NCBI GenBank assembly: GCA_964629655.1
Contig: CAZVQU010000001.1
Span: 20,788 to 84,787 of the forward strand
Direction: 5' to 3'
Origin: an uncultured Planctomycetia bacterium
GTDB taxonomy: Bacteria > Omnitrophota > Gorgyraeia > Duberdicusellales > 4484-171
DNA length: 64,000 nt
Shown: piece by piece, positions 1 to 64,000 of the stretch
Layout: every line of letters begins with the position of its first letter
Position numbering within the stretch: the first letter of the stretch is position 1
The notes under the pieces: model-generated
Told to the model about the DNA's origin: nothing
Database searches by the model: none
The model's input: only the letters and a program-made list of their open reading frames with translations
Position numbers and translations under genes: made by a program

Positions 1-851
1 GGCAACCCTTCCCACAAAGAACTGATAACCAAAACAGATATCTGTGAAAAAATATCGGACAGATTACCAACCCAGCCGTCTAAAGTAACATACCTTGTTA
101 ATTTACGCTTGGTTATCTCTCGACTAACAGTTCTGCGCAAAGGACCGTCCCCTACGATGGAAAACTTTATATCCGTTCGTTTATTTGAAATCAGGCTTGT
201 CGCCTCCAAAAAATAAATTAAACCTTTCTGGAGCTTTAAACAAGACACGTTGGCTATTAAATTACCGGCAGGACGATTAAATCTTCTTTTAGAAAAAATA
301 ACATCAGCCCATGCCATATCTATTCCGTAGTGTATTATAGCAAATTTATCAGGTAAGGCTACTTTATTCTTAACTCCTCTATTTAAATCTGCATGAGAAA
401 CAACAATTATTTTTTTTGTAATCTTTGCCGTCAGTTTCTCCAAAAATAAATATATTAGGTACAATAAAGGATTTAGAAATCGGTGGAAAGGCCAGCCGTG
501 AACCGTATAGACTATATTCTTAACGCCGCAAAAATAAGCTGCCCACCTCCCTAAAAAAGAGGCTTTGGGTGAATGAGTATGGACAATATCGAATTTATTA
601 CCTTTAATATAATCTACTAACCTAATAAAGGCAATAACATCACAAAGAGGGTTTATGTTACGCACCAATTCCGGAATCAATTTTATATTCAGAAAAGAAA
701 GATCATTAAAATCTTTCTTGAGGTAACCGTAATCCCCGACACAGATGGATACCGAGTATTCCTCAGGATTAAGTTTCTTTATCAAAGAAAGCAACTGCTT
801 CTGGGCTCCTCCTAATTCCAAATGAGTGATTATGCAAAGAACCTTCTTCAT
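1..851 (-). CDS. Glycosyltransferase family 4 (GT-B fold), partial; C-terminus lies beyond the window edge. Start ATG at 849-851 overlaps the stop of the upstream gene by 1 nt.
   Basis: Manual translation of the minus strand from 851 gives MKKVLCIITHLELGGAQKQLLSLIKKLNPEEY... with an open frame to position 1, ending ...SSLWEGLP, an EX7E-like GT4 motif. Absent from the ORF track because no stop falls inside the window. Confidence 0.6.
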   Translation of the reverse strand, partial: MKKVLCIITHLELGGAQKQLLSLIKKLNPEEYSVSICVGDYGYLKKDFNDLSFLNIKLIPELVRNINPLCDVIAFIRLVDYIKGNKFDIVHTHSPKASFLGRWAAYFCGVKNIVYTVHGWPFHRFLNPLLYLIYLFLEKLTAKITKKIIVVSHADLNRGVKNKVALPDKFAIIHYGIDMAWADVIFSKRRFNRPAGNLIANVSCLKLQKGLIYFLEATSLISNKRTDIKFSIVGDGPLRRTVSREITKRKLTRYVTLDGWVGNLSDIFSQISVLVISSLWEGL

Positions 852-1966
852 TATCTGGCTATATCGGCAATCTTATCTTTATAAGTCTTAAAGCAGAGGG
901 CGTCTGGAACATAAAGCTTATCTGCGCCGCTGAATCTTTCGCTTCCTAGCCTGGAAAGTGCTTCCAGCACTCCCTCAACCGTCAAATCCTCTCCCAAACC
1001 GAACATCTCGTAAACTTCCCTTAATCCGCCACTCTTAGGATAAAAAGTCTTCTTACCAAAAGCAAGCGCTTCGGCTACAGCTATGCCAAAAGGCTCCTCT
1101 CTTAAAAAAGGAAATACACAAATATCACTCATAGACAGTATTCTGTCGATGTCGTCACGATAACCCAGGAAAAAAACATTATTAAGCCTGTTTTCCTTGA
1201 TAACCCTTTCCATCTTTCTCTTATACAAAATGCTTTTAGGGCTTAAGCAAGATATGTCTCCGACGATAATCAAAAATAAATCAGGATAAATTTTCAGTAT
1301 GTCTTTGATTTTCTCTATAAACTCATACTGACCTTTTAAGGGATGGATACGGGATATAATCGTAATTATCTTTGCCGAAGGCGACAACTTAAATTCTTTT
1401 CTCACCGACTGACAGTTATATATTTTAAAATTTTTAGTATCTAGAGGTTCATAAATTATATTTGATTTACCTTTCAAATAAAGTTTGTCAGCTATTGCCT
1501 CGGACTGGCAAATGACAGTTGCTGAAAAAAACTTAACAAAAATACCGCAAATCTTATTCAGAATGCCTGACCGAAAAAATTCCCGCACATACCAAATATG
1601 TTTTTTGTTGGTAATTCTTGCCACAGCTCCCGGAAAAGACAAGAGCAAACTATTGGTACAAATTATGTCTATTTTTTTAAAAATAACATAGAAACTAAAA
1701 TAAATAACGTTCACGATAGATAGCAGCGCTGTTTTAATCCAATAAACAGGCGACCAATAGGCAGCCAAAACCGGTAAAGGGAATATTTTTATATCTATAT
1801 CTCGGTTAATGACTTTAAGTTTTTCCTTTAAAAGTCCGGCATTGGGTAAAACAACGGTAATCTCGTAATTGCCACCCAAGGCCTTGATGAAATTGAGTAA
1901 GCCTCTTTCGGCACCATACACGAAAGACGTCCCGTTAAAAATAATGATTTTTTTCATTAGCCTCAT
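851..1966 (-). CDS. Glycosyltransferase family 1/GT4
   Basis: 371 aa; the C-terminal REEPFGIAVAEALAFGKKTF region is typical of GT-B family 1 glycosyltransferases. Confidence 0.7.
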   Translation of the reverse strand: MRLMKKIIIFNGTSFVYGAERGLLNFIKALGGNYEITVVLPNAGLLKEKLKVINRDIDIKIFPLPVLAAYWSPVYWIKTALLSIVNVIYFSFYVIFKKIDIICTNSLLLSFPGAVARITNKKHIWYVREFFRSGILNKICGIFVKFFSATVICQSEAIADKLYLKGKSNIIYEPLDTKNFKIYNCQSVRKEFKLSPSAKIITIISRIHPLKGQYEFIEKIKDILKIYPDLFLIIVGDISCLSPKSILYKRKMERVIKENRLNNVFFLGYRDDIDRILSMSDICVFPFLREEPFGIAVAEALAFGKKTFYPKSGGLREVYEMFGLGEDLTVEGVLEALSRLGSERFSGADKLYVPDALCFKTYKDKIADIAR

Positions 1967-3629
1967 CTTTCTGATTGCCTATGCCTAAGTAAGGATATTT
2001 CGTAAATAAAATCAAAATCCCGCCCTCGAAATATTTACGCCTACTTTCCTTGAAACCAACCCCCACTAGTCCATCAATGACTCCCTGACCGACTTGAGAA
2101 TAAATTAACCACAATCGCCTATTTTTTTCTAAATCTTTAATACCTTTAAACTCTGTGGGCAAAAAGGTAGATGGGTATAATCTTTCGTAGTCAAGTGTAT
2201 ACAAAGTCGAATCTTCGGCGGTAAAAATAACTGTGCCTCGATTAATCTCCTTAATCAAATCGGGATTATCGCTTACCTGATTTATGTAGAATTTTAAAGG
2301 AAATACTGTATGCTTACCTACATGCAAGATTCTATCGTTCTGGCGATAACCATCCGAAATAGCTTTAACGGTCTCTTTCACATTTTGCTTCTTCACTACT
2401 CCGATCCTGCTGTTATCTTCGGGCAAATGATTCAAATAATAATTTTTCAAGCCAAAACAATAAAAGCCTACTAAGATAAACATAAAAATAAACAAAAGTT
2501 TCTTGCTTAATCTTCCCAAGCCTGCCGCAATACCTAATAAGTATAATGGGAATATAGAAAAAAGGTATCTGTCTACATAAGAAGGCTGAATCTGCGATAT
2601 AAGAAATAGACTCATGATCGGAACGAACAGACAAGTCAAAAGCAATCTTCCGCCCATCCTTTTATAAAATTTAGAAACGCCAAGTGAAAACAGGAGAAAA
2701 CTAACGGCAGAAATCACCCTTCCTCCAAATGAGTAATAACTTATATTATAACCAATACTAAAGTTTTTAAATGTGTCCAATAGATGCCCCAAATTTGGTT
2801 TTCCTGCCCAGATAGGAAACTCACTCATTGCAGGATAAATTTTATTGTGGAAAACGAACTGTATATTGGGATAAAGGATTAAGAAGACAGGTGTGAGCAA
2901 AAATATAATGGTTGTATAAGCTAAGATAAACGGTTTTAGAGAACGTTTATAATTTTTTATATTAAAAACGAAGAAAAAACAAAAGGAAAATAATACCAAC
3001 AAACTCATATAGTGAAAATATATGTTTAGAATATTAGAGAAAATATAAATGAACCAATACCTCTTTTTGCCGGTATCTAACGCCTTAAGAAACGAATATA
3101 CAGCAAACATTGTAAGAAAGCATACAGCCGCATACGGCCGTAATTCCTGAGCATAATAGATATGGAAAGGTGAGATAGCTAGTAATAATACGGCCAATCC
3201 GGCAGTTTTAATATTAAAAATATATCTCCCTAACAGATACACACCGTAAATACTTAAGAGAGAGAATATAACTGAAGATATCCTTAAAGCGAACTCCGAT
3301 ACGCCAAATAACATTTTCCAATAATACACAAAGCCATGAGTATAAAGCATTAAATAATCATGATGAGTAAGCAAAAAATTGCCATCGAATAAGTTAGACA
3401 AAGGAAACAGCTGGCCCACACTTCGTGCATCGAGCATAGCGATTGCTTCATCATACCAAAAGCTATATCTACCAAGGTTATAGATCCTAAGAATCACAAC
3501 TGTCACTAAAATTAACCCTAAAATAATTATGTACCTTGAGTTAGAACAATTCTTCATGTCAAAATAATATTTTAATCTTTGTCTTATTGTCATTATAAAG
3601 TTAAAAAGTAATTTTAATTTTGTGTACAA
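1935..3629 (-). CDS. Polytopic membrane glycosyltransferase, GT-C fold (ArnT/PMT-like)
   Basis: 564 aa with more than 10 predicted TM helices in the N-terminal two-thirds, a YDEAIAMLDAR first-loop motif resembling ArnT/PMT_2 DE motifs, and a soluble C-terminal domain. Confidence 0.5.
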   Translation of the reverse strand: MYTKLKLLFNFIMTIRQRLKYYFDMKNCSNSRYIIILGLILVTVVILRIYNLGRYSFWYDEAIAMLDARSVGQLFPLSNLFDGNFLLTHHDYLMLYTHGFVYYWKMLFGVSEFALRISSVIFSLLSIYGVYLLGRYIFNIKTAGLAVLLLAISPFHIYYAQELRPYAAVCFLTMFAVYSFLKALDTGKKRYWFIYIFSNILNIYFHYMSLLVLFSFCFFFVFNIKNYKRSLKPFILAYTTIIFLLTPVFLILYPNIQFVFHNKIYPAMSEFPIWAGKPNLGHLLDTFKNFSIGYNISYYSFGGRVISAVSFLLFSLGVSKFYKRMGGRLLLTCLFVPIMSLFLISQIQPSYVDRYLFSIFPLYLLGIAAGLGRLSKKLLFIFMFILVGFYCFGLKNYYLNHLPEDNSRIGVVKKQNVKETVKAISDGYRQNDRILHVGKHTVFPLKFYINQVSDNPDLIKEINRGTVIFTAEDSTLYTLDYERLYPSTFLPTEFKGIKDLEKNRRLWLIYSQVGQGVIDGLVGVGFKESRRKYFEGGILILFTKYPYLGIGNQKDEANEKNHYF

Positions 3630-3703
3630 TCAAACAAGTAAAGCATCTAAGCTCCCACTACGAATCGCCAATATGAAAAGAAAGAAATATCCTAGTCAAA
3701 ATG

Positions 3704-5440
3704 CTAAGAAAGGTTTTGCATCTTGCGTTTCTTCAACCTCACATATATAGTAACTACTAGGAAACATATGAGGATAACCGCACCAATGATAAAGGAACCC
3801 GGTAAATAATAAACCGTAACATCGTGGTCTTTTTTACTGACCGGAATACCTATAAGACCGTCATGATTGATAACTTTTCCAATCGAAGAGCGCCAGCCAG
3901 AAAAATAATTCTGGTTTATTATCAAGATGTCGTCTTGGTACACATTTAAATTGAATTTAAGCTTGTTGGGAGAGAAAAATAATTGCCGGGCTTCTCCAGA
4001 ATTACCTTCTAAAAAGTATTCACCTCTATAGTCTTTGCGTCCTTTCGGAATTACCTTTGTTTGAATTTGGTTGCTGAAAGAATCATACGCATACACAACT
4101 GCCTTATTATTATATATGGTTGCAAACATCTTCTTAGCATCCCCGTCTGTCTGAAAGAATTCCTTCGTTTGATTGCCAAATTTATATTCTATAATTGGTC
4201 TCTCTTTAAATATTTTACCAGCACAATTAAAAGCATTAAAAGAAATTAAAAAAAGTATGACAAAAATTACAAATTTCGATATTTTTTTATGCACGGTTCT
4301 CGCTTCAAGCTCCTTTAGTGTTAACCCTACAGATAATGCATATATCGAAAGTAAAAGTATAAAAAATTTATGTGGCTCCTTAAATTGAGGAAGGAAATAA
4401 CGTAATATTCTAAAGATATTGAAGGGACTGTTGTCTCCTAAAGCCAAAAAAAGAAAAATAACGCTTATTATTACCAATATCTTATTCTTCTTCCATAGCA
4501 AAAAATGGCTCAAAATCAATATTAAAATTGCAATAAGTGAAAAATTGTATCCGAAAATGCCTGCTTTTTCTGATGTAAGAAATAAATACATATTGTCTCC
4601 AGAAAAGAAAAAATATTTTAATACCAGCAGGCCAGACTTAATATTATCGATATTAAAAAATCCTGAAAAAGAAGCTAATTCTATATGACGCGGATATTGA
4701 CTTAACAATTCTATCATCGGTAAGAGCTTTGGAATTGCAAAAAGTATTGCGAGGAAAAATGCGCCTAACAAAGATAAAATGTATCCTGGTTTCTTTTTGG
4801 CAAATGAAAAATAAATTGTTTCTATAGATAAAACCATAAAACTCATAACAAAAAGATATGTACTTCCGGCATAAATGGTCCAGCTTAAAATAATTGCCAA
4901 AAGAAAAAGATTTCCCTTTCGTTCTATGCTCTTTTTAAAAAGTCGGTATATCCAGGGAAATAAACAAATACTTAGAAGTGGAAAGCTGCCCACAAAAGTA
5001 ACTATATTAAAAATATTCAGAAAAAAGACTGAATTTAATAAACTTAATATACGGCTCAGCCGGTAGTACCGTGATAAAAAATACATTCCTGTTAAGCCTG
5101 CAAATACTTGCAAGAAATAAGCACACACGGTTCCTGAAATACTGCCCAAAATCAAAATCGGCAGAAAGAAAGGACTTAAAAAATTGGAATTAGGGTGGGC
5201 TAGCCAGGGTTCTCCGCCGCAGACATACGGATTCCAAAGAGGAAACTGCTGATACTCTAGGATAGTCTTTCTCTGTAACTCATGGTAGGTAAAATACTTA
5301 TCCCAGTCACATCTGTCGACTGGCTGAAATCCAGAGAAAACAACTATCCACCAAAGCAGAACAATAGCAAAAATAAGAAAAATAAAAAATAGATCTTTTT
5401 TAGAAAAAATTGTTGTAGCCCTCATATGTCGCATTGTCAT
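3704..5440 (-). CDS. Polytopic integral membrane protein of unknown function (possibly GT-C/YfhO-like)
   Basis: 578 aa with many hydrophobic helices, then a C-terminal soluble segment and a final TM helix; no recognisable catalytic motif. Confidence 0.4.
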   Translation of the reverse strand: MTMRHMRATTIFSKKDLFFIFLIFAIVLLWWIVVFSGFQPVDRCDWDKYFTYHELQRKTILEYQQFPLWNPYVCGGEPWLAHPNSNFLSPFFLPILILGSISGTVCAYFLQVFAGLTGMYFLSRYYRLSRILSLLNSVFFLNIFNIVTFVGSFPLLSICLFPWIYRLFKKSIERKGNLFLLAIILSWTIYAGSTYLFVMSFMVLSIETIYFSFAKKKPGYILSLLGAFFLAILFAIPKLLPMIELLSQYPRHIELASFSGFFNIDNIKSGLLVLKYFFFSGDNMYLFLTSEKAGIFGYNFSLIAILILILSHFLLWKKNKILVIISVIFLFLALGDNSPFNIFRILRYFLPQFKEPHKFFILLLSIYALSVGLTLKELEARTVHKKISKFVIFVILFLISFNAFNCAGKIFKERPIIEYKFGNQTKEFFQTDGDAKKMFATIYNNKAVVYAYDSFSNQIQTKVIPKGRKDYRGEYFLEGNSGEARQLFFSPNKLKFNLNVYQDDILIINQNYFSGWRSSIGKVINHDGLIGIPVSKKDHDVTVYYLPGSFIIGAVILICFLVVTIYVRLKKRKMQNLS

Positions 5441-5496
5441 GTTTTCTACAGGCTATACTGGTGCCCACAACTATACTGTTATGTCCGGTAATCTGC

Positions 5497-6636
5497 TTAC
5501 CGGGTATCGGACAAAAATTCTTTTTTAAAAACCCTGTACATCTCCTTAGCAACCACTTCATTCCCTTTCTCAAATAAATGGCAGAAATCAAGATAACATC
5601 TGTTAAAAGTATTGTCCAATATGCTTGAAGTATTGAAAAAATTTGTCAACGGCTTTCCTGCTAAGATTCCATTAACAATTGCATATAATCGACCTAATTG
5701 ATCTCCTTTACGTTTTTGATATATTTTAGTTTCTTCATTTGTTAGATTTTTTTTACTAAATAAAACTGGTTGCCAAAAACATATGTATTTAAAGCCATAT
5801 GCAATAGATAGACGATCCAAAAGGTCCTTTGACTTTACATAATATTCAATAATTCCATCCGCAAGCGAATGTAATTCTCTATTGCTATATCTTTGCCGCC
5901 GCGGTAAATAGGTAGATATTTTTTCTTTGCAGATTTTATAAATCATGCTATGTCTCTTAATTAAGTCTGCTAAATCACTCCCAAAGAAGTAAATATCCAT
6001 TAAAATATCGTTTTGCTTTATTCTTTCTAGTTTTCTTCTAATACCATGAAACGTTCCTCCCGGGATTGCAGACTGATAAGCTCCGTCAACATCGTTGGCG
6101 CCGTCATAAAAAATTACATAGTCTGGCCTATGCCCTTCTCTTAAAAGAATTATCAGATTAATAACCTCTCGTGTAAATGTATGTCCACCCTCTCCATAAT
6201 TGTAAACCAGATAATTATATTCATTATTATTGAGTAGTTTAGAAAAGTAAGACGGTATTGTGTAATCATCTCCTGCTCCTTCACCCCACAAAGACGAGCC
6301 ACCAAATATATATATTGTTTCAGCAAATCTCTTAGGGGCACCGGCTGGAAGCCAGGTTTTTCTAATTCCTTGAGAATTAATATTTACATATTTACCAACC
6401 TGCTCTTCTCTGCGCCAGCTCAGGTACTGGAGGGTATCCAATAGATTCCAGTCTATACCCGTAGATCCTTTACGATCTTCTTTTGATAGACTGGTCATAT
6501 ATTCGCTGTATTTACTTTTTTCTTTTTTTTGGACGCCTGAAATTACAAAATGTGCTATATGCAAGCAAGCCTCTACGGTAACAATAACAAGCACCGCAAC
6601 AATAAAACCAAAAAGTAGTCGTTTTCTTTTTTTCAC
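5497..6636 (-). CDS. Membrane-anchored SGNH/GDSL-family hydrolase (esterase/acyltransferase-like)
   Basis: 379 aa with an N-terminal TM helix, IFGGSSLWGEG (block I Ser), GANDVDG (block III) and DFCHL (block V DxxH). Confidence 0.5.
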   Translation of the reverse strand: MKKRKRLLFGFIVAVLVIVTVEACLHIAHFVISGVQKKEKSKYSEYMTSLSKEDRKGSTGIDWNLLDTLQYLSWRREEQVGKYVNINSQGIRKTWLPAGAPKRFAETIYIFGGSSLWGEGAGDDYTIPSYFSKLLNNNEYNYLVYNYGEGGHTFTREVINLIILLREGHRPDYVIFYDGANDVDGAYQSAIPGGTFHGIRRKLERIKQNDILMDIYFFGSDLADLIKRHSMIYKICKEKISTYLPRRQRYSNRELHSLADGIIEYYVKSKDLLDRLSIAYGFKYICFWQPVLFSKKNLTNEETKIYQKRKGDQLGRLYAIVNGILAGKPLTNFFNTSSILDNTFNRCYLDFCHLFEKGNEVVAKEMYRVFKKEFLSDTR

Positions 6637-6688
6637 CGGATAAATTTATTAAGATTGTTTTTTGTAGTTAGCCATCCTGGCTACATTT

Positions 6689-7990
6689 TCAACAATCAAT
6701 TAGCAATAAATTGCTCAATCGATTACATATTTTATTAAAAATTACCTGCCTGTGGATATAATTTTGAATTTTAATTAAAAGCTTGGCTAAGGCCGGGTGC
6801 CTTCTGGATTTATTATGTAAGAATATAGCCATTTTGAATAGAAAACTTCTTTTCTTTTTTCTGCTAACGCTAAAGTAATAATCAAAATCATTTTTAAGCT
6901 TTTGTTGGTCGTTATGCGGCATGGGGACCTTTATTATTAACTTATAGTCTGGTTTCAAATATACATTTTCTATAATATTGGGTAACTTTTTTAGGAAATT
7001 CTTTTCGTTCGGTCTTATTTCTCTGTTAACTAATAAATGGACTTGCATGTTAGGTAGCTCCTTGGTCTTTTCTAAAAGAGTCATCAAAATAGAAATGGGA
7101 ATATTAATTTTAGCCGCTCCTTTCAGATGATATATGGGAAGGAAGATGCGAACTTTGCGAAAACTTTTCGATAAGTCGTAATATGCTGAGAAGTCGTCAT
7201 AAAAATTGAAAAATTGGTAAGATAAATTTAGATCATAATAGTGACTGAAGACCTTCTTTAGATTGCCGCTACTGTAAATATTTATGAAGTCAGAAACAAT
7301 AAAAATATTCCTAAATTTATTTTTGCTATATGCCTTAAGGTCGCTAATTAATTTTTCTGGGCTTCGGGAAATTAGCCCTCTTTTACATAGCGCTTCCTGC
7401 AATTTTGTATTGCCATAGCATCCACTACAATTATTATAACATCCTTTTATGGCCTGAACAAATAAATAACTAAAATTATCACACTTTTGACTTTCTTTTA
7501 AGGAAGGGAACCAATCCAAATTTACATAATTACACTTATCAAAGTCATTTTGGTCTAACTTATAGGTGAAAGGTGTAGAGAAATCTCTTGCTACGATATT
7601 TGGTATTTTTTTACAGTCTAGTCCATTAAGCAAACTACTTACCAGCACTGGAAATGAACGATCTGCATCTCCTTTAATAATATAATCACAATTAAATCTT
7701 TTTATTAATATATCTGCGAATATTGTTGCAACATATCCACCAAGAACAATTTTTGCTTCTGGATTTATCCTTTTGTATTTTTTACATAAATTATACACCT
7801 GATAAAGAGAATAGAACCAATGTAAGTCCATTGCAATGATTTTCGTATTCTCTATGTCTTTTTTCTTAACTTCAAAATAAAACATCCCCTTCTTCTTACA
7901 ATTTAGGCTATTGATTAGAGAAATGCTACCTGTTGGGACAGTTAAATGACTAGGTATTCCTGTGAAAGGGTGGCTATAAAGTACATCCAT
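6689..7990 (-). CDS. B12-binding radical SAM protein (class B rSAM)
   Basis: 433 aa; CYNNCSGC fits CxxxCxxC and is preceded by a Rossmann-like B12-binding segment (KIVLGGYVATIFADIL...IIKGDAD). Confidence 0.6.
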   Translation of the reverse strand: MDVLYSHPFTGIPSHLTVPTGSISLINSLNCKKKGMFYFEVKKKDIENTKIIAMDLHWFYSLYQVYNLCKKYKRINPEAKIVLGGYVATIFADILIKRFNCDYIIKGDADRSFPVLVSSLLNGLDCKKIPNIVARDFSTPFTYKLDQNDFDKCNYVNLDWFPSLKESQKCDNFSYLFVQAIKGCYNNCSGCYGNTKLQEALCKRGLISRSPEKLISDLKAYSKNKFRNIFIVSDFINIYSSGNLKKVFSHYYDLNLSYQFFNFYDDFSAYYDLSKSFRKVRIFLPIYHLKGAAKINIPISILMTLLEKTKELPNMQVHLLVNREIRPNEKNFLKKLPNIIENVYLKPDYKLIIKVPMPHNDQQKLKNDFDYYFSVSRKKKRSFLFKMAIFLHNKSRRHPALAKLLIKIQNYIHRQVIFNKICNRLSNLLLIDC

Positions 7991-8029
7991 AAGTCTTAAT
8001 AATTCGATATCTTTTGTGGACCAAGGCTA

Positions 8030-8761
8030 TCAGAATTCAGCAAAGTCTCCGATGTTTTTTCCTTCAATCATCCCACCTGTAAGTTCTATCTCTGTATAAA
8101 TTTTGCTGACTGCTCCGCCGTATTCTGTAATCTCCTCGTTTTCCTTAACTTTACCTACACCTTGGGCAAGCCAAGTTGTTGTTATCACAACCATTGAAGA
8201 TCCCTTAATCTTGAGGAAAGAAAATATTACTAAACAATCTTCAAACCTTCCAGCAGGAACAGTTACGTCTTCAAACCCTTGAAATTTAATTTCGGCTGTA
8301 GCCATTCCTCTATCGACTATATTACCATCAGTATCGTAAACTACGAATGCTCTTGAGTCTTTAAATCCTTGATTCAATTGCAAATTATCAGGAAAAGCTA
8401 TTGCCGGCTGGGAGAATACGATATCCCCACCGTCTTTCGCAACTTTATGTAAGTAAATCCCCTCTTCTCCCAAGCTGTAATAGAAAATGGGGTTTCTGTC
8501 CCTGTCTCGTGTTTTGTCCATTTCTCTCTCAAGAAGATACACTTCCTTACCGTTAAGCAAATCCTTAGTTCGAATGACACTATGTATAATATGTCCAGAA
8601 GGCTTGCCCCGTCCTGTCTCAGATAGTGTATACCTCCATTCATTGCCGATTCCTATAGGAAAGTATTTTGATATTTCATAAGAATCCTCTGCTTTTAACA
8701 GCGGTTGAATTAGACAAATGGAAATACAAACTGCAAGAATGCTTAAAGCTATTTTTTTCAT
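8030..8761 (-). CDS. Secreted protein of unknown function (beta-domain family A, copy 1)
   Basis: 243 aa with signal peptide MKKIALSILAVCISICLIQPLLKA. Paralogous to 10949..11677 and to the C-terminal domain of 16921..19161 (shared YxISxYFP, PIFYYSL, VTVPAGRFEDCL, WLAQGVGKVK motifs). Confidence 0.5.
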   Translation of the reverse strand: MKKIALSILAVCISICLIQPLLKAEDSYEISKYFPIGIGNEWRYTLSETGRGKPSGHIIHSVIRTKDLLNGKEVYLLEREMDKTRDRDRNPIFYYSLGEEGIYLHKVAKDGGDIVFSQPAIAFPDNLQLNQGFKDSRAFVVYDTDGNIVDRGMATAEIKFQGFEDVTVPAGRFEDCLVIFSFLKIKGSSMVVITTTWLAQGVGKVKENEEITEYGGAVSKIYTEIELTGGMIEGKNIGDFAEF

Positions 8762-8780
8762 CGTCTACCTCCTCGTTTTT

Positions 8781-9257
8781 TCATGCTTGCGCACTTTTCT
8801 TCTTCTGTAATTCATCTATTCCCAACATCCAGGCAAGAAAAAGCATAGTCAGCCCCAAATTCAATACGAAGATGAATGGCGCAGACGTATTGTATTTACT
8901 TATATGTGCCCCTTCCAGCGCTCCAAGCTGAGACAACCGCGGATCACGGGGATTATAAAGAACTAAGGCTCTCTTACCCTCATTTAGCCGGCGGAAATCA
9001 GCATGGCCTAGCTTCTCCTGGATTGTATATTTTTGCCCTCGGGCATCTTTAAATTCATACCGAATGTATCGAGATGTAAAAATAGTGTTCTTCTCTGAAT
9101 CATCAATATCTTTCTCTAAAATTGTTGCAATAGCAATCTTGCTATTCCTTTCGAATTTGCGGTACTCTTTTACATCTTTGTAGTAAGAGAATATTGGCTT
9201 AGCTGCTATAATGATAAAGACTAAACCAACGGCCTGTATGGTAATAAATACCTTCAT
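8781..9257 (-). CDS. Small two-TM membrane protein (DUF3592-like architecture)
   Basis: 158 aa: N-terminal TM, a charged beta-rich middle region, C-terminal TM. Confidence 0.3.
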   Translation of the reverse strand: MKVFITIQAVGLVFIIIAAKPIFSYYKDVKEYRKFERNSKIAIATILEKDIDDSEKNTIFTSRYIRYEFKDARGQKYTIQEKLGHADFRRLNEGKRALVLYNPRDPRLSQLGALEGAHISKYNTSAPFIFVLNLGLTMLFLAWMLGIDELQKKKSAQA

Positions 9258-10930
9258 TGTCCACCTTGGCTAAATAAAAAAACATCAATTTTATTACCCT
9301 GCCAAGTAGACTCTAATTTTAAATTATCCTGTAAAAAATCTCTATACCTATGTAGCGATTCGATATTCAGATGAGGAACGCCAAAATAATCTTCCCAGGG
9401 AATAATTATCCAGAGCCTATTGCGGAATAATTTCCCTTGCGCCACATCCGTAGGCGATACTGCGTCAAAGTACCGTTCTGAATCAAAAATCCCTTTCGCA
9501 TTTACAGTTACAGGGTCATCTATTAACTCGGCTGGAAAGCCGACAAAGTCATTTTCCCTGAAATCTTTCTTGATATAGCGTAAAGCCTCCTTGTAAGCAG
9601 GATTTGTACGACTGAAAGTCATCTCATTTGTAAGATAAATATTCCATATTAATATTAGGAAAAAACAAGTATAACCTATTATTTTCCCAAATAAACTCCG
9701 CGATCTACTTAATAAAAATATGCCATAGCTATACACCATAGCAATAAAAGGAATTGCCCATGTAAAATGCCTGACATTAAAATACAACCTAGATGTTGCA
9801 TACCAAAAACACAGAAAGGAATGTATGCCGAATAACAAAGCTGAAAATAATATACTTACTACGAAGATGTAAAAGGGCGGCTCTCGATCTCGTAATTTAA
9901 GAATAATATAGGAATACAGAAGAACGAACAGATAACCAAATAGACCTGTTAAAGGTAACCCCCAGACCAATTTTATAATCCGGTCAATAATTAAAGGCCC
10001 ACTTTCTTGGCTCAGATAGAAACTATTGCCCCAGACGCCCTGAAATATGAACCCGCTAAAGATTGCCGAATACATAACAGGGCTCCATAGGATAATAAAA
10101 AAATTAAAAATAACTAGAGCTTTTATAAAATGTGAGAATGAAGACAGAAAAGAATGACCTGTACGGTATTTTCCCCACTTAGCTATAAAAATCGTCAACA
10201 ATTGCGAAAAAATAACTACAAGAGTAAAATAGTGAGTAAAAAAGCACAGTATGCTAACCAGACAATATTTCCATATCTTTTTTTCCTCCTGAGAAATAAA
10301 TGTCTGCCAAAAGTAATAGTAGCTTAATAATGCCAAAAAACAAAATAACGCATACGGTTCTGTTCTTCTGGAATAAAATGCAAAAAGGCTATGGACGTTG
10401 AGAAAGATAAAGCTTAGATAGGATATTAATTTATTATTAAATACTTTGAGAGAAAAATGGAAGGTTAAACAAGCGGTGCAAATACCAAAAAAGACAGAGA
10501 TGAACCTTAAAAAGAAATTATAATATTCGGGATTTAGCAGCCTCATCGGGATATTTAATATAAAGAGATATAAGGGTTGGCGGGATTGCACAACCATATT
10601 GTCAAGCAACGAGAAAATATTTACCTGGAGTTCTTGCGCGATACGTATATTCAGGGATTCCATAAGGTCAAAACTATTACTCCCTAAATATATTATCTTC
10701 CAAATTATAAATATAGAAGTTAATACAAAAAGCAACCTGATGTCCCTGCGGGACAATTTGTTACTTTGCTGGCTTACTTTGAGTGGGCAGACTTTGCTTT
10801 TTTTAAATTGTTTATTTGCATAAATGAATATTCCTATATTTGAAATGAATAAAAAAACAAGCAAAATCCAATAATTACAATAGTAGCTTAACGCGTTGCG
10901 TAAACCAAAATAATTTTCAATATCGTTCAT
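9254..10930 (-). CDS. Polytopic membrane protein, GT-C-like
   Basis: 558 aa with more than 10 TM helices and a C-terminal soluble domain of about 130 aa; flanked by the two secreted family-A paralogs. Confidence 0.4.
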   Translation of the reverse strand: MNDIENYFGLRNALSYYCNYWILLVFLFISNIGIFIYANKQFKKSKVCPLKVSQQSNKLSRRDIRLLFVLTSIFIIWKIIYLGSNSFDLMESLNIRIAQELQVNIFSLLDNMVVQSRQPLYLFILNIPMRLLNPEYYNFFLRFISVFFGICTACLTFHFSLKVFNNKLISYLSFIFLNVHSLFAFYSRRTEPYALFCFLALLSYYYFWQTFISQEEKKIWKYCLVSILCFFTHYFTLVVIFSQLLTIFIAKWGKYRTGHSFLSSFSHFIKALVIFNFFIILWSPVMYSAIFSGFIFQGVWGNSFYLSQESGPLIIDRIIKLVWGLPLTGLFGYLFVLLYSYIILKLRDREPPFYIFVVSILFSALLFGIHSFLCFWYATSRLYFNVRHFTWAIPFIAMVYSYGIFLLSRSRSLFGKIIGYTCFFLILIWNIYLTNEMTFSRTNPAYKEALRYIKKDFRENDFVGFPAELIDDPVTVNAKGIFDSERYFDAVSPTDVAQGKLFRNRLWIIIPWEDYFGVPHLNIESLHRYRDFLQDNLKLESTWQGNKIDVFLFSQGGQ

Positions 10931-10948
10931 AGCGATATAAAATTATAA

Positions 10949-11677
10949 TTAATCCTTACCCCTAACCTTTTTAGTTGTTGCTTTTTTAAGTTCTTTCTCA
11001 TTATAAACTTTGTGGTATCTCCCTTCTCTATACCTAATGAGTTCTTCTTTTACTTTAACTTTGCCTATTCCATGAGCAAACCAAGCTGTTTCTTTAACAA
11101 TTAGAGTATCTCTGGATGTTGAAAATACCCATAAAAAATCAATTTTTAAGCATTTATCGAATTTTCCCGCTGGGACAACCACATCTTCAACACCCTTAAG
11201 TTTAGCCTTTGTCTCAACTGTTCCTGCATCTATTAACTTATTCTTGGCTGTGTAAACTTGTATCGATGCAGAAACACTATGTTCCCGATTCGATTGTAAG
11301 CCGTTAGGGAAAAAAAGTAGCGGAGGGGAAAATACAAGATATCTGTTCTCTTCTACCATTTGATCTAAACTGATTCCTGAATTACTAAGACTATAGTAAA
11401 AAATCGGTTTTTTATTTCGGTCGGGTTCATAAAGATACATTTCTTTTTTACCTAGCAACTTCCTAGACTTAATGCAGCTTAGGGAGTCAACAGAGTCTGT
11501 CTTTGCTTCCTGGGAAAATCCCTCTTCAACCACATACCCTTGATATGCCCAGCTATTTCCTACAATTAGCGGGAAATATTCTGATATATCATAAGGCGCT
11601 TGCGCATTTAAATATACATTGCTTAAAAGAATAATAACGCAACTAAAAAGAATGGTTAAAGTTAATCTTTTTACCAT
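10949..11677 (-). CDS. Secreted protein of unknown function (beta-domain family A, copy 2)
   Basis: 242 aa with a signal peptide and the same motifs as the 8030..8761 product (YDISEYFPLIVGNSW, PIFYYSLSNSG, VVVPAGKFDKCL, WFAHGIGKVKVKEE). Confidence 0.5.
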   Translation of the reverse strand: MVKRLTLTILFSCVIILLSNVYLNAQAPYDISEYFPLIVGNSWAYQGYVVEEGFSQEAKTDSVDSLSCIKSRKLLGKKEMYLYEPDRNKKPIFYYSLSNSGISLDQMVEENRYLVFSPPLLFFPNGLQSNREHSVSASIQVYTAKNKLIDAGTVETKAKLKGVEDVVVPAGKFDKCLKIDFLWVFSTSRDTLIVKETAWFAHGIGKVKVKEELIRYREGRYHKVYNEKELKKATTKKVRGKD

Positions 11678-12471
11678 TACTCATCTCCCTTTTCTCTTAA
11701 TAAAACCATCGCCGCTCCAATAGCTGCAGTAAATTGTGGATATTGCAATATCTTTATATCTCTCATAAATTCTTCTGTTAATGAATACAAAAGCCCTTTA
11801 TTTTGCGCGGGCCCTCCGTCTAAATAGATCTCTTCTTCAACATCTAAACTTCGCATTAAATCGGATAGCCTTCTTGCTATAGACTGATGCAATCCGGTTA
11901 TAATGTCACCTTTATTTACTTTTGCATACAAAAGGGATACTATCTCGCTTTCAACAAAAACAACGCATGTGCTATTAATGGTAACTTTTGACTGGCCTAT
12001 ATTTCCTAAATTTCCCAAATCAGAAACAGAAACACTTAATATATGCGCCGCTTTTTCCAAAAATCTGCCGGTCCCGGCTGCGCATTTGTCGTTCATTTTA
12101 AAATCCACAATTTTACCATCAGAAGAGATCTTAATAACTTTAATATCTTGCCCTCCTACATTGACAACTGTCCTTGCTGTTCCATTACTTAAATGATAAG
12201 CCCCCACGCCGATTGCTGTAATTTCGTCTACAACTCTCTCTCTATCGGGAAAAATACGTTTACCGTAACCAGTAGTAGCCACTCCTAAAATTTTTTCCTT
12301 TGACAAAGAGAGTTCTCCTAACCCCTTCATTAAAAGATTCTTTGATACCTTAGTGCTTTCAAAGGTAGCAGGAGCAACTTTTGACCAAAGCAATCTTCTC
12401 TTTTCATCAATAAAAACAACTTTAATTGCGGCTGTGCCCAAATCAACTCCTGCAGCTACCATTTCCCTCAC
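11677..12471 (-). CDS. BadF/BadG/BcrA/BcrD-type ATPase; HgdC/YjiL-like CoA-substrate-specific enzyme activase
   Basis: 264 aa: AGVDLGTAAIKVV actin-like ATPase N-terminus and the CAAGTGRFLE motif characteristic of [4Fe-4S]-bridged dehydratase activases. Confidence 0.8.
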   Translation of the reverse strand: MREMVAAGVDLGTAAIKVVFIDEKRRLLWSKVAPATFESTKVSKNLLMKGLGELSLSKEKILGVATTGYGKRIFPDRERVVDEITAIGVGAYHLSNGTARTVVNVGGQDIKVIKISSDGKIVDFKMNDKCAAGTGRFLEKAAHILSVSVSDLGNLGNIGQSKVTINSTCVVFVESEIVSLLYAKVNKGDIITGLHQSIARRLSDLMRSLDVEEEIYLDGGPAQNKGLLYSLTEEFMRDIKILQYPQFTAAIGAAMVLLREKGDE

Positions 12472-12482
12472 CCACCTTTTTA

Positions 12483-13709
12483 TTAAAGTGTTTCTTTAAA
12501 CGCCTCTAGCCTTGCTAAAATATTTTCCCTGTCTTCTTTCGAATAGTCTGTCTCAATTTTTATAAAACGAAAACCTTTTTCTTTTATTATCTTCTCATAG
12601 CTAAAGCTTTCTATATCGAACGGGTGGCAGCCTTTAAAAACATGGTAAACCACTCCTTTTATATCCTGTTCCTGCATTATTTCCAAAATGTTCTTCGCTC
12701 TATGTTCATTTTCAATAAACGTAGGGCAAGTACAGCTAAGTTGATATCTCTCTGCGATTGCTCTAAGAAGCTCATACTCTGAAGTATCATCATAAACTAC
12801 GCTGCCAAAAAGTCTCTCCGAAGTACACAAATCATCAGCGGCAATAAACATACCCACTTCCTCAATCAGCTCAGAAATCTTTAACTGAGGAAAGAATAAA
12901 GGCGAACCAAGAAGAAATATTCGAGGCTTTGTATTGCAACATAAATTATTATAGGCGCTACAGAATTCGTTTATCTTTTTTGTCCATGCCCCTGCATCAT
13001 CGAGCATAAAGGCATTGGCCAGAATTATGCTTTCTGTTCCAGAAATCAAGCCCTTACGCCTCATTTCAAGTAATTTTTCAAAGGCTTCCCAAGCTAACAT
13101 ATATTTATGGATTGAATTTAACAACTTTCTCTTATCAAGTCGCCTATTGGCACGTCTCTCTAAATATCGCTTTAATTCATATGTTTCTTCCAGCCATCTT
13201 TTCTGACTCTTTTGCGCTTCTTTAACATGAGGTAGCTCCATTATGTAAAAGTTGTAGTTTTCTTTACCCACCATCCCTGGCAGTTTAACTCTCCAGTCGC
13301 AAGATGTCGGAGTAATTAGCATCTCACATAACCCTTCTAATGATTGCTCACAATGAAACGCGCTTAAGGCAGACTTAATAAGAGGGCACGCCAAAACCGG
13401 CAAAGAAGATGATGAAAGCTTCTGTATAGCTAATGATCCACAGCACAATCGTATAGGGTGGAAACCTAGGGCATCGAGTAATTCCACTGGTACTGTATTG
13501 CAATATGTACCAACCACAGGTCTATCGAATCTTTCTTTTAATCTTTGAGGATAAGCAGCGAGTGAAAGGGTGTCAAGAAAATATTCAAATTCCTTAGAAA
13601 AAGTGCCTTTCTCTTTAAAAAAAACAATCTCTCGATTATACTCCTCAGCCATTTCCCTTTTAACCCGCTCTTGCATCCTTCGATTTAAATCACCGGGTAA
13701 ATTTAACAT
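12483..13709 (-). CDS. 2-hydroxyacyl-CoA dehydratase family protein (HgdB/YjiM-like, HGD-D)
   Basis: 408 aa with a C-terminal GVVYHVFKGCHPFDIESF region typical of the HGD-D family. AAGGAGA RBS 13 nt upstream of the ATG. Confidence 0.65.
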   Translation of the reverse strand: MLNLPGDLNRRMQERVKREMAEEYNREIVFFKEKGTFSKEFEYFLDTLSLAAYPQRLKERFDRPVVGTYCNTVPVELLDALGFHPIRLCCGSLAIQKLSSSSLPVLACPLIKSALSAFHCEQSLEGLCEMLITPTSCDWRVKLPGMVGKENYNFYIMELPHVKEAQKSQKRWLEETYELKRYLERRANRRLDKRKLLNSIHKYMLAWEAFEKLLEMRRKGLISGTESIILANAFMLDDAGAWTKKINEFCSAYNNLCCNTKPRIFLLGSPLFFPQLKISELIEEVGMFIAADDLCTSERLFGSVVYDDTSEYELLRAIAERYQLSCTCPTFIENEHRAKNILEIMQEQDIKGVVYHVFKGCHPFDIESFSYEKIIKEKGFRFIKIETDYSKEDRENILARLEAFKETL

Positions 13710-13760
13710 TGCTACTTATTTCTCCTTTTAAACCATTCAAAAAAATATTTTTGTGAATAC
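13692..13760. repeat. 68-bp duplicated leader element, copy 1 (RBS plus first 6 codons of the hgdB-like gene and about 50 bp upstream)
   Basis: About 96% identical to 15043..15112; on the minus strand it contains the AAGGAGA RBS and ATGTTAAATTTACCCGGT. Confidence 0.8.
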
Positions 13761-13777
13761 CTTAATACAAACATTCT

Positions 13778-14938
13778 TTATTCCGCTAAATGATAGTTCT
13801 TTCCAAGATACTCGGCTAAGTATTCTCCAATAACTCGATGGCTGAATTCATTTAAGTGAGTATCTATTTCAAAAAATAATGAATTAAAACTCGAAGCTCG
13901 ATCTAAAATAGTAACTAAATCTAGATGGGAAATATTCAGAGTGTGGCAGAAATTAACAATATATTCCTCTAACTCCTTCTTGCTATATTCCACCACTAAA
14001 AGTGGTACTTTGTGGCTATCACAAAGCTCTTTATATTGTTTAAGGAGAAGGAATATTAATTTCTGGAAATATTTTTTTTTATATTTTTTTCGCTCTTGCA
14101 CTATAGACTGCTGTTTCTCGGAAATACCCTTCCACCGTTCCTTATCTCTTTCTTCCAAGCTCATCTTGACCCTCTTATGAAATATACTATAATTCAATAG
14201 AGACAATAACCTGCTTTTTCCAAAAATAGCCCCTTTGGCCCATTTGCCTGCGTTTTTTAGAGATACTTTAAGTGCATCATTATTTTTTTGGCTACCCAAT
14301 GCATCTTTAACAAAATCTACATCTTGCAATATGAGCTTAGTTTCATCTTCGTTAAGAACAAATCTCGGTTTGAATGCACCCCAGGGAGTTATAAAATCGC
14401 TGCTTCGCTCAAGAAAATAATCAGATACAAATAATACGACTAAATCTGGATTATATCTAAATCCATCTTTTTTTAGCTGCAATAGTGACTGGCCAATCCC
14501 GAATCCCGAAATTCCCATATTTACCACTTCTACATGTTCCAAAGATTGCTCGATTATGTCCGTAAAGCGCTGGCCATAATTTATACCCCACCCAAGCACA
14601 GTGGATTCACCTAAGGCAATTATCCTGAATTCTTGGGCAGGCTTCTGGAAAGGAATCTCTTTATCTCTTATACCTTGAGAATTTATAGAATAAACAACAT
14701 CGAAATCTGAAGTAATAACGCGGTCTTTCACATAAGGCTTTAATTTCCACCCCAGGTATTTATCAAACCTTGGTGCGCTATGGTAATGTCTCAACATAGA
14801 TTCCATATATTCTATTTTTTCATCTAATTTCGTTCTCTTTATGTATCTATCAGCGGCTACTTCTGCAATTACAGCACCTATAAATAATCCTGCGATTACA
14901 AGGAGTACCTTACGGAAAGATTGTTTTGCCTTCACCAC
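13778..14938 (-). CDS. Membrane-anchored SGNH/GDSL-family hydrolase (second copy)
   Basis: 386 aa with an N-terminal TM helix, IIALGESTVLGWG block I and DTHLNEFSH block V. Confidence 0.5.
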   Translation of the reverse strand: MVKAKQSFRKVLLVIAGLFIGAVIAEVAADRYIKRTKLDEKIEYMESMLRHYHSAPRFDKYLGWKLKPYVKDRVITSDFDVVYSINSQGIRDKEIPFQKPAQEFRIIALGESTVLGWGINYGQRFTDIIEQSLEHVEVVNMGISGFGIGQSLLQLKKDGFRYNPDLVVLFVSDYFLERSSDFITPWGAFKPRFVLNEDETKLILQDVDFVKDALGSQKNNDALKVSLKNAGKWAKGAIFGKSRLLSLLNYSIFHKRVKMSLEERDKERWKGISEKQQSIVQERKKYKKKYFQKLIFLLLKQYKELCDSHKVPLLVVEYSKKELEEYIVNFCHTLNISHLDLVTILDRASSFNSLFFEIDTHLNEFSHRVIGEYLAEYLGKNYHLAE

Positions 14939-15042
14939 TATGCACCCATATCGATTTTTTTAAAATACAATAGTAAAACACTGTTAAGCAAATAATAAAA
15001 CCCTTCTTTCTTAACCTTTTTCTGTATTTTTCTTTTCATTCT

Positions 15043-15112
15043 ACCGGGTAAATTTAACATTGCTACTTATTTCTCTTTTTAAACCATTCAAAAAAATATT
15101 TTTTTGAAGAGG
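15043..15112. repeat. 68-bp duplicated leader element, copy 2 (overlaps the 3' end of the polyferredoxin CDS, upstream of the SGNH gene)
   Basis: Same sequence with one substitution (RBS becomes AAGAGA) and a poly-T length change; it supplies the last 13 codons of 15063..16043. Confidence 0.8.
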
Positions 15113-16043
15113 AAAAGATGTTTTTTCTCAAAAATTTAAGAGACAGCGTTTTATTTTGGGAGCATGCCTCTATACATTTTAGACAAAGAATGCAACCGTC
15201 TTCAGTGACATTGTCTTTTTTTTTCTCTAAATAAACTTCTTTTATATCCATTGGGCACACCCGCCAACAATTCCCACAACTTGTGCAAGAGTTTATTTTC
15301 TTCTTAAGTTGTAAGAAGCTTGCCTTGTTGAATACATCAATAAGAACGCCGACTGGACATAAGATACAAAAAAAGCGTTCTCGAAAAACTATTCCTACAA
15401 AAACTGCTCCTGCAATAACCGATGTAGCTATGCTTGTCCAAAATCTCCCTAAACCAACAGTAAAATCGACTCCTATATTCAAAGGATTCCCCTCAAACAA
15501 AGGAAGAAATGTCTTGACAGGGCATATACGGCAATAAATCGGGTCGAGTTCTCTAACTCCACATGCCAAAAGCACATAAATACTTAGGAAGCTTAAAAGT
15601 AGTACATATTTAAGAATGTTTAGGCCACTTTTTGTTTTCTCGGAAAATTGTGTTTCCCTTACAGAGAGCTTCTTTCTTGCAAAAGTGACTCCATCTTGAA
15701 GTGTTCCAAACGGACATATCCATCCGCACCAAATTTTATTGAAAATAAGAACCACTAAAAAGAAACCTAAAAACAAACGCAAATATGCCCCTGCCCATCC
15801 CCACATAACGGTGTATCCGGGAAAAGGCAGCATCCCTCTCTCCTCCTCCTGAGGATCCATCCTTATCCCATATTGAGAGCGCTGCAAAGGCAATAAATAG
15901 CAGCCACTGCCATGATAACTGTCATTATTAAGACATTGAGTGCCGGGCAAAAAATTATTAAATCGCAAGCCAATATAGCCTCCGTAGATTAAAAGCAGAA
16001 AACATAAAATTTGAATTAGGTAACGAAATCTATAAACTTTCAT
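15063..16043 (-). CDS. Membrane-bound polyferredoxin, NapH/MauN/CcoG-like 4Fe-4S binding protein
   Basis: 326 aa with TM helices plus CGWICPFG, CRICPV, CILCPVG motifs and two ferredoxin motifs (CTSCGNCWRVCP; CILCLKCIEAC). Confidence 0.65.
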   Translation of the reverse strand: MKVYRFRYLIQILCFLLLIYGGYIGLRFNNFLPGTQCLNNDSYHGSGCYLLPLQRSQYGIRMDPQEEERGMLPFPGYTVMWGWAGAYLRLFLGFFLVVLIFNKIWCGWICPFGTLQDGVTFARKKLSVRETQFSEKTKSGLNILKYVLLLSFLSIYVLLACGVRELDPIYCRICPVKTFLPLFEGNPLNIGVDFTVGLGRFWTSIATSVIAGAVFVGIVFRERFFCILCPVGVLIDVFNKASFLQLKKKINSCTSCGNCWRVCPMDIKEVYLEKKKDNVTEDGCILCLKCIEACSQNKTLSLKFLRKNIFSSSKKYFFEWFKKRNK

Positions 16044-16924
16044 TATAACTTAAATCTCTTTCTTGTTACGATGGCAACGAGGGATACGATAACCAGCGAA
16101 GACATAAAAATGCTAACACCTAATCTTAAGTTTATGTCTCTACCCCTTGTTGCAATATGTTCTGAGTGTTTAAATGAAATAGTATAAGAACCTTTAAAAA
16201 TGGAGTCGCCTAAAACACGTTCAACTATGATTAAATCCTGTCTCCGTTCCTTATCTCCCTGTGGAATATAAGAAAAACTATCCACTACGCCCGTCTCTAC
16301 TTGTTGGTTTTTTCCGTTATCGCCGATTATATTTATATTTTTACAATCGAAAGGGATTTTATCAAAATTTACCGAGAACCCTATTGGATAACCTAATCTT
16401 CGGTAAAAAGTATTATCCTCCTTTGCTCGTTCCCTGTGAATATTTATTTCCAATTGCCTTTTAAAAGGGTTATTTAAAGTATTTCCCTTTGCATTATTCA
16501 AGATTGAGTCGTTGCCAAGAATAAAGAAAGACGTCTTAGCAAGATAATTATACTCTAATCCCCGCTCTGATTTAGCCATCTTTACCAAGACAGCACACCA
16601 GCGTTCCCTATCTGAATTAACTCTAATGCGGGCCCTTTTCTCTCCTTTTACAATATTTAATTTGTAAAAAATATCTTCTCCTCTTTTATTTTTTTCTCCA
16701 AAAGTATAAGCGGCTTCAATATTATCTAATCCCTCAATGCTTTTCTTTCTATCGGGGAATTGTCCATAACAAACAAAGAGATGTTGTGTCGCCATATCAC
16801 TTTTATTCCCTGCCTCATCATCATACTCTAGCCAAATGTAATCGTCCTTAGAAAAATCGGCATAGGCTATGCTGGCACTTAAATAGAGAGGTAAAACTAT
16901 GAAAATAAATAAAATATTTTTCAT
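16043..16924 (-). CDS. Exported protein with C-terminal membrane anchor, unknown function
   Basis: 293 aa with an N-terminal signal peptide and a C-terminal hydrophobic helix followed by RKRFKL. Confidence 0.4.
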   Translation of the reverse strand: MKNILFIFIVLPLYLSASIAYADFSKDDYIWLEYDDEAGNKSDMATQHLFVCYGQFPDRKKSIEGLDNIEAAYTFGEKNKRGEDIFYKLNIVKGEKRARIRVNSDRERWCAVLVKMAKSERGLEYNYLAKTSFFILGNDSILNNAKGNTLNNPFKRQLEINIHRERAKEDNTFYRRLGYPIGFSVNFDKIPFDCKNINIIGDNGKNQQVETGVVDSFSYIPQGDKERRQDLIIVERVLGDSIFKGSYTISFKHSEHIATRGRDINLRLGVSIFMSSLVIVSLVAIVTRKRFKL

Positions 16925-19161
16925 TTTTTAGCAACTATTTCTTTGAGTTCGAGAACCTCAACAAAAGAATTATTGTAACGATTCATAATATTTTTTTCTT
17001 CAGGTATCATATATTCTGTATTCATAAAAGGAATATGTGTGTGGATAGTCTTAACATGGCCTATTTTTGCAGCAATCCAAAAATTATAAATATGCATAAG
17101 CTTACCCTTCCCAAGCTCATCTTTATAAACATGCCTTGCTAAGAAATGAAGACATTTGAATTTTCCTGCCTCAACAGTTATTTCTTCTTTACCTATAAAT
17201 GAAATTTCTGCCTCTATTTTTTCCTTACCAATAAGTTTGCCGTCGTAATCAAAAATCGATTGAATAGTAGAAAATGTAATGTCTTCTTTAAGTTTCGAGG
17301 GTATTAACAAAAGTGGTGGGGAAAACTCTCTAATTACTTTTAACGGGACTTCTCCTACCAGATGCTTATTTCTGTAAAACATTACTCCTTGAGAAGTTAG
17401 TTTTCTTGTCTGGATTCTATCGTTATATTCCCCCTGGAAGAGCAAGTCGAATTGTTTTCCGGATTCCATTTGCTGAACATTCTTGATACTTACGGTTACT
17501 ATATTGCTTCTGTTATCCTCAAGATGACTATATACATATTCAACATCTTCATCCAAAGGAAAATATTCAAAAACAGAGTAGGCATCTTTTGACATTGACC
17601 CCTCTATGAAATGTAATGCTTCTTCGTTTCCATTTTGTGTATAGTCTTTTTTCAACAATAGCCACCCGTCTTCAAAGGCAACAACGCCATAGCTATCCTG
17701 TATTATAGCATGTTTTAATTTCGAATAATACTTTGTTTCGCTTAAATTGTAATAAGAATGAGTATATAAATCGACAAATATGTAATCCCATTCGTAGTAT
17801 TTCTCTATAACATGTTTATCAAATAGCCCAAAATACTTGCACCTGCCTAAATGCGGTACCAAAAATTCTGGAGCTAGACAACTTGCCTGATCAGGAATCA
17901 TTTTTAGAAACTTATGCCCAATCCGGGCATGTTTAGTTAACTTATAATCTTTGAAACTAAAGCCCTGGGTAAATGGTAAAGGCCCTAAGTTTTCAGAAAA
18001 ATTACTTTTTGGCTGAACATAGTAATGCTGAAGCAAGACTGGGACCAAGATAAACGTGGCTAATAGATTATGAAGTAACTTTCTGCTATTTTTATATTTA
18101 AAAAAAGCTTTATCTATAAAATCGATAATCCTTCCCGCCCCATATATGGCACCTGCAAAGACAAAAGCCAAGATTAAGAAATGTCCTGAGGAATGTTGGT
18201 TTCTAAGGAGAATATAGCCCGCCTCGGCAATAACTGGTAGAAGATACAGAGGGCTAAAGAAAACAAAGATATTAGGCAAACGAGAAAAAATGTAAATTAA
18301 CATATTGCCCTCATTGAACATATTCTTCATAATCAATATGGGATGGAACAAGGCATATCGCAAAGCATCAATTAGGCTATCTCCATACTGTACAAAATGG
18401 ACCATGCCTACCGGAAAAGGCCTGTTAATTAGCTTAAGGTAAACAGAACATGCGGTTATTGCAATTATCAACCAGATAAGGCTAATTTTTAATATCGCTT
18501 TTCCGTATCTTTTTCTCTCTTTAGAAAAAAGAAGAATTATACCTAAAACTAGAGTCATCAGCACAGCATCAATTTTAGATAGATTGGCCAAAATAATAAA
18601 AATAATGAATTTCTTAAAATCTCCCTTTTCGAGATAATAAAAAGCGAACAAGAGAAATGGTAAAGCTAAAGCAAGGGGTATGTATCCAAGCACTGCGCCT
18701 GTGGTTACGATTGGATGCAACAAATATGCAAGAGAGAATGTAACTGCCAGATAAGCACTATCCAGGCGTTTTTTTGTAAGTAGATACACGGGTAAAGCCC
18801 CGCTTGCTAAAAAAACGCTCTGAAAAACAAGCAATGCCTCCGGCCGGGGAAAAAGCCTATAAATAAAGGCAAGGAGGTAATTGAGGGGACTGGAGAAAAT
18901 AAGTACAGCACTATACTCCGGCAATCTAAGAACATCAAAAGGACTAACTCCTGCAGCCAATTTTGGGTATATATGTGTATATGCCCAGCCAAAGCTAGTT
19001 TGAGAAAAACTTCCAAATTTAAAAATATTAATAAGAGAAAAAAATATGATAAATATCCCAGAAGCTATAAGCACTATAGCTAATCCGAAATTACCTATTT
19101 TTTTATGATGGCTTGAAATAACCATGCTGAAGCGCAGTAATATCTTCTTACCTATTCTCAA
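16921..19161 (-). CDS. Polytopic membrane protein (paralog A) fused to a C-terminal secreted family-A beta-domain
   Basis: 746 aa. Residues from about 92 to 507 are encoded by a 1248-bp block 100% identical to one in 22914..24503. The C-terminal part carries ITVEAGKFKCLHF and WIAAKIGHVK, the motifs of secreted family A. Confidence 0.5.
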   Translation of the reverse strand: MRIGKKILLRFSMVISSHHKKIGNFGLAIVLIASGIFIIFFSLINIFKFGSFSQTSFGWAYTHIYPKLAAGVSPFDVLRLPEYSAVLIFSSPLNYLLAFIYRLFPRPEALLVFQSVFLASGALPVYLLTKKRLDSAYLAVTFSLAYLLHPIVTTGAVLGYIPLALALPFLLFAFYYLEKGDFKKFIIFIILANLSKIDAVLMTLVLGIILLFSKERKRYGKAILKISLIWLIIAITACSVYLKLINRPFPVGMVHFVQYGDSLIDALRYALFHPILIMKNMFNEGNMLIYIFSRLPNIFVFFSPLYLLPVIAEAGYILLRNQHSSGHFLILAFVFAGAIYGAGRIIDFIDKAFFKYKNSRKLLHNLLATFILVPVLLQHYYVQPKSNFSENLGPLPFTQGFSFKDYKLTKHARIGHKFLKMIPDQASCLAPEFLVPHLGRCKYFGLFDKHVIEKYYEWDYIFVDLYTHSYYNLSETKYYSKLKHAIIQDSYGVVAFEDGWLLLKKDYTQNGNEEALHFIEGSMSKDAYSVFEYFPLDEDVEYVYSHLEDNRSNIVTVSIKNVQQMESGKQFDLLFQGEYNDRIQTRKLTSQGVMFYRNKHLVGEVPLKVIREFSPPLLLIPSKLKEDITFSTIQSIFDYDGKLIGKEKIEAEISFIGKEEITVEAGKFKCLHFLARHVYKDELGKGKLMHIYNFWIAAKIGHVKTIHTHIPFMNTEYMIPEEKNIMNRYNNSFVEVLELKEIVAKK
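17641..18888. repeat. 1248-bp perfect direct repeat, copy A (inside CDS 16921..19161)
   Basis: 100% identical to 22971..24218 (offset 5330 bp) in every line compared; flanks diverge abruptly. Confidence 0.9.
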
Positions 19162-20336
19162 TATTTGAATATTTCTCCGGAAATAATTTCTTCTATAAAC
19201 TTATTATAATTATTAGCATTTTTTTGCTTGTACTCAGAATTTATTTTGACAGCTTTTTCTGCTATTTTTCTACAATAATTGCAATCTTCGCAGGATTTAT
19301 AACGGCATTTTTCATTAAAAAAATGTTCTATAAAACCGTCTAATTTTGTGTTATCTATGCATACACCCACATCCGTCAGCATATTTTTCCTATTAATCAG
19401 CTTAAAAATATTTACAGTAAAAGGGTGGAAGAAATGTTTAAACTTATGAAAGAGATTTGGCTTTTGAAGCCAAAGGCTTTTTGAGGAATTAATAAATAAA
19501 TCGTATAAATTGCCTCTATACTCTCTCTTTAAATAGGCACCCACAATAAACGCAATGGCTTCCGTAGTCATATGCCTATCTACAACTTTAAATCTTTCTA
19601 TACCTATACTCTCATAAACAGAAATATCTTCCGGTCTTATCCATGTTGCACGAATAAAATTTGCCGGTTCGGCAATCATCATGTTTCTGCACATAAACCG
19701 ACAATAATCAAACATAAAGCTGCCCAGCTTGCCCGAAGTTTGGGAAGCATGCGAAGTAATATTATTGTGATAAAAAAAGAAAGGACAGTCTTGAATACAA
19801 TCATCATTCACAATAAGCTGCAATTCACATCTTACATTTTCCTTAATGCTCTTTAATAACTTAAAATCGCGCGTTAATTGAGTCTGAGGTAAAGTTATTG
19901 TTGAAGCGCCTAGCTCTTCCCAAAATTTTGCTTTCATTACAGAATTGACATGGGCAAAACAAGAAACTGAAAGTTCAAAATGCGAATAATGCTTTTTTAC
20001 CAACTGGGCGAGATAAGGGGTTGCTGCCACAACTCCGTCTACCTTAATCTCAGATAACCAATTTAACAGCCTATGCAATTTTTTCTGACCAGCCCTGGTG
20101 AACTCCTGACCCCCCATGCAAGATGTATTTAAGAGGTAATAAAACTTCAAACCGCTTTTGTGGATTTCGGATATATGTCTTTTTGCTTTCTTTTTTGTTA
20201 CTTTCAAGGATATACATGACGGCCTTCCTCCACCTGCAAAATCTCTATCCAGTTTCCCATAGACTGTATCTACGTTTGGTTTCTTTATCTTTTCAATCAA
20301 ATCACTCTGCCAGTTTGTAGGAACGGTCAATTTCAT
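19158..20336 (-). CDS. Cys-rich protein, possibly peptidase U32 family-like (tentative)
   Basis: 392 aa; N-terminus MKLTVPTNW...LIEKIKK...VDTVYGKL resembles U32 N-terminal TIM-barrel starts, with several Cys clusters (CIQDCPFF, CRFMC, CEDCNYC). Paralog of 21821..22876. Confidence 0.3.
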   Translation of the reverse strand: MKLTVPTNWQSDLIEKIKKPNVDTVYGKLDRDFAGGGRPSCISLKVTKKKAKRHISEIHKSGLKFYYLLNTSCMGGQEFTRAGQKKLHRLLNWLSEIKVDGVVAATPYLAQLVKKHYSHFELSVSCFAHVNSVMKAKFWEELGASTITLPQTQLTRDFKLLKSIKENVRCELQLIVNDDCIQDCPFFFYHNNITSHASQTSGKLGSFMFDYCRFMCRNMMIAEPANFIRATWIRPEDISVYESIGIERFKVVDRHMTTEAIAFIVGAYLKREYRGNLYDLFINSSKSLWLQKPNLFHKFKHFFHPFTVNIFKLINRKNMLTDVGVCIDNTKLDGFIEHFFNEKCRYKSCEDCNYCRKIAEKAVKINSEYKQKNANNYNKFIEEIISGEIFKY

Positions 20337-21811
20337 ATTTTTTTCCTTATCTTTGCGCGTCCTTTATTTTTCAATCCGCCAATAGCCCCCTTGAGCAACA
20401 TCGAAAATAGCCATATAGATCCGTACAAAAGATTCTTAAAGGTAACTGTCCGTTTCAAAATATGACGGATAATAGCCTTTGGTTGCACATATACCTGAAA
20501 CATAGCTTTTCTCTGTAGGCGTCTGAGAGTGGCGCTATCTAATCCGTCAGGACAATAAACAAGATCGCCGCCAGCCGATGTCCAATCACACCAGCTGGTA
20601 AATTTCTCCGGTTCACCTATATCATTATTTTTAATGTAATCTTCAAAGAATTTAGACCCTGGATAAGGAACAGCTATGTTAAATTTTACTATATCGCATT
20701 CTAAATCCTTAGCAAATTTTATTGTATCATTGCAGGTATCCACAGTTTCTCCCGGAAGACCAAGCATAAACAAGCCCAAACTTAATATTCCCGCTTTTTT
20801 TGTTTCCCGCAAAGCCGTCCTCGCTTGATCCAATGTCGTTCCTTTATTAATGCTTTTAAGAATCTTCTCATTGCCAACTTCTATGCCATACATAATAAGA
20901 TGCAAACCTGCTTCTTTCATTGCTCTTAATAACTTTGGAGTTACTTTATCAACCCTTGTTTCTGTGCACCAGTTAAGTTTTTTATGTAGTTTGCGCTTTA
21001 TCAAGATATCGCAAAATTCTAATCCGGATTTCTCGTCAAAAGGGAAATAGGCATCGGATAGACCAAAATATTTTATATTAAGATTTTCAAAGAAATACTC
21101 CATTTCGTCAACAACCTTGTTTAAATTCCGATAGCGCATCTTGGGATATACCTTATCCTGTGAGCAATAATAACATTTGTAGGCGCAGCCTCGCGATGCC
21201 ATTATTGGTACTGCCCGGGCTTTAGTTATCGCTGCCAACGGAACTTCCCTGTAATCATCTAAATTTAGCATGTCCCAAGCGGGAAAGCTTAAACTATCAA
21301 GGTTCTCGATAATTTCACGCCGGGGATTGTGTCTTATTCCGTTTGCGGTACGGAAACTAATTCCAGATATCTCTTCTAAACTCCCGCCGTGGATAAGGCA
21401 AGTGCTCAGTTCCAGCATAGCGATCTCTCCCTCTCCCCTTACAACAATATCCGCTGTATTATCGCTAAGTACTTCTTCAGGAAAACAAGTAGCATGAGTG
21501 TTGCCTAACACAATTCTGCTATCGATCTTTGAGTCACGCATCTGCCGAACTAACCTTCTTATATCCGGCATAACCGGAGTAAGTGCGGAAAATCCCACTA
21601 TAACCGGTTTCTCCTTTTTAATTAAGTCTATAAGCTCATCGTCAGTAGTTTTTCTCGCGAACTGGTCGACAACCGAAACCTTTACGCCGTTACTTCGCAA
21701 GGTAGCGGCAATATAACATAAACCAAGTGGCGCAATAGGAGTGAGAAACTTTTTATATCCCCAGCTATTTTCTATTAAACTCGAATTAGGATTTATTAAA
21801 AGGACTTCCAT
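20333..21811 (-). CDS. B12-binding radical SAM protein
   Basis: 492 aa: B12-binding domain (RIVLGNTHATCFPEEVL...VVRGEGE) followed by RGCAYKCYYC, which fits CxxxCxxC. Confidence 0.8.
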   Translation of the reverse strand: MEVLLINPNSSLIENSWGYKKFLTPIAPLGLCYIAATLRSNGVKVSVVDQFARKTTDDELIDLIKKEKPVIVGFSALTPVMPDIRRLVRQMRDSKIDSRIVLGNTHATCFPEEVLSDNTADIVVRGEGEIAMLELSTCLIHGGSLEEISGISFRTANGIRHNPRREIIENLDSLSFPAWDMLNLDDYREVPLAAITKARAVPIMASRGCAYKCYYCSQDKVYPKMRYRNLNKVVDEMEYFFENLNIKYFGLSDAYFPFDEKSGLEFCDILIKRKLHKKLNWCTETRVDKVTPKLLRAMKEAGLHLIMYGIEVGNEKILKSINKGTTLDQARTALRETKKAGILSLGLFMLGLPGETVDTCNDTIKFAKDLECDIVKFNIAVPYPGSKFFEDYIKNNDIGEPEKFTSWCDWTSAGGDLVYCPDGLDSATLRRLQRKAMFQVYVQPKAIIRHILKRTVTFKNLLYGSIWLFSMLLKGAIGGLKNKGRAKIRKKI

Positions 21812-21820
21812 CTGGTTTCC

Positions 21821-22876
21821 TTAAGCCTCTTCAAGAACTTTACTAACTTCCTTTAGCAAATATTCTTTCTTTTTTTCATCAATTGAAATTCTTTTATCAT
21901 CTACGTAAAATACATTTTTAGTAGTATAAATTCTTAATAACGATTTAATATGTTTTTCTCTTGAAAGTACTTTAAAAATCTCTTTGGGGTATAAGAAATG
22001 TAAATATTTAAAACTGTTTCTAATGACCGCTTCTGACAATAATCCTAATAAAATTCTAATAAGGGAAGAATACTTACTTTCTAATACTGAAGTGTTTATC
22101 AATCTAAGGCAATTTCCCTTACAGTTTTTCTGAGAATAAGCTGTCACACAATTGACAACCCACTGGGTAGGCTTGGTCCTGCCGGCTATTTTTAAAAAAT
22201 CAACGCCAAGTCTTTCGTATGTTTCTATTTTATTTGGATGGATAAAGCCGGTTCTTCTAACTATTGAAGAGGGGTCGTCTAATTTTAATTTTAAACATTT
22301 TACTATTTCTTTTCCAAAATAATCTGTCTTCTTGAGGTGTTCTTCTTCGTAAGGGCAATTCACTAAGCAAATGTTATTCGCCAGAATCTTTATCTGCAAT
22401 CCTGTCTTCTTTCTCAAAAGCTCAATGAAGTTAAGGTCGTTCTTCTTGCCATAATCTACGCAAAGGATGTCACAGCCTAGGTTCTTATAGAACATTGCTC
22501 TTTCAATAGAATCAATCCTGCAAGCAATGGAACTGCAGATTTTAAACCGATGATTTTTCTTTAAAAATGAAATTACATCCGGATTAGAAGCAGTTACCAT
22601 ATCTACGCTTATTCCACTGAGCTCTTTTAAAAAAGCAATCCTTCTTCCATCTAAGGTGAAGTTTGGATGGTTCATTATATAATTAAATTTAATACCCCGG
22701 GCATGGGAATATTCTATATATTTCTTCAATCTTTCCATACTAACCTTAGGCAAAGCATAAGAAGGCAAGACAGTCTCGCCGGGGTCGTGATTTAAACTGC
22801 CATATGTATCGTGGATTCTGCCTTTTAATCTGTCGATAAGTTCAAAATTGAAATTTGTAGGTGCTGATATCTGCAT
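21821..22876 (-). CDS. Paralog of 19158..20336 (U32-like, tentative)
   Basis: 351 aa; MQISAPTNFNFELIDRLKGRIHDTYGSL aligns with the N-terminus of the 19158 product. Confidence 0.3.
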   Translation of the reverse strand: MQISAPTNFNFELIDRLKGRIHDTYGSLNHDPGETVLPSYALPKVSMERLKKYIEYSHARGIKFNYIMNHPNFTLDGRRIAFLKELSGISVDMVTASNPDVISFLKKNHRFKICSSIACRIDSIERAMFYKNLGCDILCVDYGKKNDLNFIELLRKKTGLQIKILANNICLVNCPYEEEHLKKTDYFGKEIVKCLKLKLDDPSSIVRRTGFIHPNKIETYERLGVDFLKIAGRTKPTQWVVNCVTAYSQKNCKGNCLRLINTSVLESKYSSLIRILLGLLSEAVIRNSFKYLHFLYPKEIFKVLSREKHIKSLLRIYTTKNVFYVDDKRISIDEKKKEYLLKEVSKVLEEA

Positions 22877-22913
22877 TTTTATACTACAACTGTGTCTTTT
22901 TGATTAAATAATA

Positions 22914-24503
22914 TTATCCATCCAGCAATTTCTCTATACAACTTAGCACTTCTGTATTTTTTTCTTTCGCATAGTCTTTTTTCAACAATAGCCACCCGTC
23001 TTCAAAGGCAACAACGCCATAGCTATCCTGTATTATAGCATGTTTTAATTTCGAATAATACTTTGTTTCGCTTAAATTGTAATAAGAATGAGTATATAAA
23101 TCGACAAATATGTAATCCCATTCGTAGTATTTCTCTATAACATGTTTATCAAATAGCCCAAAATACTTGCACCTGCCTAAATGCGGTACCAAAAATTCTG
23201 GAGCTAGACAACTTGCCTGATCAGGAATCATTTTTAGAAACTTATGCCCAATCCGGGCATGTTTAGTTAACTTATAATCTTTGAAACTAAAGCCCTGGGT
23301 AAATGGTAAAGGCCCTAAGTTTTCAGAAAAATTACTTTTTGGCTGAACATAGTAATGCTGAAGCAAGACTGGGACCAAGATAAACGTGGCTAATAGATTA
23401 TGAAGTAACTTTCTGCTATTTTTATATTTAAAAAAAGCTTTATCTATAAAATCGATAATCCTTCCCGCCCCATATATGGCACCTGCAAAGACAAAAGCCA
23501 AGATTAAGAAATGTCCTGAGGAATGTTGGTTTCTAAGGAGAATATAGCCCGCCTCGGCAATAACTGGTAGAAGATACAGAGGGCTAAAGAAAACAAAGAT
23601 ATTAGGCAAACGAGAAAAAATGTAAATTAACATATTGCCCTCATTGAACATATTCTTCATAATCAATATGGGATGGAACAAGGCATATCGCAAAGCATCA
23701 ATTAGGCTATCTCCATACTGTACAAAATGGACCATGCCTACCGGAAAAGGCCTGTTAATTAGCTTAAGGTAAACAGAACATGCGGTTATTGCAATTATCA
23801 ACCAGATAAGGCTAATTTTTAATATCGCTTTTCCGTATCTTTTTCTCTCTTTAGAAAAAAGAAGAATTATACCTAAAACTAGAGTCATCAGCACAGCATC
23901 AATTTTAGATAGATTGGCCAAAATAATAAAAATAATGAATTTCTTAAAATCTCCCTTTTCGAGATAATAAAAAGCGAACAAGAGAAATGGTAAAGCTAAA
24001 GCAAGGGGTATGTATCCAAGCACTGCGCCTGTGGTTACGATTGGATGCAACAAATATGCAAGAGAGAATGTAACTGCCAGATAAGCACTATCCAGGCGTT
24101 TTTTTGTAAGTAGATACACGGGTAAAGCCCCGCTTGCTAAAAAAACGCTCTGAAAAACAAGCAATGCCTCCGGCCGGGGAAAAAGCCTATAAATAAAGGC
24201 AAGGAGGTAATTGAGGGGGGCAAAGAAATGAGAAACAGCTGGATATTCCGGCAGTATATACATTTCAGAAAAACTTCTAAATTCGGTTATCTTTAGATAC
24301 GCGTATGGATATGAATATCCAAAAGAATTAGCAGAAAAACTTCTAAATTTAAAAATATTGACAAAACCGAATGAAACAACAAAAATTGTAATCGCCATTA
24401 GAATAAAAATCAATAAATAATCTCTATTCCTATAACGGATTATACTGTTTATTCTGGAATCGGCTGGATGCTTAGATTCAGATTTTCCACACATTCCAAT
24501 CAT
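22914..24503 (-). CDS. Polytopic membrane protein (paralog B)
   Basis: 529 aa sharing the 1248-bp identical block with 16921..19161; the N- and C-termini are diverged. Confidence 0.5.
   Translation of the reverse strand: MIGMCGKSESKHPADSRINSIIRYRNRDYLLIFILMAITIFVVSFGFVNIFKFRSFSANSFGYSYPYAYLKITEFRSFSEMYILPEYPAVSHFFAPLNYLLAFIYRLFPRPEALLVFQSVFLASGALPVYLLTKKRLDSAYLAVTFSLAYLLHPIVTTGAVLGYIPLALALPFLLFAFYYLEKGDFKKFIIFIILANLSKIDAVLMTLVLGIILLFSKERKRYGKAILKISLIWLIIAITACSVYLKLINRPFPVGMVHFVQYGDSLIDALRYALFHPILIMKNMFNEGNMLIYIFSRLPNIFVFFSPLYLLPVIAEAGYILLRNQHSSGHFLILAFVFAGAIYGAGRIIDFIDKAFFKYKNSRKLLHNLLATFILVPVLLQHYYVQPKSNFSENLGPLPFTQGFSFKDYKLTKHARIGHKFLKMIPDQASCLAPEFLVPHLGRCKYFGLFDKHVIEKYYEWDYIFVDLYTHSYYNLSETKYYSKLKHAIIQDSYGVVAFEDGWLLLKKDYAKEKNTEVLSCIEKLLDG
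22971..24218. repeat. 1248-bp perfect direct repeat, copy B (inside CDS 22914..24503)
   Basis: See copy A. Confidence 0.9.
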
Positions 24504-24513
24504 TTTATTGCCT

Positions 24514-25317
24514 TCACTTTTTACTCAACAAATAATTATGGATAGTTTCTAGTTTATAATTATTTTTGTTACACCATGCTAAGTAATTACCTAAAATATT
24601 TAACATTTTGCGTCCAGTATTATATGTTAGGCTGCGAGGTAAATTAAAAATTGACTTATTGTCAATATCAGCAAAATCCCACGAATGAAAATAAATATTA
24701 GCATAATCTCCTGCTAGAAATACCCAAGATGTGCAAAATTTAGCATAATGTAGTCCAAATGTACGAAACCAAATCCATGAAAAAGGTAACTTTAAAATTG
24801 GGGCAACTGAGATAGGTACATTTATAATTCCATCTTTGAGCTTTATTCTCCTAGATTTGAAAAAATTACAATACCTGCCGGGGACATAGGTAGGGTGGCA
24901 GCTGTTGTCATACTCAAAACCCGCTTCATGCGTAACGGCGGAAGGCAAAATTACCAATTTATGATTTTTAAAACCATAAATTTTTGTTTTTAAATTATTC
25001 TCTACTTTTTCTTTAGCATATTTAATCGTCTCGATAGTTTGCTTAGTGTCACTGCTGTTTTTACGGCTTATACATCCATGAAGCCCTATTTCATGTCCCT
25101 CGGCAACCAATTGCTTTAATAAGTCAGGGTAAACTTCGGCTATTTTCTTAGTAACAAAAAAAGTCATTTTAATCTGCCGGCCCCTGATTAATGTAAGTAA
25201 CCTCTGCGCCCCATCGTAAGCCTTTTCCAGCATTAACTCATTCGGTATACTCTTTTTGAAATCCAACGGGAGATTAAACTCCTCAAAATCACACACTAAT
25301 GATAATATTTTCATCAT
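24514..25317 (-). CDS. Polysaccharide deacetylase (NodB homology / CE4)
   Basis: 267 aa: TFFVTKKIAEVYPDLLKQLVAEGHEIGLHG and later HSWDF, matching NodB motifs. Confidence 0.65.
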   Translation of the reverse strand: MMKILSLVCDFEEFNLPLDFKKSIPNELMLEKAYDGAQRLLTLIRGRQIKMTFFVTKKIAEVYPDLLKQLVAEGHEIGLHGCISRKNSSDTKQTIETIKYAKEKVENNLKTKIYGFKNHKLVILPSAVTHEAGFEYDNSCHPTYVPGRYCNFFKSRRIKLKDGIINVPISVAPILKLPFSWIWFRTFGLHYAKFCTSWVFLAGDYANIYFHSWDFADIDNKSIFNLPRSLTYNTGRKMLNILGNYLAWCNKNNYKLETIHNYLLSKK

Positions 25318-25417
25318 TTTTTAGTTCAATATTATATCTTGTAATTTCACTCAGCATATACATAGAAAAAATTGGAATCTAATAAATCGAAATTAGCCAA
25401 AGTATCTAATTCCTTCA

Positions 25418-26833
25418 CTATCTATTTTGTATATATCGCATCAATATAATCATTCCTTTAAAAAATTCTAAAAGCACTTTTACATTTGTGGATCTTCTCA
25501 AAAAGTTAATTACTATTCTGGGCCTAAAATAAAATTCTTTCAGCATTTTCTTGGCAGCATATAATAATTTTTCTTCATTTAAATGGGTAGAAGCAAACAT
25601 TGGAAAAGCACCATTAAATTTTTGCCAATCTTGGTAAAAATTGCCAACCTTTTTTATATTTTTATATATGGGTGATCCCGGATATGGAGTAAAGAAATTC
25701 ACTTTGATATTATCTAATTTGGTTTTTTTAATAAATACCATTGTCTCTTTAATCGTATCTTCTGTTTCAGAAGGGATCCCTATCATAAAATATCCCATAA
25801 TATTAAACCCAATCCTGCTCACTAAATTAATTGCTTCTTTAATTGTCTCTAGCTGGATACCCTTGTTCAAAATATTTAACATTCTCTGGGAACCACTTTC
25901 TATCCCGATGCAAATTTGCCAACAGCCTGCCTTTTTCATCTCTAAAAGAATATCTTTATCAATACTGTCTGCCCTGACCATGCAAACCCAGCTTACTTTC
26001 AATTTTTCATCTCTTATCATTTTACAAAATTGGAACATTCTCTCTTTAGAAAAAACGAAATCTGGATCATTAAACACAATCTCTCTGATATTATAATAAT
26101 GCTGCAGATGCTTTATTGAATCTATAATATAAGCTGGGCTATGAGATCTTACTTTTTTACCAGAAACAGTTTTACTGCAACAAAAAATACAATTCCCAAC
26201 ACATCCTCGCGAAGTTACAAGGTGAGCAACGGGAAACCTATGAAAACTTGATAAATTTGGAGCATAATGTGAAAAATCTGGCAGCAAATCCCATGCAGGC
26301 ATAGGTAGTGTATCTAATTCATCTATTAATGCAGGCGGTGAGGCAACAACCAAATTATTTTCTTCCCTGAATATAATTCCTTCAATTTTTCTTAAATCCA
26401 TCTTCTCTGCATGAGCTCGCAGCAAACGGACAATAGTCTTCTCTCCTTCCCCAATCACTCCTATATCAAAACCTTTAAAACGCTGCATTGTTATTTCCGG
26501 CAATGCGGATAAATGGACACCCCCGAGAATAATAACTATCCGGGAATTGTATTGTTTAATTGACATAGCTAATTCTCCTGCGCTAATAATAGAACAGGTA
26601 GTAGCAGTGATTCCGACATATTCTGGAGAATCAATCATAATTTGTTCCAATATCTTATTAATGCCTAAATGTAGGGCTGGCGCATCGATAATTTTAGTTT
26701 CAAAACCTGCTTGGCGAGTAACAGCTGCCAAATAACAAAGGTTATTAGGTTGCAATCCATGCAACACTCCTCCTAAAATACCGTATCTTTGATAAGAAGT
26801 TAGTGGCGGATTTATAAAAACTATTTTTGCCAT
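25418..26833 (-). CDS. B12-binding radical SAM protein
   Basis: 471 aa: B12-binding domain (VIILGGVHLSALPE...GVIGEGE) plus RGCVGNCIFC. Confidence 0.8.
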   Translation of the reverse strand: MAKIVFINPPLTSYQRYGILGGVLHGLQPNNLCYLAAVTRQAGFETKIIDAPALHLGINKILEQIMIDSPEYVGITATTCSIISAGELAMSIKQYNSRIVIILGGVHLSALPEITMQRFKGFDIGVIGEGEKTIVRLLRAHAEKMDLRKIEGIIFREENNLVVASPPALIDELDTLPMPAWDLLPDFSHYAPNLSSFHRFPVAHLVTSRGCVGNCIFCCSKTVSGKKVRSHSPAYIIDSIKHLQHYYNIREIVFNDPDFVFSKERMFQFCKMIRDEKLKVSWVCMVRADSIDKDILLEMKKAGCWQICIGIESGSQRMLNILNKGIQLETIKEAINLVSRIGFNIMGYFMIGIPSETEDTIKETMVFIKKTKLDNIKVNFFTPYPGSPIYKNIKKVGNFYQDWQKFNGAFPMFASTHLNEEKLLYAAKKMLKEFYFRPRIVINFLRRSTNVKVLLEFFKGMIILMRYIQNR

Positions 26834-26853
26834 ATATTTTTTCTTAATCGAAG

Positions 26854-28359
26854 CTAAATATATTTAAATAAAAGATTTTTAAATTTAATCTTCAATAGTC
26901 CCGTCATAAAGCAAACATAACGGATATAATATCTTTTTCGCGAGATGTCCAACCGGTCCTTTGTTAACATGGTAAGTGGAACCTCGATAACTGCCGGGCT
27001 AAACAAAGGTAAAAAACGGTATAGCTTTTTATTAATAAACCAATTATAAAACGTCGGAGGTAAAAAATGCAATATCAGCAATAGCCAATGGTACTTTATT
27101 TTATTTCTTGAATGAACCTCATTCTGCGATGTATTAGCCACCCTACAAGGATTTTTCTCTAACTTATTAATAAGCTTATTGGTCAAAATTCCTTCTTTAA
27201 GCCCTGAGTTAACAATTGGGGTTTTGGGAAAATATATCAACCAAAAAATACAAATTCTATTCGGCCTATTCTTATTGTAAAATTTCGCCATTTCTATTAA
27301 ATCCTTTTCGGTTTCTTGGGGCAATCCAATAATATTATCTACAACACAGCGAATTTTATATCTTTTGCATAAATTTATTGCCTCTCTTACTTGACTATTA
27401 TCATCTTTTCTATTGAGAATTTTCTCTCTTAAAAAGGGGCTTGTGCTTTGAACACCTAAGCATAACTGATAGCATTTGATATCTTTTAAACATCTCACTA
27501 CATTCTCGTTGATAGTACTTGGTGAGCCAAAACAATACATGGGCACATCTATATATTTTTTATACTCTTTGGAGAATTCTTTTAACCACTTTTCATTATA
27601 CGTAAAAAGATCGTCATTGATGCGTAAACGTTTAAAATTATATTTTTCTTTTGCCTGTTTTAGCTCTTGAATGGTGTTTTCTACACTCCTAAAACGCAAC
27701 TTCTTCTGGTTGGGGTAAAGTTTTTGCCATATGCTGTTATGACAATAGGCGCAGCTATTTATGCATCCTCTTCTTGTTATCATTGTGTAACCATTCTTGT
27801 ACCCTGGGATAACTTCATAATATAATTCTTTATCAGGAAACGGCAATATATCCAAATTCTCAATATACGGTCTCAATCGATTTTTAACAATTTGTCCGTC
27901 ACGCCTAAACCAGACATTCTTAATAGAGTAATCCAAACTTTTTTTCTCAAGACTCCTTGTTAATTCCAAAAGTGGATACTCTCCCTCCCCTATAATTACC
28001 GAATCTACGCAATCATTTCCTAGCACCTCTTCTGGCACAGAAGTAGGGTGAATACCGCCAAATGTAATATGGATCATGGGGAAATGCTGCTTAATCTTCT
28101 CGGCAACTCTCACTGCCCATATGTATTCGGAACTAACTACAGAAAAAGCTACTACATCCGGATGATAATCGATAATTTGTTTTAAAATAATCTTTTCGTA
28201 ATTAAAAAATTGACTGATGTACTTAATATTGATAAACGGGTCGTTAAATAGTTTAGGATCAAAAGCTAATCGGGTCGAATATCCATGCAGCTTTAAAACG
28301 GCTGATAGATATTCAATACCTAAATTCTCAAATGCACCATATACAAACATTATTTTCAT
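26854..28359 (-). CDS. B12-binding radical SAM protein
   Basis: 501 aa: HITFGGIHPTSVPEEVL...VIIGEGE plus RRGCINSCAYC. Confidence 0.8.
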   Translation of the reverse strand: MKIMFVYGAFENLGIEYLSAVLKLHGYSTRLAFDPKLFNDPFINIKYISQFFNYEKIILKQIIDYHPDVVAFSVVSSEYIWAVRVAEKIKQHFPMIHITFGGIHPTSVPEEVLGNDCVDSVIIGEGEYPLLELTRSLEKKSLDYSIKNVWFRRDGQIVKNRLRPYIENLDILPFPDKELYYEVIPGYKNGYTMITRRGCINSCAYCHNSIWQKLYPNQKKLRFRSVENTIQELKQAKEKYNFKRLRINDDLFTYNEKWLKEFSKEYKKYIDVPMYCFGSPSTINENVVRCLKDIKCYQLCLGVQSTSPFLREKILNRKDDNSQVREAINLCKRYKIRCVVDNIIGLPQETEKDLIEMAKFYNKNRPNRICIFWLIYFPKTPIVNSGLKEGILTNKLINKLEKNPCRVANTSQNEVHSRNKIKYHWLLLILHFLPPTFYNWFINKKLYRFLPLFSPAVIEVPLTMLTKDRLDISRKRYYIRYVCFMTGLLKIKFKNLLFKYI

Positions 28360-28367
28360 TTTTTAAA

Positions 28368-29789
28368 TCAGTTATTTTTTAAATCGCTTTTAACCCTGCA
28401 CAAACCAACGGCACTCTTTATATATCTCTTAAATTCACGAAAAGATTTTATGCCAAAACTAATCTTTGCCAAACGGGAAGGCCTGAAGTAGAATTTGCGA
28501 TAAGCTTCGATTGTGCAGCGTTCAATCGCTTTGTCAGAAACATCTGTCCAGGGAGTTGGAAGACGCTCTTCATCTGCTGTTCCTAAAATATACTCCTTCC
28601 AGTAATCTCTGCCTGTGATTTTCTTTACCGAGTCATACAAAACTGTTGTTGGCTTGGCTATAGTCTTATGAAATTGTGCATAGTCTAAATTTAGTTCCGA
28701 AGCAAAACTAATAGTATCTTTTATGGTATCCATGGTATCTCCCGGCGCACCTATAAGAAAAAAACCCAAAGTTAAAATTCGTTTCTTCTTGGTTAAACTG
28801 ACAATTTCTCTAATCCTCTCCAGCGTTATACCCTTGCTTGCATTATTCAAAATATTTTGATTCCCAGACTCTACGCCATAATAGATTCTGGCACAGCCCG
28901 CACTTTTCATCTCATTTAATAATTCTTCATCTATTTGATCAACTCTTGCCCTACAAGCCCAAGATACATCAATTCTTCTTTTTCTTATCGCTTTACAGAT
29001 CTCAATTATCCGTTTTTTGTCAAAAGTAAAAACGGGATCAAAAAATTCTATTTCGCGTATATTGAATTTTCTAAAACACTGCTCAATTTCATCAACAACA
29101 CCCTCTGCCTTCCTGGCAGAATAAGGTATGTTTTTCATGTGACAGAATTCACACTTACCTGGACAACCCTTGGAAGTAATCATTATCGTGAAGTTCTTTC
29201 TTTTAGACATAACTGTGTAATACTTATGATTAGGCAATAGCTGCCTGGCAGGAAAAGGCAAAGTGTCAAAATCTTCTTTTAATGTATCGGGAGGATTAAT
29301 AAAAATCTCTTCCCCGCGCTTATAGCAAATTCCTTTAATCTTGGCAATATCCATTTTTTGTTCTATTGCAAGCAATAACTCCGGAAGAGACTGCTGGGCA
29401 GAACCAATAATCCCGTACTCTATTTCTTTATGCATCATTACTTCTTTAGGGTAGAGTTCTAGCAAAACATTTCCTACAATAATTGTTAAATTTGTATGCT
29501 GTTTTAAAAACTTTATCCACTCTAAAGTCTGACGAAACATATACACCGTGAGCATAAAACCCAGCATATCCGGTTTAAAACTATTGATCCGTCTTAATAC
29601 CTGTTGTTTTGATAGTCTCGGTTGGCAATTAGCGTCTATTATTACTGCTTGATGCCCTGCTTTTTGAGCAATGGCAGCAGCATACGCTAACCCTAAAGGG
29701 GGAGGCTGTGTAAACTCTCTGCTTACAACATCTATATCTTCCTCAAACCTTTTGTGGTCAAAAGGGGGGAAAATAAAGGCAATTTTCAT
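28368..29789 (-). CDS. B12-binding radical SAM protein
   Basis: 473 aa: TIIVGNVLLELYPKEV plus SKGCPGKCEFC. Confidence 0.8.
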   Translation of the reverse strand: MKIAFIFPPFDHKRFEEDIDVVSREFTQPPPLGLAYAAAIAQKAGHQAVIIDANCQPRLSKQQVLRRINSFKPDMLGFMLTVYMFRQTLEWIKFLKQHTNLTIIVGNVLLELYPKEVMMHKEIEYGIIGSAQQSLPELLLAIEQKMDIAKIKGICYKRGEEIFINPPDTLKEDFDTLPFPARQLLPNHKYYTVMSKRKNFTIMITSKGCPGKCEFCHMKNIPYSARKAEGVVDEIEQCFRKFNIREIEFFDPVFTFDKKRIIEICKAIRKRRIDVSWACRARVDQIDEELLNEMKSAGCARIYYGVESGNQNILNNASKGITLERIREIVSLTKKKRILTLGFFLIGAPGDTMDTIKDTISFASELNLDYAQFHKTIAKPTTVLYDSVKKITGRDYWKEYILGTADEERLPTPWTDVSDKAIERCTIEAYRKFYFRPSRLAKISFGIKSFREFKRYIKSAVGLCRVKSDLKNN

Positions 29790-29796
29790 AATTTTG

Positions 29797-31362
29797 TCAA
29801 TTATTATACCATTTTGGCTTTTTCAGCCTCATAAATCCGGTAAGCCCTTTATGCTTCTCTCTTCCTAAAATGGTATCCCTAATTCCCAAAAACATCATTC
29901 TCAAAGTGTTTCTAAGAAACCACCAATAAAGTCCACGTTTATGCTTATAGGCAGAAAATAACCCCCTTATGAGCCAATGAGGACGATATAAAACATAGCG
30001 TTTATTGAGTTCTATATTCAAACTAACAAAATCCTCTTTAGATAAACCAGCAAGAGAATACATTGTGGGAGTAGACCAGTCATATTTTGTAAAGTCTTTT
30101 TCTTCCAAAAGATTATTTGCTTTAGCTTCCTGGTAAAGATAAGTACCGGGAACCGGAGCAACCGGATGAAAAGCAGGGTAGTCTACATCTATCTCCACAG
30201 CATACTTTACCAAATCCAACATTGATTCTCTAGTATCAAAGGACATGCAAGTGACAAATGTTCCCTGTCTAAACACCTGAGGATATCTTTTTTTAAAAAC
30301 CGCGAAAACTTCTTTTACTAAATCGCGGGTATATCCAGACTTATTAATTTGCTTAAAATCCTCAGAACAGACTCGCTCTATGCCAATTAAAGGATGCACT
30401 AATCCTGCTCGTACCATTTTTTCTAAAATTCCTAAACGTTCATCCCTCAAGGTAAAATCGGCACGTAAAAATGCCCACCAATGCAAGTCCTTATAATTTT
30501 TCTTAAGGAGTCTTTCACAAAATTCATCTGACCATTTCGGATCTACATTAAAAGTAGGATCGGCCCAAATTATGTAGCGCCTATTATATTTATGATAAAC
30601 AATATCTACTTCCTCCAACATCCTATCCACACTCTTACTTCTATATCTCGGATTCACTTCCAAATTCCCTTTCTCTATATCTACCTTAGCTTGGCTGCCC
30701 CAGAATGTCCAAAGAGAACAAAACTTACATCTATCTATACATCCGCGAGAATGTTCAAGGGTAACACTTTGTGGCCAAAGATATCCAAAAGGAGAATATT
30801 TACCCATTGGCATAAGATCATAAGCAGGAATTGGCAACTTATCTAAATCCTCAATTAATGGCCGTAGGGGAGTTGTAACTATCTCTCCATTATTTTTGTA
30901 AGCAATCCCTTTTACCCTAGATAGATCAATTTTATGTATAAAGGCGTCAATTAATTTTACTATTGTTTCTTCTCCTTCAAACCTTACAATAATATCAATT
31001 GGAAAGTTGGATAGGCTATAATCTACCATCCAAGAGAAAAAATGACCTCCTCCAATTGTAATCACCTTTGGATTTATTTTCTTAGCCAGTCTAAACAAAC
31101 TTGCTGCTTCGTGATGATAAAGAGCTTCTTCTCCAGCTCCTACCATATCCGGCTTCTCTTGCTGTAATATCTCCCCTAAAGTCCTCCATCCTATTTTCAA
31201 TGGAGGACAATCTATAATCTTTACCTCAACCGCAGGCAATTTCGCCCTTACAGCTGCGGCTATACAAGGTAAACCTAATGGCAAAAGAAAATTATCGGAT
31301 TCGTTTATAAAAGGCCAAATATACCGCGGAGGCCTTACCAATAACATCTTTTTTATCCTCAT
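29797..31362 (-). CDS. B12-binding radical SAM protein
   Basis: 521 aa: ITIGGGHFFSWMVD...VRFEGEE plus SRGCIDRCKFC. Confidence 0.8.
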   Translation of the reverse strand: MRIKKMLLVRPPRYIWPFINESDNFLLPLGLPCIAAAVRAKLPAVEVKIIDCPPLKIGWRTLGEILQQEKPDMVGAGEEALYHHEAASLFRLAKKINPKVITIGGGHFFSWMVDYSLSNFPIDIIVRFEGEETIVKLIDAFIHKIDLSRVKGIAYKNNGEIVTTPLRPLIEDLDKLPIPAYDLMPMGKYSPFGYLWPQSVTLEHSRGCIDRCKFCSLWTFWGSQAKVDIEKGNLEVNPRYRSKSVDRMLEEVDIVYHKYNRRYIIWADPTFNVDPKWSDEFCERLLKKNYKDLHWWAFLRADFTLRDERLGILEKMVRAGLVHPLIGIERVCSEDFKQINKSGYTRDLVKEVFAVFKKRYPQVFRQGTFVTCMSFDTRESMLDLVKYAVEIDVDYPAFHPVAPVPGTYLYQEAKANNLLEEKDFTKYDWSTPTMYSLAGLSKEDFVSLNIELNKRYVLYRPHWLIRGLFSAYKHKRGLYWWFLRNTLRMMFLGIRDTILGREKHKGLTGFMRLKKPKWYNN

Positions 31363-31587
31363 TTAAAATCCTATATTTGAAGCTGTTTTTTTGTATTGCA
31401 AAATAGCGGGTTTAGAAACCTAACCTTCACTCTAAGTATTATTTATAGCATACATCTACCAAAAACTCAAGCTCTATTGGGGTAAACAGGTGGGAAACTC
31501 TCGCATTCTTAGAGAAAAACTTTATAGGAAAAGTTGTAAAAGGTGATATAGAAACATAAGGATATTTGGAATGAATACTATTTCATA

Positions 31588-33111
31588 TCAATACGACTCA
31601 TTACCTCTGCTACCGACCGGATCAAAGCCAAAAAGCTCTTCCAGACGATCAGGAATTTTTTCAGTCAGAATCACTAAAGCAGTCATGGCTAACTTTAATT
31701 TTTCAATGAAAAGTTCACAGCTTCTCCGATGGGGAACGGCTAAATCATTATTAAAATAATAATTCACGTTAAGGCAAGAACCAGTGGTACGGCATACACT
31801 AAATAAATCGCAATCACAGCAAAAATTAAACCGTCTATCTATGGCTTTAATAAACGCGTCGTGCTTAAATTTATCAATTCCTTTATGGACATTACCTAGA
31901 CTAAACCGCTCTACGCCTAAAAAGGAAGTGCAAGGATATATATTCCCATCACCAGAAACAGCAATTTGCCCCGTAGCAGCAGGGCAGCCTCCACTTACCT
32001 CATGATTATAATATAGCTTCTGCATTAGTTTAAAGAATCTGTTGAAAAACGTTTTTCGGTAATCCAGAAAACCTTCTGTAACTTGATCAATGTAGAGCAA
32101 AGCAAGCCTTTCATACTCCTTAAACAACTTTTGATATTCCTGACCGGTTTTAAAAAAAATGTCTTCTCTCTGAGGAGTAATCTTATGGCAAGCATCCTCA
32201 CTCTCAAAAAGCTCTATTCTTTCAAACCCCAAATCACGTAAATTTTTATATAACGCTACCATATCCGAAAAAAAAGGCGTCACGGTGGTTCTACCCACTA
32301 ATCGTTTTTTTACGTAATCAGGCATGTTCTTAAGATTTTTCGCTATTGTGTCAAAGCTTCCTTTACGGTTTTCATAGGGCCTATTGTTATCATGAATATT
32401 CTTAGGGCCATCAATGCTTACAGCAATCTGAACTCCGCTATCAATCAAATCTTTAGCTATCGAAGGCTTAAGCAAAGTTCCATTTGTAGCCAAGAGAAAA
32501 TGAAAACTAACACCATGATCTTTTTCTTTTTGACGGCAATAACGCACTATCTCCTTGAGAACTTCTACTTTCTCTAATGGTTCACCTCCGTAAAAATCAA
32601 CAACCAGGCGTTTTTCATCTCCACATAATTTTAGCAAAAGGTCTACTGCTTTATGCGCTGTGCCCAAAGACATATCGCTTTCCTTTTGATCACCGCTTTT
32701 AACTGAAGAAGACGACTGTTCAAAGTCGGTATTAGAATACTTACCCTGGTCATTCCAGCAATAAATACATCTAAGATTACAACCTGAGGTTATATTTAAG
32801 GTTAAATCAGTAATGTAAGAAGAAACATCTCTATCTTCCCGTGATAAATCTTTTTCTCCCCTGGGAGGAAATAGATTGCTTATGTCAGGAGGGACGGAGC
32901 ATTTTCTGGCTAATTCATTTGCGATTTCTTGGGATAGACTTTGGCTCGTAGCGTTTATGGCATTATTCCACCTGCCCAAGGCATGATAAGCCTCAGGAGA
33001 AAGGTCGTAAAAATCTCCCTTTTCGGTAGAAACACCTATGTACTGTCCTAATCGTTTAAATAAATAAACCGGGGAAGAAACTTTTTTATTGGTTTTATCT
33101 AAAAAAGGCAT
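31588..33111 (-). CDS. Radical SAM protein with C-terminal SPASM/twitch domain (AnSME-like maturase family)
   Basis: 507 aa: TSGCNLRCIYCWND (CxxxCxxC), a GGEPL SAM-binding motif, and a C-terminal Cys-rich region (GGCPAATG...YPCTSF...FCCDCDLFSVC). Confidence 0.75.
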   Translation of the reverse strand: MPFLDKTNKKVSSPVYLFKRLGQYIGVSTEKGDFYDLSPEAYHALGRWNNAINATSQSLSQEIANELARKCSVPPDISNLFPPRGEKDLSREDRDVSSYITDLTLNITSGCNLRCIYCWNDQGKYSNTDFEQSSSSVKSGDQKESDMSLGTAHKAVDLLLKLCGDEKRLVVDFYGGEPLEKVEVLKEIVRYCRQKEKDHGVSFHFLLATNGTLLKPSIAKDLIDSGVQIAVSIDGPKNIHDNNRPYENRKGSFDTIAKNLKNMPDYVKKRLVGRTTVTPFFSDMVALYKNLRDLGFERIELFESEDACHKITPQREDIFFKTGQEYQKLFKEYERLALLYIDQVTEGFLDYRKTFFNRFFKLMQKLYYNHEVSGGCPAATGQIAVSGDGNIYPCTSFLGVERFSLGNVHKGIDKFKHDAFIKAIDRRFNFCCDCDLFSVCRTTGSCLNVNYYFNNDLAVPHRRSCELFIEKLKLAMTALVILTEKIPDRLEELFGFDPVGSRGNESY

Positions 33112-33365
33112 AATGAAAGGGATCTTCCTCTAGCGAAGTTATTCTCAATCAGTGGACAAAAATGCCTACCACAATACGCGCCCTGAACGGCAATACCGCG
33201 ATAGTTTCTTTTTACTCTTTTTTGCTTTGTTTATCTTTTTCGCACGCATTTTAATCTCCCCCTTCGTTTATCTTTTCGCACGCATTTTAACTTCCAAAAG
33301 ACACAAAACGTACTGCCTGTAGAATAACACAGCATTCACCTTTGTCAAGAAATACCTTCTGGTCA
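33112..33365. promoter_or_regulatory. 254-bp intergenic region upstream (in the minus-strand sense) of the rSAM-SPASM gene, carrying a near-perfect 25-26 bp direct repeat x2
   Basis: GTTTATCTTTTTCGCACGCATTTTAA at about 33228-33253 and GTTTATCTTTTCGCACGCATTTTAA at about 33266-33290. This is the largest non-coding gap in the cluster. Confidence 0.35.
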
Positions 33366-34217
33366 TTATCGTTTCCTTTTAGAATTCCATCGGAAAATTT
33401 TGCAGATAGAAGGCTTAATTAAATTAATAAAGACTATCCGCGGAATATCATAAACCAATAAAGGCAGCACTTTCAGTAAATACCTTTTAAAACCATCATT
33501 TTTAAAAATTGAATGGAGTCGATTATGAAAACAGAAGCATTGCCTCAATCTGTTAGGTGTGCCCGAACTATTACCTGCATGATAACAGTTTACTTCCGGG
33601 ATAAACAACGCCTTCCATCCTCTTTTTTGCGCCCGCCAGGCCAAATCCACATCCTCAACTAAAAAGAAAAATCGTTCGTCGAAATAACCGGTTTCCTCTT
33701 TTAACTCTTGCAGCATCTCCCTTTTATAAAAAGCACAAGCTGAGCAGGCACCAAAAATGCTCCTTGCCTCGTTAAATTCTCCACTACCCCTTCCTCTACC
33801 GATATCATAAAACCTCCGCATCCAGGAAAGATGTATTCCACAGGAATAAACAGTTCGATTACCAAAATTTAATATTTTTGGCTGTAATATTCCTGTATTA
33901 GAAGACAGATCGTCTATTATATTTACAGCCTTTACCAGAAAATCTTCTTCCAAAACCGCATCGCAATCTAAAGCCAATAACCACTCGCCCCTTGAGACGT
34001 CAATACCCTGATTCCTCGCTCTAGAAGCACCAAGATTTTTTCTGTTTTCAATTAAACTAACCTTGGGGTATTCTTTAACCACCTCAAGTGTGCCGTCACT
34101 TGAAGCATTATCAACAACAATTACCTCGAAATCCTGATAGTCTTGACGAAATACAGAATCCAGGCAAGGCCTGATGCAATCCTTGCTATTGTAGGTTAAA
34201 ACTACTATTGAAATCAT
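33366..34217 (-). CDS. Glycosyltransferase family 2
   Basis: 283 aa: MISIVVLTYNSKDCIRPCLDSV...VVDNASSDGT, the classical GT2 N-terminus with DxD. Confidence 0.8.
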   Translation of the reverse strand: MISIVVLTYNSKDCIRPCLDSVFRQDYQDFEVIVVDNASSDGTLEVVKEYPKVSLIENRKNLGASRARNQGIDVSRGEWLLALDCDAVLEEDFLVKAVNIIDDLSSNTGILQPKILNFGNRTVYSCGIHLSWMRRFYDIGRGRGSGEFNEARSIFGACSACAFYKREMLQELKEETGYFDERFFFLVEDVDLAWRAQKRGWKALFIPEVNCYHAGNSSGTPNRLRQCFCFHNRLHSIFKNDGFKRYLLKVLPLLVYDIPRIVFINLIKPSICKIFRWNSKRKR

Positions 34218-35280
34218 TTTCTAAAATGTTGGCGAATCTCTCTCCTAAAATGTCCAAAGAATAGGTTTCTTCTGCTGTTTTACGGGCGGCTATCCCCAGA
34301 TTTTTTGTTAAATCAGGGTTTTTTATAATCTGCTCCATGTTAAAAATAAATTCATTCCTGTCGGAGGCCAAAAAACCGTTGCATCCATTTTTAATTATAT
34401 GGTTTGCCTCCCCTACACAAGATGCAATTGTCGGCTTTGCTTTGGCCATATATTCAAATAATTTAACCGGGCTTTTCGACAAATTAAAACGTGTTTTATC
34501 TAAAAGAGGTATCAGACCACAATCTACACTATCCAAATAAAAAGGAATATCGTTGTAATCAACCCATCCTTTATAAATTAAATTCTTACAGTTATAACTC
34601 TTGATTAACTTAATCAATTCCCGGCCAAAAATTCCATCTGCGGCAATAAAAAGTTTAATAAAAGGATATTTTTCGTAGAGCGCCAAAAAACACTCTATTA
34701 TAAACTTTATATACCCTATTAATTCAATTCTGTTAACTGAGCCGTGCCAGGAGAATACAAAATCATCTCTTTTTTTACCAAAAAACGGCTTAAATTTACC
34801 GGTATCTACCGCTGTCGGGATATAGTAAACCTTTCGGTTGAACTGGGAGAGATAATCTTTCAGATAATTGCTTGCCGCAATACAAAGCCTACTGCTTTTA
34901 GCAAATAGACGACTGAGACACTCGGATCTTGAACCCCATCCCTCTCTTGCCTCCCAGTCATCCATATCAAATACAAAAGGGGTGTTTCTTAATTTAGCAA
35001 CGAGCCATGCCGGAATCGTATGGTAATTGAAGCGGTTTATTACAAAAACTGAGTTTTTTGCCTCTTTTAAGAATATTCTGAATCCTTTATACGAATATTT
35101 TAATTTCCTTCCAAAGGTAAACTTAGTCTCATCCTTTCCTGACTTTGCCCCCAATCTATCCACGAAAGAGAAAACAGATGAATTAAGGCCTTTTTTTTTA
35201 AGCTTCTCTGAAAACCCCCAGCAGCGTATCCTAGCTCCCGGGTCTTTACGGCCTTCCCGGGTTATAAATAAAAATTTCAT
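34186..35280 (-). CDS. Glycosyltransferase (GT-B, family 1/4-like)
   Basis: 364 aa; overall GT-B organisation with a C-terminal SKSPVKLFEYMAKAKPTIAS region resembling the GT1 sugar-donor domain. Confidence 0.5.
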   Translation of the reverse strand: MKFLFITREGRKDPGARIRCWGFSEKLKKKGLNSSVFSFVDRLGAKSGKDETKFTFGRKLKYSYKGFRIFLKEAKNSVFVINRFNYHTIPAWLVAKLRNTPFVFDMDDWEAREGWGSRSECLSRLFAKSSRLCIAASNYLKDYLSQFNRKVYYIPTAVDTGKFKPFFGKKRDDFVFSWHGSVNRIELIGYIKFIIECFLALYEKYPFIKLFIAADGIFGRELIKLIKSYNCKNLIYKGWVDYNDIPFYLDSVDCGLIPLLDKTRFNLSKSPVKLFEYMAKAKPTIASCVGEANHIIKNGCNGFLASDRNEFIFNMEQIIKNPDLTKNLGIAARKTAEETYSLDILGERFANILENDFNSSFNLQ

Positions 35281-36440
35281 TTTAATATTTTCTCATAAGC
35301 ACAAAGCAGAGAGTCAGCAGTGTAATTCCAGTTGTATTTTTCCTTAATCCTGGCTCTTGCGCCATTAGATAATCTTTCTCTTAAATCCGTATCCCTAATC
35401 AATCTTGAAATACCTTCAGCTAAAGAATGAAAATCTCCTTCCTTGGTCAAAACCGCACAACCGCCAGCCATACTCCGCACTTCCCCCACAAGGCTTGCAA
35501 CCACGGGCTTACCGCTTGCCAAATATTCCACGATTTTTAAGGGACTTTTGCAACAGCTAACCTTAGTTTCTTTAAACGGCGCAACACAAATATCAGCAGC
35601 AGCAATATAATAAGGTATATTTTTATGAGCAATAGCTCCAGTAAAAATGATTTTTTTTCTCAAGCCTAAATCAAAAGCTAGTTTCTTTAGCCTCTGTTCT
35701 AAAAACCCTTCTCCGACAATCATAAACAAAACATTTTGATGTTTACGGAGAACTCTACCCGCCGCTTTAATAAATAAATCGGCATATTGAGCTCCATGGA
35801 GCTGTCCTATATATAGTACCAGATCTCCCTTTATATTATACTTTTCCTTAATTCGGCTTCCGTCTAAGCCAGGCTTGAATTTCTCTAGATCCGCACCTAC
35901 CGGTGTCTCAAAAATAAAATCTTCTTTTACCCCGAATTTACGAGTTAATTTTTTTAAATAGCTGCTTGCGCAGGAAACAGAATCGGCTAAAACAGGAAGC
36001 CACCTTTCTAAAACCTTAAAAGAAATCCCTATAAACCTTGAATGCAAGCCTCTACCACAAGACTCATACCATATTTTTTCTTCCCAATCATCCCAATCGT
36101 AATGAAGCGGTTTTTTAGCAATATAGGCTGCGATTGCCGCAGGGACAGCCGCATAATGATGGCACTTCTGAAAATGAACTATATCCGCCCACCGGCATAA
36201 CTCTATAAGTTTTTTTGTATTTTTAATAATCGCAATAGGCGACGGCATCCTGTCTAATGGAATTAATTCTATGGTATCTACATTTTTAGATAAGTGTTTC
36301 TCGTCTAAAGCTAAAGGAAAGTAGCACAGCTTGACCTTGTGTCCCTTTTTTATAAATTCATTGGCAATACTTTTAATCCTTATAGTCCATGGTTCGGATT
36401 TATCAAATAAATCATGAGGATGAATCATTAAAATATCCAT
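35277..36440 (-). CDS. Glycosyltransferase family 4
   Basis: 387 aa with a C-terminal CKSPLKIVEYLASGKPVVAS motif typical of GT4. Confidence 0.7.
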   Translation of the reverse strand: MDILMIHPHDLFDKSEPWTIRIKSIANEFIKKGHKVKLCYFPLALDEKHLSKNVDTIELIPLDRMPSPIAIIKNTKKLIELCRWADIVHFQKCHHYAAVPAAIAAYIAKKPLHYDWDDWEEKIWYESCGRGLHSRFIGISFKVLERWLPVLADSVSCASSYLKKLTRKFGVKEDFIFETPVGADLEKFKPGLDGSRIKEKYNIKGDLVLYIGQLHGAQYADLFIKAAGRVLRKHQNVLFMIVGEGFLEQRLKKLAFDLGLRKKIIFTGAIAHKNIPYYIAAADICVAPFKETKVSCCKSPLKIVEYLASGKPVVASLVGEVRSMAGGCAVLTKEGDFHSLAEGISRLIRDTDLRERLSNGARARIKEKYNWNYTADSLLCAYEKILK

Positions 36441-36654
36441 ATATCAAGTACTCTCTAATCAGCTTGGATAATTTTCCTTAAACGGATAGGCTGGCCCTAT
36501 CCCGATGCGATAGACACTTTAAAGCAAAGAATTCTTATATCAGAAAACTCTTTAGACTACGGTTTAGGTATATTCTCAGGAGTAAAAAGGAAAAAAGAAC
36601 ACTACGCTTTTCTTCCTTTATGCTTTTTTAGATACTTTAAATATTAAATAGAAT

Positions 36655-37065
36655 TTATCTTGTCCTTAATTTACCTCTTAGAATGTCTTTTATCTCCAGG
36701 ATTAACTTCTCCTTGTCAGAATCTAGATGTTCTTCGAGCTTCGGCGGTAACGCGGCAAATACATCCTCGGCATCAATATGATTTTCAAATTTTTCATAGG
36801 CTAAGCTCATGGTTTTGGCTACAATTTCAGCAAGACTCGGCAATAAATAATCTCTGATTTCCTGATCACTTAATTCAAATAGGGGGAACTCTTGAGGGTA
36901 CATAACTTCATTCATAGCATCCTGAAAGGCATCGATGATCTCTCTTTCACTAACAGCCTGGGCATACCCCTTAGGTCCAACCAGACAAATTAGCCCTACA
37001 ATAACTATCCCCAGCATCACCTTTCTGTTTAATTTAAACATTTTCCACCTCCCTTTTTTTGCCAT
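36655..37065 (-). CDS. Small exported or membrane-anchored protein, unknown function
   Basis: 136 aa with an N-terminal hydrophobic segment (VMLGIVIVGLICLVGPKGYAQA) and an acidic remainder. Confidence 0.35.
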   Translation of the reverse strand: MAKKGRWKMFKLNRKVMLGIVIVGLICLVGPKGYAQAVSEREIIDAFQDAMNEVMYPQEFPLFELSDQEIRDYLLPSLAEIVAKTMSLAYEKFENHIDAEDVFAALPPKLEEHLDSDKEKLILEIKDILRGKLRTR

Positions 37066-39596
37066 TATCCGGATTTTCTTCCCCCCAGCAATATTCTACC
37101 TTTTATTTTCGCATAAATCCCGAAATATGCAATATAGATAAGAACATAAACAGAGACAGAAATTAAAATAATCCATTTAAATATAGAATGTTTTGTTATA
37201 ATTGCTTCCTTTCGCTGAGGTAATCCTTGCAAATCATTAATAGAATTTTTAAGCAAGTCCATTCGTTTGGATAGATTTTTACTTCTTTTTATATTCTCAA
37301 AAATGGCTTCTTTGCCTTCTCTGATGTTTGTTTCCATAACCCTTATCCCCAGACTGTAAGCCAAATTCAATAATTCACAAGCCCTCCTTTTTCTCACTTC
37401 ATAAGTATTTCCGTCGTAGGTCTCCCATAAATAATGCCAATTTTCTTTAGGTAATGGTCTCATACCAAACCTTTGTTTACCTTCTTGAAAAACTTCAGTT
37501 CCTGCAACCAGATGTAGCGTATTAATAGATTTAATAGTGTCTATGTATGCGCTATTTCTTTTGATAAAATTGCTAGTCATTTCAAAATCACGATCACCCT
37601 CGCCGGGAAAACCTATTATTACAAATATTTCAGTCTCGATACCTGCCATTTTAGCAAATCTAATATTCTTCGCGGAAATTTCTGCGGTAAACGTCTTCCT
37701 CATTAATTTGAGAACCTTGTTAGACCCAGACTCCAAACCTATCTGAAGCTTGTGGCATCCTGCCTTTCGCATTTTTTTAAAAAACTTAAAATTCATATCT
37801 TTACGCGGGGCAATCTGGCCTGTCCATCGTATCCTTAAATTATTTTCTATTATTTGACTACAAATCGCTTCTAAATTATTTAAATCGCCATTCAAAACAT
37901 TATCTGTAACTGTAAAATCACTTATACCATTTATCTCTTTGTGGTATGTCAACTCATTTACGATCCTCGTAACAGACCTTTTTCTGTAAAGAGAAAATAG
38001 ACGCCAATTCTTACAAAAAGCACATCGTGCCATGCATCCCCTAGACCACTCAACCAGAAGAGATTTATCATATAGACTCATATCAAACTCTTCATATGTA
38101 GGAAAAGGCACTTTGTCCAAAGGCGATAGAGCTGCTCTCTCTTTATAAATCCAGCTTCCATTGCTCTTCACGAAACATCCCGCTACATCCTCTATATGCT
38201 TTTTGCTCTTAAACCTGCTCACCAGATCTACCAAGGCTTCCTCTCCTTCGCCGACAACAAAAGCATCAATATAGTTATCAATATTATCCAGAAAAATCTT
38301 CCTTTGCTCAGGAGTAGAAGTGGCCGGGCCTCCTAAAACTATTCTTTTATCAGGAGCTTTGTCCTTTATTCTTTTTATGAATTCTATAGTCAGCCTTTCC
38401 TTTGGGTCAATTACAGAAAACCCTAAAATATCACAATTATACGATAGAATATTATCTACCGAATTTTCAATATCTTCTTTGAATATTTCGAGAATTAACG
38501 AAAACGTATTCTCATTAGACCAAAAGTTTTTGTTCTCCGCATGCCAAAGCATCTTAAAGTCTGGATGGTTCAAATAAAAACTTTTATTTAAATCCATTAC
38601 ATTAGCACTTACACCCTTATCACGTAAATAGGCATTTAAATACCCTACTCCTATATGAGGGCTCTCCTGAGCCCAAGGAGGAAGGTTGATAAGAAGAAAA
38701 TCGCCATTGGATTTTATCTTTTCTTCAAGTACTGCCTCTTCACATTTTCTGCACAAAAATTCTTCCGGCATACCTCTTTTGCCGGAAATCATTGTCCATG
38801 TCTGTTCTCTACTCCCCTGCCAAACATTATGGATAGTTTCATCATTCAAATCCCCTAAGATTACGTCTCTTCTCCAATCCATACAGCACAATATAACTTT
38901 TCCATCTTCAACGATATGAATCATCTCATCAGCCCATATTGAATTACATCCGATAACTTTTTCTTTATGATAAACTTTCGGTAAATTGATTACATTACCC
39001 CCGCGAGAAACAGGCCCGTCAAAATGACTAATTTGCTCTACCCCCTTATCTTTCCAAAAGCTTACCGTTTCCTCCTTCTCTTCCAAAGTTAAATATTGGT
39101 GCTTTAGAAAAGTAATCATTAAATAATTTTTTATATCTTTATTTTGTTTCACTTTATCTATAAATTTGCTTATTCTTTCCATAGCTATTTCATAGGGTAT
39201 TTGCATCGATTTCTCAATTGTTTCTCTTCTTACACCATGAAAACTTATTCCTATCCAGTCAAGTTTCGAACCAATTAGCTTTTCGCTAATTTCTTCAGTC
39301 AATAAAGCTCCATTGGTGATAATATGAACAGCCGCCTGAGGTACTTTCTCCTTAGCGTAATTTATCCTCTCTACCAAAAAGGGATCAGTTAAAGGTTCGT
39401 TATTCATGTAAAGAATAATTCTTTCAACACCCCCATATCCACTGGTTTCATCGATAATTTTCCTATATAATTCCATATCCATGATTTTAGATGGAAATAA
39501 ATCCTTGATTTCATTGTGCGGACAAAATACGCAAGAAGCGTTACATAGAGAGGTAGTCTGAATTGATAAATACTTCGGGAAAATTATTTTATTCAT
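37065..39596 (-). CDS. Fusion protein: N-terminal radical SAM/SPASM module plus B12-binding radical SAM module, with a C-terminal TM helix
   Basis: 843 aa. Module 1: SIQTTSLCNASCVFC, GGNV, CCMDW (SPASM-like). Module 2: B12 domain (RIVLGGPATSTPEQ...FVVGEGEE) plus SRGCMARCAFC. Ends with a hydrophobic helix, WIILISVSVYVLIYIAYFGIY. Confidence 0.75.
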   Translation of the reverse strand: MNKIIFPKYLSIQTTSLCNASCVFCPHNEIKDLFPSKIMDMELYRKIIDETSGYGGVERIILYMNNEPLTDPFLVERINYAKEKVPQAAVHIITNGALLTEEISEKLIGSKLDWIGISFHGVRRETIEKSMQIPYEIAMERISKFIDKVKQNKDIKNYLMITFLKHQYLTLEEKEETVSFWKDKGVEQISHFDGPVSRGGNVINLPKVYHKEKVIGCNSIWADEMIHIVEDGKVILCCMDWRRDVILGDLNDETIHNVWQGSREQTWTMISGKRGMPEEFLCRKCEEAVLEEKIKSNGDFLLINLPPWAQESPHIGVGYLNAYLRDKGVSANVMDLNKSFYLNHPDFKMLWHAENKNFWSNENTFSLILEIFKEDIENSVDNILSYNCDILGFSVIDPKERLTIEFIKRIKDKAPDKRIVLGGPATSTPEQRKIFLDNIDNYIDAFVVGEGEEALVDLVSRFKSKKHIEDVAGCFVKSNGSWIYKERAALSPLDKVPFPTYEEFDMSLYDKSLLVEWSRGCMARCAFCKNWRLFSLYRKRSVTRIVNELTYHKEINGISDFTVTDNVLNGDLNNLEAICSQIIENNLRIRWTGQIAPRKDMNFKFFKKMRKAGCHKLQIGLESGSNKVLKLMRKTFTAEISAKNIRFAKMAGIETEIFVIIGFPGEGDRDFEMTSNFIKRNSAYIDTIKSINTLHLVAGTEVFQEGKQRFGMRPLPKENWHYLWETYDGNTYEVRKRRACELLNLAYSLGIRVMETNIREGKEAIFENIKRSKNLSKRMDLLKNSINDLQGLPQRKEAIITKHSIFKWIILISVSVYVLIYIAYFGIYAKIKGRILLGGRKSG

Positions 39597-41629
39597 TTAT
39601 TCACATTCATAGATATGGGTATCCTGATATCATAATACTCCTGCAGGTTAAAACCATCAAATTGGATAACGTCTCCTGTTTGATAATGTTTCTCGCAACC
39701 TTTGGAAGATTCTCCCTCATTAGCTACATTATCGCGCAATATTTCATACACCTTTTCTTTCACGCGTGAAGAAATAAAAACATCCACCGGATTATCAGGA
39801 ATCGAAAAAAATATTTCATCGTCAGCAACTGCTGTAATGTCAAAGATGATTTTTATTGATGATAGACATTTTTTCAAAATATAAGCAATCTTTAAGGAAA
39901 ACATTATGCTTTCGCTACGAATATAAAAATAGAATACGCTGGTTCTTAAAGAAATTATTTCGTTAACTGAATCAAAGGTTTTCTGCGCAAAAATATCCGA
40001 AGCTATCAACGTATCCATATGCGATGACCAAAGATGCCTATTCTCATATGCCCAAAGGTAATGGAATCTCTCTCCCGCAGAATTATATAACTTAATATTA
40101 AAATCATAAATAGTCGGACTAAACCCCTTATCCTTCAAGTAAGAATAGATAGACGCGGTTTCGTATTGAGGTAAATCGATTCTTGCCGGAGGAACGACGA
40201 TCAATGCTACTGCATTAGCATCCTCGCCCTTCCTGAATCCTGCCTGGTTAACAATCACATTCTTAATCGCTAAATTCGACAGGATAAAAATCATTTCACG
40301 CACCCTTTTAATTCTCTCTTCTGGCCCTATGCCATTTTCGTCCACATAAAAACCTAAACCTTCCTTTAACCCCTGCTCGTTAATCCCAAAATCTTTAAGA
40401 TGAGTGCCGACATAAGAATTGTTCATAATCGAGAAAGAAGACACATTAGTAACTGTTGTGATATATTCCTTATTCTCCTTTATCGCCTTGGCTGTCTCAC
40501 TAAAATCATCTCGAGTCTCTGAAGGAAAACCTACAATAACATTAACATCAGTCATAATTCCTGCCTGATGGGTTAGCTTTATTATTCTCTTTGCGTCAGA
40601 TGAATCATAAAATTTGTTCATTTTTTTAAGAATTCTATCAGAAAAACTCTCAACCCCATAGCATAGAGAAAAACATCCTGCCTTTTTCATTTTTTTGAGA
40701 AGTTCAAATGTCATATCTTTTCTTATCATTGCATAGCTACCCCATGCGATATCCAATTTCGATTCAATGATACGGTCGCAGAGTGCTTCTAAATGTTTCA
40801 AATCTCCATTACAAGCCAAGTCGCAAAAAGAAAAAGCATTTCTCTTGTTTTCCTCTATGTGATATTTGAATTCTTCAACTATCCTTTCCGGAGATTTGAC
40901 ACGAAATTGTCCGCACATTAAATGATCTATACAAAAAACACATCTTCCTACGCAGCCACGAGTAATTAATATCGGGATAAAACTATTTTTATACTCTTCT
41001 AATTTAAAATCAGTACATTTTGGAAAGGGCAAACTGTCTATATTATCTATACAATAAGGTGTCGCGGGTTTAAAAAACTTATCTCTATCTGTAATTAACC
41101 CTTTTATTCCTTCAAAACTATCAGATTCTCTACTAAGTATTTTCTCTAAAGCCTCTTCTCCTTCGCCGACAACAATAATATCTATACTAGGGATATCTTC
41201 CTTGAATATAAGTCTCCTATCAATATCCCAAAAACAACCGGTTCCTCCGAAAATAATTTTTTTTCTTTTATCCTTTTTCTTAATCAGTGTTGCTATTCTT
41301 CCAGCAACACCTATGCTTGAAATATTTACAGAAAAACCGATATACTTAGCATCATACGACAATATCTCATCAACCAAGCTATCAATCTCCCGACTAAATG
41401 CCTTACAGACATTCCTGGTTATTTCAGGAATGGGCATAAAGTTAATATTGCAAATTTCCCAGAAAATACGCTTTTTTTTATCAGCTTTATGATAAAGCCT
41501 TAAATTAAAATCAATAATTTTAGGATTGAGACTCCTGCATCTTAAATACTCGGCGATATAAGCCAGCCCTAAAGGGGGCATGCTGGGTTCCCAAGGCGGA
41601 GGCATTACAAGAATAATATCTGCTGACAT
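39593..41629 (-). CDS. B12-binding radical SAM protein with an additional C-terminal B12-binding-like domain
   Basis: 678 aa: B12 domain (KIIFGGTGCFWDID...IVVGEGEE), TRGCVGRCVFC, then a C-terminal region of about 250 aa whose start (LPQYETASIYSYLKDKGFSPTIYDFNIKLY) resembles the B12-rSAM N-terminus. Confidence 0.7.
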   Translation of the reverse strand: MSADIILVMPPPWEPSMPPLGLAYIAEYLRCRSLNPKIIDFNLRLYHKADKKKRIFWEICNINFMPIPEITRNVCKAFSREIDSLVDEILSYDAKYIGFSVNISSIGVAGRIATLIKKKDKRKKIIFGGTGCFWDIDRRLIFKEDIPSIDIIVVGEGEEALEKILSRESDSFEGIKGLITDRDKFFKPATPYCIDNIDSLPFPKCTDFKLEEYKNSFIPILITRGCVGRCVFCIDHLMCGQFRVKSPERIVEEFKYHIEENKRNAFSFCDLACNGDLKHLEALCDRIIESKLDIAWGSYAMIRKDMTFELLKKMKKAGCFSLCYGVESFSDRILKKMNKFYDSSDAKRIIKLTHQAGIMTDVNVIVGFPSETRDDFSETAKAIKENKEYITTVTNVSSFSIMNNSYVGTHLKDFGINEQGLKEGLGFYVDENGIGPEERIKRVREMIFILSNLAIKNVIVNQAGFRKGEDANAVALIVVPPARIDLPQYETASIYSYLKDKGFSPTIYDFNIKLYNSAGERFHYLWAYENRHLWSSHMDTLIASDIFAQKTFDSVNEIISLRTSVFYFYIRSESIMFSLKIAYILKKCLSSIKIIFDITAVADDEIFFSIPDNPVDVFISSRVKEKVYEILRDNVANEGESSKGCEKHYQTGDVIQFDGFNLQEYYDIRIPISMNVNK

Positions 41630-41635
41630 TTTATA

Positions 41636-43033
41636 TTAACTATTAATTTTTATTTCTCCGTCGAAATACAAATATTTACCCGAGAAATATCTTTTATTAT
41701 CCGCTTTGTAGCATTTCAAAACTCTGGCATTAAAAATAGTTGAAGTATTCAATACAGCCATACGGTATCCTTCCTTTTGTGCTTTATCGCACAATGATAC
41801 TCGTGGCAGCTCCTTGATAGCATCAGCTTCAATTTTAACCGTATTTACAACTTTATTATCCTCCTCAAAAAGAGTTGGCCAATCATGGTCAAATAACGAA
41901 GGGGCAATACCCCTGGCCCCGTTGCTGGATGACCACCGATTATACTCCTCCCTTAACATAATATTAACTTGCTGTTCACCTTCAATTAACACTTGTCGCA
42001 AAAATTCAATTTCTATTTTTATTCCTATTATTTCTTTTCCCTTTAATTCTATCTCCCAGGTTTGGATTATAGGCAATGACTGCCACTTTCCCTTGAGCGT
42101 CATCTTCTTATCGTTTATCTTACTGACCTGCCAATCGGCATGTTCTGAATCCTGCCACGAGCTATCAGTAAAAATAGATACGTATAACCCAAAACCACTA
42201 GTTACTCTAAAGCCTTTTGAAAAAATACTCCCTTTGCCTTTATCAAAATAAAAACACAGCTTTTCATTTCTTAAAGTATATCTTTCAAATTCATCAAAAA
42301 TAGTTTTAGAAGGATAAATGTAGGCAATGGGTTTATTTAAATCGTGTATTTTGGATACAAAACTATTGAAATCTCTAGCTAAAACCAGTAATCGACGACT
42401 TCTAACCGAATCAAAACAGTGTTTCCTGTGGCAACAACCACCATAAGAAGGATAGTTGAGGGTAAACGCCTCCGAGCAAGACATCACAGTTGTAATTTCA
42501 TTTACCAAGCCAATGTTTTCACGCAAGAAATTAACTGTTTTATCACGATCAAGTTGCTCCTCTAAAGGATGCCCGAAAACTAAATTTATACCGACATCAA
42601 TCCCTGCGCTCCGGTATGCCTTTAATGCACTTAAAACGTCCCTTGTGGTAAATATCGCTCCTATTTTACTAAGTAAATTATCTGAAGCGCTAAATAACTC
42701 AACGATCACCTTCTTGCATCCTGCTTGTTTCATCCGCACTATAGAATCCGGTTTTATGCCAGGGTTTATTATCGCCGGAGCTGACCATTCTATGCGCATT
42801 TTTTTTTGCACAATAGCACGACAAAACTTGTCTAACTCCTCGATATCCAAATTACAAAAATCCACAAATTCAAACTTATCAATTCTATATTTTGTTAAAT
42901 AATATTTGATTTCGGATAAAAAGTGCTTGCAAGATTTAAGCTCTACTTTTAAATCGTGCCGTAAAGCACAAAGCTTATGCCAACATTCATTCCCTGTAGA
43001 ATGCTTTACATTCTCAGGCCAAACATCTTTCAT
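41636..43033 (-). CDS. Radical SAM-like domain lacking the CxxxCxxC cluster motif, fused to a C-terminal W-rich beta-domain (putative non-catalytic paralog or decaying gene)
   Basis: 465 aa. The N-terminal 200 aa align with the post-motif half of the B12-rSAM paralogs (RIEWSAP...MKQAGCKKVIVELFSASD) but carry no Cys triad and no B12 domain. The C-terminal 200 aa match the repeat on Wzt (GFGLYVSIFTDSSWQDSEHADWQV...WQSLPIIQTWEIE). Confidence 0.5.
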   Translation of the reverse strand: MKDVWPENVKHSTGNECWHKLCALRHDLKVELKSCKHFLSEIKYYLTKYRIDKFEFVDFCNLDIEELDKFCRAIVQKKMRIEWSAPAIINPGIKPDSIVRMKQAGCKKVIVELFSASDNLLSKIGAIFTTRDVLSALKAYRSAGIDVGINLVFGHPLEEQLDRDKTVNFLRENIGLVNEITTVMSCSEAFTLNYPSYGGCCHRKHCFDSVRSRRLLVLARDFNSFVSKIHDLNKPIAYIYPSKTIFDEFERYTLRNEKLCFYFDKGKGSIFSKGFRVTSGFGLYVSIFTDSSWQDSEHADWQVSKINDKKMTLKGKWQSLPIIQTWEIELKGKEIIGIKIEIEFLRQVLIEGEQQVNIMLREEYNRWSSSNGARGIAPSLFDHDWPTLFEEDNKVVNTVKIEADAIKELPRVSLCDKAQKEGYRMAVLNTSTIFNARVLKCYKADNKRYFSGKYLYFDGEIKINS

Positions 43034-43038
43034 ATTTA

Positions 43039-46000
43039 CTATTTAACTCCGGTTTGCAATTGACTATGCATTTTTTTGTTATGTATCAAATTATCACATT
43101 CTTTTATACACCCTATCTCTTTGAAATAAACATCCTCTTTAGATAGATGTTTTGCTTTAGCTCTAAACTTATCGTATGCCGAAGAATACCAAATCTCTTT
43201 AAAAGATTTTTCGTTTATATTACCCATTATTTTCTTAACCCCCCGACAGCAAGGCACAATGCTTCCGTCAGCCAAAATTCTTGTAAAAGTCCAACCAGAA
43301 TAGCAGGGAATTTTATTTATGGCTGACTTATCATATTCTCCTTTTTTAAAGTCCTCTTGAGGTGCAGACAACCTTCTTAAAAATCCTTCAAAAAACTCAA
43401 GGCAAATATTATCTTTTTTGCTTCTTTTTTCGATTTCCAAAGCTTTTCTAAGCAGCTGCTCCTTTTCTGCCAGGTCTAAGGAAAAAACATCTGTTTGATG
43501 CAAAAACACATCAGCAAAGGTAAAATAAAGCGCGTCTGCCCCATACCGGCGCCCGATATCATACATTCCTTCGAAATCCTGAAAATTATTATCCATGATC
43601 ACATTAGCAAAAGTGAGACGAGGCTTATGCTTTCTGATTTCTTTTAAATAAACCAGATTTTCCATTAACTTCTCAAAATATGCAGGTGTAGTCCCGGGGT
43701 GAACTTTGCCATAAACCTGAGGACTAGACGCCCAGATGCTTACACACAATTCTTCCAGATTCAAATCAACAAGTTCTTCTATCTCTTTTTTAGAAACCAA
43801 ACCGAAATTTGTAGTTATAGCTACCTGTAATTGTTTTTCCCGAGCGAATTCCACAGCTTCCATAAGGTTTTTATGCATAAAAGGCTCTCCTCCGCCGGTA
43901 AACCTAATTATTTTTGTGCCTAAAAAAGCTAAGTCTTCTATCAACTTAAAAAGCGCATCTTTTGATAATTCCTTTTCCAGCCAATCACAAGAAGGTTTAT
44001 CTTTGTTTAGTAATGGCGAATAAAGCCAGCACGATACGCATCTTAAGTTACACTTATTAGTAGGGTCGATTACTGCCTGCTGAGGGCCTGTGAAAGCTTT
44101 TCTTCCATGGGCAATTCCTGCAATAACAGGATCCTTGTGGTACTTCAGGTAGATTTTCTTATTTTGTGGTTTTATCCTGCGCGCAATTTTTAGCATATAA
44201 GCTATACCCTTAAGCAAACTCTTCTCCGGGAAGCTCAACATCAACAGCCTATTATGCATCCAGGTATTTCTGCCTATATCATCACAGCTTTTATAACAAC
44301 CGGCTTCTTTTATCTTAGGATCGTTGCCGATAAGTCTGAAAAACGGATCATCTTTCTTGCAAGCCAATGTCTTTTTCCTGAAATATTCCTGCTTTTGTGA
44401 ATTCCATATCTCAAAAAACCTATTTAGGTATAAAGATCCTGTGGGGATCCGATGGGCTTTAAGGCAAGAGTGAACTTCCCCGTTAGGAATTACCCTCGCG
44501 AAAAGCCAACCAATATAACAAGGCATACTGTCAATAATATTGCGGTCATACTTTGCCTGCTTTGCATCATGAGACACTGAGATTCTCCGTAAGAACTGGT
44601 CAAACTGAAAAATTAACACGCCGCTTTTCTTAAATTTATTTTGCCTATCTAATCCGGATTGAATTTCGATACAGGAACTCTGCAGATGCTTAAGCTGTGC
44701 TTCGTTTAAAGAAAGAGTATCCGTAACCCCGGGCATAGTATCAACCACGGTAAACTCCAAAGACTCGGCCTTAATTTCCCCGGCAAATTCAACCATCTCC
44801 CTAACTTCAAAATAATTCATGTTAAAAATAACATTGTAAAGCTTAATATAAGGCTTATCCTTTTTTCGACCATTAAGATAATTTAGATTCTCCTTTATCT
44901 TGTAAAAATCCCGGCTACTGCGGCCGGGGTGAGTTTTTACGTAAGTATCCGCCGTTGCTGCCCAGGTACTTACAGTAAGGAAATCTACCCCTATACTTAT
45001 AAGCTGATCCAGCCTTTCTTGATTAAGCAGAGTAAAATTAGTATTAACGTGGCAGGTTAAATTCTTCTTTTTCGTATATTCCAAAATTTCCATAATCTGA
45101 GGATGCATAAACGGCTCACCGCTTCCTGAATAATAGACTTCTACTGCGCCCATACAAGATATCTCATCAAGGAGCTCTCTAACTAGCGCCAACGGTAAAT
45201 ATTGTTTTTTCTTCTCTTCAGAGAGTCGCGGTGTCTTAAAAAAAGGGGAATTACACCAACATGCAATACAAGTATTATTGCAATTATTGGTTAAGTCTAT
45301 CTGGACATGGAACGGACCTTTGTAGCCATGTTTTCTATCATATATGCCTAAAATCTCTAGATATCTGTCTTTTAAATTCCCAGGGATTATATTGTATATA
45401 ATCCGTTTAATTGTTTCTTTAACCCCGTCTCTTGAAGCGCAATTCTTAAACGTTCTAAAATACGATATCTTTTTTTTCTTCCCCTTCGCCGGCGCCCTCC
45501 CCTTTTTTGTATTCTTAGAAGCATCTTTTCCGGCAAATTCCTTCATTGTTTTTTCAATTCCTAAATTCATACCCCAGTTATCACAACTTTTGATACAATT
45601 CAGCTTAGAAAAGTATTTATCACTTTTCGGCAAATTCTTGGCTTTGAATCTAAATTCTTCATACAAAGAAGAATGCCATATCCTGGAAAAATCCGTTTTA
45701 TAAAGATTACCTAAAGGTAATTCCGCTGCCTTACAGCAGGGGATAACACTTCCGTCAGTCAAAACACGTGCATAATACCATCCCATATAGCATGAAACGG
45801 CGTTAACCTGTTTCTCGTATATGCCCTTTTCTAAGTCAGAACAAAACAACCTCCTTAAAAAAGAGCCTATTCCCAATATATTTAATAACTTTACACTAAT
45901 TGCCGCTTTATTATCTAAGCAATTAACCTTCTCTATACAGCTTCCACAGGCTTGGCTCTTAAGCTTATACCAAAAAACAGCGGGATGAGTATCTTTGGTA

Positions 46001-46938
46001 GAGGTAGATTCAGATACGATAATTCTTTTATCGCTTATCTCGCAGCCTTTTTTACAGGTCAAAGAATTACTGTATTGGGAAGCATGAAAATCTTCTTGAT
46101 AGTCTTTCCAAATTTTACCAAAATCAAGAAATTCTTCTTTTGTAAATTCATCTAACGCAGTCCGGAGTGGTGCATTAAAAGGTACTAAATCGCTCCTTTG
46201 CCTTACCCTCTCCAGCTGCCTTGCTATTTCCTCTCTATCCGTCTCTGTAAGCGACAATATATCGGTTTTACCATAAATAATATCTACAACTTGAAACTCT
46301 ATTGAGTCACCGTCTACCCGCTTAGCGAATTCAACCATCCCCTCAATATCATTAGAATTTTTGCTACAAATTACATTATACAGTTTAAGATGCGGTTTCA
46401 GAAAGCCACGCTTTTTCTTATAGAAAGACAGCCTCGTTAAATTGTCCGCGACTTTCTCAAAATCTGCTTCAACTTTCCCGGGATGAGTCAAAATGTATGT
46501 TGCAGGATTTCCAGCCCATATACTTGCTGTGATCAGATCAACTTTAGATTTAACAAGCAGCTCGGCTATTTCTTCATTAATAGACGCTGCGCTGGTAATT
46601 ATATTTAAATATATGTCTTTCGATTTAATTATGCGTATTACCTCTTTTATCTCCGGGTACAAAAAAGGTTCTCCTGAACCGGATAAAATTATCTCCCGGG
46701 TTCCCATGCTATATAAATCCTTTATCAGCTTTTTAACCATCCGAAACGGGAGCTGTTTCCCGCCTTTTGCAAAAACCTCCTTGCTTCTGACTAAAGGCGA
46801 GTGGATCCAGCACCCAATACAGGTATTATTGCATTTATCGGTTAAGTCTATCTGAACAATATGGGGCCCACGAAATGCTTTCTTCCCATTTCCAATACCA
46901 TCGGATATTCTTTTCCACATATCGAGATTTTTCTTCAT
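43039..46938 (-). CDS. Triple-module radical SAM/SPASM protein (three tandem rSAM-SPASM units in one polypeptide)
   Basis: 1299 aa with three motif sets: IDLTDKCNNTCIGCW / SGSGEPFLYPE / CYMGWYYARVLTDGSVIPCC; IDLTNNCNNTCIACW / SGSGEPFMHPQ / CYIGWLFARVIPNGEVHSC; IDPTNKCNLRCVSCW / TGGGEPFMHKN / CYSGWTFTRILADGSIVPCC. Confidence 0.8.
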   Translation of the reverse strand: MKKNLDMWKRISDGIGNGKKAFRGPHIVQIDLTDKCNNTCIGCWIHSPLVRSKEVFAKGGKQLPFRMVKKLIKDLYSMGTREIILSGSGEPFLYPEIKEVIRIIKSKDIYLNIITSAASINEEIAELLVKSKVDLITASIWAGNPATYILTHPGKVEADFEKVADNLTRLSFYKKKRGFLKPHLKLYNVICSKNSNDIEGMVEFAKRVDGDSIEFQVVDIIYGKTDILSLTETDREEIARQLERVRQRSDLVPFNAPLRTALDEFTKEEFLDFGKIWKDYQEDFHASQYSNSLTCKKGCEISDKRIIVSESTSTKDTHPAVFWYKLKSQACGSCIEKVNCLDNKAAISVKLLNILGIGSFLRRLFCSDLEKGIYEKQVNAVSCYMGWYYARVLTDGSVIPCCKAAELPLGNLYKTDFSRIWHSSLYEEFRFKAKNLPKSDKYFSKLNCIKSCDNWGMNLGIEKTMKEFAGKDASKNTKKGRAPAKGKKKKISYFRTFKNCASRDGVKETIKRIIYNIIPGNLKDRYLEILGIYDRKHGYKGPFHVQIDLTNNCNNTCIACWCNSPFFKTPRLSEEKKKQYLPLALVRELLDEISCMGAVEVYYSGSGEPFMHPQIMEILEYTKKKNLTCHVNTNFTLLNQERLDQLISIGVDFLTVSTWAATADTYVKTHPGRSSRDFYKIKENLNYLNGRKKDKPYIKLYNVIFNMNYFEVREMVEFAGEIKAESLEFTVVDTMPGVTDTLSLNEAQLKHLQSSCIEIQSGLDRQNKFKKSGVLIFQFDQFLRRISVSHDAKQAKYDRNIIDSMPCYIGWLFARVIPNGEVHSCLKAHRIPTGSLYLNRFFEIWNSQKQEYFRKKTLACKKDDPFFRLIGNDPKIKEAGCYKSCDDIGRNTWMHNRLLMLSFPEKSLLKGIAYMLKIARRIKPQNKKIYLKYHKDPVIAGIAHGRKAFTGPQQAVIDPTNKCNLRCVSCWLYSPLLNKDKPSCDWLEKELSKDALFKLIEDLAFLGTKIIRFTGGGEPFMHKNLMEAVEFAREKQLQVAITTNFGLVSKKEIEELVDLNLEELCVSIWASSPQVYGKVHPGTTPAYFEKLMENLVYLKEIRKHKPRLTFANVIMDNNFQDFEGMYDIGRRYGADALYFTFADVFLHQTDVFSLDLAEKEQLLRKALEIEKRSKKDNICLEFFEGFLRRLSAPQEDFKKGEYDKSAINKIPCYSGWTFTRILADGSIVPCCRGVKKIMGNINEKSFKEIWYSSAYDKFRAKAKHLSKEDVYFKEIGCIKECDNLIHNKKMHSQLQTGVK

Positions 46939-49325
46939 AATTTTCCTATAAACTTCTGCCGATCAAAACGAAGATAGTTCAAATAGCTCCTTGTCTTCCT
47001 AAAGGCTGTACCTAAGCCATGATTCTGCCAATATTTGAGGAATTTTTTTATATTGCCCAAGGCTCCTCTCTTCTGCCTCTGATGGTCAGCCCACAACCTA
47101 TAGGCATGCTGCTTTGCTTCTTCCAGCTCAGCCGAAGAAAGATTATCTGGTTGAAAAACGCAGCTGTTGTGGCCATCATACATAGAAAAATCTTTGGTTA
47201 AGATTTTGCCTCTTTTATCTAATTCTTCAAAAAGCGCTGTTCCCGGAAAAGGGGTAATTATAGAAAATTGCACAGAATGAGGGTCTAATTCTAAAGCGTA
47301 ATCGATAGTGCCTTTGATTGTCTCTCTGGTCTCTCCGGGAAGGCCGAAAGAAAACGTTAAATGGACATTTATTCCTAACGATTTAGTATATTTAATCACT
47401 CTTTCTGCTTTCCTTAAATCCAAGCTCTTTCCGCATCTATCCACTAATTCTTGTGAAGCACTCTCTACTCCATACTTTACCGCATGCAGACCGGCCTCTT
47501 TCATCTTATCCAGAATTTCCTCATCCATTAAATCCGCTTTCGCCATAATAGCCCAGGGAACCTTGCCCAAGCCTCTTCCTATAATTTCATCACATAGCTT
47601 TATCATCCTGTCTTTGCCTATATTGAAAGTATCATCATCAAAATATATAGATTTAAACCCCCGCTTGAGGATTAAATGTTCCATCTCACCCACCACATCA
47701 TCTACATCCCTCACCCTATAGGCCTTGCTGCCAAAAAAGGCCTGTGGCCATAAACAAAAGTTACAGCGAAAAGGACACCCTCGAGAAGCAACCATTTGAG
47801 CTGAAGGATGAGGTATATTTCCCGGCAAATCCCAATATTTCTCCATCGGGAGGCTATCTCCTCGATAAGGCCAGGGTAAAAAATCTAACTCAAAAGGTTC
47901 CCGAAAACGATTTTTAACCACATTGTTATCCTGATCTTTCCAAATAAGACCTTTTATATGGGAAAGGTCCTTTTCTCCTTGAGAAATAGCCTTAACTAAT
48001 TCAAGAAGGGTAAACTCATACTCTCCAAACAAAATAAAATCGATAAAGTCACTCTTTGCTAAAAATTCCGGTTTGCAGATTTCCGGATGCGGGCCGCATA
48101 AAATTACAGGAATATTCATCAACGATATTTTCCTTAACACTCCCATATCGTGATAAAAAGAAGGGACAGAGGTTTCAGTAACTAAAACATCAAAATCCAT
48201 CACAGATAGCTTCTCCAAGAATTTACCTTCAGGAGTTATCTCAGCAATAGCATCTATTAAACTAGCTTCAACATTATTTTTTATCAAAAGGGAAGTAGCA
48301 TAGGCGAGAAAAAATGGGAAAGGTAAGTAGTTGTTCTCGCTCCTATCTTTGATATGCGGCCAGCGGGAACCGGCCCTTACGCCCCAACTCCCTTCTTTTT
48401 GCCAAGGAAAATTGGTTAACAGCACTTTTAATTTCTTTTTTAGCTTTCTACTTTTTGTCTTTTCCTTTATTGTTGCCCTGAAACAATTTTGGCGTAAATT
48501 TTCTATTTTTTTATCTAACAAATTATCTTTTTCAAATAAGTTCATCCTTCCGGAAAAAAGGTGGTGATGTCCCGGATAATAAACGCCTTCATCCATAGGG
48601 CTTACGCACCTAAAACCGATAACATGAACATTAATATTTGAAGGTGGCTTCTGAATGAGTGCAAATACTTGCTCTTCGCTATTTTGGCACTCCAGCAACA
48701 GAGAAGGTAAAAATTCATCACCGACAGAAAACCTTGCTCCTACTAAAGAAGTAGGAATATTATCCGAGCAAAGGCCTTGCCAATGGTTACTTGGACGAGG
48801 AAAGTCTCCCTGTTGAAAATTATAAATCCAGGTTTTATACTCGGGGTTGACCTGACATATTACGCAGAAATCATCAATATCCATCCATTCTTCTATTTCA
48901 ATAGATATATCCAGATATATTTGACACCCCTCTGTTATTCTCAATACCCAAATCTGGCTTAAGGGCAATTCTTTAAAGGTCACTTTAACCTTGAAATTGT
49001 CTTTACCCATATCTAAAATTTGCCAATCTGCCTTTGTAGAATCTGTCGACAATCCCAAAGTATTAATGCCTACGTTTAAACCCGCCCCTCCAGTAACTTC
49101 AATATCATTGAAATAAATATTTATTCCGAATCCGGAATGAATTATTCTAATATTTCCTTTTGCAATAACATGCACTTTCGGTTGCTTAAGCTTAGCCTCT
49201 TTCCCCTCGGCTAAAAATTTTCTGACTAAAAAAATAAAATATTTAACTCCTCTCAAAAGAGCATAAAATAAACCACCGATTTTCAGATGCTGCCAGAATT
49301 TTCGACAGCTATTTCTAAAATTCAA
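46935..49325 (-). CDS. N-terminal W-rich beta-domain fused to a B12-binding radical SAM protein
   Basis: 796 aa. The N-terminal 290 aa (GFGINIYFND...ADWQILDMG...LSQIWVLRI...NFQQGDFPRPSNHWQGL) match the Wzt repeats; then a B12 domain (VILCGPHPEICKPEFL...ILFGEYE) and SRGCPFRCNFC. Confidence 0.75.
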   Translation of the reverse strand: MNFRNSCRKFWQHLKIGGLFYALLRGVKYFIFLVRKFLAEGKEAKLKQPKVHVIAKGNIRIIHSGFGINIYFNDIEVTGGAGLNVGINTLGLSTDSTKADWQILDMGKDNFKVKVTFKELPLSQIWVLRITEGCQIYLDISIEIEEWMDIDDFCVICQVNPEYKTWIYNFQQGDFPRPSNHWQGLCSDNIPTSLVGARFSVGDEFLPSLLLECQNSEEQVFALIQKPPSNINVHVIGFRCVSPMDEGVYYPGHHHLFSGRMNLFEKDNLLDKKIENLRQNCFRATIKEKTKSRKLKKKLKVLLTNFPWQKEGSWGVRAGSRWPHIKDRSENNYLPFPFFLAYATSLLIKNNVEASLIDAIAEITPEGKFLEKLSVMDFDVLVTETSVPSFYHDMGVLRKISLMNIPVILCGPHPEICKPEFLAKSDFIDFILFGEYEFTLLELVKAISQGEKDLSHIKGLIWKDQDNNVVKNRFREPFELDFLPWPYRGDSLPMEKYWDLPGNIPHPSAQMVASRGCPFRCNFCLWPQAFFGSKAYRVRDVDDVVGEMEHLILKRGFKSIYFDDDTFNIGKDRMIKLCDEIIGRGLGKVPWAIMAKADLMDEEILDKMKEAGLHAVKYGVESASQELVDRCGKSLDLRKAERVIKYTKSLGINVHLTFSFGLPGETRETIKGTIDYALELDPHSVQFSIITPFPGTALFEELDKRGKILTKDFSMYDGHNSCVFQPDNLSSAELEEAKQHAYRLWADHQRQKRGALGNIKKFLKYWQNHGLGTAFRKTRSYLNYLRFDRQKFIGKL

Positions 49326-52300
49326 CTTTTATTGCTCCTTTAAAGTAAGGATATTTTCCCGGTAACATCTTGTAAGTATTGGCTTTTTGATATTGAAGCA
49401 GCCTTGCATGATATAAATCGTCGGTATTTTCTATAATCGCCCGCAGATTCTCGTCCTCCGTATCATTCTGGAAACAAACTCCAGGCAAGATCTCTGCCTT
49501 AGCTACAATTTCTTTTGCCTTACCGTACCAGAATCTAAACGGCAAAATATCATATTCTTGAGTATACTCATTCAAAAAATTCCCGCAGCTGTCCTTAGAT
49601 ACTGTCCAATTTTCATATTGCGAACAAAGCATAATATTCGCTTGGCATATTTCTAAATCAAGCCGTTCATGAATTTCCATACCTACCTGCCAAGAAATTA
49701 AATTTTTACCAACCATTTCGATATGCCAAATCTGAGAAAGAACGATGTGCGGCCAAAAACCCCTTACCGTCAGTTTATTATTTTCTTTCCGTTTTACTTC
49801 CCAAACAGCTTGATAAGAATCATACCAAATTCCTAAAGAGCGTACCGAAGTATATACCCCTAATCCGGAAGTTAGCTCTTCGGCTCCCTTCTTTAAAAAT
49901 ATACCTCCTTTGCCTTGGTTAAAAGCAAATTTCAAACAATTACTGTTTATCTCAACAGCACTACGCTTCCTTGTAAGCTTTCCTATTTTTGCTGTCTTAC
50001 CAACGATTATTTCACCTTCAAAGCAAGTATGTCTACCTAAAGAAATTATTTTCTTTTTTCTAGAAGCAATCGCTCCGGAATAAATACCAATACACTTAGA
50101 ACCTTTCTCTCTTCGTTTATAGATATTAAAAAATCTATTTTCGGAAGGCAATGTGCATCGCAACAATACACGGGGATTACGCTTAGTATCCTTAGATATA
50201 AGGATAATTCCCGGAATTCGATTGTCTTTCAGGCGTATCGGAGCAACATTATTTATATACCTGCTAGTTAAAAGATTTCCCTCCTCTTCCGAAGCCATCC
50301 ATCTTTGGTAACAATCCTTTAGCTCCAGCCTCACCCCTTCGTCAATAAACGATATCGGCCCATCAGATTTAATCTCCACTTTAACCCTTAAGGTATTTTC
50401 ATCGATATACTGGATGTCCCATATTTGGATAACGGAAACCTGAGGATAGGAGAGAGTTAAAATGAGCCGTTTCCCAGATACATTTTCTATTTTCCACTGG
50501 GCGTTAGACAGACCAAATCTCTCCTTGGAATTGTTAAACGAGTAATGCAAACCACAGGCATGAGTTAATTCCTTATTTTTAAAAAAAATCCGTAACGCCA
50601 TTGATTCCTCGTCGGCAAACAGCCGCAGATTCCCGCAAGCGATAGTCCTACTTAAAACGAACAACTCTTGTTCTTCCTGCTGTTTTCGACGGTATTGTTC
50701 CTTTTGTTCGATAAGGTAAGCGGCAATCGGATTTTCTTCTTTCCAGATGCTGATCGGGATTAAAAAAGAACTTTTTCTCTTCATAATATCTTCTTTAGAA
50801 ATACTTAGCTGCAAAGCACGGCACTGCCTCTGTCTATCGCTGTTTTGGATAATGCACTCGTGGCTCTCTCTGTTCTCCAAAATAATTGCCGGAAATTCAG
50901 ATTGCTCTCTTAAACCGCAAAGCTTTGCCTGCGGCTCGATTAACGACATATCCTGCCAACTATTAGAATATTGAGGAAAATTTCCTTGTTGGCAGCCGCA
51001 GAAAAAACTTTTATACGCAGGATTAAAAAGTAAACCGAATTTAAATAGCCTGACCTCAAACGGTTGAGGAAATTGAGAGTCAACCTGCCATAAAAGCTTA
51101 TTGTCACTAAAAGAGATTTCCCATAGTTGTTTGAATTTTAAACAATCCCAAAAGAAAGATAAAATAAGAGTCTCCCCCTTCCTCTTCACCTGCCATTCAC
51201 AGGAAGATAAATCATACCAAACGTTATTAACAAAAAATGAACTATGCAGCCCTGCTTCCTGAGTAATCTCTTTGCCTTTGTAGTAAAGTCTTAAGGCCTT
51301 TTCGTTGATATCAGCAAAAAATTTAACATCTCCCGAATTAATAGTATGTTCAGCGCATAGACGATCCTGTTCTTTTTGCTGCCTTAGAAGAAATTTTTGT
51401 TTAGTCTCCCTGATGCACCCTAAAAACTCACACTCTTTAGGAAATATCTTAATAAAAACAGAGTTTTTAGCCTTTAAAGCTAAATCCCACTGGACAACAC
51501 GAGCTTCTTGTTCATACCCTGCGTTAAATAGTTTAAACAAACCATCCTTAGCTTTTTGTTCCAGAATAAGGCCAGGGTTAGGACGATCTTGATGATGCCA
51601 ATCTCCGGATAGGCCCACCATAGCATCAAAATAGCTGCTTAAACCTAAATCCTGCCAGTTAGACTTAGAAACAAAGGACGGAAAATCACTGCCTTTATCT
51701 AAAGTCTGCCACCTCGCATATTGAGGCATAAAAAACAAATCTACATGTGGCTGCTTTATGCCCTCTCCTCTTACTTCTGTTTGCCATTGTAAACAATTAT
51801 TTTCTAGCTGAAACATCCAGATTTGTGAAAAACTCCCATCATATGATTTTCCTTCAGCAACAATCCTGTCGGCTCCGAAACTCTCTACCTGCCAGAATAG
51901 ATTAAGAGAAGACGACCAACTATTAAGAGAAGGAATAAGAAAAGATACATAACCACCCATTGCCTTAGTGATAGGAAAACCTTTATAGCTAAGAACAACT
52001 TTGCCATTGTTAAATATTACCCTTAATCCTTCTTTCTCTAAAACCGCAATGCCCTTTTTGTCTCCAACGGTTTCTAGATAATACGGGACAACCTTTGTTG
52101 CTAAATCTTCCTGGACAATCCTGCCTTTCTCCAGGAGGATTAACTTATCACATAGCTTGCTTACGATATCCATATCATGGCTGACTAAAATAATGGTTTT
52201 CCCCATTTGCTTCAACTCAAATATCTTCTTAATACACTTCTCCTGCGCTTCCACATCACCTACAGCCAAAATATCGTCAATCAAAAGTATGTCCGGCTCA

Positions 52301-52755
52301 ACGAATATTGCTAAAGCAAAAGCAAGCCGCATGTACATACCCTGAGAATAGTATTTAATAGGTGCATCAATAAACTCACCCAAATCGGCGAACTTTATAA
52401 TATCGCCCATCCTTTGCTTTAGGTCAGTCTCGCTTAAGCCATAGATAGCAGCATTAAGGTTTATATTTTCTATTCCGGTAAACTCAAGGTTAAACCCCGC
52501 TCCCAGTTCCATTAAGGCCGATACTTTGCCTTTAATATGGACTTCCCCTTTATCGGGAATCAGCATTCCGGCTATCAGCTTTAACAAAGTTGTCTTACCG
52601 GCTCCATTTTTGCCAATAATGCCTATAATGTCGCCTTTCTCTACCTTGAAATTGATATTCTCCAGCGCCCAGACCTCTTCCCAGCAAACATTCTTCTGTT
52701 TGATAAACTTTATCCTGTATTTTTCCCAAACACCGTTAAAATTTATTACTTTCAT
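49315..52755 (-). CDS. Wzt/TagH/KpsT-type polysaccharide ABC-transporter ATP-binding protein with a C-terminal extension of about 900 aa carrying four repeats of a W-rich beta-domain
   Basis: 1146 aa: Walker A GKNGAGKTTLLKLIAG, signature YSQGMYMRLAFALA, Walker B LLIDDILAVGD, H-loop SHD. Four repeats follow, each with GLxxS..W.D..WQV/WEV...W...IWxxE and a QQGNFP-like motif. Confidence 0.8.
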   Translation of the reverse strand: MKVINFNGVWEKYRIKFIKQKNVCWEEVWALENINFKVEKGDIIGIIGKNGAGKTTLLKLIAGMLIPDKGEVHIKGKVSALMELGAGFNLEFTGIENINLNAAIYGLSETDLKQRMGDIIKFADLGEFIDAPIKYYSQGMYMRLAFALAIFVEPDILLIDDILAVGDVEAQEKCIKKIFELKQMGKTIILVSHDMDIVSKLCDKLILLEKGRIVQEDLATKVVPYYLETVGDKKGIAVLEKEGLRVIFNNGKVVLSYKGFPITKAMGGYVSFLIPSLNSWSSSLNLFWQVESFGADRIVAEGKSYDGSFSQIWMFQLENNCLQWQTEVRGEGIKQPHVDLFFMPQYARWQTLDKGSDFPSFVSKSNWQDLGLSSYFDAMVGLSGDWHHQDRPNPGLILEQKAKDGLFKLFNAGYEQEARVVQWDLALKAKNSVFIKIFPKECEFLGCIRETKQKFLLRQQKEQDRLCAEHTINSGDVKFFADINEKALRLYYKGKEITQEAGLHSSFFVNNVWYDLSSCEWQVKRKGETLILSFFWDCLKFKQLWEISFSDNKLLWQVDSQFPQPFEVRLFKFGLLFNPAYKSFFCGCQQGNFPQYSNSWQDMSLIEPQAKLCGLREQSEFPAIILENRESHECIIQNSDRQRQCRALQLSISKEDIMKRKSSFLIPISIWKEENPIAAYLIEQKEQYRRKQQEEQELFVLSRTIACGNLRLFADEESMALRIFFKNKELTHACGLHYSFNNSKERFGLSNAQWKIENVSGKRLILTLSYPQVSVIQIWDIQYIDENTLRVKVEIKSDGPISFIDEGVRLELKDCYQRWMASEEEGNLLTSRYINNVAPIRLKDNRIPGIILISKDTKRNPRVLLRCTLPSENRFFNIYKRREKGSKCIGIYSGAIASRKKKIISLGRHTCFEGEIIVGKTAKIGKLTRKRSAVEINSNCLKFAFNQGKGGIFLKKGAEELTSGLGVYTSVRSLGIWYDSYQAVWEVKRKENNKLTVRGFWPHIVLSQIWHIEMVGKNLISWQVGMEIHERLDLEICQANIMLCSQYENWTVSKDSCGNFLNEYTQEYDILPFRFWYGKAKEIVAKAEILPGVCFQNDTEDENLRAIIENTDDLYHARLLQYQKANTYKMLPGKYPYFKGAIKVEF

Positions 52756-53534
52756 AGCTTCTTAAATAATTCCGGTTCCCTCTTTATAAAAAACCAATAT
52801 CCTCCGACAAAAAAAACTACCGAGATTAAGGAGGCTAGGAGCATAAGCTGTAAAGTTGGAACAGATCCTTCATAGAGAATCTGTCGATATAACATGATAT
52901 AGTAAGTTAAGGGATTGAATAGACAGATCCAGCGATAGGGAAATTCTAACATCTGAAGAGAGTAAAATACCGGGGTAACCCAAAACCATAGCATTAAGCC
53001 AACGGATAAAAAATGCATCAAATCGTCAGAAAAGGCATTGAGGGCGGAGAAAATCATCCCTAAGCCCAGAAGAAAAACTAAATGTAAGATAAAAACTAAC
53101 ACAAGAATTGGTAAAACTTTAATCATCTGGGGATTGGCGATGAAGAAAAAAGGTAAAAGAAAAATGATTCCGATTATAAAACTCAAAGAATTCGCAAAAA
53201 CGCAAGACGCCGGAATAAATTCACGCGGGAATATACCTTGTTTTAATATTGCTGAATCGGCAGCAAAAGAGTTAGTTACTTCCATTACAGTATTGGAAAA
53301 AAATAACCAGGGAATAATTCCTGAAAGAACGAATAAAGTGAAATCAGGAATCTCAACCTTAAAAACATGGGTAAAAATAATATCAATGCTAAAAGCCAAA
53401 ATTAAAGGTGTGGCAACCGCCCACCAGAGGCCGAGCATCGCCCCGGAATACTTAGCCTTGAACTTCTTAGCCATCATCCCTTTAAGAATAGCTCTGGCCT
53501 GAAACGCTTTTATTATTCGTCCTTTAACAATCAT
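52752..53534 (-). CDS. ABC-2 type (Wzm/TagG-like) polysaccharide exporter permease
   Basis: 260 aa with 6 predicted TM helices and ABC-2 topology, immediately upstream of the Wzt-like ATPase with a 4-nt overlap. Confidence 0.7.
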   Translation of the reverse strand: MIVKGRIIKAFQARAILKGMMAKKFKAKYSGAMLGLWWAVATPLILAFSIDIIFTHVFKVEIPDFTLFVLSGIIPWLFFSNTVMEVTNSFAADSAILKQGIFPREFIPASCVFANSLSFIIGIIFLLPFFFIANPQMIKVLPILVLVFILHLVFLLGLGMIFSALNAFSDDLMHFLSVGLMLWFWVTPVFYSLQMLEFPYRWICLFNPLTYYIMLYRQILYEGSVPTLQLMLLASLISVVFFVGGYWFFIKREPELFKKL

Positions 53535-54820
53535 AATTTATTCTTAACAATCTTCTCTGCTTCAAGGATAACATCTTCCATTGACAGATAACGCCAGCTA
53601 CCGTACCGGCCGCACGAAATAATACTGTTTCTTGACAAAAAATTTAGTATCTTCCTGCGTACTGAAGTATAATTTTTGTTATAAACAGGATAGCCGTACT
53701 TTATATCGTTTACATTTTCACAACAAATCTCATTTCCATCTTTAATAACTCCGGTAGCAGTTAAGTATTCCCTGATTTGAGCACCAATTTCTCTCCTACG
53801 AAGGGGCCGATCTTTTGAATAGGAAATATCTACATACAACGACCCTCTCTTCCGAGGCACAAGGTGAGAAGAAAAATTATGAAAGAAACCTATTCTAAAA
53901 AAAGGAATATTCTTCTGCGAAAAATAAACCCAATGCCGGCCGGGCTGAATTCTTTTCTTCACTCCCAAATTAACATTGCAAATAGATATCCACCTCAATT
54001 CCTTAAAGTTACTCTTCATGCCTTTAGGTAGCGCTGTGATTATCTTGCCAAGTTCGGGTAAAGGAATAGTAGACACTAACTTGTCAAACTTCTCCTTTCT
54101 CCCGTCTTTAAAAGTCACCGCCTTTTTCTTCAAGTCAATCGCCACTGCCTGAGAGCATAAATGAATGTTGTCCAAGCCTGAGTAGAATCCTTTGATTAAC
54201 CCCTCGATTCCTCCTTTTCTTGGATACCAAAAAGAATTGTTATAGCCTAACGGCTCGCTCTTCTCTCTGTTTAACCTCTCTTTAATTTGCTTGAGAGTAG
54301 GAACAATTATAAACCTTTCTGCCCATTTATGGTTCAACTGGTCTAAAGGAATTTTCCATAATTTGGCATTGTAAGGAATCATAAAATTGCTGGCTATGCC
54401 TTTACCAAACTCATTATGAGTCCATTGCAGAAAATTACTGCTTCTTGAAGCTCGTTTCTTCGCCTCAATAAGCCCCTGCAAACATTGCTTAGCAACTCTT
54501 TTAGGCAGATAGTTAAAATTAACTTGAAATGGGTATGGTATAAATTTTTTAGAAGCATAAACGTAAGCCTTTCTTTTGTGTTTTGTCAAACCGCCGTTTA
54601 AAACTTCCTTTACTAAAGATAATGTATTTCTGTTTCTAAAATGCAAGAGGTGCCCGCTGGAATCAAATGTAAACCCTTGTCTTTCTGTCGAGCGGCACAA
54701 ACCGCCTGGTTTAATTTCTTTCTCGAAAATTTCAGCTTTTACTTTCCTTTCTCTTAAAAAGTATGCTAATGACAGACCTGACAAGCCTGCTCCGATAATT
54801 AAAACTGCTCTTTTTTTCAT
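53531..54820 (-). CDS. FAD-dependent oxidoreductase, UDP-galactopyranose mutase (Glf)-like
   Basis: 429 aa: LIIGAGLSGLSLAY (GxGxxG), EKEIKPGGLCRST, GFTFDSSGHLLHF (compare Glf GG..YT...G...YGAHIFHT). Position next to wzm/wzt mirrors galactofuranose O-antigen loci. Confidence 0.5.
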   Translation of the reverse strand: MKKRAVLIIGAGLSGLSLAYFLRERKVKAEIFEKEIKPGGLCRSTERQGFTFDSSGHLLHFRNRNTLSLVKEVLNGGLTKHKRKAYVYASKKFIPYPFQVNFNYLPKRVAKQCLQGLIEAKKRASRSSNFLQWTHNEFGKGIASNFMIPYNAKLWKIPLDQLNHKWAERFIIVPTLKQIKERLNREKSEPLGYNNSFWYPRKGGIEGLIKGFYSGLDNIHLCSQAVAIDLKKKAVTFKDGRKEKFDKLVSTIPLPELGKIITALPKGMKSNFKELRWISICNVNLGVKKRIQPGRHWVYFSQKNIPFFRIGFFHNFSSHLVPRKRGSLYVDISYSKDRPLRRREIGAQIREYLTATGVIKDGNEICCENVNDIKYGYPVYNKNYTSVRRKILNFLSRNSIISCGRYGSWRYLSMEDVILEAEKIVKNKL

Positions 54821-54932
54821 TATCTAAAAGGTGAATTTGTATAAATTATGCGATTGTGCGCCTTATGCGAACCCTGTTAAAGACCTTTGTTTTCTGGCAG
54901 GGTAAAGGAGCAAAATAAAAAGAATTAAAGCT

Positions 54933-55706
54933 CTAGCAAAGATGGGAGAGAACAATTCTTTTTACCTTATCATAAACAAAAGTATTAGAAGCAATATAGC
55001 CGATATCCTTGTAAGTTAGAAGCTCTCCTTTAAAATTAGTTAATTTTCCTCCAGCTTCCTCTATTATGCATACTCCTCCGGCAAAATCCCAAGGCCGATC
55101 ATGGAACTCTACGACAAAATCAAGCACCCCCTCGGCAAGATAAGACAGATGCCGGGCTGAAGAACCAAGCATTCTTACATTAAAAACCTCACTTGCCAAA
55201 TCTCCTAGAACTTTCAGCATAACCTTAGGCGAATACCTTATACTGGAATCAAAAGCAATCGAACAATCTGCTAGCTTGCTATTAGAAGAAACTTTGATTT
55301 TCTTATTATTTTTGTAGGCCCCTGCGCCCTTTTCACCCACATACAATTCATTTTCCTTAGGCATGTAAATTACTCCGCCAACAAACTTTTCCTTATGGAC
55401 TATACCTATAGAAACTCCAAAAATATCTATATTGCGCATAAAGTTATGTGTTCCATCAAGAGGGTCAATTATCCATAAATACTCTCTATCAGAATCACTG
55501 CTACCGCCTTCTTCAGCAATGATCCCATGATCAGGAAATTTTGTCCTAATCTTATCCAGAATCATCTCTTCAGCTTCCTTGTCAAGATTAGTTGCAAAAT
55601 TTCTGTCTCCCTTCTTTTGAATCTGGCGAACTTTTCCAAAATTATCCAATAAAAAACCACCGGCCTGCTTTGCTGCATCAATTGCTACATTTATGATTTC
55701 ACTCAT
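54933..55706 (-). CDS. Inositol monophosphatase family protein (SuhB/CysQ-like)
   Basis: 257 aa with the WIIDPLDGTHNF motif and AIDAAKQAG N-terminus. Confidence 0.8.
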   Translation of the reverse strand: MSEIINVAIDAAKQAGGFLLDNFGKVRQIQKKGDRNFATNLDKEAEEMILDKIRTKFPDHGIIAEEGGSSDSDREYLWIIDPLDGTHNFMRNIDIFGVSIGIVHKEKFVGGVIYMPKENELYVGEKGAGAYKNNKKIKVSSNSKLADCSIAFDSSIRYSPKVMLKVLGDLASEVFNVRMLGSSARHLSYLAEGVLDFVVEFHDRPWDFAGGVCIIEEAGGKLTNFKGELLTYKDIGYIASNTFVYDKVKRIVLSHLC

Positions 55707-55782
55707 CTCGCTCTCCTGCTAATTAGATTTAGATACTTATTACGATGATTATATCACTAGAAGTTAAAAAAGCGACGCTTTA

Positions 55783-56241
55783 TTACCCTTTGCGGAATCT
55801 TTTTAAGGCTCTCTGGGTCTCTCTTTTAGTTATGTCATCCTTTAACTTCTTCCTTTTATCGAAAGTGTGTTTTCCCCGGGCCAAAGCAATCTCTACCTTA
55901 ACCCGGCCCCGCTCATTAAAATAAACCTTGGTTGGGATAAGGGTGAGGCCCCTCTGAACAGTGAGACCCACCAATTTCCTGATTTCTTTCTTGTGAAGGA
56001 GTAACCTCCTTATTCTATTTGGCTCAGGCCGAAAGAACGAACTCTTCTCGAATTCAGAAATGTGAGCATTGTACAAGAATAGCTCCTCCCGCTCTATCCG
56101 GGCAAAGCTATTATTCAAAACACAACCTCTTGTCCGCAATGACTTAACCTCATTGCCCTTAAGCTCTATACCAGCCTCGTAGGTTTCAAGAATTTGATAA
56201 TCACGCCTGGCCTTTCTGTTTGTAGCTACTATTTTACTCAT
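55783..56241 (-). CDS. smpB: SsrA-binding protein SmpB
   Basis: 152 aa: NRKARRDYQILETYEAGIELKGNEVKSLR aligns with the SmpB consensus. Confidence 0.9.
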   Translation of the reverse strand: MSKIVATNRKARRDYQILETYEAGIELKGNEVKSLRTRGCVLNNSFARIEREELFLYNAHISEFEKSSFFRPEPNRIRRLLLHKKEIRKLVGLTVQRGLTLIPTKVYFNERGRVKVEIALARGKHTFDKRKKLKDDITKRETQRALKRFRKG

Positions 56242-56242
56242 C

Positions 56243-57190
56243 TTAGAAAGTAACTCCTGATACTTTTAAATATAAGCCCAGCCATAGGGGAATAGTAAAT
56301 ATACTTAAGATATGGGTGAAAAATACCCCCTGGGAGACAAACTCAATATCAGCGCCATTTAAATTAGCTACAATCGGTAGCGAGACTGCTGAAGGCATAG
56401 CAGCCTGCAGGATTATGAATAACCCTAGTAATGAAAAAACCTTAAAACTCAACACACCTACAAAGAAAAACAACGGTAAAATTATCAACTTCAAACCTGC
56501 AGCTTCACCTATAAGAAACAATCTCCCAAGAAGCCCTTTTAGCCTCACCTTAGCTAACCAACAACCTAGAATTATTGCTGAAAGCACAAAGCTGGTCTCA
56601 CCAACCATCCTTAAAGGTGAAATGACTAAAGATGGGACCAGCTTAGCAAGCCCGGTGTAAATCAATATAAGGCTTATAGCTGTGCTAGTTATCGGAGGAA
56701 TAAAAAGGCTCTTTAATCGAAATTTTCTCCTATTGCCCCTAAAAATAAAGGAACTTCCTATTGACCACATAATAACATTAAAACCGAGAAGGTATAGAAA
56801 AGTGAAAACAAGGAATTTTTCCCGTATACCCGGAGGAAAGAGGAAAAAAGCGATGTTTATCGGCAAATACCCGCCATTCTGAAAACTTATCATACTAATA
56901 AACTCGCCTCTAAACTCATGGCTTCTCTTGAAAGAAGCAACAAATCCCAAGATATAACCGGATAGAAAAATACCTAAACTTATCGCGACAAACCTCCCCA
57001 AGGAATGCATTAATACTAGGGAAGAGTTTTTAATAAGATTGGAAAATATCAGAAATGGAAAGGCAATATTTATTACAAAAAAAGTCAAAAATTTTAGACT
57101 CCCCTCTCTGATGAAATTCTTCCGGTAAAGACAAAATCCCAAAAAAGCAACCGATGAAAGTTTTATAACCGCTAATGATACTGCTGCCAT
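56243..57190 (-). CDS. AEC (auxin efflux carrier) family membrane transporter
   Basis: 315 aa with about 10 TM helices in an N-terminal pattern (FLGFCLYRKNFI...LKFLTFFVINIAFPFLIFSNL) typical of Mem_trans proteins. Confidence 0.55.
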   Translation of the reverse strand: MAAVSLAVIKLSSVAFLGFCLYRKNFIREGSLKFLTFFVINIAFPFLIFSNLIKNSSLVLMHSLGRFVAISLGIFLSGYILGFVASFKRSHEFRGEFISMISFQNGGYLPINIAFFLFPPGIREKFLVFTFLYLLGFNVIMWSIGSSFIFRGNRRKFRLKSLFIPPITSTAISLILIYTGLAKLVPSLVISPLRMVGETSFVLSAIILGCWLAKVRLKGLLGRLFLIGEAAGLKLIILPLFFFVGVLSFKVFSLLGLFIILQAAMPSAVSLPIVANLNGADIEFVSQGVFFTHILSIFTIPLWLGLYLKVSGVTF

Positions 57191-57204
57191 AACACACCTT
57201 AATA

Positions 57205-57293
57205 AGGAGAGGGCGGGATTTGAACCCGCGTTCCGCCTAAACGGAAACCGGTTTTCGAGACCAGCGCCTTAAACCGGGCTCGGCCACCTCTCC
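57205..57293 (-). tRNA. tRNA-Ser (anticodon CGA), long variable arm
   Basis: Reverse complement GGAGAGGTGGCCGAG...CTGGT-CTCGAAA-ACCGG...GCGGGTTCAAATCCCGCCCTCTCCT: 7-bp acceptor stem, TPsiC loop TTCAAAT, anticodon loop CT-CGA-AA, class II variable arm. Confidence 0.8.
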
Positions 57294-57298
57294 TGGTA

Positions 57299-57382
57299 TG
57301 CCGAAGGAGAGACTTGAACTCTCAAGAGCTTACGCTCACAGCGTCCTGAACGCTGCGTGTCTGCCAATTTCACCACTTCGGC
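57299..57382 (-). tRNA. tRNA-Leu (anticodon CAG), long variable arm
   Basis: Reverse complement GCCGAAGTGGTGAAATTGGCAGACAC-GCAGCG-TTCAGGA-CGCTG...GAGAGTTCAAGTCTCTCCTTCGGCA: acceptor GCCGAAG/CTTCGGC plus A73, anticodon loop TT-CAG-GA. Confidence 0.8.
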
Positions 57383-57413
57383 TTATAAAAATTAATTATA
57401 CCAAAATTTATTG

Positions 57414-58190
57414 CTAATTGATATAGTCATCGACATCTAAGGGAAGCTGCAAAGCCTCTTTAATATGCCTTATTCTCTGGGCTGGATAGGGATGAGTCCT
57501 GAAGTAAGATAAGGGACGTATTGTTTTTTTGCTTTCTTTATAGAGTTTCTCCAAAACCTCTATCCCGGTGGTAGGATCAAACCCGGCAAGCTTGCAATAT
57601 TTAACTGCTAATTCATCAGCATTAAATTCATCCTCCCGGGAATACCCGACTAAAATCTGAATAAGAGCAAAAGAAAGGCCTCTTCGGAACTCCGAAGAAG
57701 TCCCCGAAGTAGCAGAAACCACAGTTAAAAGATTGTACCCCATAGCTGCCTGAAGACGTTTCATATGGTGCCGGCTTACGATATGGCCGGCTTCGTGAGC
57801 AAGGATAAAAGCCAGCTGATCATCACTATCTAAAATATCCAGCAACCCTCTAAATATATACGAATACCCGCCAGGAAGACTAAAAGCATTGACCTGCGAC
57901 TTACCATCTTGGTCTTCCTCGACTATATAAAAGTAATAGCTTAATTCCTTACGGTCTAGGACCGCTACGATTTTATTCGCTATTCGGTTAAGTCTCTGTA
58001 TATCATCAGGACTATTAGAAATCTTGAATTCCTGAGAAATCTTTTTAGCGATATTTCGGCCCATGGTAACTTCGCTCTCGCTGGAATAAAAATAGACATC
58101 TTGCTTGCCAGTACCAACATTATATTCCGTAGTGACACACCCGCTTACTAAAAGAATAAGGAATAAAGGGGAAAACAGAAAACGGTTCAT
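57414..58190 (-). CDS. M48 family zinc metallopeptidase lipoprotein (BepA/YfgC-like, no TPR domain)
   Basis: 258 aa with lipoprotein-like signal LLVSGC and AFILAHEAGHIVSRHH (HExxH). Confidence 0.75.
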   Translation of the reverse strand: MNRFLFSPLFLILLVSGCVTTEYNVGTGKQDVYFYSSESEVTMGRNIAKKISQEFKISNSPDDIQRLNRIANKIVAVLDRKELSYYFYIVEEDQDGKSQVNAFSLPGGYSYIFRGLLDILDSDDQLAFILAHEAGHIVSRHHMKRLQAAMGYNLLTVVSATSGTSSEFRRGLSFALIQILVGYSREDEFNADELAVKYCKLAGFDPTTGIEVLEKLYKESKKTIRPLSYFRTHPYPAQRIRHIKEALQLPLDVDDYIN

Positions 58191-58194
58191 TTAT

Positions 58195-58737
58195 TTAGAA
58201 TAGAAAGTCGGATTTAGCAAAAAGGGAGACGAGGGGGCAATTATAACGAGCGAGAGCTTCTCTTGCGCCCTCCTCTCTATCAATAACACTTACTGCCGCT
58301 ACTACCTGTATTCTTTCTTTCTTTAGAACCTCTATAGCTTTGATCAAAGAAGAACCGCTAGTAGCCACATCATCAACTATAACCACTCTCTCTCTGGAAG
58401 TTAAAACCTGTCCTTCAATCAATTTCTGACGGCCATGCTTCTTAGGCAACTTCCGGATAAGAAAACCCTTTAGTTTTTTCTTATTCTTATAGGCTAAGTA
58501 GCAGACCCCGCTAACAATAGGGTCAGCCCCTAAAGTAGGACCACCAATGGCAGTTATTTTCTTAAATTTTAGAAGGTTGAAGACAAGGTGTGAGATTAAA
58601 TATACGCCTTTGGGACTTAAGCTTACTTTTCTCACATCAATGTAAAAATTGCTGACTTTTCCTGAAGATAGCTTGATCCTTTTTCTCAAGACGGCATTTT
58701 TCCTAAGAAGGGTTAGTAGTTCTTTCTTCTTATCCAT
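58195..58737 (-). CDS. pyrE: Orotate phosphoribosyltransferase
   Basis: 180 aa with PRTase motif VVIVDDVATSGSS and an overall PyrE-like layout. Confidence 0.7.
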   Translation of the reverse strand: MDKKKELLTLLRKNAVLRKRIKLSSGKVSNFYIDVRKVSLSPKGVYLISHLVFNLLKFKKITAIGGPTLGADPIVSGVCYLAYKNKKKLKGFLIRKLPKKHGRQKLIEGQVLTSRERVVIVDDVATSGSSLIKAIEVLKKERIQVVAAVSVIDREEGAREALARYNCPLVSLFAKSDFLF

Positions 58738-58890
58738 ATCTAGGATTATACTTTAAAAATAAATTTCTTGCAATGATTCCTTTTTCTGTATATAATCCAA
58801 TGAGACTTTTCCGATATCGGTCGGGATTAGTCGGATTGATACTGAGGGCACGAAGTACCCAAAGCATCTTAACCCTTCCCTAATAAATCT
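58738..58890. promoter_or_regulatory. Divergent intergenic region; the strand switch between the minus-strand array and the plus-strand Na/Pi-PhoU pair
   Basis: 153 bp between the starts of the pyrE-like gene (-) and the Na/Pi cotransporter (+). No promoter motif was positively identified. Confidence 0.3.
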
Positions 58891-60015
58891 ATGCATAGTG
58901 AAAAAACTAGAGCCTTATTTAAAATAATCCTGGTTCTCACCTTTGTCTATCTCTTCCTGGTAAGCATTGGTCTCATGGGAGTTGCTTTCAAGGGATTTGG
59001 CAAGGAGTTTGCTGAGAATCTAATAAAAACTACCTCTAACCCATTTGTCGGTTTATTCATCGGAATTCTAGCCACTAGTATTGTTCAAAGCTCGTCGACC
59101 ACCACCTCTATTGTGGTAGGAATGGTAGGTTCAGGAGTAATCACTGTTTCAAATGCAATCCCGATAGTAATGGGAGCAAATATCGGGACTACGGTAACCG
59201 GGATACTGGTATCCATAGGGCACATCGGACGCCGGGAAGAGTTTAAAAGAGCTGTAAGCGGAGGTACTCTTGGTGGTTTCTTTAAAATGATGTGTGTTAC
59301 TATAATTTTTCCCCTTGAACTGGCTACCGGCATATTAGGTAAAATAGCTAACTGGATGAGCAGTGCCTTTGTTGATATCGGAGGTATTACTTTTACCAGC
59401 CCGATTAAATTAGCCACAAAACCAATAGTGCACTTTATAGAAAATATAGTCATGAAGTTAAAAGTTTCCTCTGGTATGGCCTATACTATAATGTTAGTCA
59501 TTTCCTTAATACTATTATTTGCTGCTTTATACTATATCGTAAAGCTGATGCGAACTATGGTAGCAAAGAGAGCGGAAATTGTTCTTAATAATGTAATTGG
59601 CAAGCACGGAATACTAGCTATTTTCGCTGCCACCTTCTTTACTGCAGTAATCCAGAGCAGTTCAATAACCGTTGCCCTGATGATTCCTCTTAGTGCTGCC
59701 GGGATCCTAACGCTTGAGACAATGTATCCTCTGGTAATGGGAGCAAATGTCGGAACTACGATAACAGCTATTCTGGCATCATTCGCTACCGGAAATATTG
59801 CTGCGCTCACTGTAGCCTTTGTCCACTTTCTCTTCAATATGATATGTCTTTTCTGTATCTATCCGATAAAAATATTAAGAAAAATCCCTATACTCCTATC
59901 AAAAAAACTCGGCGACTTGGCTTACAAAAAACGTCGCTATGCTCTAATATATACTTTAGTTACATTTTTTGTGATACCAACATTATTTATTTTTATTTTT
60001 AAAGTATTAAAATAA
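58891..60015 (+). CDS. Na+/phosphate cotransporter family II (NptA/YjbB-like)
   Basis: 374 aa with duplicated QSSS motifs (QSSSTTTSIVVGM; QSSSITVALMIPL) and GANIGTT/GANVGTT repeats. Confidence 0.85.
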   Translation: MHSEKTRALFKIILVLTFVYLFLVSIGLMGVAFKGFGKEFAENLIKTTSNPFVGLFIGILATSIVQSSSTTTSIVVGMVGSGVITVSNAIPIVMGANIGTTVTGILVSIGHIGRREEFKRAVSGGTLGGFFKMMCVTIIFPLELATGILGKIANWMSSAFVDIGGITFTSPIKLATKPIVHFIENIVMKLKVSSGMAYTIMLVISLILLFAALYYIVKLMRTMVAKRAEIVLNNVIGKHGILAIFAATFFTAVIQSSSITVALMIPLSAAGILTLETMYPLVMGANVGTTITAILASFATGNIAALTVAFVHFLFNMICLFCIYPIKILRKIPILLSKKLGDLAYKKRRYALIYTLVTFFVIPTLFIFIFKVLK

Positions 60016-60028
60016 AGGGAGGTAGATT

Positions 60029-60703
60029 ATGTTTAAAAATCTATTGCAATTCTGGAAAGGAAAGGATTTCTTAAACCAGGTATTAGAAGAATTCAAAAAT
60101 ATGCTCGATGATGCCCAAATAATGTTTGACTCTGTCTGCAGGAGGCTAATCGATAATGAAGAAGGCCCTGGCTTAAGGAATAAGGTCTACAGCATAGATA
60201 AACAAGTCAATGACCTACAGAGAGATATCCGGAAACGGGTAATTGAGCACTTATCTCTCCAGCCTTCATCAGATGTACCGACTTGCTTGCTTCTTATGAG
60301 TGTAGTAAAAGATGCTGAAAGATTAGGAGATTATGCAAAAAATCTTTATGAGGTAAGCACCCTGATGAAAGGCCCTTTAAATAAGAAAAAATATTTAGAG
60401 CTTTTCAACAGTATTGAAGGGGAAATATCTGAACTCTTTAAAGAAACAATAAAAGCTTTTATGGAATCCGACGAAACTAAAGCAGCCAAAGCTTGGGATT
60501 ATAAAACAAAGATCGCCAAACGTTGCGATCAGATTATTGAAAAACTAGCCAGTAGCGACCTTTCGGTAAACGAATCGGTCTGTTTTACCCTTATGGCCCG
60601 ATATTTTAAACGCATCACTGCCCACTTAACAAATATTGCTACTTCAGTAATACTGCCTTTGACAGATTTAGACTACTTTGATGAAGAAAGAAGGGAAACT
60701 TAA
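60029..60703 (+). CDS. PhoU-domain protein (partner of the Na/Pi cotransporter)
   Basis: 224 aa, helical with two PhoU-like repeats (DxxRD-like motifs), immediately downstream of the Na/Pi gene. Confidence 0.55.
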   Translation: MFKNLLQFWKGKDFLNQVLEEFKNMLDDAQIMFDSVCRRLIDNEEGPGLRNKVYSIDKQVNDLQRDIRKRVIEHLSLQPSSDVPTCLLLMSVVKDAERLGDYAKNLYEVSTLMKGPLNKKKYLELFNSIEGEISELFKETIKAFMESDETKAAKAWDYKTKIAKRCDQIIEKLASSDLSVNESVCFTLMARYFKRITAHLTNIATSVILPLTDLDYFDEERRET

Positions 60704-60707
60704 GAAT

Positions 60708-62171
60708 TTATCCGGGCAAGAGTTCTTTATCGAAAATATTGTCTAACCCTAAGAGACAGGGAGGATCAAAATACTTTTTCAGCGCAACCATCTCCTTAAT
60801 CTCAGACTCCTTATACATAATCTTTAGATAAGGCTTTTTTATCTTGCCGATACCATGCTCGGCAGAAACAGTTCCCCCTAAGGACACTGCCTTCTGACAA
60901 AGCTTCTTAAGATATTCTTTAGCCTCTTTGCCTTCTTGGTCATTTGAAGGCAAGAAATTAAAATGAAGATGCGACTCTCCGATATGTCCAAAATTAACAT
61001 ATCTTATTTTAGCTTCTCTAGCGATTTTCTTATAAAAATCATACATTTGATTAAATTTACCCTCAGGTACTGCGATATCGCTGGCGACCTTCACCTGATT
61101 ATTCCTTCTTAAAAACTCATTAATCATCTGCGGCAGTTTATGCCGAAAATCAAATACTCGCTTTCTCTGGCTCTGGGTATCAGCAAGAATGCTCTCATCC
61201 AAGTAAGCTTTATTCTTCTCAATTAATCCTTGCCATTTAAGAAGAAGTGGTTCAAAACCGGTCTCGTCCTCAACTTCCTGCTCAAAGTAAACTGCTGCCT
61301 CGGAATCTGGTACAAAAGAATACTCACTCTTTAGCAATTCTAGAGAATTTTTATCGAGGAATTCTAAAGAAGTTGGTTTCAGCTCTCCTCTTCTCTTTAG
61401 ACTCTTTATCTCTTCTATAAACCCAAGAGCATTAGCTTCCTGGGGGAAAAATATTAACCCATCAAAAATATTATAAGGAATTTTTCCTAGATTTAGCTCG
61501 CAAGAAACAATAATACCTAGGGTTCCTTCGCTGCCGATAAATAAATCGATTAAATCCATATTATCCTTAACGTAATAACCAGCCTGAGACTTGACTTTAG
61601 GCAGTTGATAGGAAGGCAGATCAAATTTGAAAAGTCTTCCTTCGCATTCAAACTCAAAACGCCTTTGTTTCGATATAATTTCGCCTCTTTTTATATTAAT
61701 TACCTCTCCGGTAGTTAGTATGACCTCTAGCGCCCTTACATATTCTCTTATTGAGCCATAGCCGAATCCCCTTACTCCGGAAGCTGAGGTTGCGATTGCT
61801 CCGCCGATGAAAGCTAAATTCTCAGTAGGAGATGCCTGCAAAGTTAAGTTGAACTTATTAACTTCTTTCTCTAAATTTTCTAGAGTTACGCCAGACTGAG
61901 AACGAACAATTTGTTTTTCCTGGTTAATGTCAATAACTTGATTCAGATTCTCTAAGGAAATAACTGCCCCCTCTAAAGAAACACAACCGCCGGTTGTGCC
62001 AGTATGGCCAGAAGATAAAGTAAAAGGGATCTTATCCCTGGAACAACTCTTTATGCTTTCTAAAACTTCCCTGTTGTTTTGGGGAAGGTAAAGCAAGGAG
62101 GCTTTACCCTTAACATTAGAGGTATCCTCTAGGTAATTAACCAGGTCCTGAGTATTGTTTCGTACAATCAT
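60708..62171 (-). CDS. FAD-linked oxidase (GlcD/D-lactate dehydrogenase-like, PCMH-type FAD binding)
   Basis: 487 aa with FIGGAIATSASGVRGFGYGSIREYV and FIGSEGTLGII motifs. Confidence 0.7.
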   Translation of the reverse strand: MIVRNNTQDLVNYLEDTSNVKGKASLLYLPQNNREVLESIKSCSRDKIPFTLSSGHTGTTGGCVSLEGAVISLENLNQVIDINQEKQIVRSQSGVTLENLEKEVNKFNLTLQASPTENLAFIGGAIATSASGVRGFGYGSIREYVRALEVILTTGEVINIKRGEIISKQRRFEFECEGRLFKFDLPSYQLPKVKSQAGYYVKDNMDLIDLFIGSEGTLGIIVSCELNLGKIPYNIFDGLIFFPQEANALGFIEEIKSLKRRGELKPTSLEFLDKNSLELLKSEYSFVPDSEAAVYFEQEVEDETGFEPLLLKWQGLIEKNKAYLDESILADTQSQRKRVFDFRHKLPQMINEFLRRNNQVKVASDIAVPEGKFNQMYDFYKKIAREAKIRYVNFGHIGESHLHFNFLPSNDQEGKEAKEYLKKLCQKAVSLGGTVSAEHGIGKIKKPYLKIMYKESEIKEMVALKKYFDPPCLLGLDNIFDKELLPG

Positions 62172-62185
62172 TAAGGGTGGGGTTA

Positions 62186-62881
62186 TTAGAACTTAAAGTT
62201 AAAACTACAGGCCAAAGCTTGGCCGTCAATAAATTGGCCTTCTAAATTAAGCCAAGTTTTCTCGGTAAGATTTATATCAAGACCACAGACAAGTCCTGCT
62301 GATTTAGTTAAGTCAGACATCCTCCTTTCTCTGTTCTCCTCTATCCAGTGGATATAATCAACCCTTGAAAGCTTACCTCCTAGATAAGGGGTGAATTTGG
62401 AAAAATCATAGGAGGCTAGAAGTGACACTTGCCAATCATCTAAGATTCCCTTATACTTCACATTTCCTAAATGAATGGCTTTGGGATGTACACTTATGTG
62501 TTGAAAGCCAAAAACCATTCTTATTCTTTGCCAGTCACAAAGCTTTACCCGAATTCCATAACCACCGGCAAAAGAAGAGGTATAGTCAACTTCATCACTA
62601 CTTAAAGGATGTTGTTTTATATTTCCGGCACCGCCTTTTAAATCTAAAGACAACCAATCCCAAACTCCATAGGAGAACTTAAAAAAATGCTGGGTTGATC
62701 TCAATTTTCCGTAATCAGCCTCCAGATTCCGTTTAAAAATAGTATGGTTTTGGAATCCCCAAAAAAATCTGCTTTCCTCAGGCATCTTTGTACCAGAGCA
62801 AGGGGCAGCTAAAGTGGTTAAATAAAAACAAAAAGATAGAATAACTAATAAAAGAACTCTTCGTATAAAATTTTCCATCAA
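62186..62881 (-). CDS. Putative outer-membrane beta-barrel protein
   Basis: 231 aa with a signal peptide, alternating hydrophobic residues and a C-terminal ...FNFKF (aromatic terminal residue). Confidence 0.4.
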   Translation of the reverse strand: MMENFIRRVLLLVILSFCFYLTTLAAPCSGTKMPEESRFFWGFQNHTIFKRNLEADYGKLRSTQHFFKFSYGVWDWLSLDLKGGAGNIKQHPLSSDEVDYTSSFAGGYGIRVKLCDWQRIRMVFGFQHISVHPKAIHLGNVKYKGILDDWQVSLLASYDFSKFTPYLGGKLSRVDYIHWIEENRERRMSDLTKSAGLVCGLDINLTEKTWLNLEGQFIDGQALACSFNFKF

Positions 62882-62997
62882 AAAATTATATCAAAAAATA
62901 TAGTTCTTGCAAAACAAAAGTAGGGCGTGTTAAAGCAAGGTGTCTATTACCATGCGTCTGCAAAATTCCAAATTTTCTTTATTGCTGGTATAAAATA

Positions 62998-63597
62998 TTA
63001 GTTCCAGGAGTGGGCAAGAGGATAGAAATATACGGTGGAACTGCCTGTCGTATCCCTAATAGTCACCTGAGGATTAGAGCTAGGGTCAGCGGCAGAGCCG
63101 GGCTCTAACCTTAAAGCAAGATTGCTTACTGCCACCCCTCCATTGGCTATGCTTAATGCAAAAGCGGCGCCTCCGCCAAGGTCGACAAAACGTCCTGTAA
63201 GCTCTTCCCAGCTAGCTCCATCGGTATTACTAAACATGACACTATTCGGGCTAGCGGCAGCACCAAATGTATATGCGACTACTAAATCATCACTATAATC
63301 AGCCGGAGTAGAGTTTGAAACTCCGGCGGCGGTTATGTCTTGGCGAATAGTTAGACTGTCAGCAGTAGTACTTATCCCTTGATGATTAATATCCCCAGTC
63401 CCTAATGAAACATTCTTATGAAGATGCTGCAAAACAAGGGTCAAATCATTTAATACCTGAGTCTTTCTTTCCGAAGAGCCTAAGAACCTTTCGCTGGAAA
63501 GATGAAAGGCTATAGCGCCTAAAACAATTATTCCTAATAGTGCTATGGAAATAAGAAGCTCGACCAAGGTAGCCGATTTTTTCAATGAGGCTTGCAT
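62998..63597 (-). CDS. Pilin/pseudopilin-like protein with an atypical prepilin N-terminus
   Basis: 199 aa: KKSATLVELLISIALLGIIVLGAIAF has a hydrophobic N-terminal helix with Glu at +5, but Ser replaces the usual Gly at the cleavage site. Confidence 0.45.
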   Translation of the reverse strand: MQASLKKSATLVELLISIALLGIIVLGAIAFHLSSERFLGSSERKTQVLNDLTLVLQHLHKNVSLGTGDINHQGISTTADSLTIRQDITAAGVSNSTPADYSDDLVVAYTFGAAASPNSVMFSNTDGASWEELTGRFVDLGGGAAFALSIANGGVAVSNLALRLEPGSAADPSSNPQVTIRDTTGSSTVYFYPLAHSWN

Positions 63598-63631
63598 TTT
63601 TTTCCTAAAAAATGGTTAATCGAATTGATCA

Positions 63632-63964
63632 CTAAGGATAATTTATGGTCACACTTACCTGGCGATGATCTCCGGCAGTAGCACTTACTGAATAACTATT
63701 GCCGGCGTAACTCTGTCCATCTATTGTGTAAGAGTCCAGATTTGTAGAACCAGTCTGCAAATCCCCTGAATCCCAAGTGTCAGCGCTAACCGCCCGATAT
63801 AGATTATCGAATTGATGAGTAGCCAAATTAACAGCAATAAGCCGCTTGTTGGCCCGATTGACATATTTCCTTACAGCCACAAAAGTAGCTAGCAATCCTC
63901 CAAAGGCAACAGACAAAATTACTGCCCCGACAATCACTTCAGTTAAAGTAACTCCTTTTCTCAT
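63632..63964 (-). CDS. Type IV pilin / pseudopilin-like protein (prepilin-type N-terminal methylation domain)
   Basis: 110 aa: MRKGVTLTEVIVGAVILSVAFGGLLATF (G-[FV]-T-L-x-E motif). Confidence 0.6.
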   Translation of the reverse strand: MRKGVTLTEVIVGAVILSVAFGGLLATFVAVRKYVNRANKRLIAVNLATHQFDNLYRAVSADTWDSGDLQTGSTNLDSYTIDGQSYAGNSYSVSATAGDHRQVSVTINYP

Positions 63965-64000
63965 TTGGCTAACCTTTTTAAGGTATGTAGGTACAACCGG

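Follow-up and report, generated by a model that had tools for sequence, protein, structure and literature searches.

A composite Omnitrophota locus in which a putative sugar-binding domain links a Wzm/Wzt-type exporter to radical SAM enzymes

ABC-transporter-dependent glycan systems include E. coli O9a (Wzm/Wzt), Klebsiella galactan (wzm-wzt-glf) and mycobacterial galactan (Wzm/Wzt), and the Wzt protein of E. coli O9a carries a C-terminal carbohydrate-binding domain, the Wzt_C jelly-roll. The locus described here shares with the O9a and galactan pathways an adjoining ABC-2 permease and TagH/Wzt-type ATPase, cytoplasmic GT4 and GT2 enzymes, a UGM-type mutase, and a C-terminal extension on the ATPase that is expected to read the substrate. 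Unlike them, it has a Wzt extension of three to six mutarotase-fold domains instead of a Wzt_C jelly-roll, fuses the same extension domain to radical SAM (rSAM) enzymes, holds about 13 rSAM modules, and lacks a recognisable initiating transferase or ligase in the window (the whole 64,000-nucleotide stretch of DNA analysed), where Pfam domain searches returned neither an initiating phosphoglycosyl transferase nor any protein recognisable as one of the WaaL or Wzy family. A second comparison is offered by groundwater Elusimicrobia, whose nitrogenase-paralogue loci hold up to 13 rSAM genes per neighbourhood, several with B12 domains (10.1101/765248). Those loci are similar in coming from a sibling phylum of anaerobes and in being rSAM-rich beside an ATP-dependent low-potential reductase, but they encode NifHDK paralogues with a predicted tetrapyrrole substrate (10.1101/765248), whereas the Omnitrophota reductase is of the HGD-D/double-cubane type and stands among glycosyltransferases and Wzm/Wzt. 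As a preliminary description of this DNA had supposed, no characterised precedent for such a system was found in the literature, and the nearest systems differ in the ways compared here and below.

The window comes from an uncultured Omnitrophota bacterium, and its minus-strand array of open reading frames runs from the left edge to position 58737 with tight packing and many overlaps of 1-4 nt. Over at least 55 kb, glycan assembly and export genes are mixed with about 14 rSAM modules. The preliminary description had delimited a locus of about 50 kb (5497-54820); the locus is real, and its true extent is larger, reaching at least position 1. A worry raised beforehand, that the assembly might be chimeric, was not borne out, since the gene order recurs in independent assemblies (L001, L056 and L060). 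The distal order (1-11677) is matched by the independent contig L060, one 762-kb NCBI contig carries the genes at 31.6, 43, 49 and 55.8 kb, and GC content and skew are uniform throughout the window. A search for synteny in related genomes revealed that the core, the peptide pair and the B12-rSAM/U32 blocks recur in other Omnitrophota; far from being peculiar to a single genome, the feature is conserved across a phylum. The array is built as a mosaic, and its modules are also found apart in other Omnitrophota.

From the domains with their folds and fusions, together with the synteny and conservation described below, we infer a substrate, a set of reactions and an order of steps. Our preferred reading, to which we give about an even chance of being correct, is that this conserved composite locus makes a glycan of the cell envelope, which radical enzymes modify before an ABC transporter exports it. 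Module A (35277-54820) would be the pathway for this glycan. The following features, named hereafter by their lower coordinate, make up the core and the adjoining glycosyltransferases.

53531-54820, minus strand: UDP-galactopyranose-mutase-like flavoenzyme (Pfam Amino_oxidase and NAD_binding_8), first gene of the conserved core
52752-53534, minus strand: Wzm-type ABC-2 permease (PF01061, E 2.4e-14; 7 predicted TM segments)
49315-52755, minus strand: Wzt/TagH-type ABC ATPase (aa 1-227) with four tandem X domains
46935-49325, minus strand: X domain (aa 52-270) and HpnJ/AprD4-like B12-type rSAM, CX3CX2C at 517
43039-46938, minus strand: three rSAM/SPASM (twitch-like) modules in one 1299-aa protein (Pfam Radical_SAM x3, SPASM x3)
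41636-43033, minus strand: degenerate rSAM half-barrel without CX3CX2C, with C-terminal X (aa 253-465)
39593-41629, minus strand: B12-binding rSAM, 678 aa (Pfam B12-binding and Radical_SAM)
37065-39596, minus strand: fused N-terminal SPASM/twitch rSAM, C-terminal B12 rSAM and C-terminal TM helix (aa ~803)
36655-37065, minus strand: 136-aa protein with N-terminal hydrophobic segment, no family match
35277-36440, minus strand: GT4 (Pfam)
34186-35280, minus strand: GT4 (Pfam)
33366-34217, minus strand: GT2 (Pfam)

The glycan genes named in the preliminary description were recovered with varying clarity. Its Glf-like flavoenzyme is 53531, which matches UDP-galactopyranose mutase (nearest solved structure the eukaryote-type T. 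cruzi UGM 4dsg, E 3.7e-48, residues 6-411) and whose orthologue lies upstream of Wzm in L006, L007, L009, L012-L014 and L019. The exporter genes are 52752, with orthologues of 41-80% identity in 12 loci, and 49315; the GT2 is 33366 and the three GT4 genes are 34186, 35277 and 851, a further GT4 running off the left edge. The CE4 deacetylase is 24514 (by PF01522) and the GT-C-like membrane proteins are a PMT_2 at 1935 and DUF2079 proteins at 16921 and 22914. Matches for its two SGNH hydrolases (5497 and 13778) are weak, falling short of the Pfam cut-offs.

The exporter and some of the rSAM enzymes are tied together by the X domain, a previously undescribed, sugar-binding-type domain of about 210 aa that is matched by no Pfam or NCBIfam family. 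The Wzt ATPase carries four copies (aa ~238-457, 470-677, 704-925 and 935-1145) and has no match to PF14524 (Wzt_C); two neighbouring rSAM proteins (46935 and 41636) carry one copy each. The predicted structure of X, a confident model (pLDDT 93.5), is a galactose-mutarotase-like beta-supersandwich, and aromatic residues (W50, W75, Y112, F203) predominate among the invariant positions. Since the non-carbohydrate P1 domain of YidC also has the mutarotase fold, sugar binding by X stays putative. A profile search returned 649 representative clusters. We surveyed the architectures of 158 proteins (the best 150 of that search plus earlier fragment matches), of which 84 combined the Wzt nucleotide-binding domain (NBD) with X and no other window domain; in others X was fused to a SPASM or B12 rSAM, and two (P0044 and P0151) carried NBD, X and a SPASM rSAM in a single polypeptide. 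The 41636 architecture was also seen in P0104, P0149 and P0156. Sixteen Omnitrophota loci have several X copies on Wzt (three to six on complete proteins), and in all 13 of these whose contig includes the next gene, that gene is X plus rSAM. The link from the rSAM enzymes to a Wzm/Wzt-exported carbohydrate, proposed earlier from co-location, is now stronger, drawing on X common to Wzt and rSAM proteins, on an operon headed by a UGM-like gene, and on core modules whose nearest solved relatives, AprD4, BtrN and OxsB, act on sugars. By analogy with O9a, where the C-terminal extension of the ATPase is expected to read the substrate, X may be functionally equivalent despite its different fold. In our preferred reading, the UGM-like enzyme would provide a furanose nucleotide sugar; cytoplasmic or membrane-anchored rSAMs (HpnJ/AprD4-like B12, the three SPASM/twitch modules and the BtrN-like plus OxsB-like fusion) would alter sugars by dehydration or deoxygenation, oxidation, C-methylation or ring rearrangement; X would act as a glycan-binding module that keeps the tailoring enzymes and the polymer together and gates export; and Wzm/Wzt would export the finished product. 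The X-linked exporter and its rSAMs point to a surface-glycan chemistry that is so far uncharacterised.

Pfam and NCBIfam searches upheld the domain counts reported previously. Fourteen CX3CX2C motifs lie precisely at the minus-strand genes listed then (6689, 20333, 25418, 26854, 28368, 29797, 31588, 37065 x2, 39593, 43039 x3 and 46935), and 13 of these modules pass the Pfam Radical_SAM cut-off, so that the claim of at least 14 intact modules is marginal at 6689, the sole exception. Nine B12-binding modules had been counted; Pfam supports seven (20333, 25418, 26854, 28368, 29797, 37065 C-half and 39593, all minus strand), 46935 belongs by the HpnJ model only, its Pfam B12-binding match being absent, and 6689 is sub-threshold. 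The five SPASM modules stand, by Pfam in the 37065 N-half and the three modules of 43039, and by NCBIfam, structure and a C-X17-C (G-X4-C) motif in 31588. The remnant at 41636, overlooked previously, scores 26.3 against a Radical_SAM cut-off of 29.5. No rSAM module of the window reaches an NCBIfam equivalog cut-off, and therefore no reaction can be assigned; the poly-C-methylated or cross-linked polymer suggested earlier remains conjecture. The window was compared with sugar-tailoring rSAMs: the diol dehydratase AprD4, the dehydrogenase BtrN, OxsB with its B12-dependent ring contraction, C-methylases of the GenK type, and HpnJ. This group provides the closest relatives, solved or modelled, of 46935, 37065 and 25418. 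However, identities are low and every score is below the family cut-off, and in the known cases one or two enzymes act on monosaccharides that are soluble or bound to a hopanoid, with no Wzt-exported polymer.

Among the core genes, 46935 aligns end to end with the HpnJ model (residues 317-786 to 17-468 of 472; 244 bits, cut-off 578), and AprD4 (6fd2, E 1e-25) is its nearest solved relative. The modules of 43039 (motifs at 36, 553 and 963) are 32-36% identical to each other and are three separate genes in L007; their best NCBIfam models (W_rSAM_matur, AhbD, twitch) are all below cut-offs. For 37065 the nearest solved relatives are BtrN (N-half, E 1e-11) and OxsB (C-half, E 4e-10); its orthologues in L004 and L005 are 57-58% identical, and 36655 is kept beside them (31-36% identity). 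One alternative, which we consider improbable, is that the rSAMs remodel membrane lipids or polyprenyl carriers in the manner of Mss, Tes, Grs, Hbs, Hgm or HpnJ, with the HGD-D protein and activase acting like the PlsA/Ger ether-lipid reductases and Wzm/Wzt exporting a glycolipid that X recognises by its head group. The rSAMs known from lipids belong to the B12 and SPASM/twitch types, 46935, 25418 and 28368 have HpnJ as their highest-scoring NCBIfam model, conservation is high and phylum-wide, the locus has a membrane anchor as well as a membrane polyferredoxin, and Hbs and Mss homologues have been reported in some Omnitrophota (10.1101/2023.10.20.563219; PMC11868695). However, every lipid-family model falls far short of its cut-off (rSAM_ladder_B12 reaches 126 at best where 360 is required, and HpnJ 244 where 578 is required), the GDGT-MAS structure and 43039 show no match in sequence, and isoprenoid, fatty-acid and glycerolipid genes are absent from the window. 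The carbohydrate-type fold of X, the UGM-like enzyme, the CE4 protein and the glycosyltransferases, of which there are four to five, also count against a lipid pathway.

The three glycosyltransferases of 33366-36440 have generic NCBIfam matches only, and their orthologues join module A to the peptide module in L005, L010, L015, L042, L044 and L045. This next module consists of two features.

33166-33249, minus strand: unannotated 27-aa ORF, MRAKKINKAKKSKKKLSRYCRSGRVLW, candidate precursor peptide
31588-33111, minus strand: CteB/PapB-like rSAM/SPASM peptide maturase with N-terminal RRE-like beta3-alpha3 domain

An unannotated peptide of 26-47 aa lies directly upstream of the maturase in 30 of 30 loci. 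Its C-terminus, LSR(Y/F)CRSGRVLW, is invariant while synonymous codons differ at every degenerate position; a Lys-rich leader precedes the 13-residue core with its single Cys. The maturase matches PapB (228 bits, cut-off 340) as well as QhpD and SCIFF models, aligns with PDB 5wgg (E 2e-40), and has a predicted structure (pLDDT 86.9) close to CteB (Foldseek E 1e-29, TM 0.81). The arrangement is that of SCIFF, ranthipeptide and sactipeptide systems (CteB, PapB), with a short precursor gene immediately 5' of an rSAM/SPASM maturase with an RRE-like N-terminus, and the invariant core resembles cofactor precursors (PQQ, mycofactocin). Unlike SCIFF, the core has one Cys instead of six, the leader is Lys-rich, and no protease or exporter partner was found; 31588 scores below both the SCIFF and PapB cut-offs, and the peptide has no NCBIfam or Pfam family. 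31588, previously counted with the glycan locus, is a peptide maturase accompanied by a conserved precursor-like peptide, and a glycan role is improbable. The pair is a separable two-gene system that probably makes a thioether-type cross-linked peptide, with an uncertain connection to the glycan. A still less probable alternative, which we regard as very unlikely, makes the peptide the centre of the locus. It would be a scaffold that 31588 cross-links, that B12 rSAMs C-methylate or modify in other ways (as in proteusins), that U32 proteins hydroxylate or cleave, and to which the glycosyltransferases add sugars; the ABC-2 transporter would export it. Alternatively, it could become a glycosylated cofactor, as in mycofactocin. 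The constant pairing of an invariant peptide with a CteB-like maturase would suit a peptide-centred locus, as would the RiPP C-methyltransferase subfamily (rSAM_ocin_1), which leads the NCBIfam models of the 37065 C-half and of 39593, a weak MftF-like match of GT2 33366, and the position of 29797 straight after the maturase in many loci. However, rSAM_ocin_1 scores 138 and 129 where the cut-off is 282, neither leader protease nor RiPP-type exporter was found as a partner, X has a carbohydrate-type fold on a Wzt-type ATPase, the pair occurs without any other locus genes, and one peptide gene with a 13-residue core faces about 13 other rSAM modules.

Genes for B12 rSAM, U32 and GT-C proteins form another recurrent block.

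25418-31362, minus strand: four successive B12-binding rSAM genes, 29797, 28368, 26854 and 25418 (Pfam above cut-offs)
24514-25317, minus strand: CE4 polysaccharide deacetylase (PF01522, E 1.5e-10)
16921-24503, minus strand: DUF2079 (22914), U32 (21821), B12 rSAM (20333), U32 (19158), and DUF2079 with DUF3108-like C-terminal region (16921)

The four rSAMs share only 26-33% mutual identity and are HpnJ-, BchE- and ApyD-like, below NCBIfam cut-offs. Orthologues of 29797 are 62-93% identical over more than 120 clusters, a conservation unusual for surface-glycan genes; a housekeeping lipid or cofactor role would also fit. The deacetylase weakly matches an XrtA-system model, and the neighbourhood of GT2, deacetylase and HpnJ-like rSAM recalls HpnI/HpnK/HpnJ of the hopanoid cyclitol ether pathway. 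UbiU/UbiV, TrhP and RlhA are O2-independent hydroxylases of the U32 family, and two paired Cys-rich U32 genes are found here too. Unlike those cases, there is no ubiquinone or RNA context, only a weak TrhP match was found (E 4e-5), and the pair always has a B12 rSAM gene between or beside it. The nearest structure to the U32 protein is 5d88. The U32/B12-rSAM/U32 trio recurs in L020, L033, L045 and L053; in L021 a chorismate mutase sits between the U32 genes, which would fit prephenate as oxygen donor. Within the radical-tailored glycan pathway, this second block (16921-31362), with its B12 rSAMs, U32 pair, GT-C transferases and CE4 deacetylase, probably makes modified polyprenyl-phosphate-linked sugars and transfers them on the periplasmic side, the U32 pair being probably Fe-S, prephenate-type anaerobic hydroxylases.

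The remaining features comprise a reductase/ferredoxin block (11677-16924, minus strand) and distal genes.

16043, minus strand: unfamilied protein, two predicted hydrophobic segments (N- and C-terminal)
15063, minus strand: NapH-like membrane polyferredoxin
13778-14938, minus strand: SGNH-like cassette flanked by 105-nt direct repeats
12483, minus strand: double-cubane-type reductase-like HGD-D protein (double_cubane 247 bits, cut-off 350)
11677, minus strand: BcrAD/BadFG ATPase activase
10949 and 8030, minus strand: DUF3108-like
9254 and 3704, minus strand: 9-TM and 10-TM proteins, no known family
8781, minus strand: DUF3592
6689, minus strand: divergent B12-rSAM-like
5497, minus strand: SGNH-like
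1935, minus strand: PMT_2 GT-C
851, minus strand: GT4
1-851, minus strand: GT4 leaving the window at the left edge

The polyferredoxin and the ATP-dependent double-cubane-type reductase with its activase could plausibly give low-potential electrons to the pathway. Since the B12-rSAM/U32 block and the peptide pair sit away from Wzt-X elsewhere, a single common product is not established, and the earlier assumption of one product for all 14 modules is not evident. An alternative that we consider unlikely is that independent modules (Wzt-X export core, peptide/maturase, B12-rSAM/U32/GT-C block, reductase/ferredoxin block) merely adjoin, gene order giving the false impression of one polymer modified by 14 rSAM modules. 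In L051 and L052 the peptide and maturase lie by themselves amid housekeeping genes, far from glycan genes; 29797/U32/B12-rSAM/PMT_2 blocks occur without Wzt-X within 10 kb in L020-L022; gaps of 214-254 nt divide the array, with a promoter-like site upstream of the peptide; and the repeat-flanked SGNH cassette shows local flux. On the other side, all genes share a single strand with stop and start codons often overlapping, several genomes interleave rSAM and GT-C genes (B12-rSAM, U32 and PMT_2 in L020, L022, L033 and L045), and the order module A, GT4/GT2, peptide, maturase, 29797, U32 block can be reconstructed from several species (L005, L010, L015, L042, L044 and L045). The distal rSAM gene 6689 is divergent, as its B12-binding Pfam match is sub-threshold (27.6 against 32.1) and its NCBIfam alignment, to a Ta0216-type B12/rSAM (E 9e-20), is partial.

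The minus-strand array fills the window almost wholly, from the left edge to 58737, with frequent overlaps of stop and start codons; the window has a GC content of about 36% and a uniform, negative GC skew. The following features bear on its limits and integrity:

1..851, minus strand: partial GT4-like gene (MKKVLCIITHLELGGAQKQ...), which overlaps the stop codon of the GT4 gene 851..1966 and exits the left edge
13653-13757 and 15004-15108: 105-nt direct repeat, 81% identical, flanking the SGNH-like gene 13778..14938
57205..57382, minus strand: two adjoining tRNA genes between the Mem_trans transporter and M48 peptidase genes, just outside the locus

Since a further GT4 gene crosses the left edge, the locus spans at least 55 kb and continues outside the window; the preliminary description had rightly seen one minus-strand array but understated its size, at about 50 kb. 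It had also named a chimera of unrelated contigs as a finding that would refute it. This was ruled out by the uniform GC content and skew, by independent Logan contigs with matching gene order (L001 over 57 to 41.6 kb, L056 over 39.6 to 22.9 kb, L060 over 13.7 to about 2.5 kb), and by a single 762-kb NCBI contig holding four genes spread over 31-56 kb. For 20333 and 15063 (genes are named by their left window coordinate), exact look-ups returned nothing but short contigs, and for the product of 16921 zero records. In several independent Logan assemblies, contigs start or stop at about 13.72 and 15.05 kb. Since these ends coincide with the 105-nt repeats, they suggest that the SGNH-like gene is a strain-variable cassette, present in only some of the co-occurring strains, and not a mis-join.

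The count of at least 14 radical SAM (rSAM) modules held up under HMM searches: 14 CX3CX2C motifs were found in the genes concerned, and 13 modules combined the motif with a PF04055 (Radical_SAM) score above 29.5. The exception, 6689, is divergent by sequence, carrying the motif with no PF04055 match and with B12 and Ta0216-type similarity below threshold only. A gene missing from the earlier list, 41636, has a partial PF04055 core and no CX3CX2C motif, which marks it by sequence as an rSAM remnant that has lost the motif. Nine B12-binding modules had been proposed, of which seven scored above the PF02310 cut-off (20333, 25418, 26854, 28368, 29797, the C-terminal half of 37065, and 39593) and 6689 stayed below threshold. 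The ninth, 46935, qualifies as class B solely through a full-length alignment to the HpnJ model that includes the B12-type domain. Cobalamin binding and use by these class B modules are predictions. The nearest solved relative of 46935, AprD4, has a B12-type domain but is not known to use cobalamin. All five proposed SPASM-type modules were recovered: PF13186 matched four (the N-terminal half of 37065 and three in 43039), 31588 was assigned by NCBIfam, Cys motif and structure, and the auxiliary Cys motif (C-Xn-G-X4-C) was present in 5/5. No rSAM module in the window passed an NCBIfam equivalog cut-off, the best scores being 244 against 578 for HpnJ, 217 against 481 for BchE and 228 against 340 for PapB. 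The B12-rSAM paralogues are mutually only 23-33% identical, which indicates old, distinct enzymes and rules out recent tandem duplication as the origin of the rSAM genes.

Pfam confirmed the GT2, GT4, GT-C-like (PMT_2 and two DUF2079), CE4, Wzm and Wzt assignments. Both SGNH hydrolase calls were weak. The flavoenzyme described as Glf-like, 53531, resembles solved UDP-galactopyranose mutases (UGMs) over its full length, with a eukaryote-type match to 4dsg (E 3.7e-48, residues 6-411) and a score of 44 against a cut-off of 304 for the bacterial Glf model TIGR00031; on this similarity we describe it as UGM-like. No initiating phosphoglycosyl transferase or ligase (PF00953, PF02397, PF04932) was found within the window; in a related locus (L020), a Glycos_transf_4 gene adjoins the 29797 orthologue. 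Wzm and Wzt are an adjacent PF01061 ABC-2 permease and PF00005 nucleotide-binding domain (NBD), and the top NCBIfam models for Wzt, TagH and galactan Wzt, both fell under their equivalog cut-offs. In contrast to Wzm/Wzt glycan export with a Wzt_C domain, the window's Wzt had zero matches to Wzt_C (PF14524), and four copies of a domain of different fold occupy its place.

This domain of about 210 aa, which we call X, has no match in Pfam or NCBIfam. Besides its four copies in the 900-aa C-terminal extension of Wzt, it occurs at the N-terminus of 46935 and at the C-terminus of 41636. An alignment-based AlphaFold model is all-beta (pLDDT 93.5) and has the fold alone in common with aldose 1-epimerase (galactose mutarotase). 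His, Glu and Asp are absent from the invariant residues (T, W, Q, W, Y, P, F), most of which are aromatic, so that the catalytic His/Glu of the epimerase have no counterpart; this pattern suggests a binding role for X rather than an epimerase activity. A profile run against 1.84 billion representatives returned 649 clusters. We examined architectures in 158 proteins, comprising the top 150 of that search and earlier fragment matches. A Wzt NBD with X alone accounted for 84 of the 158, and the remaining architectures include fusions with SPASM or B12 rSAM modules. Specifically, P0044 (1856 aa) and P0151 (1217 aa) join a Wzt NBD, X and a SPASM rSAM in one polypeptide, and P0102 (1403 aa) likewise joins a B12 rSAM, a SPASM module and X. 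Their domain content marks them as naturally occurring exporter-tailoring enzyme fusions.

A genome scan with a closer alignment (A2) found Wzt with X copies in 16 loci of GTDB species representatives, labelled mostly Omnitrophota with some Planctomycetia, and complete proteins carried 3-6 copies. The gene after Wzt-X encoded X plus an rSAM in 13/13 loci having that gene on the contig, commonly of B12 type (SPASM type in L014; L016 and L007 have a B12+SPASM or B12+B12 fusion). The core order is UGM-like, Wzm, Wzt-Xn, X-rSAM, multi-SPASM, SPASM/B12 fusion, small protein and GT4; in L007 the multi-SPASM protein is split into three genes. The C-terminal end of the fusion, 37065, is a TM helix. 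Among solved structures, the core rSAM modules come closest to AprD4, BtrN and OxsB, all of which act on sugars.

The occurrence of X on both Wzt and rSAM proteins and these sugar-acting relatives partly support the radical-modified exported polymer proposed in the preliminary description, all of whose reactions we infer. The best supported of the readings, at about even odds, is that the locus makes an ABC-transporter-dependent envelope glycan, in which rSAM enzymes recruited through X would tailor a lipid-linked intermediate and Wzm/Wzt-X4 would then export it. A lipid pathway has leads in the literature (10.1101/2023.10.20.563219; PMC11868695) and is opposed by the rSAM family scores; we regard it as improbable. 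Searches on Omnitrophota rSAM, B12 rSAM and polysaccharide, Wzt and O-antigen, and U32 and prephenate yielded no description of this locus, in keeping with the earlier statement that no characterised precedent was known. The closest described parallel in rSAM density is the Elusimicrobia nitrogenase-paralogue locus (10.1101/765248), whose context differs. What would be new here, and is partly supported, is the combination of glycan export by Wzm/Wzt with a previously undescribed substrate-reading domain and with rSAM tailoring that lacks precedent.

Other parts of the locus recur in different company. Orthologues of 29797 fell into >120 clusters, 62-93% identical and nearly all from Omnitrophota, with other B12 rSAM, paired U32, PMT_2 and DUF3108 genes as neighbours and often no Wzt-X gene within 10 kb. 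The locus is modular. That it is a mosaic of neighbouring modules without a common product is unlikely in our estimation. Under the glycan reading, this second block would make modified sugars for transfer by GT-C enzymes. The features concerned here are:

L021 (related locus) 11548..14968: chorismate mutase (CM_2, 95 aa) between two U32 genes, beside the 29797 orthologue
11677..13709: double-cubane-cluster-type reductase-like protein and BcrAD/BadFG ATPase activase
15063..16043: NapH/MauN-like membrane polyferredoxin
17602-17901 and 22932-23231: 300-nt match, 94% identical, in two otherwise diverged DUF2079 paralogues

A chorismate mutase between U32 genes fits prephenate-dependent anaerobic hydroxylation, as in UbiU/V and TrhP, and hints that the U32 proteins are such hydroxylases. 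The reductase, activase and polyferredoxin may form a dedicated supply of low-potential electrons, feeding the rSAM and B12 enzymes. The DUF2079 paralogues share a second patch (18976/24306) at the same 5330-nt spacing, and the pattern looks like gene conversion.

Upstream of the SPASM-type gene 31588 lies a small ORF, given here with a neighbour of its counterparts elsewhere:

33166..33249, minus strand: unannotated 27-aa peptide ORF, directly upstream of 31588; also at L021 8388..8471
L051 7905..8669 and L052 8773..9594: metallo-beta-lactamase-fold gene just upstream of the stand-alone peptide-maturase pair

Loci with a 31588 orthologue were gathered with a two-sequence alignment (A3); a single-protein metagenome scan matched nothing. 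The ORF was present in 30/30 such loci (L021, L023-L048, L051 and L052 among them; orthologues 41-67% identical), encoding 26-47 aa with a variable Lys-rich N-terminal part and an invariant C-terminus, LSR(Y/F)CRSGRVLW. The C-terminal codons show synonymous changes at every degenerate position, which rules out a conserved non-coding element. No Pfam family, NCBIfam family or literature description of the peptide was found. In the model of 31588, the N-terminal domain is an RRE-like beta3-alpha3 unit (pLDDT >90). The best structural match, extending along the whole protein, is to CteB, a thioether synthase (Foldseek E 1e-29, TM 0.81), and other peptide maturases come next. An adjacent precursor gene, an RRE-like domain and a core Cys are thus all present, as in sacti/ranthipeptide RiPP systems. 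A ribosome-arrest leader peptide is possible but would not explain why the ORF is always paired with a homologue of peptide maturases. In L051 and L052 the peptide and maturase stand alone among housekeeping genes, with no conserved protease or exporter partner; the metallo-beta-lactamase-fold gene may be a coincidence or a partner enzyme. This stand-alone occurrence shows the pair to be self-contained, so that 31588, although a SPASM-type rSAM as first described, is not safely assigned to the glycan enzymes. That the pathway as a whole centers on the peptide is very improbable.

Taken together, the data allow a tentative and rather doubtful composite: an Omnitrophota surface polymer whose sugars would be extensively radical-rebuilt (deoxygenation, C-methylation, ring contraction, cross-links) while lipid-linked in the cytoplasm, with mutarotase-fold X, as a new domain that reads glycans, physically coupling rSAM enzymes to Wzm/Wzt, a polysaccharide class lacking a characterised counterpart, and, separately, a possibly cofactor-like, rSAM-matured peptide invariant in the phylum. 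Bacteria of the phylum Omnitrophota are widespread, very small and host-dependent, and most are uncultured. Should the core reading hold, rSAM enzymes act on an export-bound glycan polymer, beyond small metabolites; this would be a new field of anaerobic carbohydrate chemistry and might account for unusual Omnitrophota envelope properties. Two by-products are of interest in their own right: the X family, and the pair of maturase and invariant peptide. X is an experimental handle, as a soluble module expressible for ligand pull-down or array; the Wzt-X-rSAM fusions provide a natural model of tailoring-export coupling, and the peptide and maturase form a compact two-gene system directly testable in E. 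coli.

Rfam searches of the intergenic gaps found the two tRNAs only and no riboswitch. Promoter and terminator scans of the window were at chance level, with one noteworthy promoter-like site, upstream of the peptide gene. About 25 nt at the start of that gene (TTAAAATGCGTGCGAAAAGATAAAC) are repeated, minus one A, about 50 nt upstream (33255..33310, minus strand), where they yield a 5-codon mini-ORF (MRAKR-stop); this duplicate may be the remnant of a second peptide copy.

Follow-up and report, generated by a model that had tools for sequence, protein, structure and literature searches.

Three related copies of a small secreted beta-domain lie within a 64,000-nucleotide stretch of DNA from an uncultured Planctomycetia bacterium (GCA_964629655.1 CAZVQU010000001.1:20788-84787; here called the window, with positions counted from its first letter), and one of them is fused to a polytopic membrane protein. 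This raises the question of whether the domain and such membrane proteins work together, and in what capacity. An earlier note on this DNA had proposed that the fusion links the domain to its polytopic neighbours, perhaps as a polymer-binding or chain-length module. The features concerned are listed below.

3704-5440, minus strand: 578-aa polytopic protein (BLASTP to an ortholog in locus L003)
8030-8761, minus strand: copy C, stand-alone secreted DUF3108-like protein, subfamily II (PF21347, 41 bits; AF2; Foldseek)
8781-9257, minus strand: 158-aa DUF3592 small membrane protein (PF12158, 27.1 bits)
9254-10930, minus strand: 558-aa polytopic GT39/PMT_2-like (GT-C) protein between copies B and C (BLASTP to a PMT_2 paralog)
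10949-11677, minus strand: copy B, stand-alone secreted DUF3108-like protein, subfamily II (PF21347, 36.2 bits)
16043-16924, minus strand: 293-aa secreted protein, membrane-anchored at its C terminus (its place immediately or one gene downstream of type A is conserved)
16924-17592, minus strand: DUF3108-like barrel, subfamily I ("type A"), fused residues ~524-746 (BLASTP, family HMM, AF2, Foldseek)
17593-17640, minus strand: fusion linker, residues 508-523, TQNGNEEALHFIEGSM (comparison with unfused DUF2079 and stand-alone type A)
17641-19161, minus strand: DUF2079 membrane module of predicted GT-C fold, fused residues 1-507 (PF09852, 143 bits; Foldseek)
22914-24503, minus strand: unfused DUF2079 paralog, 529 aa (PF09852, 149.5 bits)
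22971-24218, no strand assigned: 1248-bp block, 100% identical to 17641-18888 (self-BLASTN)

The barrel domain and its three copies

All three copies are encoded on the minus strand, two by the genes at 8030-8761 and 10949-11677 and one by the C-terminal part of the gene at 16921-19161. The stand-alone products (243 aa and 242 aa) are paralogs with 94 of 248 positions identical (38%, BLASTP E 2e-50). Both align with residues ~524-717 of the 746-aa fused protein (E 5e-13 at 26% identity and 2e-10 at 29%), in which the domain takes up the C-terminal ~220 aa. The similarity claimed in the earlier note is thus significant on rigorous alignment, and a family HMM search (E<1e-3) recovers exactly these three copies of the proposed secreted family within the window. 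Three of the motifs quoted for it, namely Y-x-IS-x-YFP, V-x-VPAG[RK]F[ED]xCL and W[LF]AxG[VI]GKVK, are present in alignment A1, but PIFYYSL is limited to the two stand-alone copies and absent from the fused one. The domain is extracytoplasmic. As had been noticed, both stand-alone products open with a signal segment, which is hydrophobic; sequence reading places an A-x-A-like site behind it (LLKA/ED and LNA/QA).

The family is not new: the domain belongs to Pfam PF21347 (DUF3108-like) and is a soluble beta-barrel of the YmcC-like kind. Copies C and B exceed the PF21347 gathering cut-off of 27 bits, and a precomputed match is present on most stand-alone subfamily I relatives. The fused domain stays under that cut-off at 20.7 bits, and is recognised by the family HMM at E 2.6e-103. 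The family profile also matches solved structures, with E values of 1.9e-7 for 4FVS and 1.5e-3 for 3FZX. The AF2 model of the 8030 product (pLDDT 88.5, pTM 0.82, 13 strands) was matched by Foldseek to 4FVS (E 1e-7), 3FZX (1e-6) and 2IN5 (1.5e-3) at probability 1.0, with target-normalised TM values of 0.49-0.53 for 4FVS and 3FZX; all three are barrels of soluble proteins, either exported or lipoproteins. Similarly, the model of the fused protein, which has 12 strands between residues 540 and 744, matched 4FVS (E 3.4e-6) and 3FZX (2.8e-4) at probability 1.0. The earlier note had named a match to a well-known family as grounds for refutation, and this applies in part. A curated family with solved members does exist, but it is one without known function, and no functional literature on DUF3108-like or DUF2079 proteins was found in the literature searched.

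The fused copy belongs to subfamily I, while the two stand-alone copies belong to a different one, subfamily II. In subfamily I the invariant polar residues are H546, R582, R611, E659, H690, K704, H707, K723, N727 and R728 (A9). Outside the cluster, the domain is found in proteins of the cell surface alongside SLH, Big/cadherin/dockerin and TSP_3 domains. It is often repeated there in tandem, which is a pattern seen for binding modules.

Fused and split forms of the DUF2079 pair

The membrane part of the fused protein scores 143.2 bits against PF09852 (DUF2079; cut-off 28.2 bits). In Foldseek it matched STT3 (7OCI, 8AGE), ALG12, ArnT (5F15), PglB (6GXC), DPY19, ALG9 and AftA, each at probability 1.0 and with TM values of 0.33-0.44. 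Hence, as judged from the predicted structure, it is a DUF2079 protein with a GT-C glycosyltransferase fold. The full-length model has a pLDDT of 89 and a pTM of 0.70, from which the inter-domain geometry is not to be judged. The real start of the gene is probably the ATG at 19125, which gives 734 aa, the same as in ortholog P0027.

When homologous membrane proteins elsewhere were inspected, the same two modules appeared as separate genes in ten related loci, mostly from Omnitrophota MAGs and representing eight lineages at <90% identity. In each, a ~515-aa DUF2079 gene is directly followed by a ~250-aa stand-alone type A gene, the two overlapping by 4-23 nt or lying no more than 3 nt apart, and both products are 43-83% identical to the window protein. 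Two further lineages have the DUF2079 and type A genes apart, and two have the fusion, which is found in the window protein and in P0027 (L001). Of the 28 close relatives listed for the DUF2079 protein, at 43-90% identity, P0027 alone shares the fused architecture of the window protein. Apart from this one position the L003 cluster is collinear with that of the window: where the window has the fused domain, L003 has a stand-alone type A gene in precisely that place. In L009 type A is placed after three tandem GT39-like paralogs. Because relatives encode these two proteins in separate genes that overlap, the barrel and the membrane GT-like protein almost certainly work as a pair, as far as gene arrangement can tell. 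The Rosetta-stone argument therefore points to a real functional link, with two amendments. It applies to DUF2079 and does not extend to the membrane protein at 9254, which is of a different family; and since the fused copy is of a different subfamily, the stand-alone genes of the window are not the split form of the fusion, whose true counterparts lie in other genomes. Physical contact, the ligand of the barrel and any effect on chain length are putative, and the polymer-binding or chain-length role suggested in the earlier note is a guess: the data fit glycan binding, lipid binding and pure scaffolding alike.

The junction preserves traces of both partners. The linker TQNGNEEALHFIEGSM retains the C-terminal tail of unfused DUF2079 proteins, for which NSEVLNYMNGVL of P0036 is an example, and connects this tail to SMSKDAYSVFEYFPL. 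The stop codon has been lost, and so has the signal segment of ~22 residues that the stand-alone form carries. The residues SMS, which come after the hydrophobic signal segment in P0014, are kept at the junction, and the equivalent residues vary among other stand-alone partners. In the AF2 model residues 512-524 form a helix, and the mean pLDDT over the ten residues 521-530 is 70. The ancestral state would then be two translationally coupled genes, with the DUF2079 stop overlapping the start of a ~250-aa signal-bearing protein. In the window lineage a deletion would have taken out the stop codon and signal segment, leaving the barrel tethered to DUF2079 at its periplasmic C-terminal domain.

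A second DUF2079 gene of the window, at 22914-24503, carries no barrel domain and was absent from the earlier note. Its product is 90% identical to the fused protein, with no differences from about residue 91 to 507, and the 1248-bp block at 22971-24218 is identical to 17641-18888. Judging from this pattern of identity, the block is a gene-conversion tract between the two paralogs. A shorter identical tract (residues 79-199) links P0027 and P0030 in the sister genome.

Of four distant DUF2079 proteins examined, three have the motif FDLGxxDQ after TM1. It occurs in none of the 28 close relatives listed and not in the window protein, all of which carry in its place FSxTxFG[WY] or a variant shortened by an 8-residue deletion. 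The motif is acidic and falls in the first extracytoplasmic loop, where GT-C enzymes have their catalytic Asp/Glu. As the window lineage is without it, its transferase activity is putative.

Stand-alone copies and the surrounding cluster

Copies B and C flank the 9254-10930 gene. Copy B is directly upstream with a gap of 18 nt, and copy C is separated from it by the DUF3592 gene, which shares 4 nt with the end of the 558-aa gene. The order of the 558-aa, 158-aa and DUF3108-like genes is repeated in L001, L002, L018 and L019. The 9254-10930 gene itself matched no Pfam family at E<=0.1. The suggestion that it is GT-C-like nevertheless held up: its product aligns with the PMT_2 paralog encoded at 1935-3629 over the PMT_2 region (BLASTP E 5e-7 to 3e-8), its 80%-identical ortholog P0205 bears the NCBI name "glycosyltransferase family 39", and the 42%-identical homolog P0208 carries PF13231.

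An ortholog of copy C (P0005, 64% identity) occupies the same position in L001/L002. Positional orthologs of copy B are found at L003:14613-15332 (181 bits) and as a 309-aa protein of L016, upstream of the 558-type gene. The 578-aa protein at 3704-5440 has an L003 ortholog (55% identity, BLASTP) whose upstream neighbour is clearly DUF3108-like and whose downstream neighbour matches only weakly, below cut-off. Subfamily II thus adjoins GT-C-like genes in the window, L001/L002, L016 and L003, but not a polytopic gene in L004, L007, L008 or L017. From this gene order, subfamily II appears to pair with other GT-C-like proteins less consistently than type A does with DUF2079, and because the cluster is so dense in GT-C genes, this loose adjacency could be partly incidental.

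Besides five GT-C-like proteins, the cluster encodes GT1/GT2 enzymes, an ABC-2 exporter, a polysaccharide deacetylase and many radical SAM, U32 and HGD-D/BcrAD genes, according to Pfam scans that took in most ORFs of 120 aa or more lying between 851 and 54820. By its gene content, this is an envelope-glycan gene cluster. The 293-aa protein at 16043-16924 has no Pfam match. Proteins of 293-310 aa, recognised by position and size only, fill the same slot in L001, L003, L004, L006 and L007, and the L012 counterpart is 32% identical. The order of type A, this protein and a Fer4_5 membrane protein is kept in L001, L003, L006, L007 and L012.

Candidate roles and comparison with known systems

We favour a model in which the repeated element is a soluble periplasmic YmcC-like barrel (PF21347) and type A is the dedicated 1:1 partner of the GT-C-fold DUF2079 protein. 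In our analysis, the barrel most likely serves the GT-C enzyme as a periplasmic subunit that handles its substrate or product. [quoted passage not shown] Copies B and C would be free periplasmic proteins encoded beside other GT-C-like enzymes of the cluster. To this account of the GT-C proteins, the barrel and the coupling and fusion history, taken jointly, we give an even chance.

The barrel could instead be a carrier of lipids or other hydrophobic ligands similar to LolA or LptA, receiving from the GT-C enzyme a lipid-linked product, either a glycolipid or an intermediate bound to polyprenyl, and moving it across the periplasm, with subfamily II as shuttles and the tethered type A as the loading site. 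We regard this as unlikely. The closed barrel fold agrees with it, as do the cleavable-looking signal peptides of subfamily II, which has no anchor, and the radical SAM, U32 and HGD-D/BcrAD genes could build an unusual lipid or lipid-linked product. Secondary Foldseek matches include 3BUU of the LolA superfamily, lipocalin-type amine binders, Rv2717c and EPDR1, and the fused model also matched P. gingivalis LolB. Since these weaker matches of the 8030 model are lipid or small-molecule barrels, a hydrophobic ligand is as compatible with the data as a glycan. Yet they are weak (E 0.02-0.75, TM 0.2-0.3), the strong matches 4FVS, 3FZX and 2IN5 have no known lipid ligand, and tandem copies in SLH/cadherin surface proteins fit adhesion or glycan binding better. 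A barrel of the outer membrane, functionally unrelated to the neighbouring inner-membrane proteins, is highly improbable. DUF3108 is described so in passing in the literature, the 8030 product terminates in Phe, and weak Foldseek matches include OmpU, intimin/invasin barrels and designed transmembrane barrels. However, the top structural hits are crystal structures of soluble proteins, the 13 strands of the model are an odd number, and neither the 10949 product nor the type A proteins end in a C-terminal aromatic signal by sequence reading. The overlap with DUF2079 conserved in ten loci also speaks against functional independence. For type A this idea is close to refuted, as the fused copy sits ~16-30 residues from an inner-membrane protein and the outer membrane is out of its reach.

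Rather unlikely, too, is a pure protein-protein adaptor or structural subunit in the manner of GfcB/YmcC, which would bind no substrate and would stabilise or dock the GT-C domain, for example to the conserved 293-aa anchored protein or the Fer4_5 membrane protein encoded downstream. GfcB (2IN5) has the same fold and forms a ~100 nM complex with GfcC (PMC8592465), and the conserved gene order of type A, the 293-aa protein and Fer4_5 in five loci is consistent with such docking. But the many invariant polar residues of subfamily I suggest a specific small-ligand or active site and not an interface alone, and GfcB is a lipoprotein in a GfcC/GfcD context, both features being absent here. It seems quite improbable that type A takes part in the chemistry itself, as a two-component or fused periplasmic enzyme with DUF2079, in which the barrel would supply catalytic or phosphate/sugar-binding residues or would itself be the enzyme that works on the product of the radical-SAM-rich pathway. 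This reading draws on the missing acidic motif of the DUF2079 lineage, the obligate pairing and the dense invariant His/Arg/Glu/Lys/Asn set; if true, the arrangement is one not known for GT-C proteins or any YmcC-like barrel.

The nearest characterised fold relative is GfcB/YmcC (YjbF family, E. coli group 4 capsule; 2IN5). The two share the barrel fold (Foldseek E 1.5e-3, probability 1.0) and an extracytoplasmic location. GfcB, too, is encoded by overlapping reading frames in a surface-polysaccharide operon and binds neighbouring gene products, GfcD as well as GfcC; in the account given there it is known only as a protein-protein adaptor (PMC8592465). There is, however, no detectable sequence similarity to it, and GfcB is an outer-membrane lipoprotein pairing with GfcC and GfcD, whereas the partner here is an inner-membrane GT-C protein. 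No canonical lipobox was seen in the N-termini of the 8030 and 10949 products (A2), which have A-x-A-type sites instead. Most type A proteins (e.g. P0007, P0013 and P0014) have no Cys in the signal segment, and no lipobox surrounds any Cys. The Pfam scans of most ORFs of at least 120 aa in 851-54820 gave no GfcC or GfcD/YjbH family.

Relatives at the level of sequence are the PF21347/PF11306 proteins BDI_3050 (4FVS) and BF2203 (3FZX), which agree in family membership, fold, size (~210-250 aa) and N-terminal export signal. They are stand-alone lipoproteins or exported proteins of Bacteroidota with partner and function unassigned, whereas one subfamily here, type A, has a GT-C membrane protein as its partner, either by fusion or by translational coupling. 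Type A is also extended at its C terminus by PExKxIMNRY and has many additional invariant polar residues.

On the membrane side, long DUF2079 proteins of other phyla (PF09852; P0055-P0058, 669-726 aa) share the Pfam family, the GT-C core and a C-terminal alpha/beta periplasmic domain, and they too have an extra C-terminal domain, of ~170 aa. That extra domain is unrelated in sequence to the barrel. Unlike the window lineage, P0055, P0057 and P0058 retain DLGxx[DN]Q after TM1, and P0055-P0057 retain KEE. GT-C enzymes with binding domains appended in the periplasm or lumen offer a similar design, a GT-C core followed by an extracytoplasmic beta-rich module in one chain, as in EmbC, whose C-terminal domain is described as a lectin-like carbohydrate-binding module (PMC3044687). 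It is this precedent that leads us to propose an acceptor-polymer-holding role for the barrel. The module here differs in being a YmcC-like closed barrel and not a lectin/CBM sandwich, with carbohydrate binding only putative, and in most relatives it is a separate polypeptide.

Three copies of a YmcC-like barrel

On the minus strand of the window, genes in an unbroken run carry all three copies of the domain that the earlier note had described as a secreted beta-domain, present three times and once fused to a membrane protein:

8030-8761, minus strand: stand-alone secreted barrel (copy C, 243 aa)
9254-10930, minus strand: polytopic protein of 558 aa, between the two stand-alone copies
10949-11677, minus strand: stand-alone secreted barrel (copy B, 242 aa)
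16921-19161, minus strand: 746-aa fused protein, DUF2079 membrane module plus C-terminal barrel

The two stand-alone proteins align end to end (94/248 identities, E 2e-50), and residues ~524-717 of the fused product align with each of them (E 5e-13 and 2e-10, 26-29% identity). The family HMM found exactly three copies in the window, and the motifs quoted in the earlier note are visible in the alignment (A1). The similarity among the three copies was thereby confirmed to be far beyond chance. Both stand-alone proteins begin with signal segments, read from the sequence, that end in A-x-A-like sites.

Both stand-alone proteins passed the 27-bit cut-off of Pfam PF21347 (DUF3108-like), with 41 and 36 bits, and the fused copy scored 20.7 bits; NCBIfam gave no match for any of the eight proteins scanned. 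A profile from 25 family members retrieved 4FVS (E 1.9e-7) and 3FZX (E 1.5e-3) in a sequence search of the PDB. Structure prediction, which the earlier note had proposed, gave a confident result on the same alignment: the AlphaFold2 model of the 8030 product is all-beta with 13 strands (pLDDT 88.5, pTM 0.82), and its best structural matches in the PDB are 4FVS, 3FZX ('YmcC-like fold') and 2IN5 (E. coli YmcC/GfcB). The domain is a soluble, exported YmcC-like barrel. Of the possibility raised in the earlier note that the domain matches a well-known family, part holds true: the domain matches a curated family, though one that is functionally uncharacterised.

In a 25-sequence alignment (A2) the barrels split cleanly into two subfamilies. 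Subfamily I ('type A') comprises the fused domain and most database hits; it is marked by the motifs YFPLNEND, GKYNDRIQ and NFWIAPGVG, a C-terminal PExKxIMNRY extension and unusually many invariant polar residues (H546, R582, R611, E659, H690, K704, H707, K723, N727 and R728). The 8030 and 10949 copies belong to subfamily II. Because the fused domain and the stand-alone copies of the window fall in different subfamilies, the latter are not the split version of the fusion. Split versions were therefore sought in other genomes. The subfamily I alignment (A9) served for a scan of the genome collection. One stand-alone type A homolog, P0006 (292 aa), carries a C-terminal extension of ~40 residues that finishes in a membrane anchor; this extension resembles the anchor at the C-terminus of the 293-aa protein (16043-16924) whose gene lies downstream of type A in the window. 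P0006 is possibly another deletion-fusion.

When 1.84 billion representatives were searched exhaustively with the HMM, 4,954 proteins, all cluster representatives at 50% identity, reached E<=1e-3 and 509 reached E<=1e-10; most matches are stand-alone proteins of ~230-250 aa. None of the ten multidomain members checked is a GT-C fusion. Each is a surface protein containing SLH, Big_9/cadherin/dockerin, TSP_3 or TIG/FGE-sulfatase domains. Some multidomain members contain two to seven stretches matching the family profile, the highest count occurring in a listed protein outside the Pfam scan. In the regions L013:9830-13580, L014:9830-17481 and L015:1308-5029, from Ignavibacteriaceae and Zixibacteria MAGs, distant DUF3108-like genes are 24-25% identical to the 10949 copy; 2-6 kb downstream of each lies a gene for a 321-325-aa protein resembling part of the 1146-aa ABC ATPase of the window (49315-52755).

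Fused and separate genes for barrel and DUF2079 protein

Residues 1-507 of the fused protein form a DUF2079 module (PF09852, 143 bits). A full-length model (pLDDT 89, pTM 0.70) was built on alignment A7, whose rows are split DUF2079 and barrel proteins left unpaired, with window fragments added as anchors. Its membrane part matches the GT-C glycosyltransferases STT3, ALG12, ArnT, PglB, DPY19, ALG9 and AftA, and its C-terminal part matches 4FVS, 3FZX and 2IN5. A sequence search of the PDB returned nothing for the fused protein or for the 558-aa protein. The latter, encoded by 9254-10930, matches no Pfam family; it shows homology to the PMT_2 paralog 1935-3629 (E 5e-7 to 3e-8), its 80%-identical ortholog is named 'glycosyltransferase family 39' by NCBI, and a 42%-identical homolog contains PF13231 (PMT_2). 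Hence the label 'GT-C-like' used for it in the earlier note is reasonable. As for the start of the fused protein (19125-19161), the 746-aa ORF opens at a TTG and shares 4 nt with the U32 gene upstream; an ATG at nt 19125 (residue 13), giving 734 aa, is the more likely start, since the alignment with ortholog P0027 begins there.

P0027 (734 aa, 83% identity) alone shares the fusion of the window protein among the 28 listed close relatives of its DUF2079 part (43-90% identity); the others are unfused proteins of 466-553 aa. Ten loci (L004/L005, L006, L007, L008, the P0012 contig, L011/L027, L021, L022, L024 and L026), representing eight lineages at <90% identity, show a split arrangement in which a ~515-aa DUF2079 gene is immediately followed by a ~250-aa type A barrel gene; the stop codon of the first gene and the start codon of the second overlap by 4-23 nt or are at most 3 nt apart. 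Thus the search suggested in the earlier note, for homologous membrane proteins fused or adjacent to the domain, found both: one fused ortholog and ten loci with direct adjacency. Relatives with a source name come mostly from Candidatus Omnitrophica/Omnitrophota MAGs. A 686-aa protein of L004 was considered as a second GT-C and barrel fusion and rejected, having a weak PMT_2 hit only and no DUF3108-like match.

Type A is detached from DUF2079 in two loci. In L003, whose cluster is otherwise collinear with the window, a stand-alone type A gene occupies the exact slot of the fused domain. In L009 (region 3391-10684, from a MAG labelled Planctomycetales), three paralogs of the 558-aa GT39-like protein stand in tandem directly before the type A gene; they are 28-34% identical to the product of 9254-10930. 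No DUF2079 gene lies within 10 kb, so the barrel may here have exchanged one GT-C partner for another.

The association of subfamily II with GT-C-like genes is real, and looser than that of type A with DUF2079.

Gene order around subfamily II barrels
Copy B, then 558-type GT39-like gene: window (18-nt gap); L016
558-aa gene, then DUF3592, then copy C: window; L001/L002; L018; L019
Clear barrel copy upstream and weak match downstream of the ortholog of polytopic window gene 3704-5440: L003
Subfamily II gene with no adjoining polytopic gene: L004, L007, L008, L017

The weak downstream match in L003 is a 201-aa protein scoring 23 bits, below the cut-off, with a family HMM E of 3e-10. The 574-aa protein of L003, considered as an ortholog of gene 9254, proved instead to be the ortholog of 3704-5440.

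The fusion junction and the surrounding cluster

The unfused DUF2079 protein P0036 ends in '...NSEVLNYMNGVLLDEKKI*' and its stand-alone partner P0014 starts with 'MKKRFSILIFVILAASVGFWYFSMSQKKYSLSEYFPL', and the fusion junction reads '...NEEALHFIEGSMSKDAYSVFEYFPL'. By this comparison a deletion of ~29 residues at the junction took away the tail of DUF2079 with its stop codon, as well as the signal segment of the barrel. Topology permits such a deletion only where the C-terminus of DUF2079 already lies outside the cytoplasm. This is where the C-terminus of solved GT-C enzymes lies, and the placement fits the ~nine membrane helices that follow a positively charged N-terminus in the model. An assembly artefact was rejected as the origin of the fusion, which recurs in the 83%-identical ortholog P0027 from other assemblies.

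A 1248-bp block, 100% identical, is shared by the fused DUF2079 gene and an unfused paralog 5.3 kb away (17641-18888 and 22971-24218). The identity ends exactly where the DUF2079 module ends, and the ~90 codons at the N-terminal end have diverged. In the sister genome, the paralogs P0027 and P0030 are identical over a shorter stretch (residues 79-199), so gene conversion between DUF2079 paralogs seems recurrent, and an assembly artefact was rejected for this repeat as well. As a consequence of the block, the fused 746-aa protein is hidden under an unfused representative in a 90%-clustered protein database.

The window from ~0.85 to 54.8 kb is a single envelope-glycan super-cluster with GT1/GT2 enzymes, an ABC-2 exporter, a Glf-like flavoprotein, a polysaccharide deacetylase, five GT-C-like polytopic proteins, two U32 proteins, an HGD-D dehydratase-like protein with its activator, a Fer4_5 membrane protein and at least 13 radical SAM genes, and is hereby flagged as an unusual envelope cluster of Omnitrophota type. 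Radical SAM density is extraordinary at ~20333-49325, where nine or more have B12-binding domains and several have SPASM; a 1299-aa protein (43039-46938) contains three radical SAM-SPASM units. These genes are interleaved with the two U32 proteins, the HGD-D/BcrAD pair and the Fer4_5 membrane protein. A 66-bp direct repeat (97% identity; 13692-13757 and 15043-15108), consisting of the last codons and stop of Fer4_5 plus the first codons of HGD-D, lies on either side of the SGNH gene 13778-14938. Since HGD-D directly follows Fer4_5 in L001, L003 and L004, the SGNH gene looks like a junction-duplicating insertion.

Proposed role of the barrel beside a GT-C protein

A periplasmic YmcC-like barrel has a GT-C-fold partner, fused to it in one clade and translationally coupled elsewhere. 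The earlier note had read the fusion as physical cooperation; in keeping with that, the barrel and the GT-C protein would form a 1:1 complex at the outer face of the inner membrane, in which the barrel may handle the acceptor or product of the GT-C protein.

Weak fold matches to LolA and lipocalin would also suit a lipid carrier, which we consider unlikely. Slightly less probable still is a pure adaptor like GfcB, for which there is precedent in the binding of GfcB to GfcC and GfcD (PMC8592465). An outer-membrane barrel, as suggested for DUF3108 (PMC4364669), is highly improbable, and for the fused copy it is ruled out topologically by the tether. All 28 close DUF2079 relatives (P0027-P0054) of window proteins 16921-19161 and 22914-24503 lack 'FDLGxxDQAxW' and have instead 'FSxTxFG[WY]' with an 8-residue deletion, 'GYIP' for 'DFH' and mostly 'KID' for 'KEE', whereas three of four distant DUF2079 proteins examined have 'FDLGxxDQ' after TM1. 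This motif loss and the invariant polar residues of subfamily I leave room for a direct part of the barrel in the chemistry, and call for caution against a simple story.

Both families, their folds and GT-C enzymes with appended binding domains are already known; a YmcC-like barrel as fused or coupled partner of DUF2079 appears to be unreported. A full-text literature search gave no paper on DUF2079, with PF09852 only in unrelated bioinformatics work, and passing mentions of DUF3108 in five papers (one to three per paper), with no function given in those consulted. A recent Omnitrophota genome survey contains no 'DUF' term, and its radical SAM and glycosyltransferase passages are silent on a link between barrel and DUF2079. 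DUF2079 and DUF3108-like are both sizeable families, and the clean pattern of fused versus overlapping genes provides the first specific partner for each. Practical reach is limited; all this comes from uncultured organisms, with an inferred function.

The putative handling of acceptor or product is modelled on EmbC, and the theme of GT-C enzymes recruiting extracytoplasmic beta-domains for their substrates is extended here to a new fold, with a separate subunit possible. The appended C-terminal module of EmbC is described as lectin-like (PMC3044687), whereas the barrel appended here is YmcC-like.

Follow-up and report, generated by a model that had tools for sequence, protein, structure and literature searches.

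A four-gene module in an uncultured Omnitrophota bacterium may work as a single ATP-driven reductase of very low potential, associated with the membrane and belonging to the B12 regulon, that has been recruited to supply or reduce the corrinoid of the B12 enzymes encoded around it; we put the probability of this reading at roughly one half. The module lies within the 64,000-nucleotide stretch of DNA that we analysed (the window; Table 1). A first-pass annotation had singled out three of its genes, encoding an activase, an HGD-D protein and a NapH-like protein, as a low-potential electron module, and we recovered all three on the minus strand. The extent it gave, 11677-16043, was nevertheless too short. 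It had overlooked gene X, and because X is conserved as the fourth gene and its stop codon overlaps the NapH-like start codon, the finding spans 11677-16924. Only one gene, encoding an SGNH-like esterase, separates the NapH-like and HGD-D genes, which corrects the spacing first reported. These two genes are contiguous in the closest relative, L093 (DCCP 81% identical), so we regard the esterase gene as an insertion. It is absent between them in L093/L094, L004 and all other loci, and is a distant paralogue of the window gene at 5497-6636 (25% identity, E 3e-5).

Table 1 Genes of the module and the inserted esterase gene.
Feature	Coordinates	Strand	Basis
HgdC/HadI/DCCP-R-type ATP-dependent electron-transfer ATPase (activase, "archerase")	11677..12471	-	TIGR00241, BcrAD_BadFG, PDB matches, motifs
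DCCP-like (double-cubane cluster protein / YjiM-type) HGD-D family reductase subunit	12483..13709	-	HGD-D, NF040772, PDB, cysteines
SGNH/GDSL-like esterase gene, inserted, outside ancestral module	13778..14938	-	Weak Lipase_GDSL_2 and LA_2490-family matches
NapH-like integral membrane polyferredoxin	15063..16043	-	Fer4_5, Fer4 dicluster families, NapH
Gene X: secreted/periplasm-facing two-domain beta-sandwich protein, DUF4198-like fold	16043..16924	-	ORF context, AF2 model

The activase matches NCBIfam TIGR00241 at 212 bits (cut-off 125) and Pfam BcrAD_BadFG at 148 bits, with HadI (4EHT) its best PDB match at 178 bits, followed by 1HUX (152) and DCCP-R (7YYL_E, 133). Its identity is borne out by a CAAGTGRFLE motif starting at residue 130, by the ASKHA phosphate/adenosine motifs DLGT, GGQD and GGPAQN, and by exactly two cysteines, C130 and C169, which both align opposite cysteines of 4EHT. 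The first-pass annotation had paired it with a single HGD-D subunit, and we found the partner to be the sole HGD-D ORF among the 48 window ORFs of at least 150 amino acids. That protein scores 239 bits against Pfam HGD-D and 247 bits against the NCBIfam double_cubane model NF040772 (cut-off 350), compared with 77 bits against the HadC model. Its best PDB match is 6ENO/7YYL (153 bits), and we rejected a 2-hydroxyacyl-CoA dehydratase identity given the weak scores to BzdN (58) and HadC (55). All seven DCCP cysteines are present: C70, C108, C137, C295, C326/C328 and C361 are invariant across 24 relatives, and the window protein also has C89. Judged by its sequence, the protein is a DCCP/YjiM relative and the reductase pair is DCCP-type; it groups with YjiM/DCCP and away from fermentation dehydratases.

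Comparison with characterised systems sharpens this assignment. DCCP and DCCP-R of Carboxydothermus hydrogenoformans (CHY_0487/0488; 6ENO, 7YYL) likewise combine an ASKHA-fold [4Fe-4S] ATPase with a single HGD-D-fold protein and share the seven-cysteine double-cubane motif. Identity to the window protein is only roughly 30%, however, its score stays below the NCBIfam equivalog cut-off, and its cysteine spacing differs slightly (X18, X18, X28, X157, X32, X32). The published descriptions consulted mention no partner of DCCP other than its reductase, whereas the window pair is also genetically coupled to the NapH-like protein and X, and its relatives are linked to a B12 riboswitch. The likeness to the orphan E. 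coli yjiLM pair drawn by the first-pass annotation holds, in that both have a single seven-cysteine HGD-D protein and lack acyl-CoA genes nearby; among window ORFs of at least 150 amino acids, no acyl-CoA metabolism family was found anywhere. YjiM is 26% identical to the window protein and lacks its roughly 60-residue N-terminal extension, and nothing in the YjiL/YjiM neighbourhood (yjiN, ytiA, yjiK, mdtM) is annotated as NapH-like, DUF4198-like or related to B12. Class I benzoyl-CoA reductase (BzdNOPQ) and the 2-hydroxyacyl-CoA dehydratases share both superfamilies with the window pair, but each of those enzymes joins two different HGD-D paralogues in a heterodimer whose active site binds a CoA ester.

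The NapH-like protein contains two Fer4_5 stretches (Pfam, 63 bits) and a C-terminal 2x[4Fe-4S] ferredoxin domain, also matches further Fer4 dicluster families, and scores 73 bits against NCBIfam NapH (cut-off 234). Hydropathy and family-wide conserved cysteines predict about four transmembrane helices with Cys-Pro motifs at helix ends and a cytoplasmic ferredoxin domain; these motifs and this domain are shared with NapH, NosR, PceC and CcoG. The window, however, contains neither an FMN-binding domain nor any nap, nos, rdh or cco gene. The family of the window protein further differs in using CxxCP variants in place of CX3CP and in having an additional conserved motif, CxxCP..C..C, in what is predicted to be the first outer loop. 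The window copy has lost half of this motif: of the four loop-1 cysteines conserved in 68-70 of 75 relatives, it lacks those at positions 34 and 43.

X is predicted to begin with a signal peptide and to end in a transmembrane anchor and a basic tail. Neither Pfam nor NCBIfam yields a match for the window protein, and only 6 of 71 family members match Pfam DUF4198, weakly. The AF2 model of X (pLDDT 85, pTM 0.81) has as its best whole-chain PDB match a DUF4198 protein with Ni bound (9gcb_A, prob 1.00). NapH-like proteins have been proposed as transmembrane electron conduits between the cytoplasmic side and periplasmic partners, and PepSY-like conduits, another such family, recur beside secreted DUF4198 proteins (PMC8238504), which offers a precedent by analogy for a membrane pairing of the NapH-like protein with X. 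The clusters for reductive metal acquisition (PepSY-like systems, Zcp) resemble the module's relatives in that genes for a receptor in the outer membrane, a secreted protein of DUF4198 fold and a redox protein in the membrane stand together and are controlled in response to a metal or cofactor. The module differs in having a NapH-like rather than a PepSY-like conduit, a cobalamin riboswitch rather than Fur or Zur, an X without the histidine triad, and an attached cytoplasmic, putatively ATP-driven double-cubane reductase.

The order X, NapH-like, DCCP-like, activase is conserved over 83 loci. In 82 of these the HGD-D gene is immediately preceded by the NapH-like gene, and in 78 it is immediately followed by the activase gene; in 70, an ORF with a signal-like N-terminus, a C-terminal hydrophobic stretch and a basic tail directly precedes the NapH-like gene. 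By record titles, the loci span about ten phylum-level groups (Omnitrophota, Desulfobacterota, Spirochaetota, Negativicutes, Synergistota, Planctomycetota, Acidobacteriota, Dehalococcoidales, Betaproteobacteria and Victivallaceae). In several loci the reading frames overlap, start codon with stop codon, at the X/NapH-like and NapH-like/DCCP junctions, which suggests a stoichiometric complex. The four genes thus appear, from families and gene order, to encode a conserved ATP-driven low-potential reductase module. We found no prior description of it.

Across the family, the gene context indicates cobalamin. With a covariance model, 41 of the 65 evaluable loci proved to have a cobalamin riboswitch ahead of the module, arranged as riboswitch-X (21), riboswitch-TonB receptor-X (13) or riboswitch-other genes-X (7); in five loci Rfam RF00174 or RF01482 lies directly upstream. 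The other 24 loci had no riboswitch within 2.5-10 kb upstream, and Rfam agreed for the 16 that were re-scanned. All six TonB receptors tested, which are co-transcribed with or adjacent to the module, match TonB-B12/BtuB best (169-340 bits; equivalog cut-off 600). CbiB, CobQ, CobT, CobU, CobS, BtuR and BtuFC-like genes flank the module in Omnitrophota and other loci, and in L056 it is directly preceded by a BtuF-CbiZ fusion and CobN. Of the 56 loci outside the glycan type that span at least 12 kb, 39 have a riboswitch or B12 gene marker.

This context bears on what the module reduces. The first-pass annotation had it feeding low-potential electrons to the [4Fe-4S] clusters of the locus's radical-SAM enzymes, with the NapH-like ferredoxin as distributor. 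Its count of about 14 radical-SAM domains holds, one being a weak match; against its nine cobalamin sites we count eight B12-binding-domain matches, one weak, and a ninth site may exist. We therefore speak of eight or nine B12-binding radical-SAM enzymes in the locus. The NapH-like protein does have a ferredoxin-type domain, the module is embedded and kept in all four syntenic radical-SAM/glycan loci, and window ORFs of at least 150 amino acids include no other ferredoxin, flavodoxin or oxidoreductase fit to reduce radical-SAM clusters. Yet about 79 of the 83 module loci lack a radical-SAM cluster and instead have a context of B12 uptake and salvage. Ordinary flavodoxin or ferredoxin normally reduces radical-SAM clusters, which are not known to need ATP-boosted electrons. 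In the characterised activases, moreover, the electron goes solely to the cognate HGD-D partner, to its double-cubane or catalytic cluster, and to no free third-party protein (PMC7317905, PMC9351452). In four looser U32/B12-radical-SAM loci (L099-L102), the module was not seen in the 3-10 kb that flank the matched U32 gene on either side. We therefore consider a general radical-SAM supply improbable. The conserved order supports the trio as a genuine functional unit, and what survives best of the earlier proposal is its remark that cobalamin sites need reductive activation.

The module might alternatively acquire cobalt or nickel ions rather than corrinoid, X capturing periplasmic metal and the redox chain reducing or releasing an inert complex delivered by the TonB receptor. 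B12 riboswitch regulons classically include cobalt transporters. X has a fold like that of a family known for binding metal ions (Zn, Ni, Co) and not tetrapyrroles (PMC12663993), which also counts against corrinoid as its cargo, and clusters of a conduit plus DUF4198 have been linked to extracytosolic metal reduction (PMC8238504). Individual loci point the same way: the genes flanking the module include a heavy-metal P-type ATPase and a true DUF4198 gene in L047, and CobN in L056. The X family, however, contains no invariant His, Cys, Asp or Glu able to form a metal site, the receptors match BtuB best, and many loci have only late or salvage B12 genes and BtuFC-like genes. Reduction of free cobalt or typical Co(III) chelates should also not require an ATP-driven double-cubane reductase. 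Metal acquisition thus seems unlikely to us.

Riboswitch control could also mean that the module is switched on when B12 is scarce, like metE or nrdD, as a B12-independent substitute for a B12-dependent reductase or as a reductase of small molecules such as N2O-like or cyanide-like B12-damaging compounds. B12 riboswitches do govern B12-independent isozymes, and in L011 an nrdD gene under its own riboswitch lies within a few kb of the module. The DCCP that has been characterised can reduce small molecules, namely acetylene, azide and hydrazine (PMC7317905, PMC9351452). Such a function fails to explain the co-transcribed BtuB-like receptors, the placement between B12 salvage genes, the periplasmic X and recruitment into a locus full of B12-dependent enzymes, and we hold it to be very improbable.

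The module occurs inside a B12-radical-SAM glycan locus in only one Omnitrophota clade, formed by the window, L093, L004 and L020 and sister to riboswitch-type Omnitrophota modules (NJ tree without bootstrap), which marks a single recruitment. It is kept in all syntenic loci found (L004/L005, L020=L095, L093/L094); with this and the grouping of the HGD-D protein with YjiM/DCCP, neither of the two outcomes named beforehand as adverse, loss from syntenic loci or clustering with fermentation dehydratases, was seen. The whole window and the remaining glycan-type loci were found to contain no cobalamin riboswitch, so the B12 link of this copy is indirect. DUF2079, PMT_2 and DUF3108-like envelope proteins neighbour the window module. 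Glycan-type X proteins have lost the family motifs YWPQTG and HRSR and, with two loop cysteines also missing from the window NapH-like protein, the window copy may have changed partner. A more radical version would give it a new job without any B12 role, reducing a glycan-pathway intermediate or supplying electrons at the outer face for envelope-glycan tailoring. Long branches of the clade, the losses of motifs, cysteines and riboswitch, the esterase insertion and the surrounding envelope proteins all speak for such a switch. Against it, the window copy retains all DCCP and activase ligand residues, the same loop cysteines are absent in riboswitch-type L008 and L016, and the unusually high B12 demand of the locus offers an obvious use for the ancestral function. 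We judge a complete change of job doubtful, at best a distant prospect.

For the corrinoid reductase that we favour, the substrate, the direction of electron flow through the NapH-like protein and the role of X are suggested by analogy. The activase dimer would take an electron onto its bridging [4Fe-4S] cluster, and ATP hydrolysis would force it onto the DCCP-like protein, at its [8Fe-9S] double-cubane cluster. Tethering to the membrane would fall to the NapH-like protein, by way of its Cys-Pro motifs and cytoplasmic ferredoxin domain. This protein would either donate electrons to the activase or conduct them from the double cubane to the outer face, where X would hold incoming cargo. A corrinoid is the most likely cargo, and reduction of its cobalt from Co(II) to Co(I) the most likely reaction, favoured because it is the sole B12-related step needing such low potential; it would precede adenosylation or methylation. 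In the solved DCCP, not even a CoA ester would fit through the substrate channels (PMC7317905), and a corrinoid is bigger still, so corrinoid reduction would have to proceed via a relay or another surface. The double cubane of BzdN, an electron transfer and storage cofactor working below -600 mV (PMC11971306), provides a possible precedent for the relay role. RACo and RamA (RACE) perform the proposed job, coupling ATP hydrolysis in an ASKHA-type iron-sulfur ATPase to uphill Co(II) to Co(I) reduction of corrinoid. The likeness is a functional analogy only, since they are single polypeptides with a [2Fe-2S] cluster, a non-homologous acceptor and neither double-cubane partner nor membrane or periplasmic components. 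The module of Sporomusa sp. KB1 already has such an enzyme beside it, a homologue of the RACo-type ATP-dependent corrinoid reductases, which counts against the corrinoid-reductase reading.

Because the module so often lies behind a B12 riboswitch in other bacteria, the most likely clients of the window copy are the B12 cofactors of the enzymes encoded around it, rather than iron-sulfur clusters at large. In this one Omnitrophota lineage, a copy would have lost its riboswitch and been built into a giant glycan-tailoring operon, where co-expression with the B12-binding radical-SAM enzymes may allow it to load or re-reduce their cofactor.

Annotating the window's 48 ORFs of 150 aa or more with Pfam, we found that the module belongs to an extended series of closely spaced minus-strand genes with a GC content of ~36%. 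The surrounding locus encodes glycosyltransferases, PMT_2, two DUF2079 proteins, a polysaccharide deacetylase, a Wzm/Wzt-like ABC-2 exporter and two U32-family proteins. Together with NCBIfam matches, these assignments bear out, with corrections, the genes and the glycan/radical-SAM setting described in the first-pass annotation. Its estimate of about 14 radical-SAM sites agrees with our ~14 domains, but its nine cobalamin sites compare with eight B12-binding-domain matches. Genes of acyl-CoA metabolism, reported there as missing nearby, are likewise absent among the 48 ORFs. The product of 6689-7990 might be a free-standing corrinoid protein, or else a B12-radical-SAM enzyme that has decayed. 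The two SGNH/GDSL-like proteins are distant kin (25% identity over 166 aa). The two tRNA genes lie outside the glycan operon, past its upstream end, with housekeeping genes (SmpB, inositol monophosphatase, M48 peptidase) around them.

Coordinates of module genes and neighbouring features in the window, and of selected features in other module-bearing loci (L handles)
Locus	Feature	Coordinates	Strand	Size and remarks
Window	Activase, BcrAD_BadFG ATPase	11677-12471	-	264 aa; PF01869, 148 bits
Window	DCCP-like HGD-D protein	12483-13709	-	408 aa; PF06050, 238.6 bits, residues 70-408
Window	SGNH/GDSL-like protein	13778-14938	-	weak family match
Window	NapH-like membrane protein	15063-16043	-	326 aa; two Fer4_5 stretches and a C-terminal two-cluster ferredoxin domain
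Window	X	16043-16924	-	293 aa; overlaps NapH-like start; without family match
Window	SGNH/GDSL-like protein, second copy	5497-6636
Window	Weak B12-binding-domain match only	6689-7990		433 aa; without radical-SAM domain
Window	Three DUF3108-like proteins/domains and two DUF2079 membrane proteins	8030-8761, 10949-11677, 16921-19161 (C-terminus), 22914-24503		DUF2079 fused to DUF3108-like domain immediately upstream of X
Window	Two Peptidase_U32-family proteins around a B12-radical-SAM gene	19158-20336, 20333-21811, 21821-22876
Window	Radical-SAM/SPASM unit fused to B12-radical-SAM unit	37065-39596		843 aa
Window	Three radical-SAM plus SPASM repeats	43039-46938		1299 aa
Window	Two tRNA genes, side by side	57205-57382	-
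L006	Prepilin-type and PilZ-domain genes	6663-8173
L008	Prepilin-type and PilZ-domain genes	6727-8174
L006	Diphthami_syn_2 gene	13520-14239
L008	Diphthami_syn_2 gene	12153-12851
L010	Diphthami_syn_2 gene	3875-4537
L012	RACo-family and CbiK-domain genes	3588-6506		Sporomusa sp. KB1
L047	DUF4198 gene	6938-7924		Schwartzia MAG; 140 bits
L056	BtuF-CbiZ fusion and CobN genes	2004-8160		Synergistaceae MAG; CobN of 1369 aa

The two cytoplasmic proteins of the module resemble a double-cubane cluster protein (DCCP), a group also known as 'cluster IV' of the FldB/C family, and its reductase. The activase, or 'archerase', matches TIGR00241 ('acyl-CoA dehydratase activase') at 212.2 bits, over a cut-off of 125.4, and its best PDB relatives are HadI (4EHT, 178 bits), HgdC (1HUX, 152) and the DCCP reductase (7YYL_E, 133). 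ASKHA motifs are present. It has only two cysteines, one at position 130, where the CAAGTGRFLE motif begins, and one at position 169 (C130 and C169). Both align opposite cysteines of HadI 4EHT and, going by the family literature, would bridge one [4Fe-4S] cluster per dimer; the characterised DCCP reductase has two conserved cysteines, C115 and C152, and in this family the electron passes from the activase to the partner's own double-cubane cluster (PMC9351452). The gene lies 11 bp downstream of the single HGD-D ORF in the window. The best NCBIfam match of that ORF is NF040772, 'double-cubane-cluster-containing anaerobic reductase' (246.9 bits), with HadC at 77 and BzdN at 53, and the score stays below the equivalog cut-off of 350. 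By sequence, the window protein belongs to a lineage sister to the characterised enzyme and is not its equivalog. It carries the seven-cysteine DCCP signature (C70, C89, C108, C137, C295, C328 and C361, aligned to the cysteines of 6ENO) with spacings of X18, X18, X28, X157, X32 and X32, slightly below the published motif CX19CX18-19CX29CX166-170CX32-34CX32C, which holds the six ligands of an [8Fe-9S] cluster (PMC7317905). Assigned by alignment, the six putative ligands are invariant among 24 relatives; the seventh cysteine, the non-ligand C89, is kept in the window copy and gone from distant members.

The first-pass annotation had likened the pair to the orphan yjiLM genes of Escherichia coli and proposed comparing the HGD-D protein with YjiM and with true dehydratase subunits. 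The best PDB matches are Carboxydothermus hydrogenoformans DCCP (6ENO/7YYL) at 153 bits and, far lower, BzdN (58), HadC (55) and MbdN (38). The protein therefore groups with YjiM and DCCP and not with fermentation dehydratases (153 versus 55-58 bits). Given the weak scores, the single subunit and the absence of CoA genes, we rejected a dehydratase or benzoyl-CoA reductase identity. Identity to YjiM itself is 26%, and unlike the window module, E. coli yjiLM has an annotated neighbourhood without X or NapH-like partners.

The membrane component has the architecture of NapH/NosR/CcoG-type proteins, in which transmembrane helices end in Cys-x(2-3)-Cys-Pro motifs and a 2x CX2CX2CX3C domain forms the C-terminus; Fer4_5 matches in two stretches, and hydropathy gives four hydrophobic segments. 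NapH, the quinol dehydrogenase subunit of periplasmic nitrate reductase, is its best NCBIfam match, at scores far under the cut-offs (NF007013, 73 bits versus 234; TIGR02163, 67 versus 213), and we detected no nap genes such as napG or napA among window ORFs of at least 150 aa. We accordingly rejected NapH proper and call the protein NapH-like by architecture only. Eighteen cysteines are conserved in its family, laid out as CxxCP..C..C in loop 1, CX3CP after helix 2, CxxCP in loop 2, CxxCP after helix 4 and two ferredoxin motifs. In the window protein we recognised C106x3C110P, C171x2C174P, C226x2C229P, C253-C263 and C284-C294. Hydropathy and charge suggest that the N-terminus lies inside and that loops 1 and 2 face outside.

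Homologous neighbourhoods (45-65% identity) keep the same gene order every time: a ~300-aa unannotated gene, then the NapH-like, DCCP-like and activase genes, often with overlapping start and stop codons. Scanning genome contigs with a single protein gave no matches; an alignment-driven scan, restricted to one genome per species, yielded 80 further loci. Carriers include Omnitrophota, many Desulfobacterota, Spirochaetota, Negativicutes (among them Sporomusa ovata DSM 2662), Synergistaceae, Planctomycetaceae, Acidobacteriota, Dehalococcoidales, Accumulibacter and Victivallaceae. By tblastn, the NapH-like gene immediately precedes the DCCP gene in 82 of 83 loci, the exception being at a contig end, and the activase immediately follows it in 78 of 83. 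An X-type ORF, with a signal-like N-terminus and a C-terminal hydrophobic helix followed by a basic tail, directly precedes the NapH-like gene in 70 of the 83. In L093/L094, the closest relative, with 77% identity in X and 81% in DCCP, the four module genes are contiguous; the SGNH gene between the window's NapH-like and DCCP-like genes is therefore an insertion, seen in this genome only.

X evolves fast. Word-indexed protein searches recovered two and then five relatives, compared with 112 cluster representatives at E <1e-3 in an exhaustive HMM search of 1.84 billion proteins. An AlphaFold2 model built from five sequences was useless (pLDDT 31); a 71-sequence alignment was used instead and gave a pLDDT of 85 and a pTM of 0.81. 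The modelled protein starts with a signal helix, continues with two beta-sandwich domains and ends in a transmembrane helix. Its top whole-chain PDB match is the nickel-bound DUF4198 protein 9gcb_A (probability 1.00, TM 0.39/0.50). At the profile level, PF10670 (DUF4198) gave no match to the window protein and was matched weakly by 6 of 71 relatives (best E-value 5e-4), among whose weak Pfam matches DUF4198 is nevertheless the commonest family. DUF4198 proteins capture metals in the periplasm through a histidine triad (PMC12663993) and recur next to transmembrane electron conduits (PMC8238504). Such a resemblance would suit a module that acquires cobalt ions; set against it, the metal site of Zcp (H29/H31/H142) was not found in the X family, where alignments of 28 and 71 sequences show no column in which His, Cys, Asp or Glu is invariant or nearly so, and we consider cobalt-ion acquisition unlikely. 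A genuine DUF4198 gene directly precedes X in the riboswitch-less locus L047, where a heavy-metal P-type ATPase also lies near the module.

The context of these loci points to cobalamin. Rfam placed RF00174 or RF01482 directly upstream of the module, on the coding strand, in five of the six loci first tested; additional riboswitches there precede neighbouring TonB receptor, btuR, nrdD and RACo genes. Building a covariance model from the Rfam hits and searching 84 sources (1.3 Mb), we obtained 68 matches. Both approaches together place a riboswitch ahead of the module in 41 of the 65 loci that could be evaluated. In 21 of these it is no more than 450 bp from the X start; in 13 a TonB-dependent receptor, and in 7 other genes, come between it and X. 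Another 24 loci have at least 2.5 kb of upstream sequence and no riboswitch, 16 have upstream sequence too short to judge, and two are glycan-type loci (module inside a B12-radical-SAM glycan locus) without a riboswitch. Rfam re-scans of 16 of the 24 model-negative loci also found none upstream of the module, so about one-third of evaluable loci lack one. For each of the six associated TonB receptors tested, BtuB is the best-matching family, at scores below the equivalog level. In Omnitrophota and other loci the module lies among cbiB, cobQ, cobT, cobU, cobS, btuR and btuFC-like genes. Overall, among the 56 non-glycan loci that span 12 kb or more, 39 combine the module with a riboswitch or B12 gene marker; counting BtuB-like receptors, the number is 45. 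A B12-independent bypass, or a small-molecule reductase, could sit behind the same riboswitch; beside this many B12 acquisition genes, we regard it as very improbable.

Several of these loci carry further genes of note. In riboswitch-type Omnitrophota (module behind a cobalamin riboswitch; L006, L008 and L016), two genes, encoding a prepilin-type N_methyl/SBP_bac_10 protein and a PilZ-domain protein, separate the riboswitch from X, NapH-like, DCCP and activase; such a pair is unexpected in a B12 operon. A Diphthami_syn_2 (PF01902) ATP-pyrophosphatase-like gene, for which we know of no assigned role in B12 metabolism, is constant in Omnitrophota B12 salvage clusters, mostly beside btuF. The riboswitch-less locus L056 has its BtuF-CbiZ fusion and CobN genes directly upstream of X. 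In L012, the RACo/CbiK unit stands behind its own cobalamin riboswitch and immediately upstream of that of the module; RACo is an ATP-dependent reductive activator of corrinoid proteins.

The window copy, which we assign to Omnitrophota from the labels on its nearest homologues, has a different setting. An Rfam gathering-level scan of the whole window returned the two tRNAs only and no cobalamin riboswitch, and X begins inside the end of the upstream gene; no riboswitch was found in the other glycan-type loci scanned either. We built a neighbour-joining tree, without bootstrap, from concatenated DCCP, NapH-like and activase sequences of 74 loci. The glycan-type modules (window, L093, L004 and L020) form one long-branched clade that is sister to riboswitch-type Omnitrophota modules, suggesting that a B12-regulon module was recruited once into the glycan operon. 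The motifs YWPQTG and HRSR, conserved elsewhere in the X family, are lost from glycan-type X. Two of the four loop-1 cysteines of the NapH-like protein are missing from the window and glycan-type L004/L020, and equally from riboswitch-type Omnitrophota L008/L016. Neofunctionalisation of the window copy within the glycan pathway would accord with the long branch and lost motifs; with the loop-1 loss shared by riboswitch-type relatives, we judge it distinctly unlikely.

The first-pass annotation had considered a dedicated reductant supply for the radical-SAM and cobalamin sites of the locus plausible and looked to co-occurrence with the radical-SAM cluster in related genomes. The module is present in four glycan-type loci. 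A scan of metagenome contigs anchored on U32 (a single-protein query gave no matches; an alignment-based query worked) turned up four looser loci of the U32/B12-radical-SAM/U32 type (L099-L102, 42-46% identity); in none was the module found in the 3-10 kb flanking the matched U32 gene on either side. It is therefore not obligatory in U32/B12-radical-SAM clusters. General reductant supply to radical-SAM enzymes matches the radical-SAM richness of the window; with the module not found around these U32 genes and so often set among B12 genes elsewhere, this reading too has a low probability, on a par with neofunctionalisation. The U32/B12-radical-SAM/U32 triad itself recurs in metagenome loci L095 (the same locus as L020) and L099-L102 at 42-66% identity. 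Since some members of the U32 family are oxygen-independent hydroxylases, the triad may be a hydroxylation/methylation unit for the glycan.

These loci show that a DCCP-type two-component reductase is genetically tied to a membrane iron-sulfur protein of NapH-like architecture and to a predicted secreted protein whose model best matches DUF4198, and that the module family is controlled by, and set among, B12 acquisition functions. The substrate we infer from this setting. Repression by a riboswitch implies that the module's product raises the usable B12 pool, which fits uptake, salvage or a step before adenosylation better than repair of enzymes already loaded. To our knowledge, reduction of Co(II) to Co(I) is the only B12-related step calling for an ATP-boosted electron below -500 mV. 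RACo and RamA enzymes provide a precedent for ATP use in this reduction. We tentatively propose, at a probability of roughly 0.3, that the module is a widespread and unrecognised form of ATP-driven reductive corrinoid handling at the cytoplasmic membrane, and that the riboswitch-free Omnitrophota copy is hard-wired into a B12-radical-SAM glycan-tailoring operon as a cofactor-activation unit. Our reading of the window copy, as the same B12-regulon machinery co-expressed with eight or nine B12 enzymes, stands at even odds. Because the double cubane of BzdN works as an electron relay or store (PMC11971306), electrons could pass from the NapH-like protein through the activase and double cubane to the substrate, or from the activase through the double cubane and NapH-like protein to the outer face.

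The component families are known, and the DCCP/reductase pair is already biochemically characterised, with its physiology stated to be unknown in 2020, 2022 and 2025 (PMC7317905, PMC9351452, PMC11971306). In the literature, with incomplete coverage of subscription journals, we found no prior link of DCCP- or HgdC-like genes to NapH-like partners or cobalamin riboswitches. What appears new, though an earlier description is possible, is a membrane-coupled DCCP system of the B12 regulon, of which a B12-radical-SAM glycan locus has captured a copy devoid of the riboswitch. As ATP-driven reductases, DCCPs resemble nitrogenase, and one large clade of them is now tied to two membrane and periplasmic partners. 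The B12 riboswitches, BtuB-like receptors and salvage genes found in many loci of several phyla give DCCP a testable physiological context, and the existence of culturable carriers (S. ovata, Desulfospira joergensenii) makes genetics and biochemistry feasible. If our proposal holds, the module would supply B12 salvage with its missing anaerobic reductase for the step from Co(II) to Co(I), or else with a reductive step in import, and this would be the first physiological function for double-cubane cluster proteins. Anaerobic B12 metabolism needs an electron of very low potential to bring corrinoid to the Co(I) state before it is adenosylated or methylated, and our results bear on the origin of that electron. 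In the window, they point to a way in which an operon of eight or nine B12-dependent radical-SAM enzymes could keep its cofactor functional.
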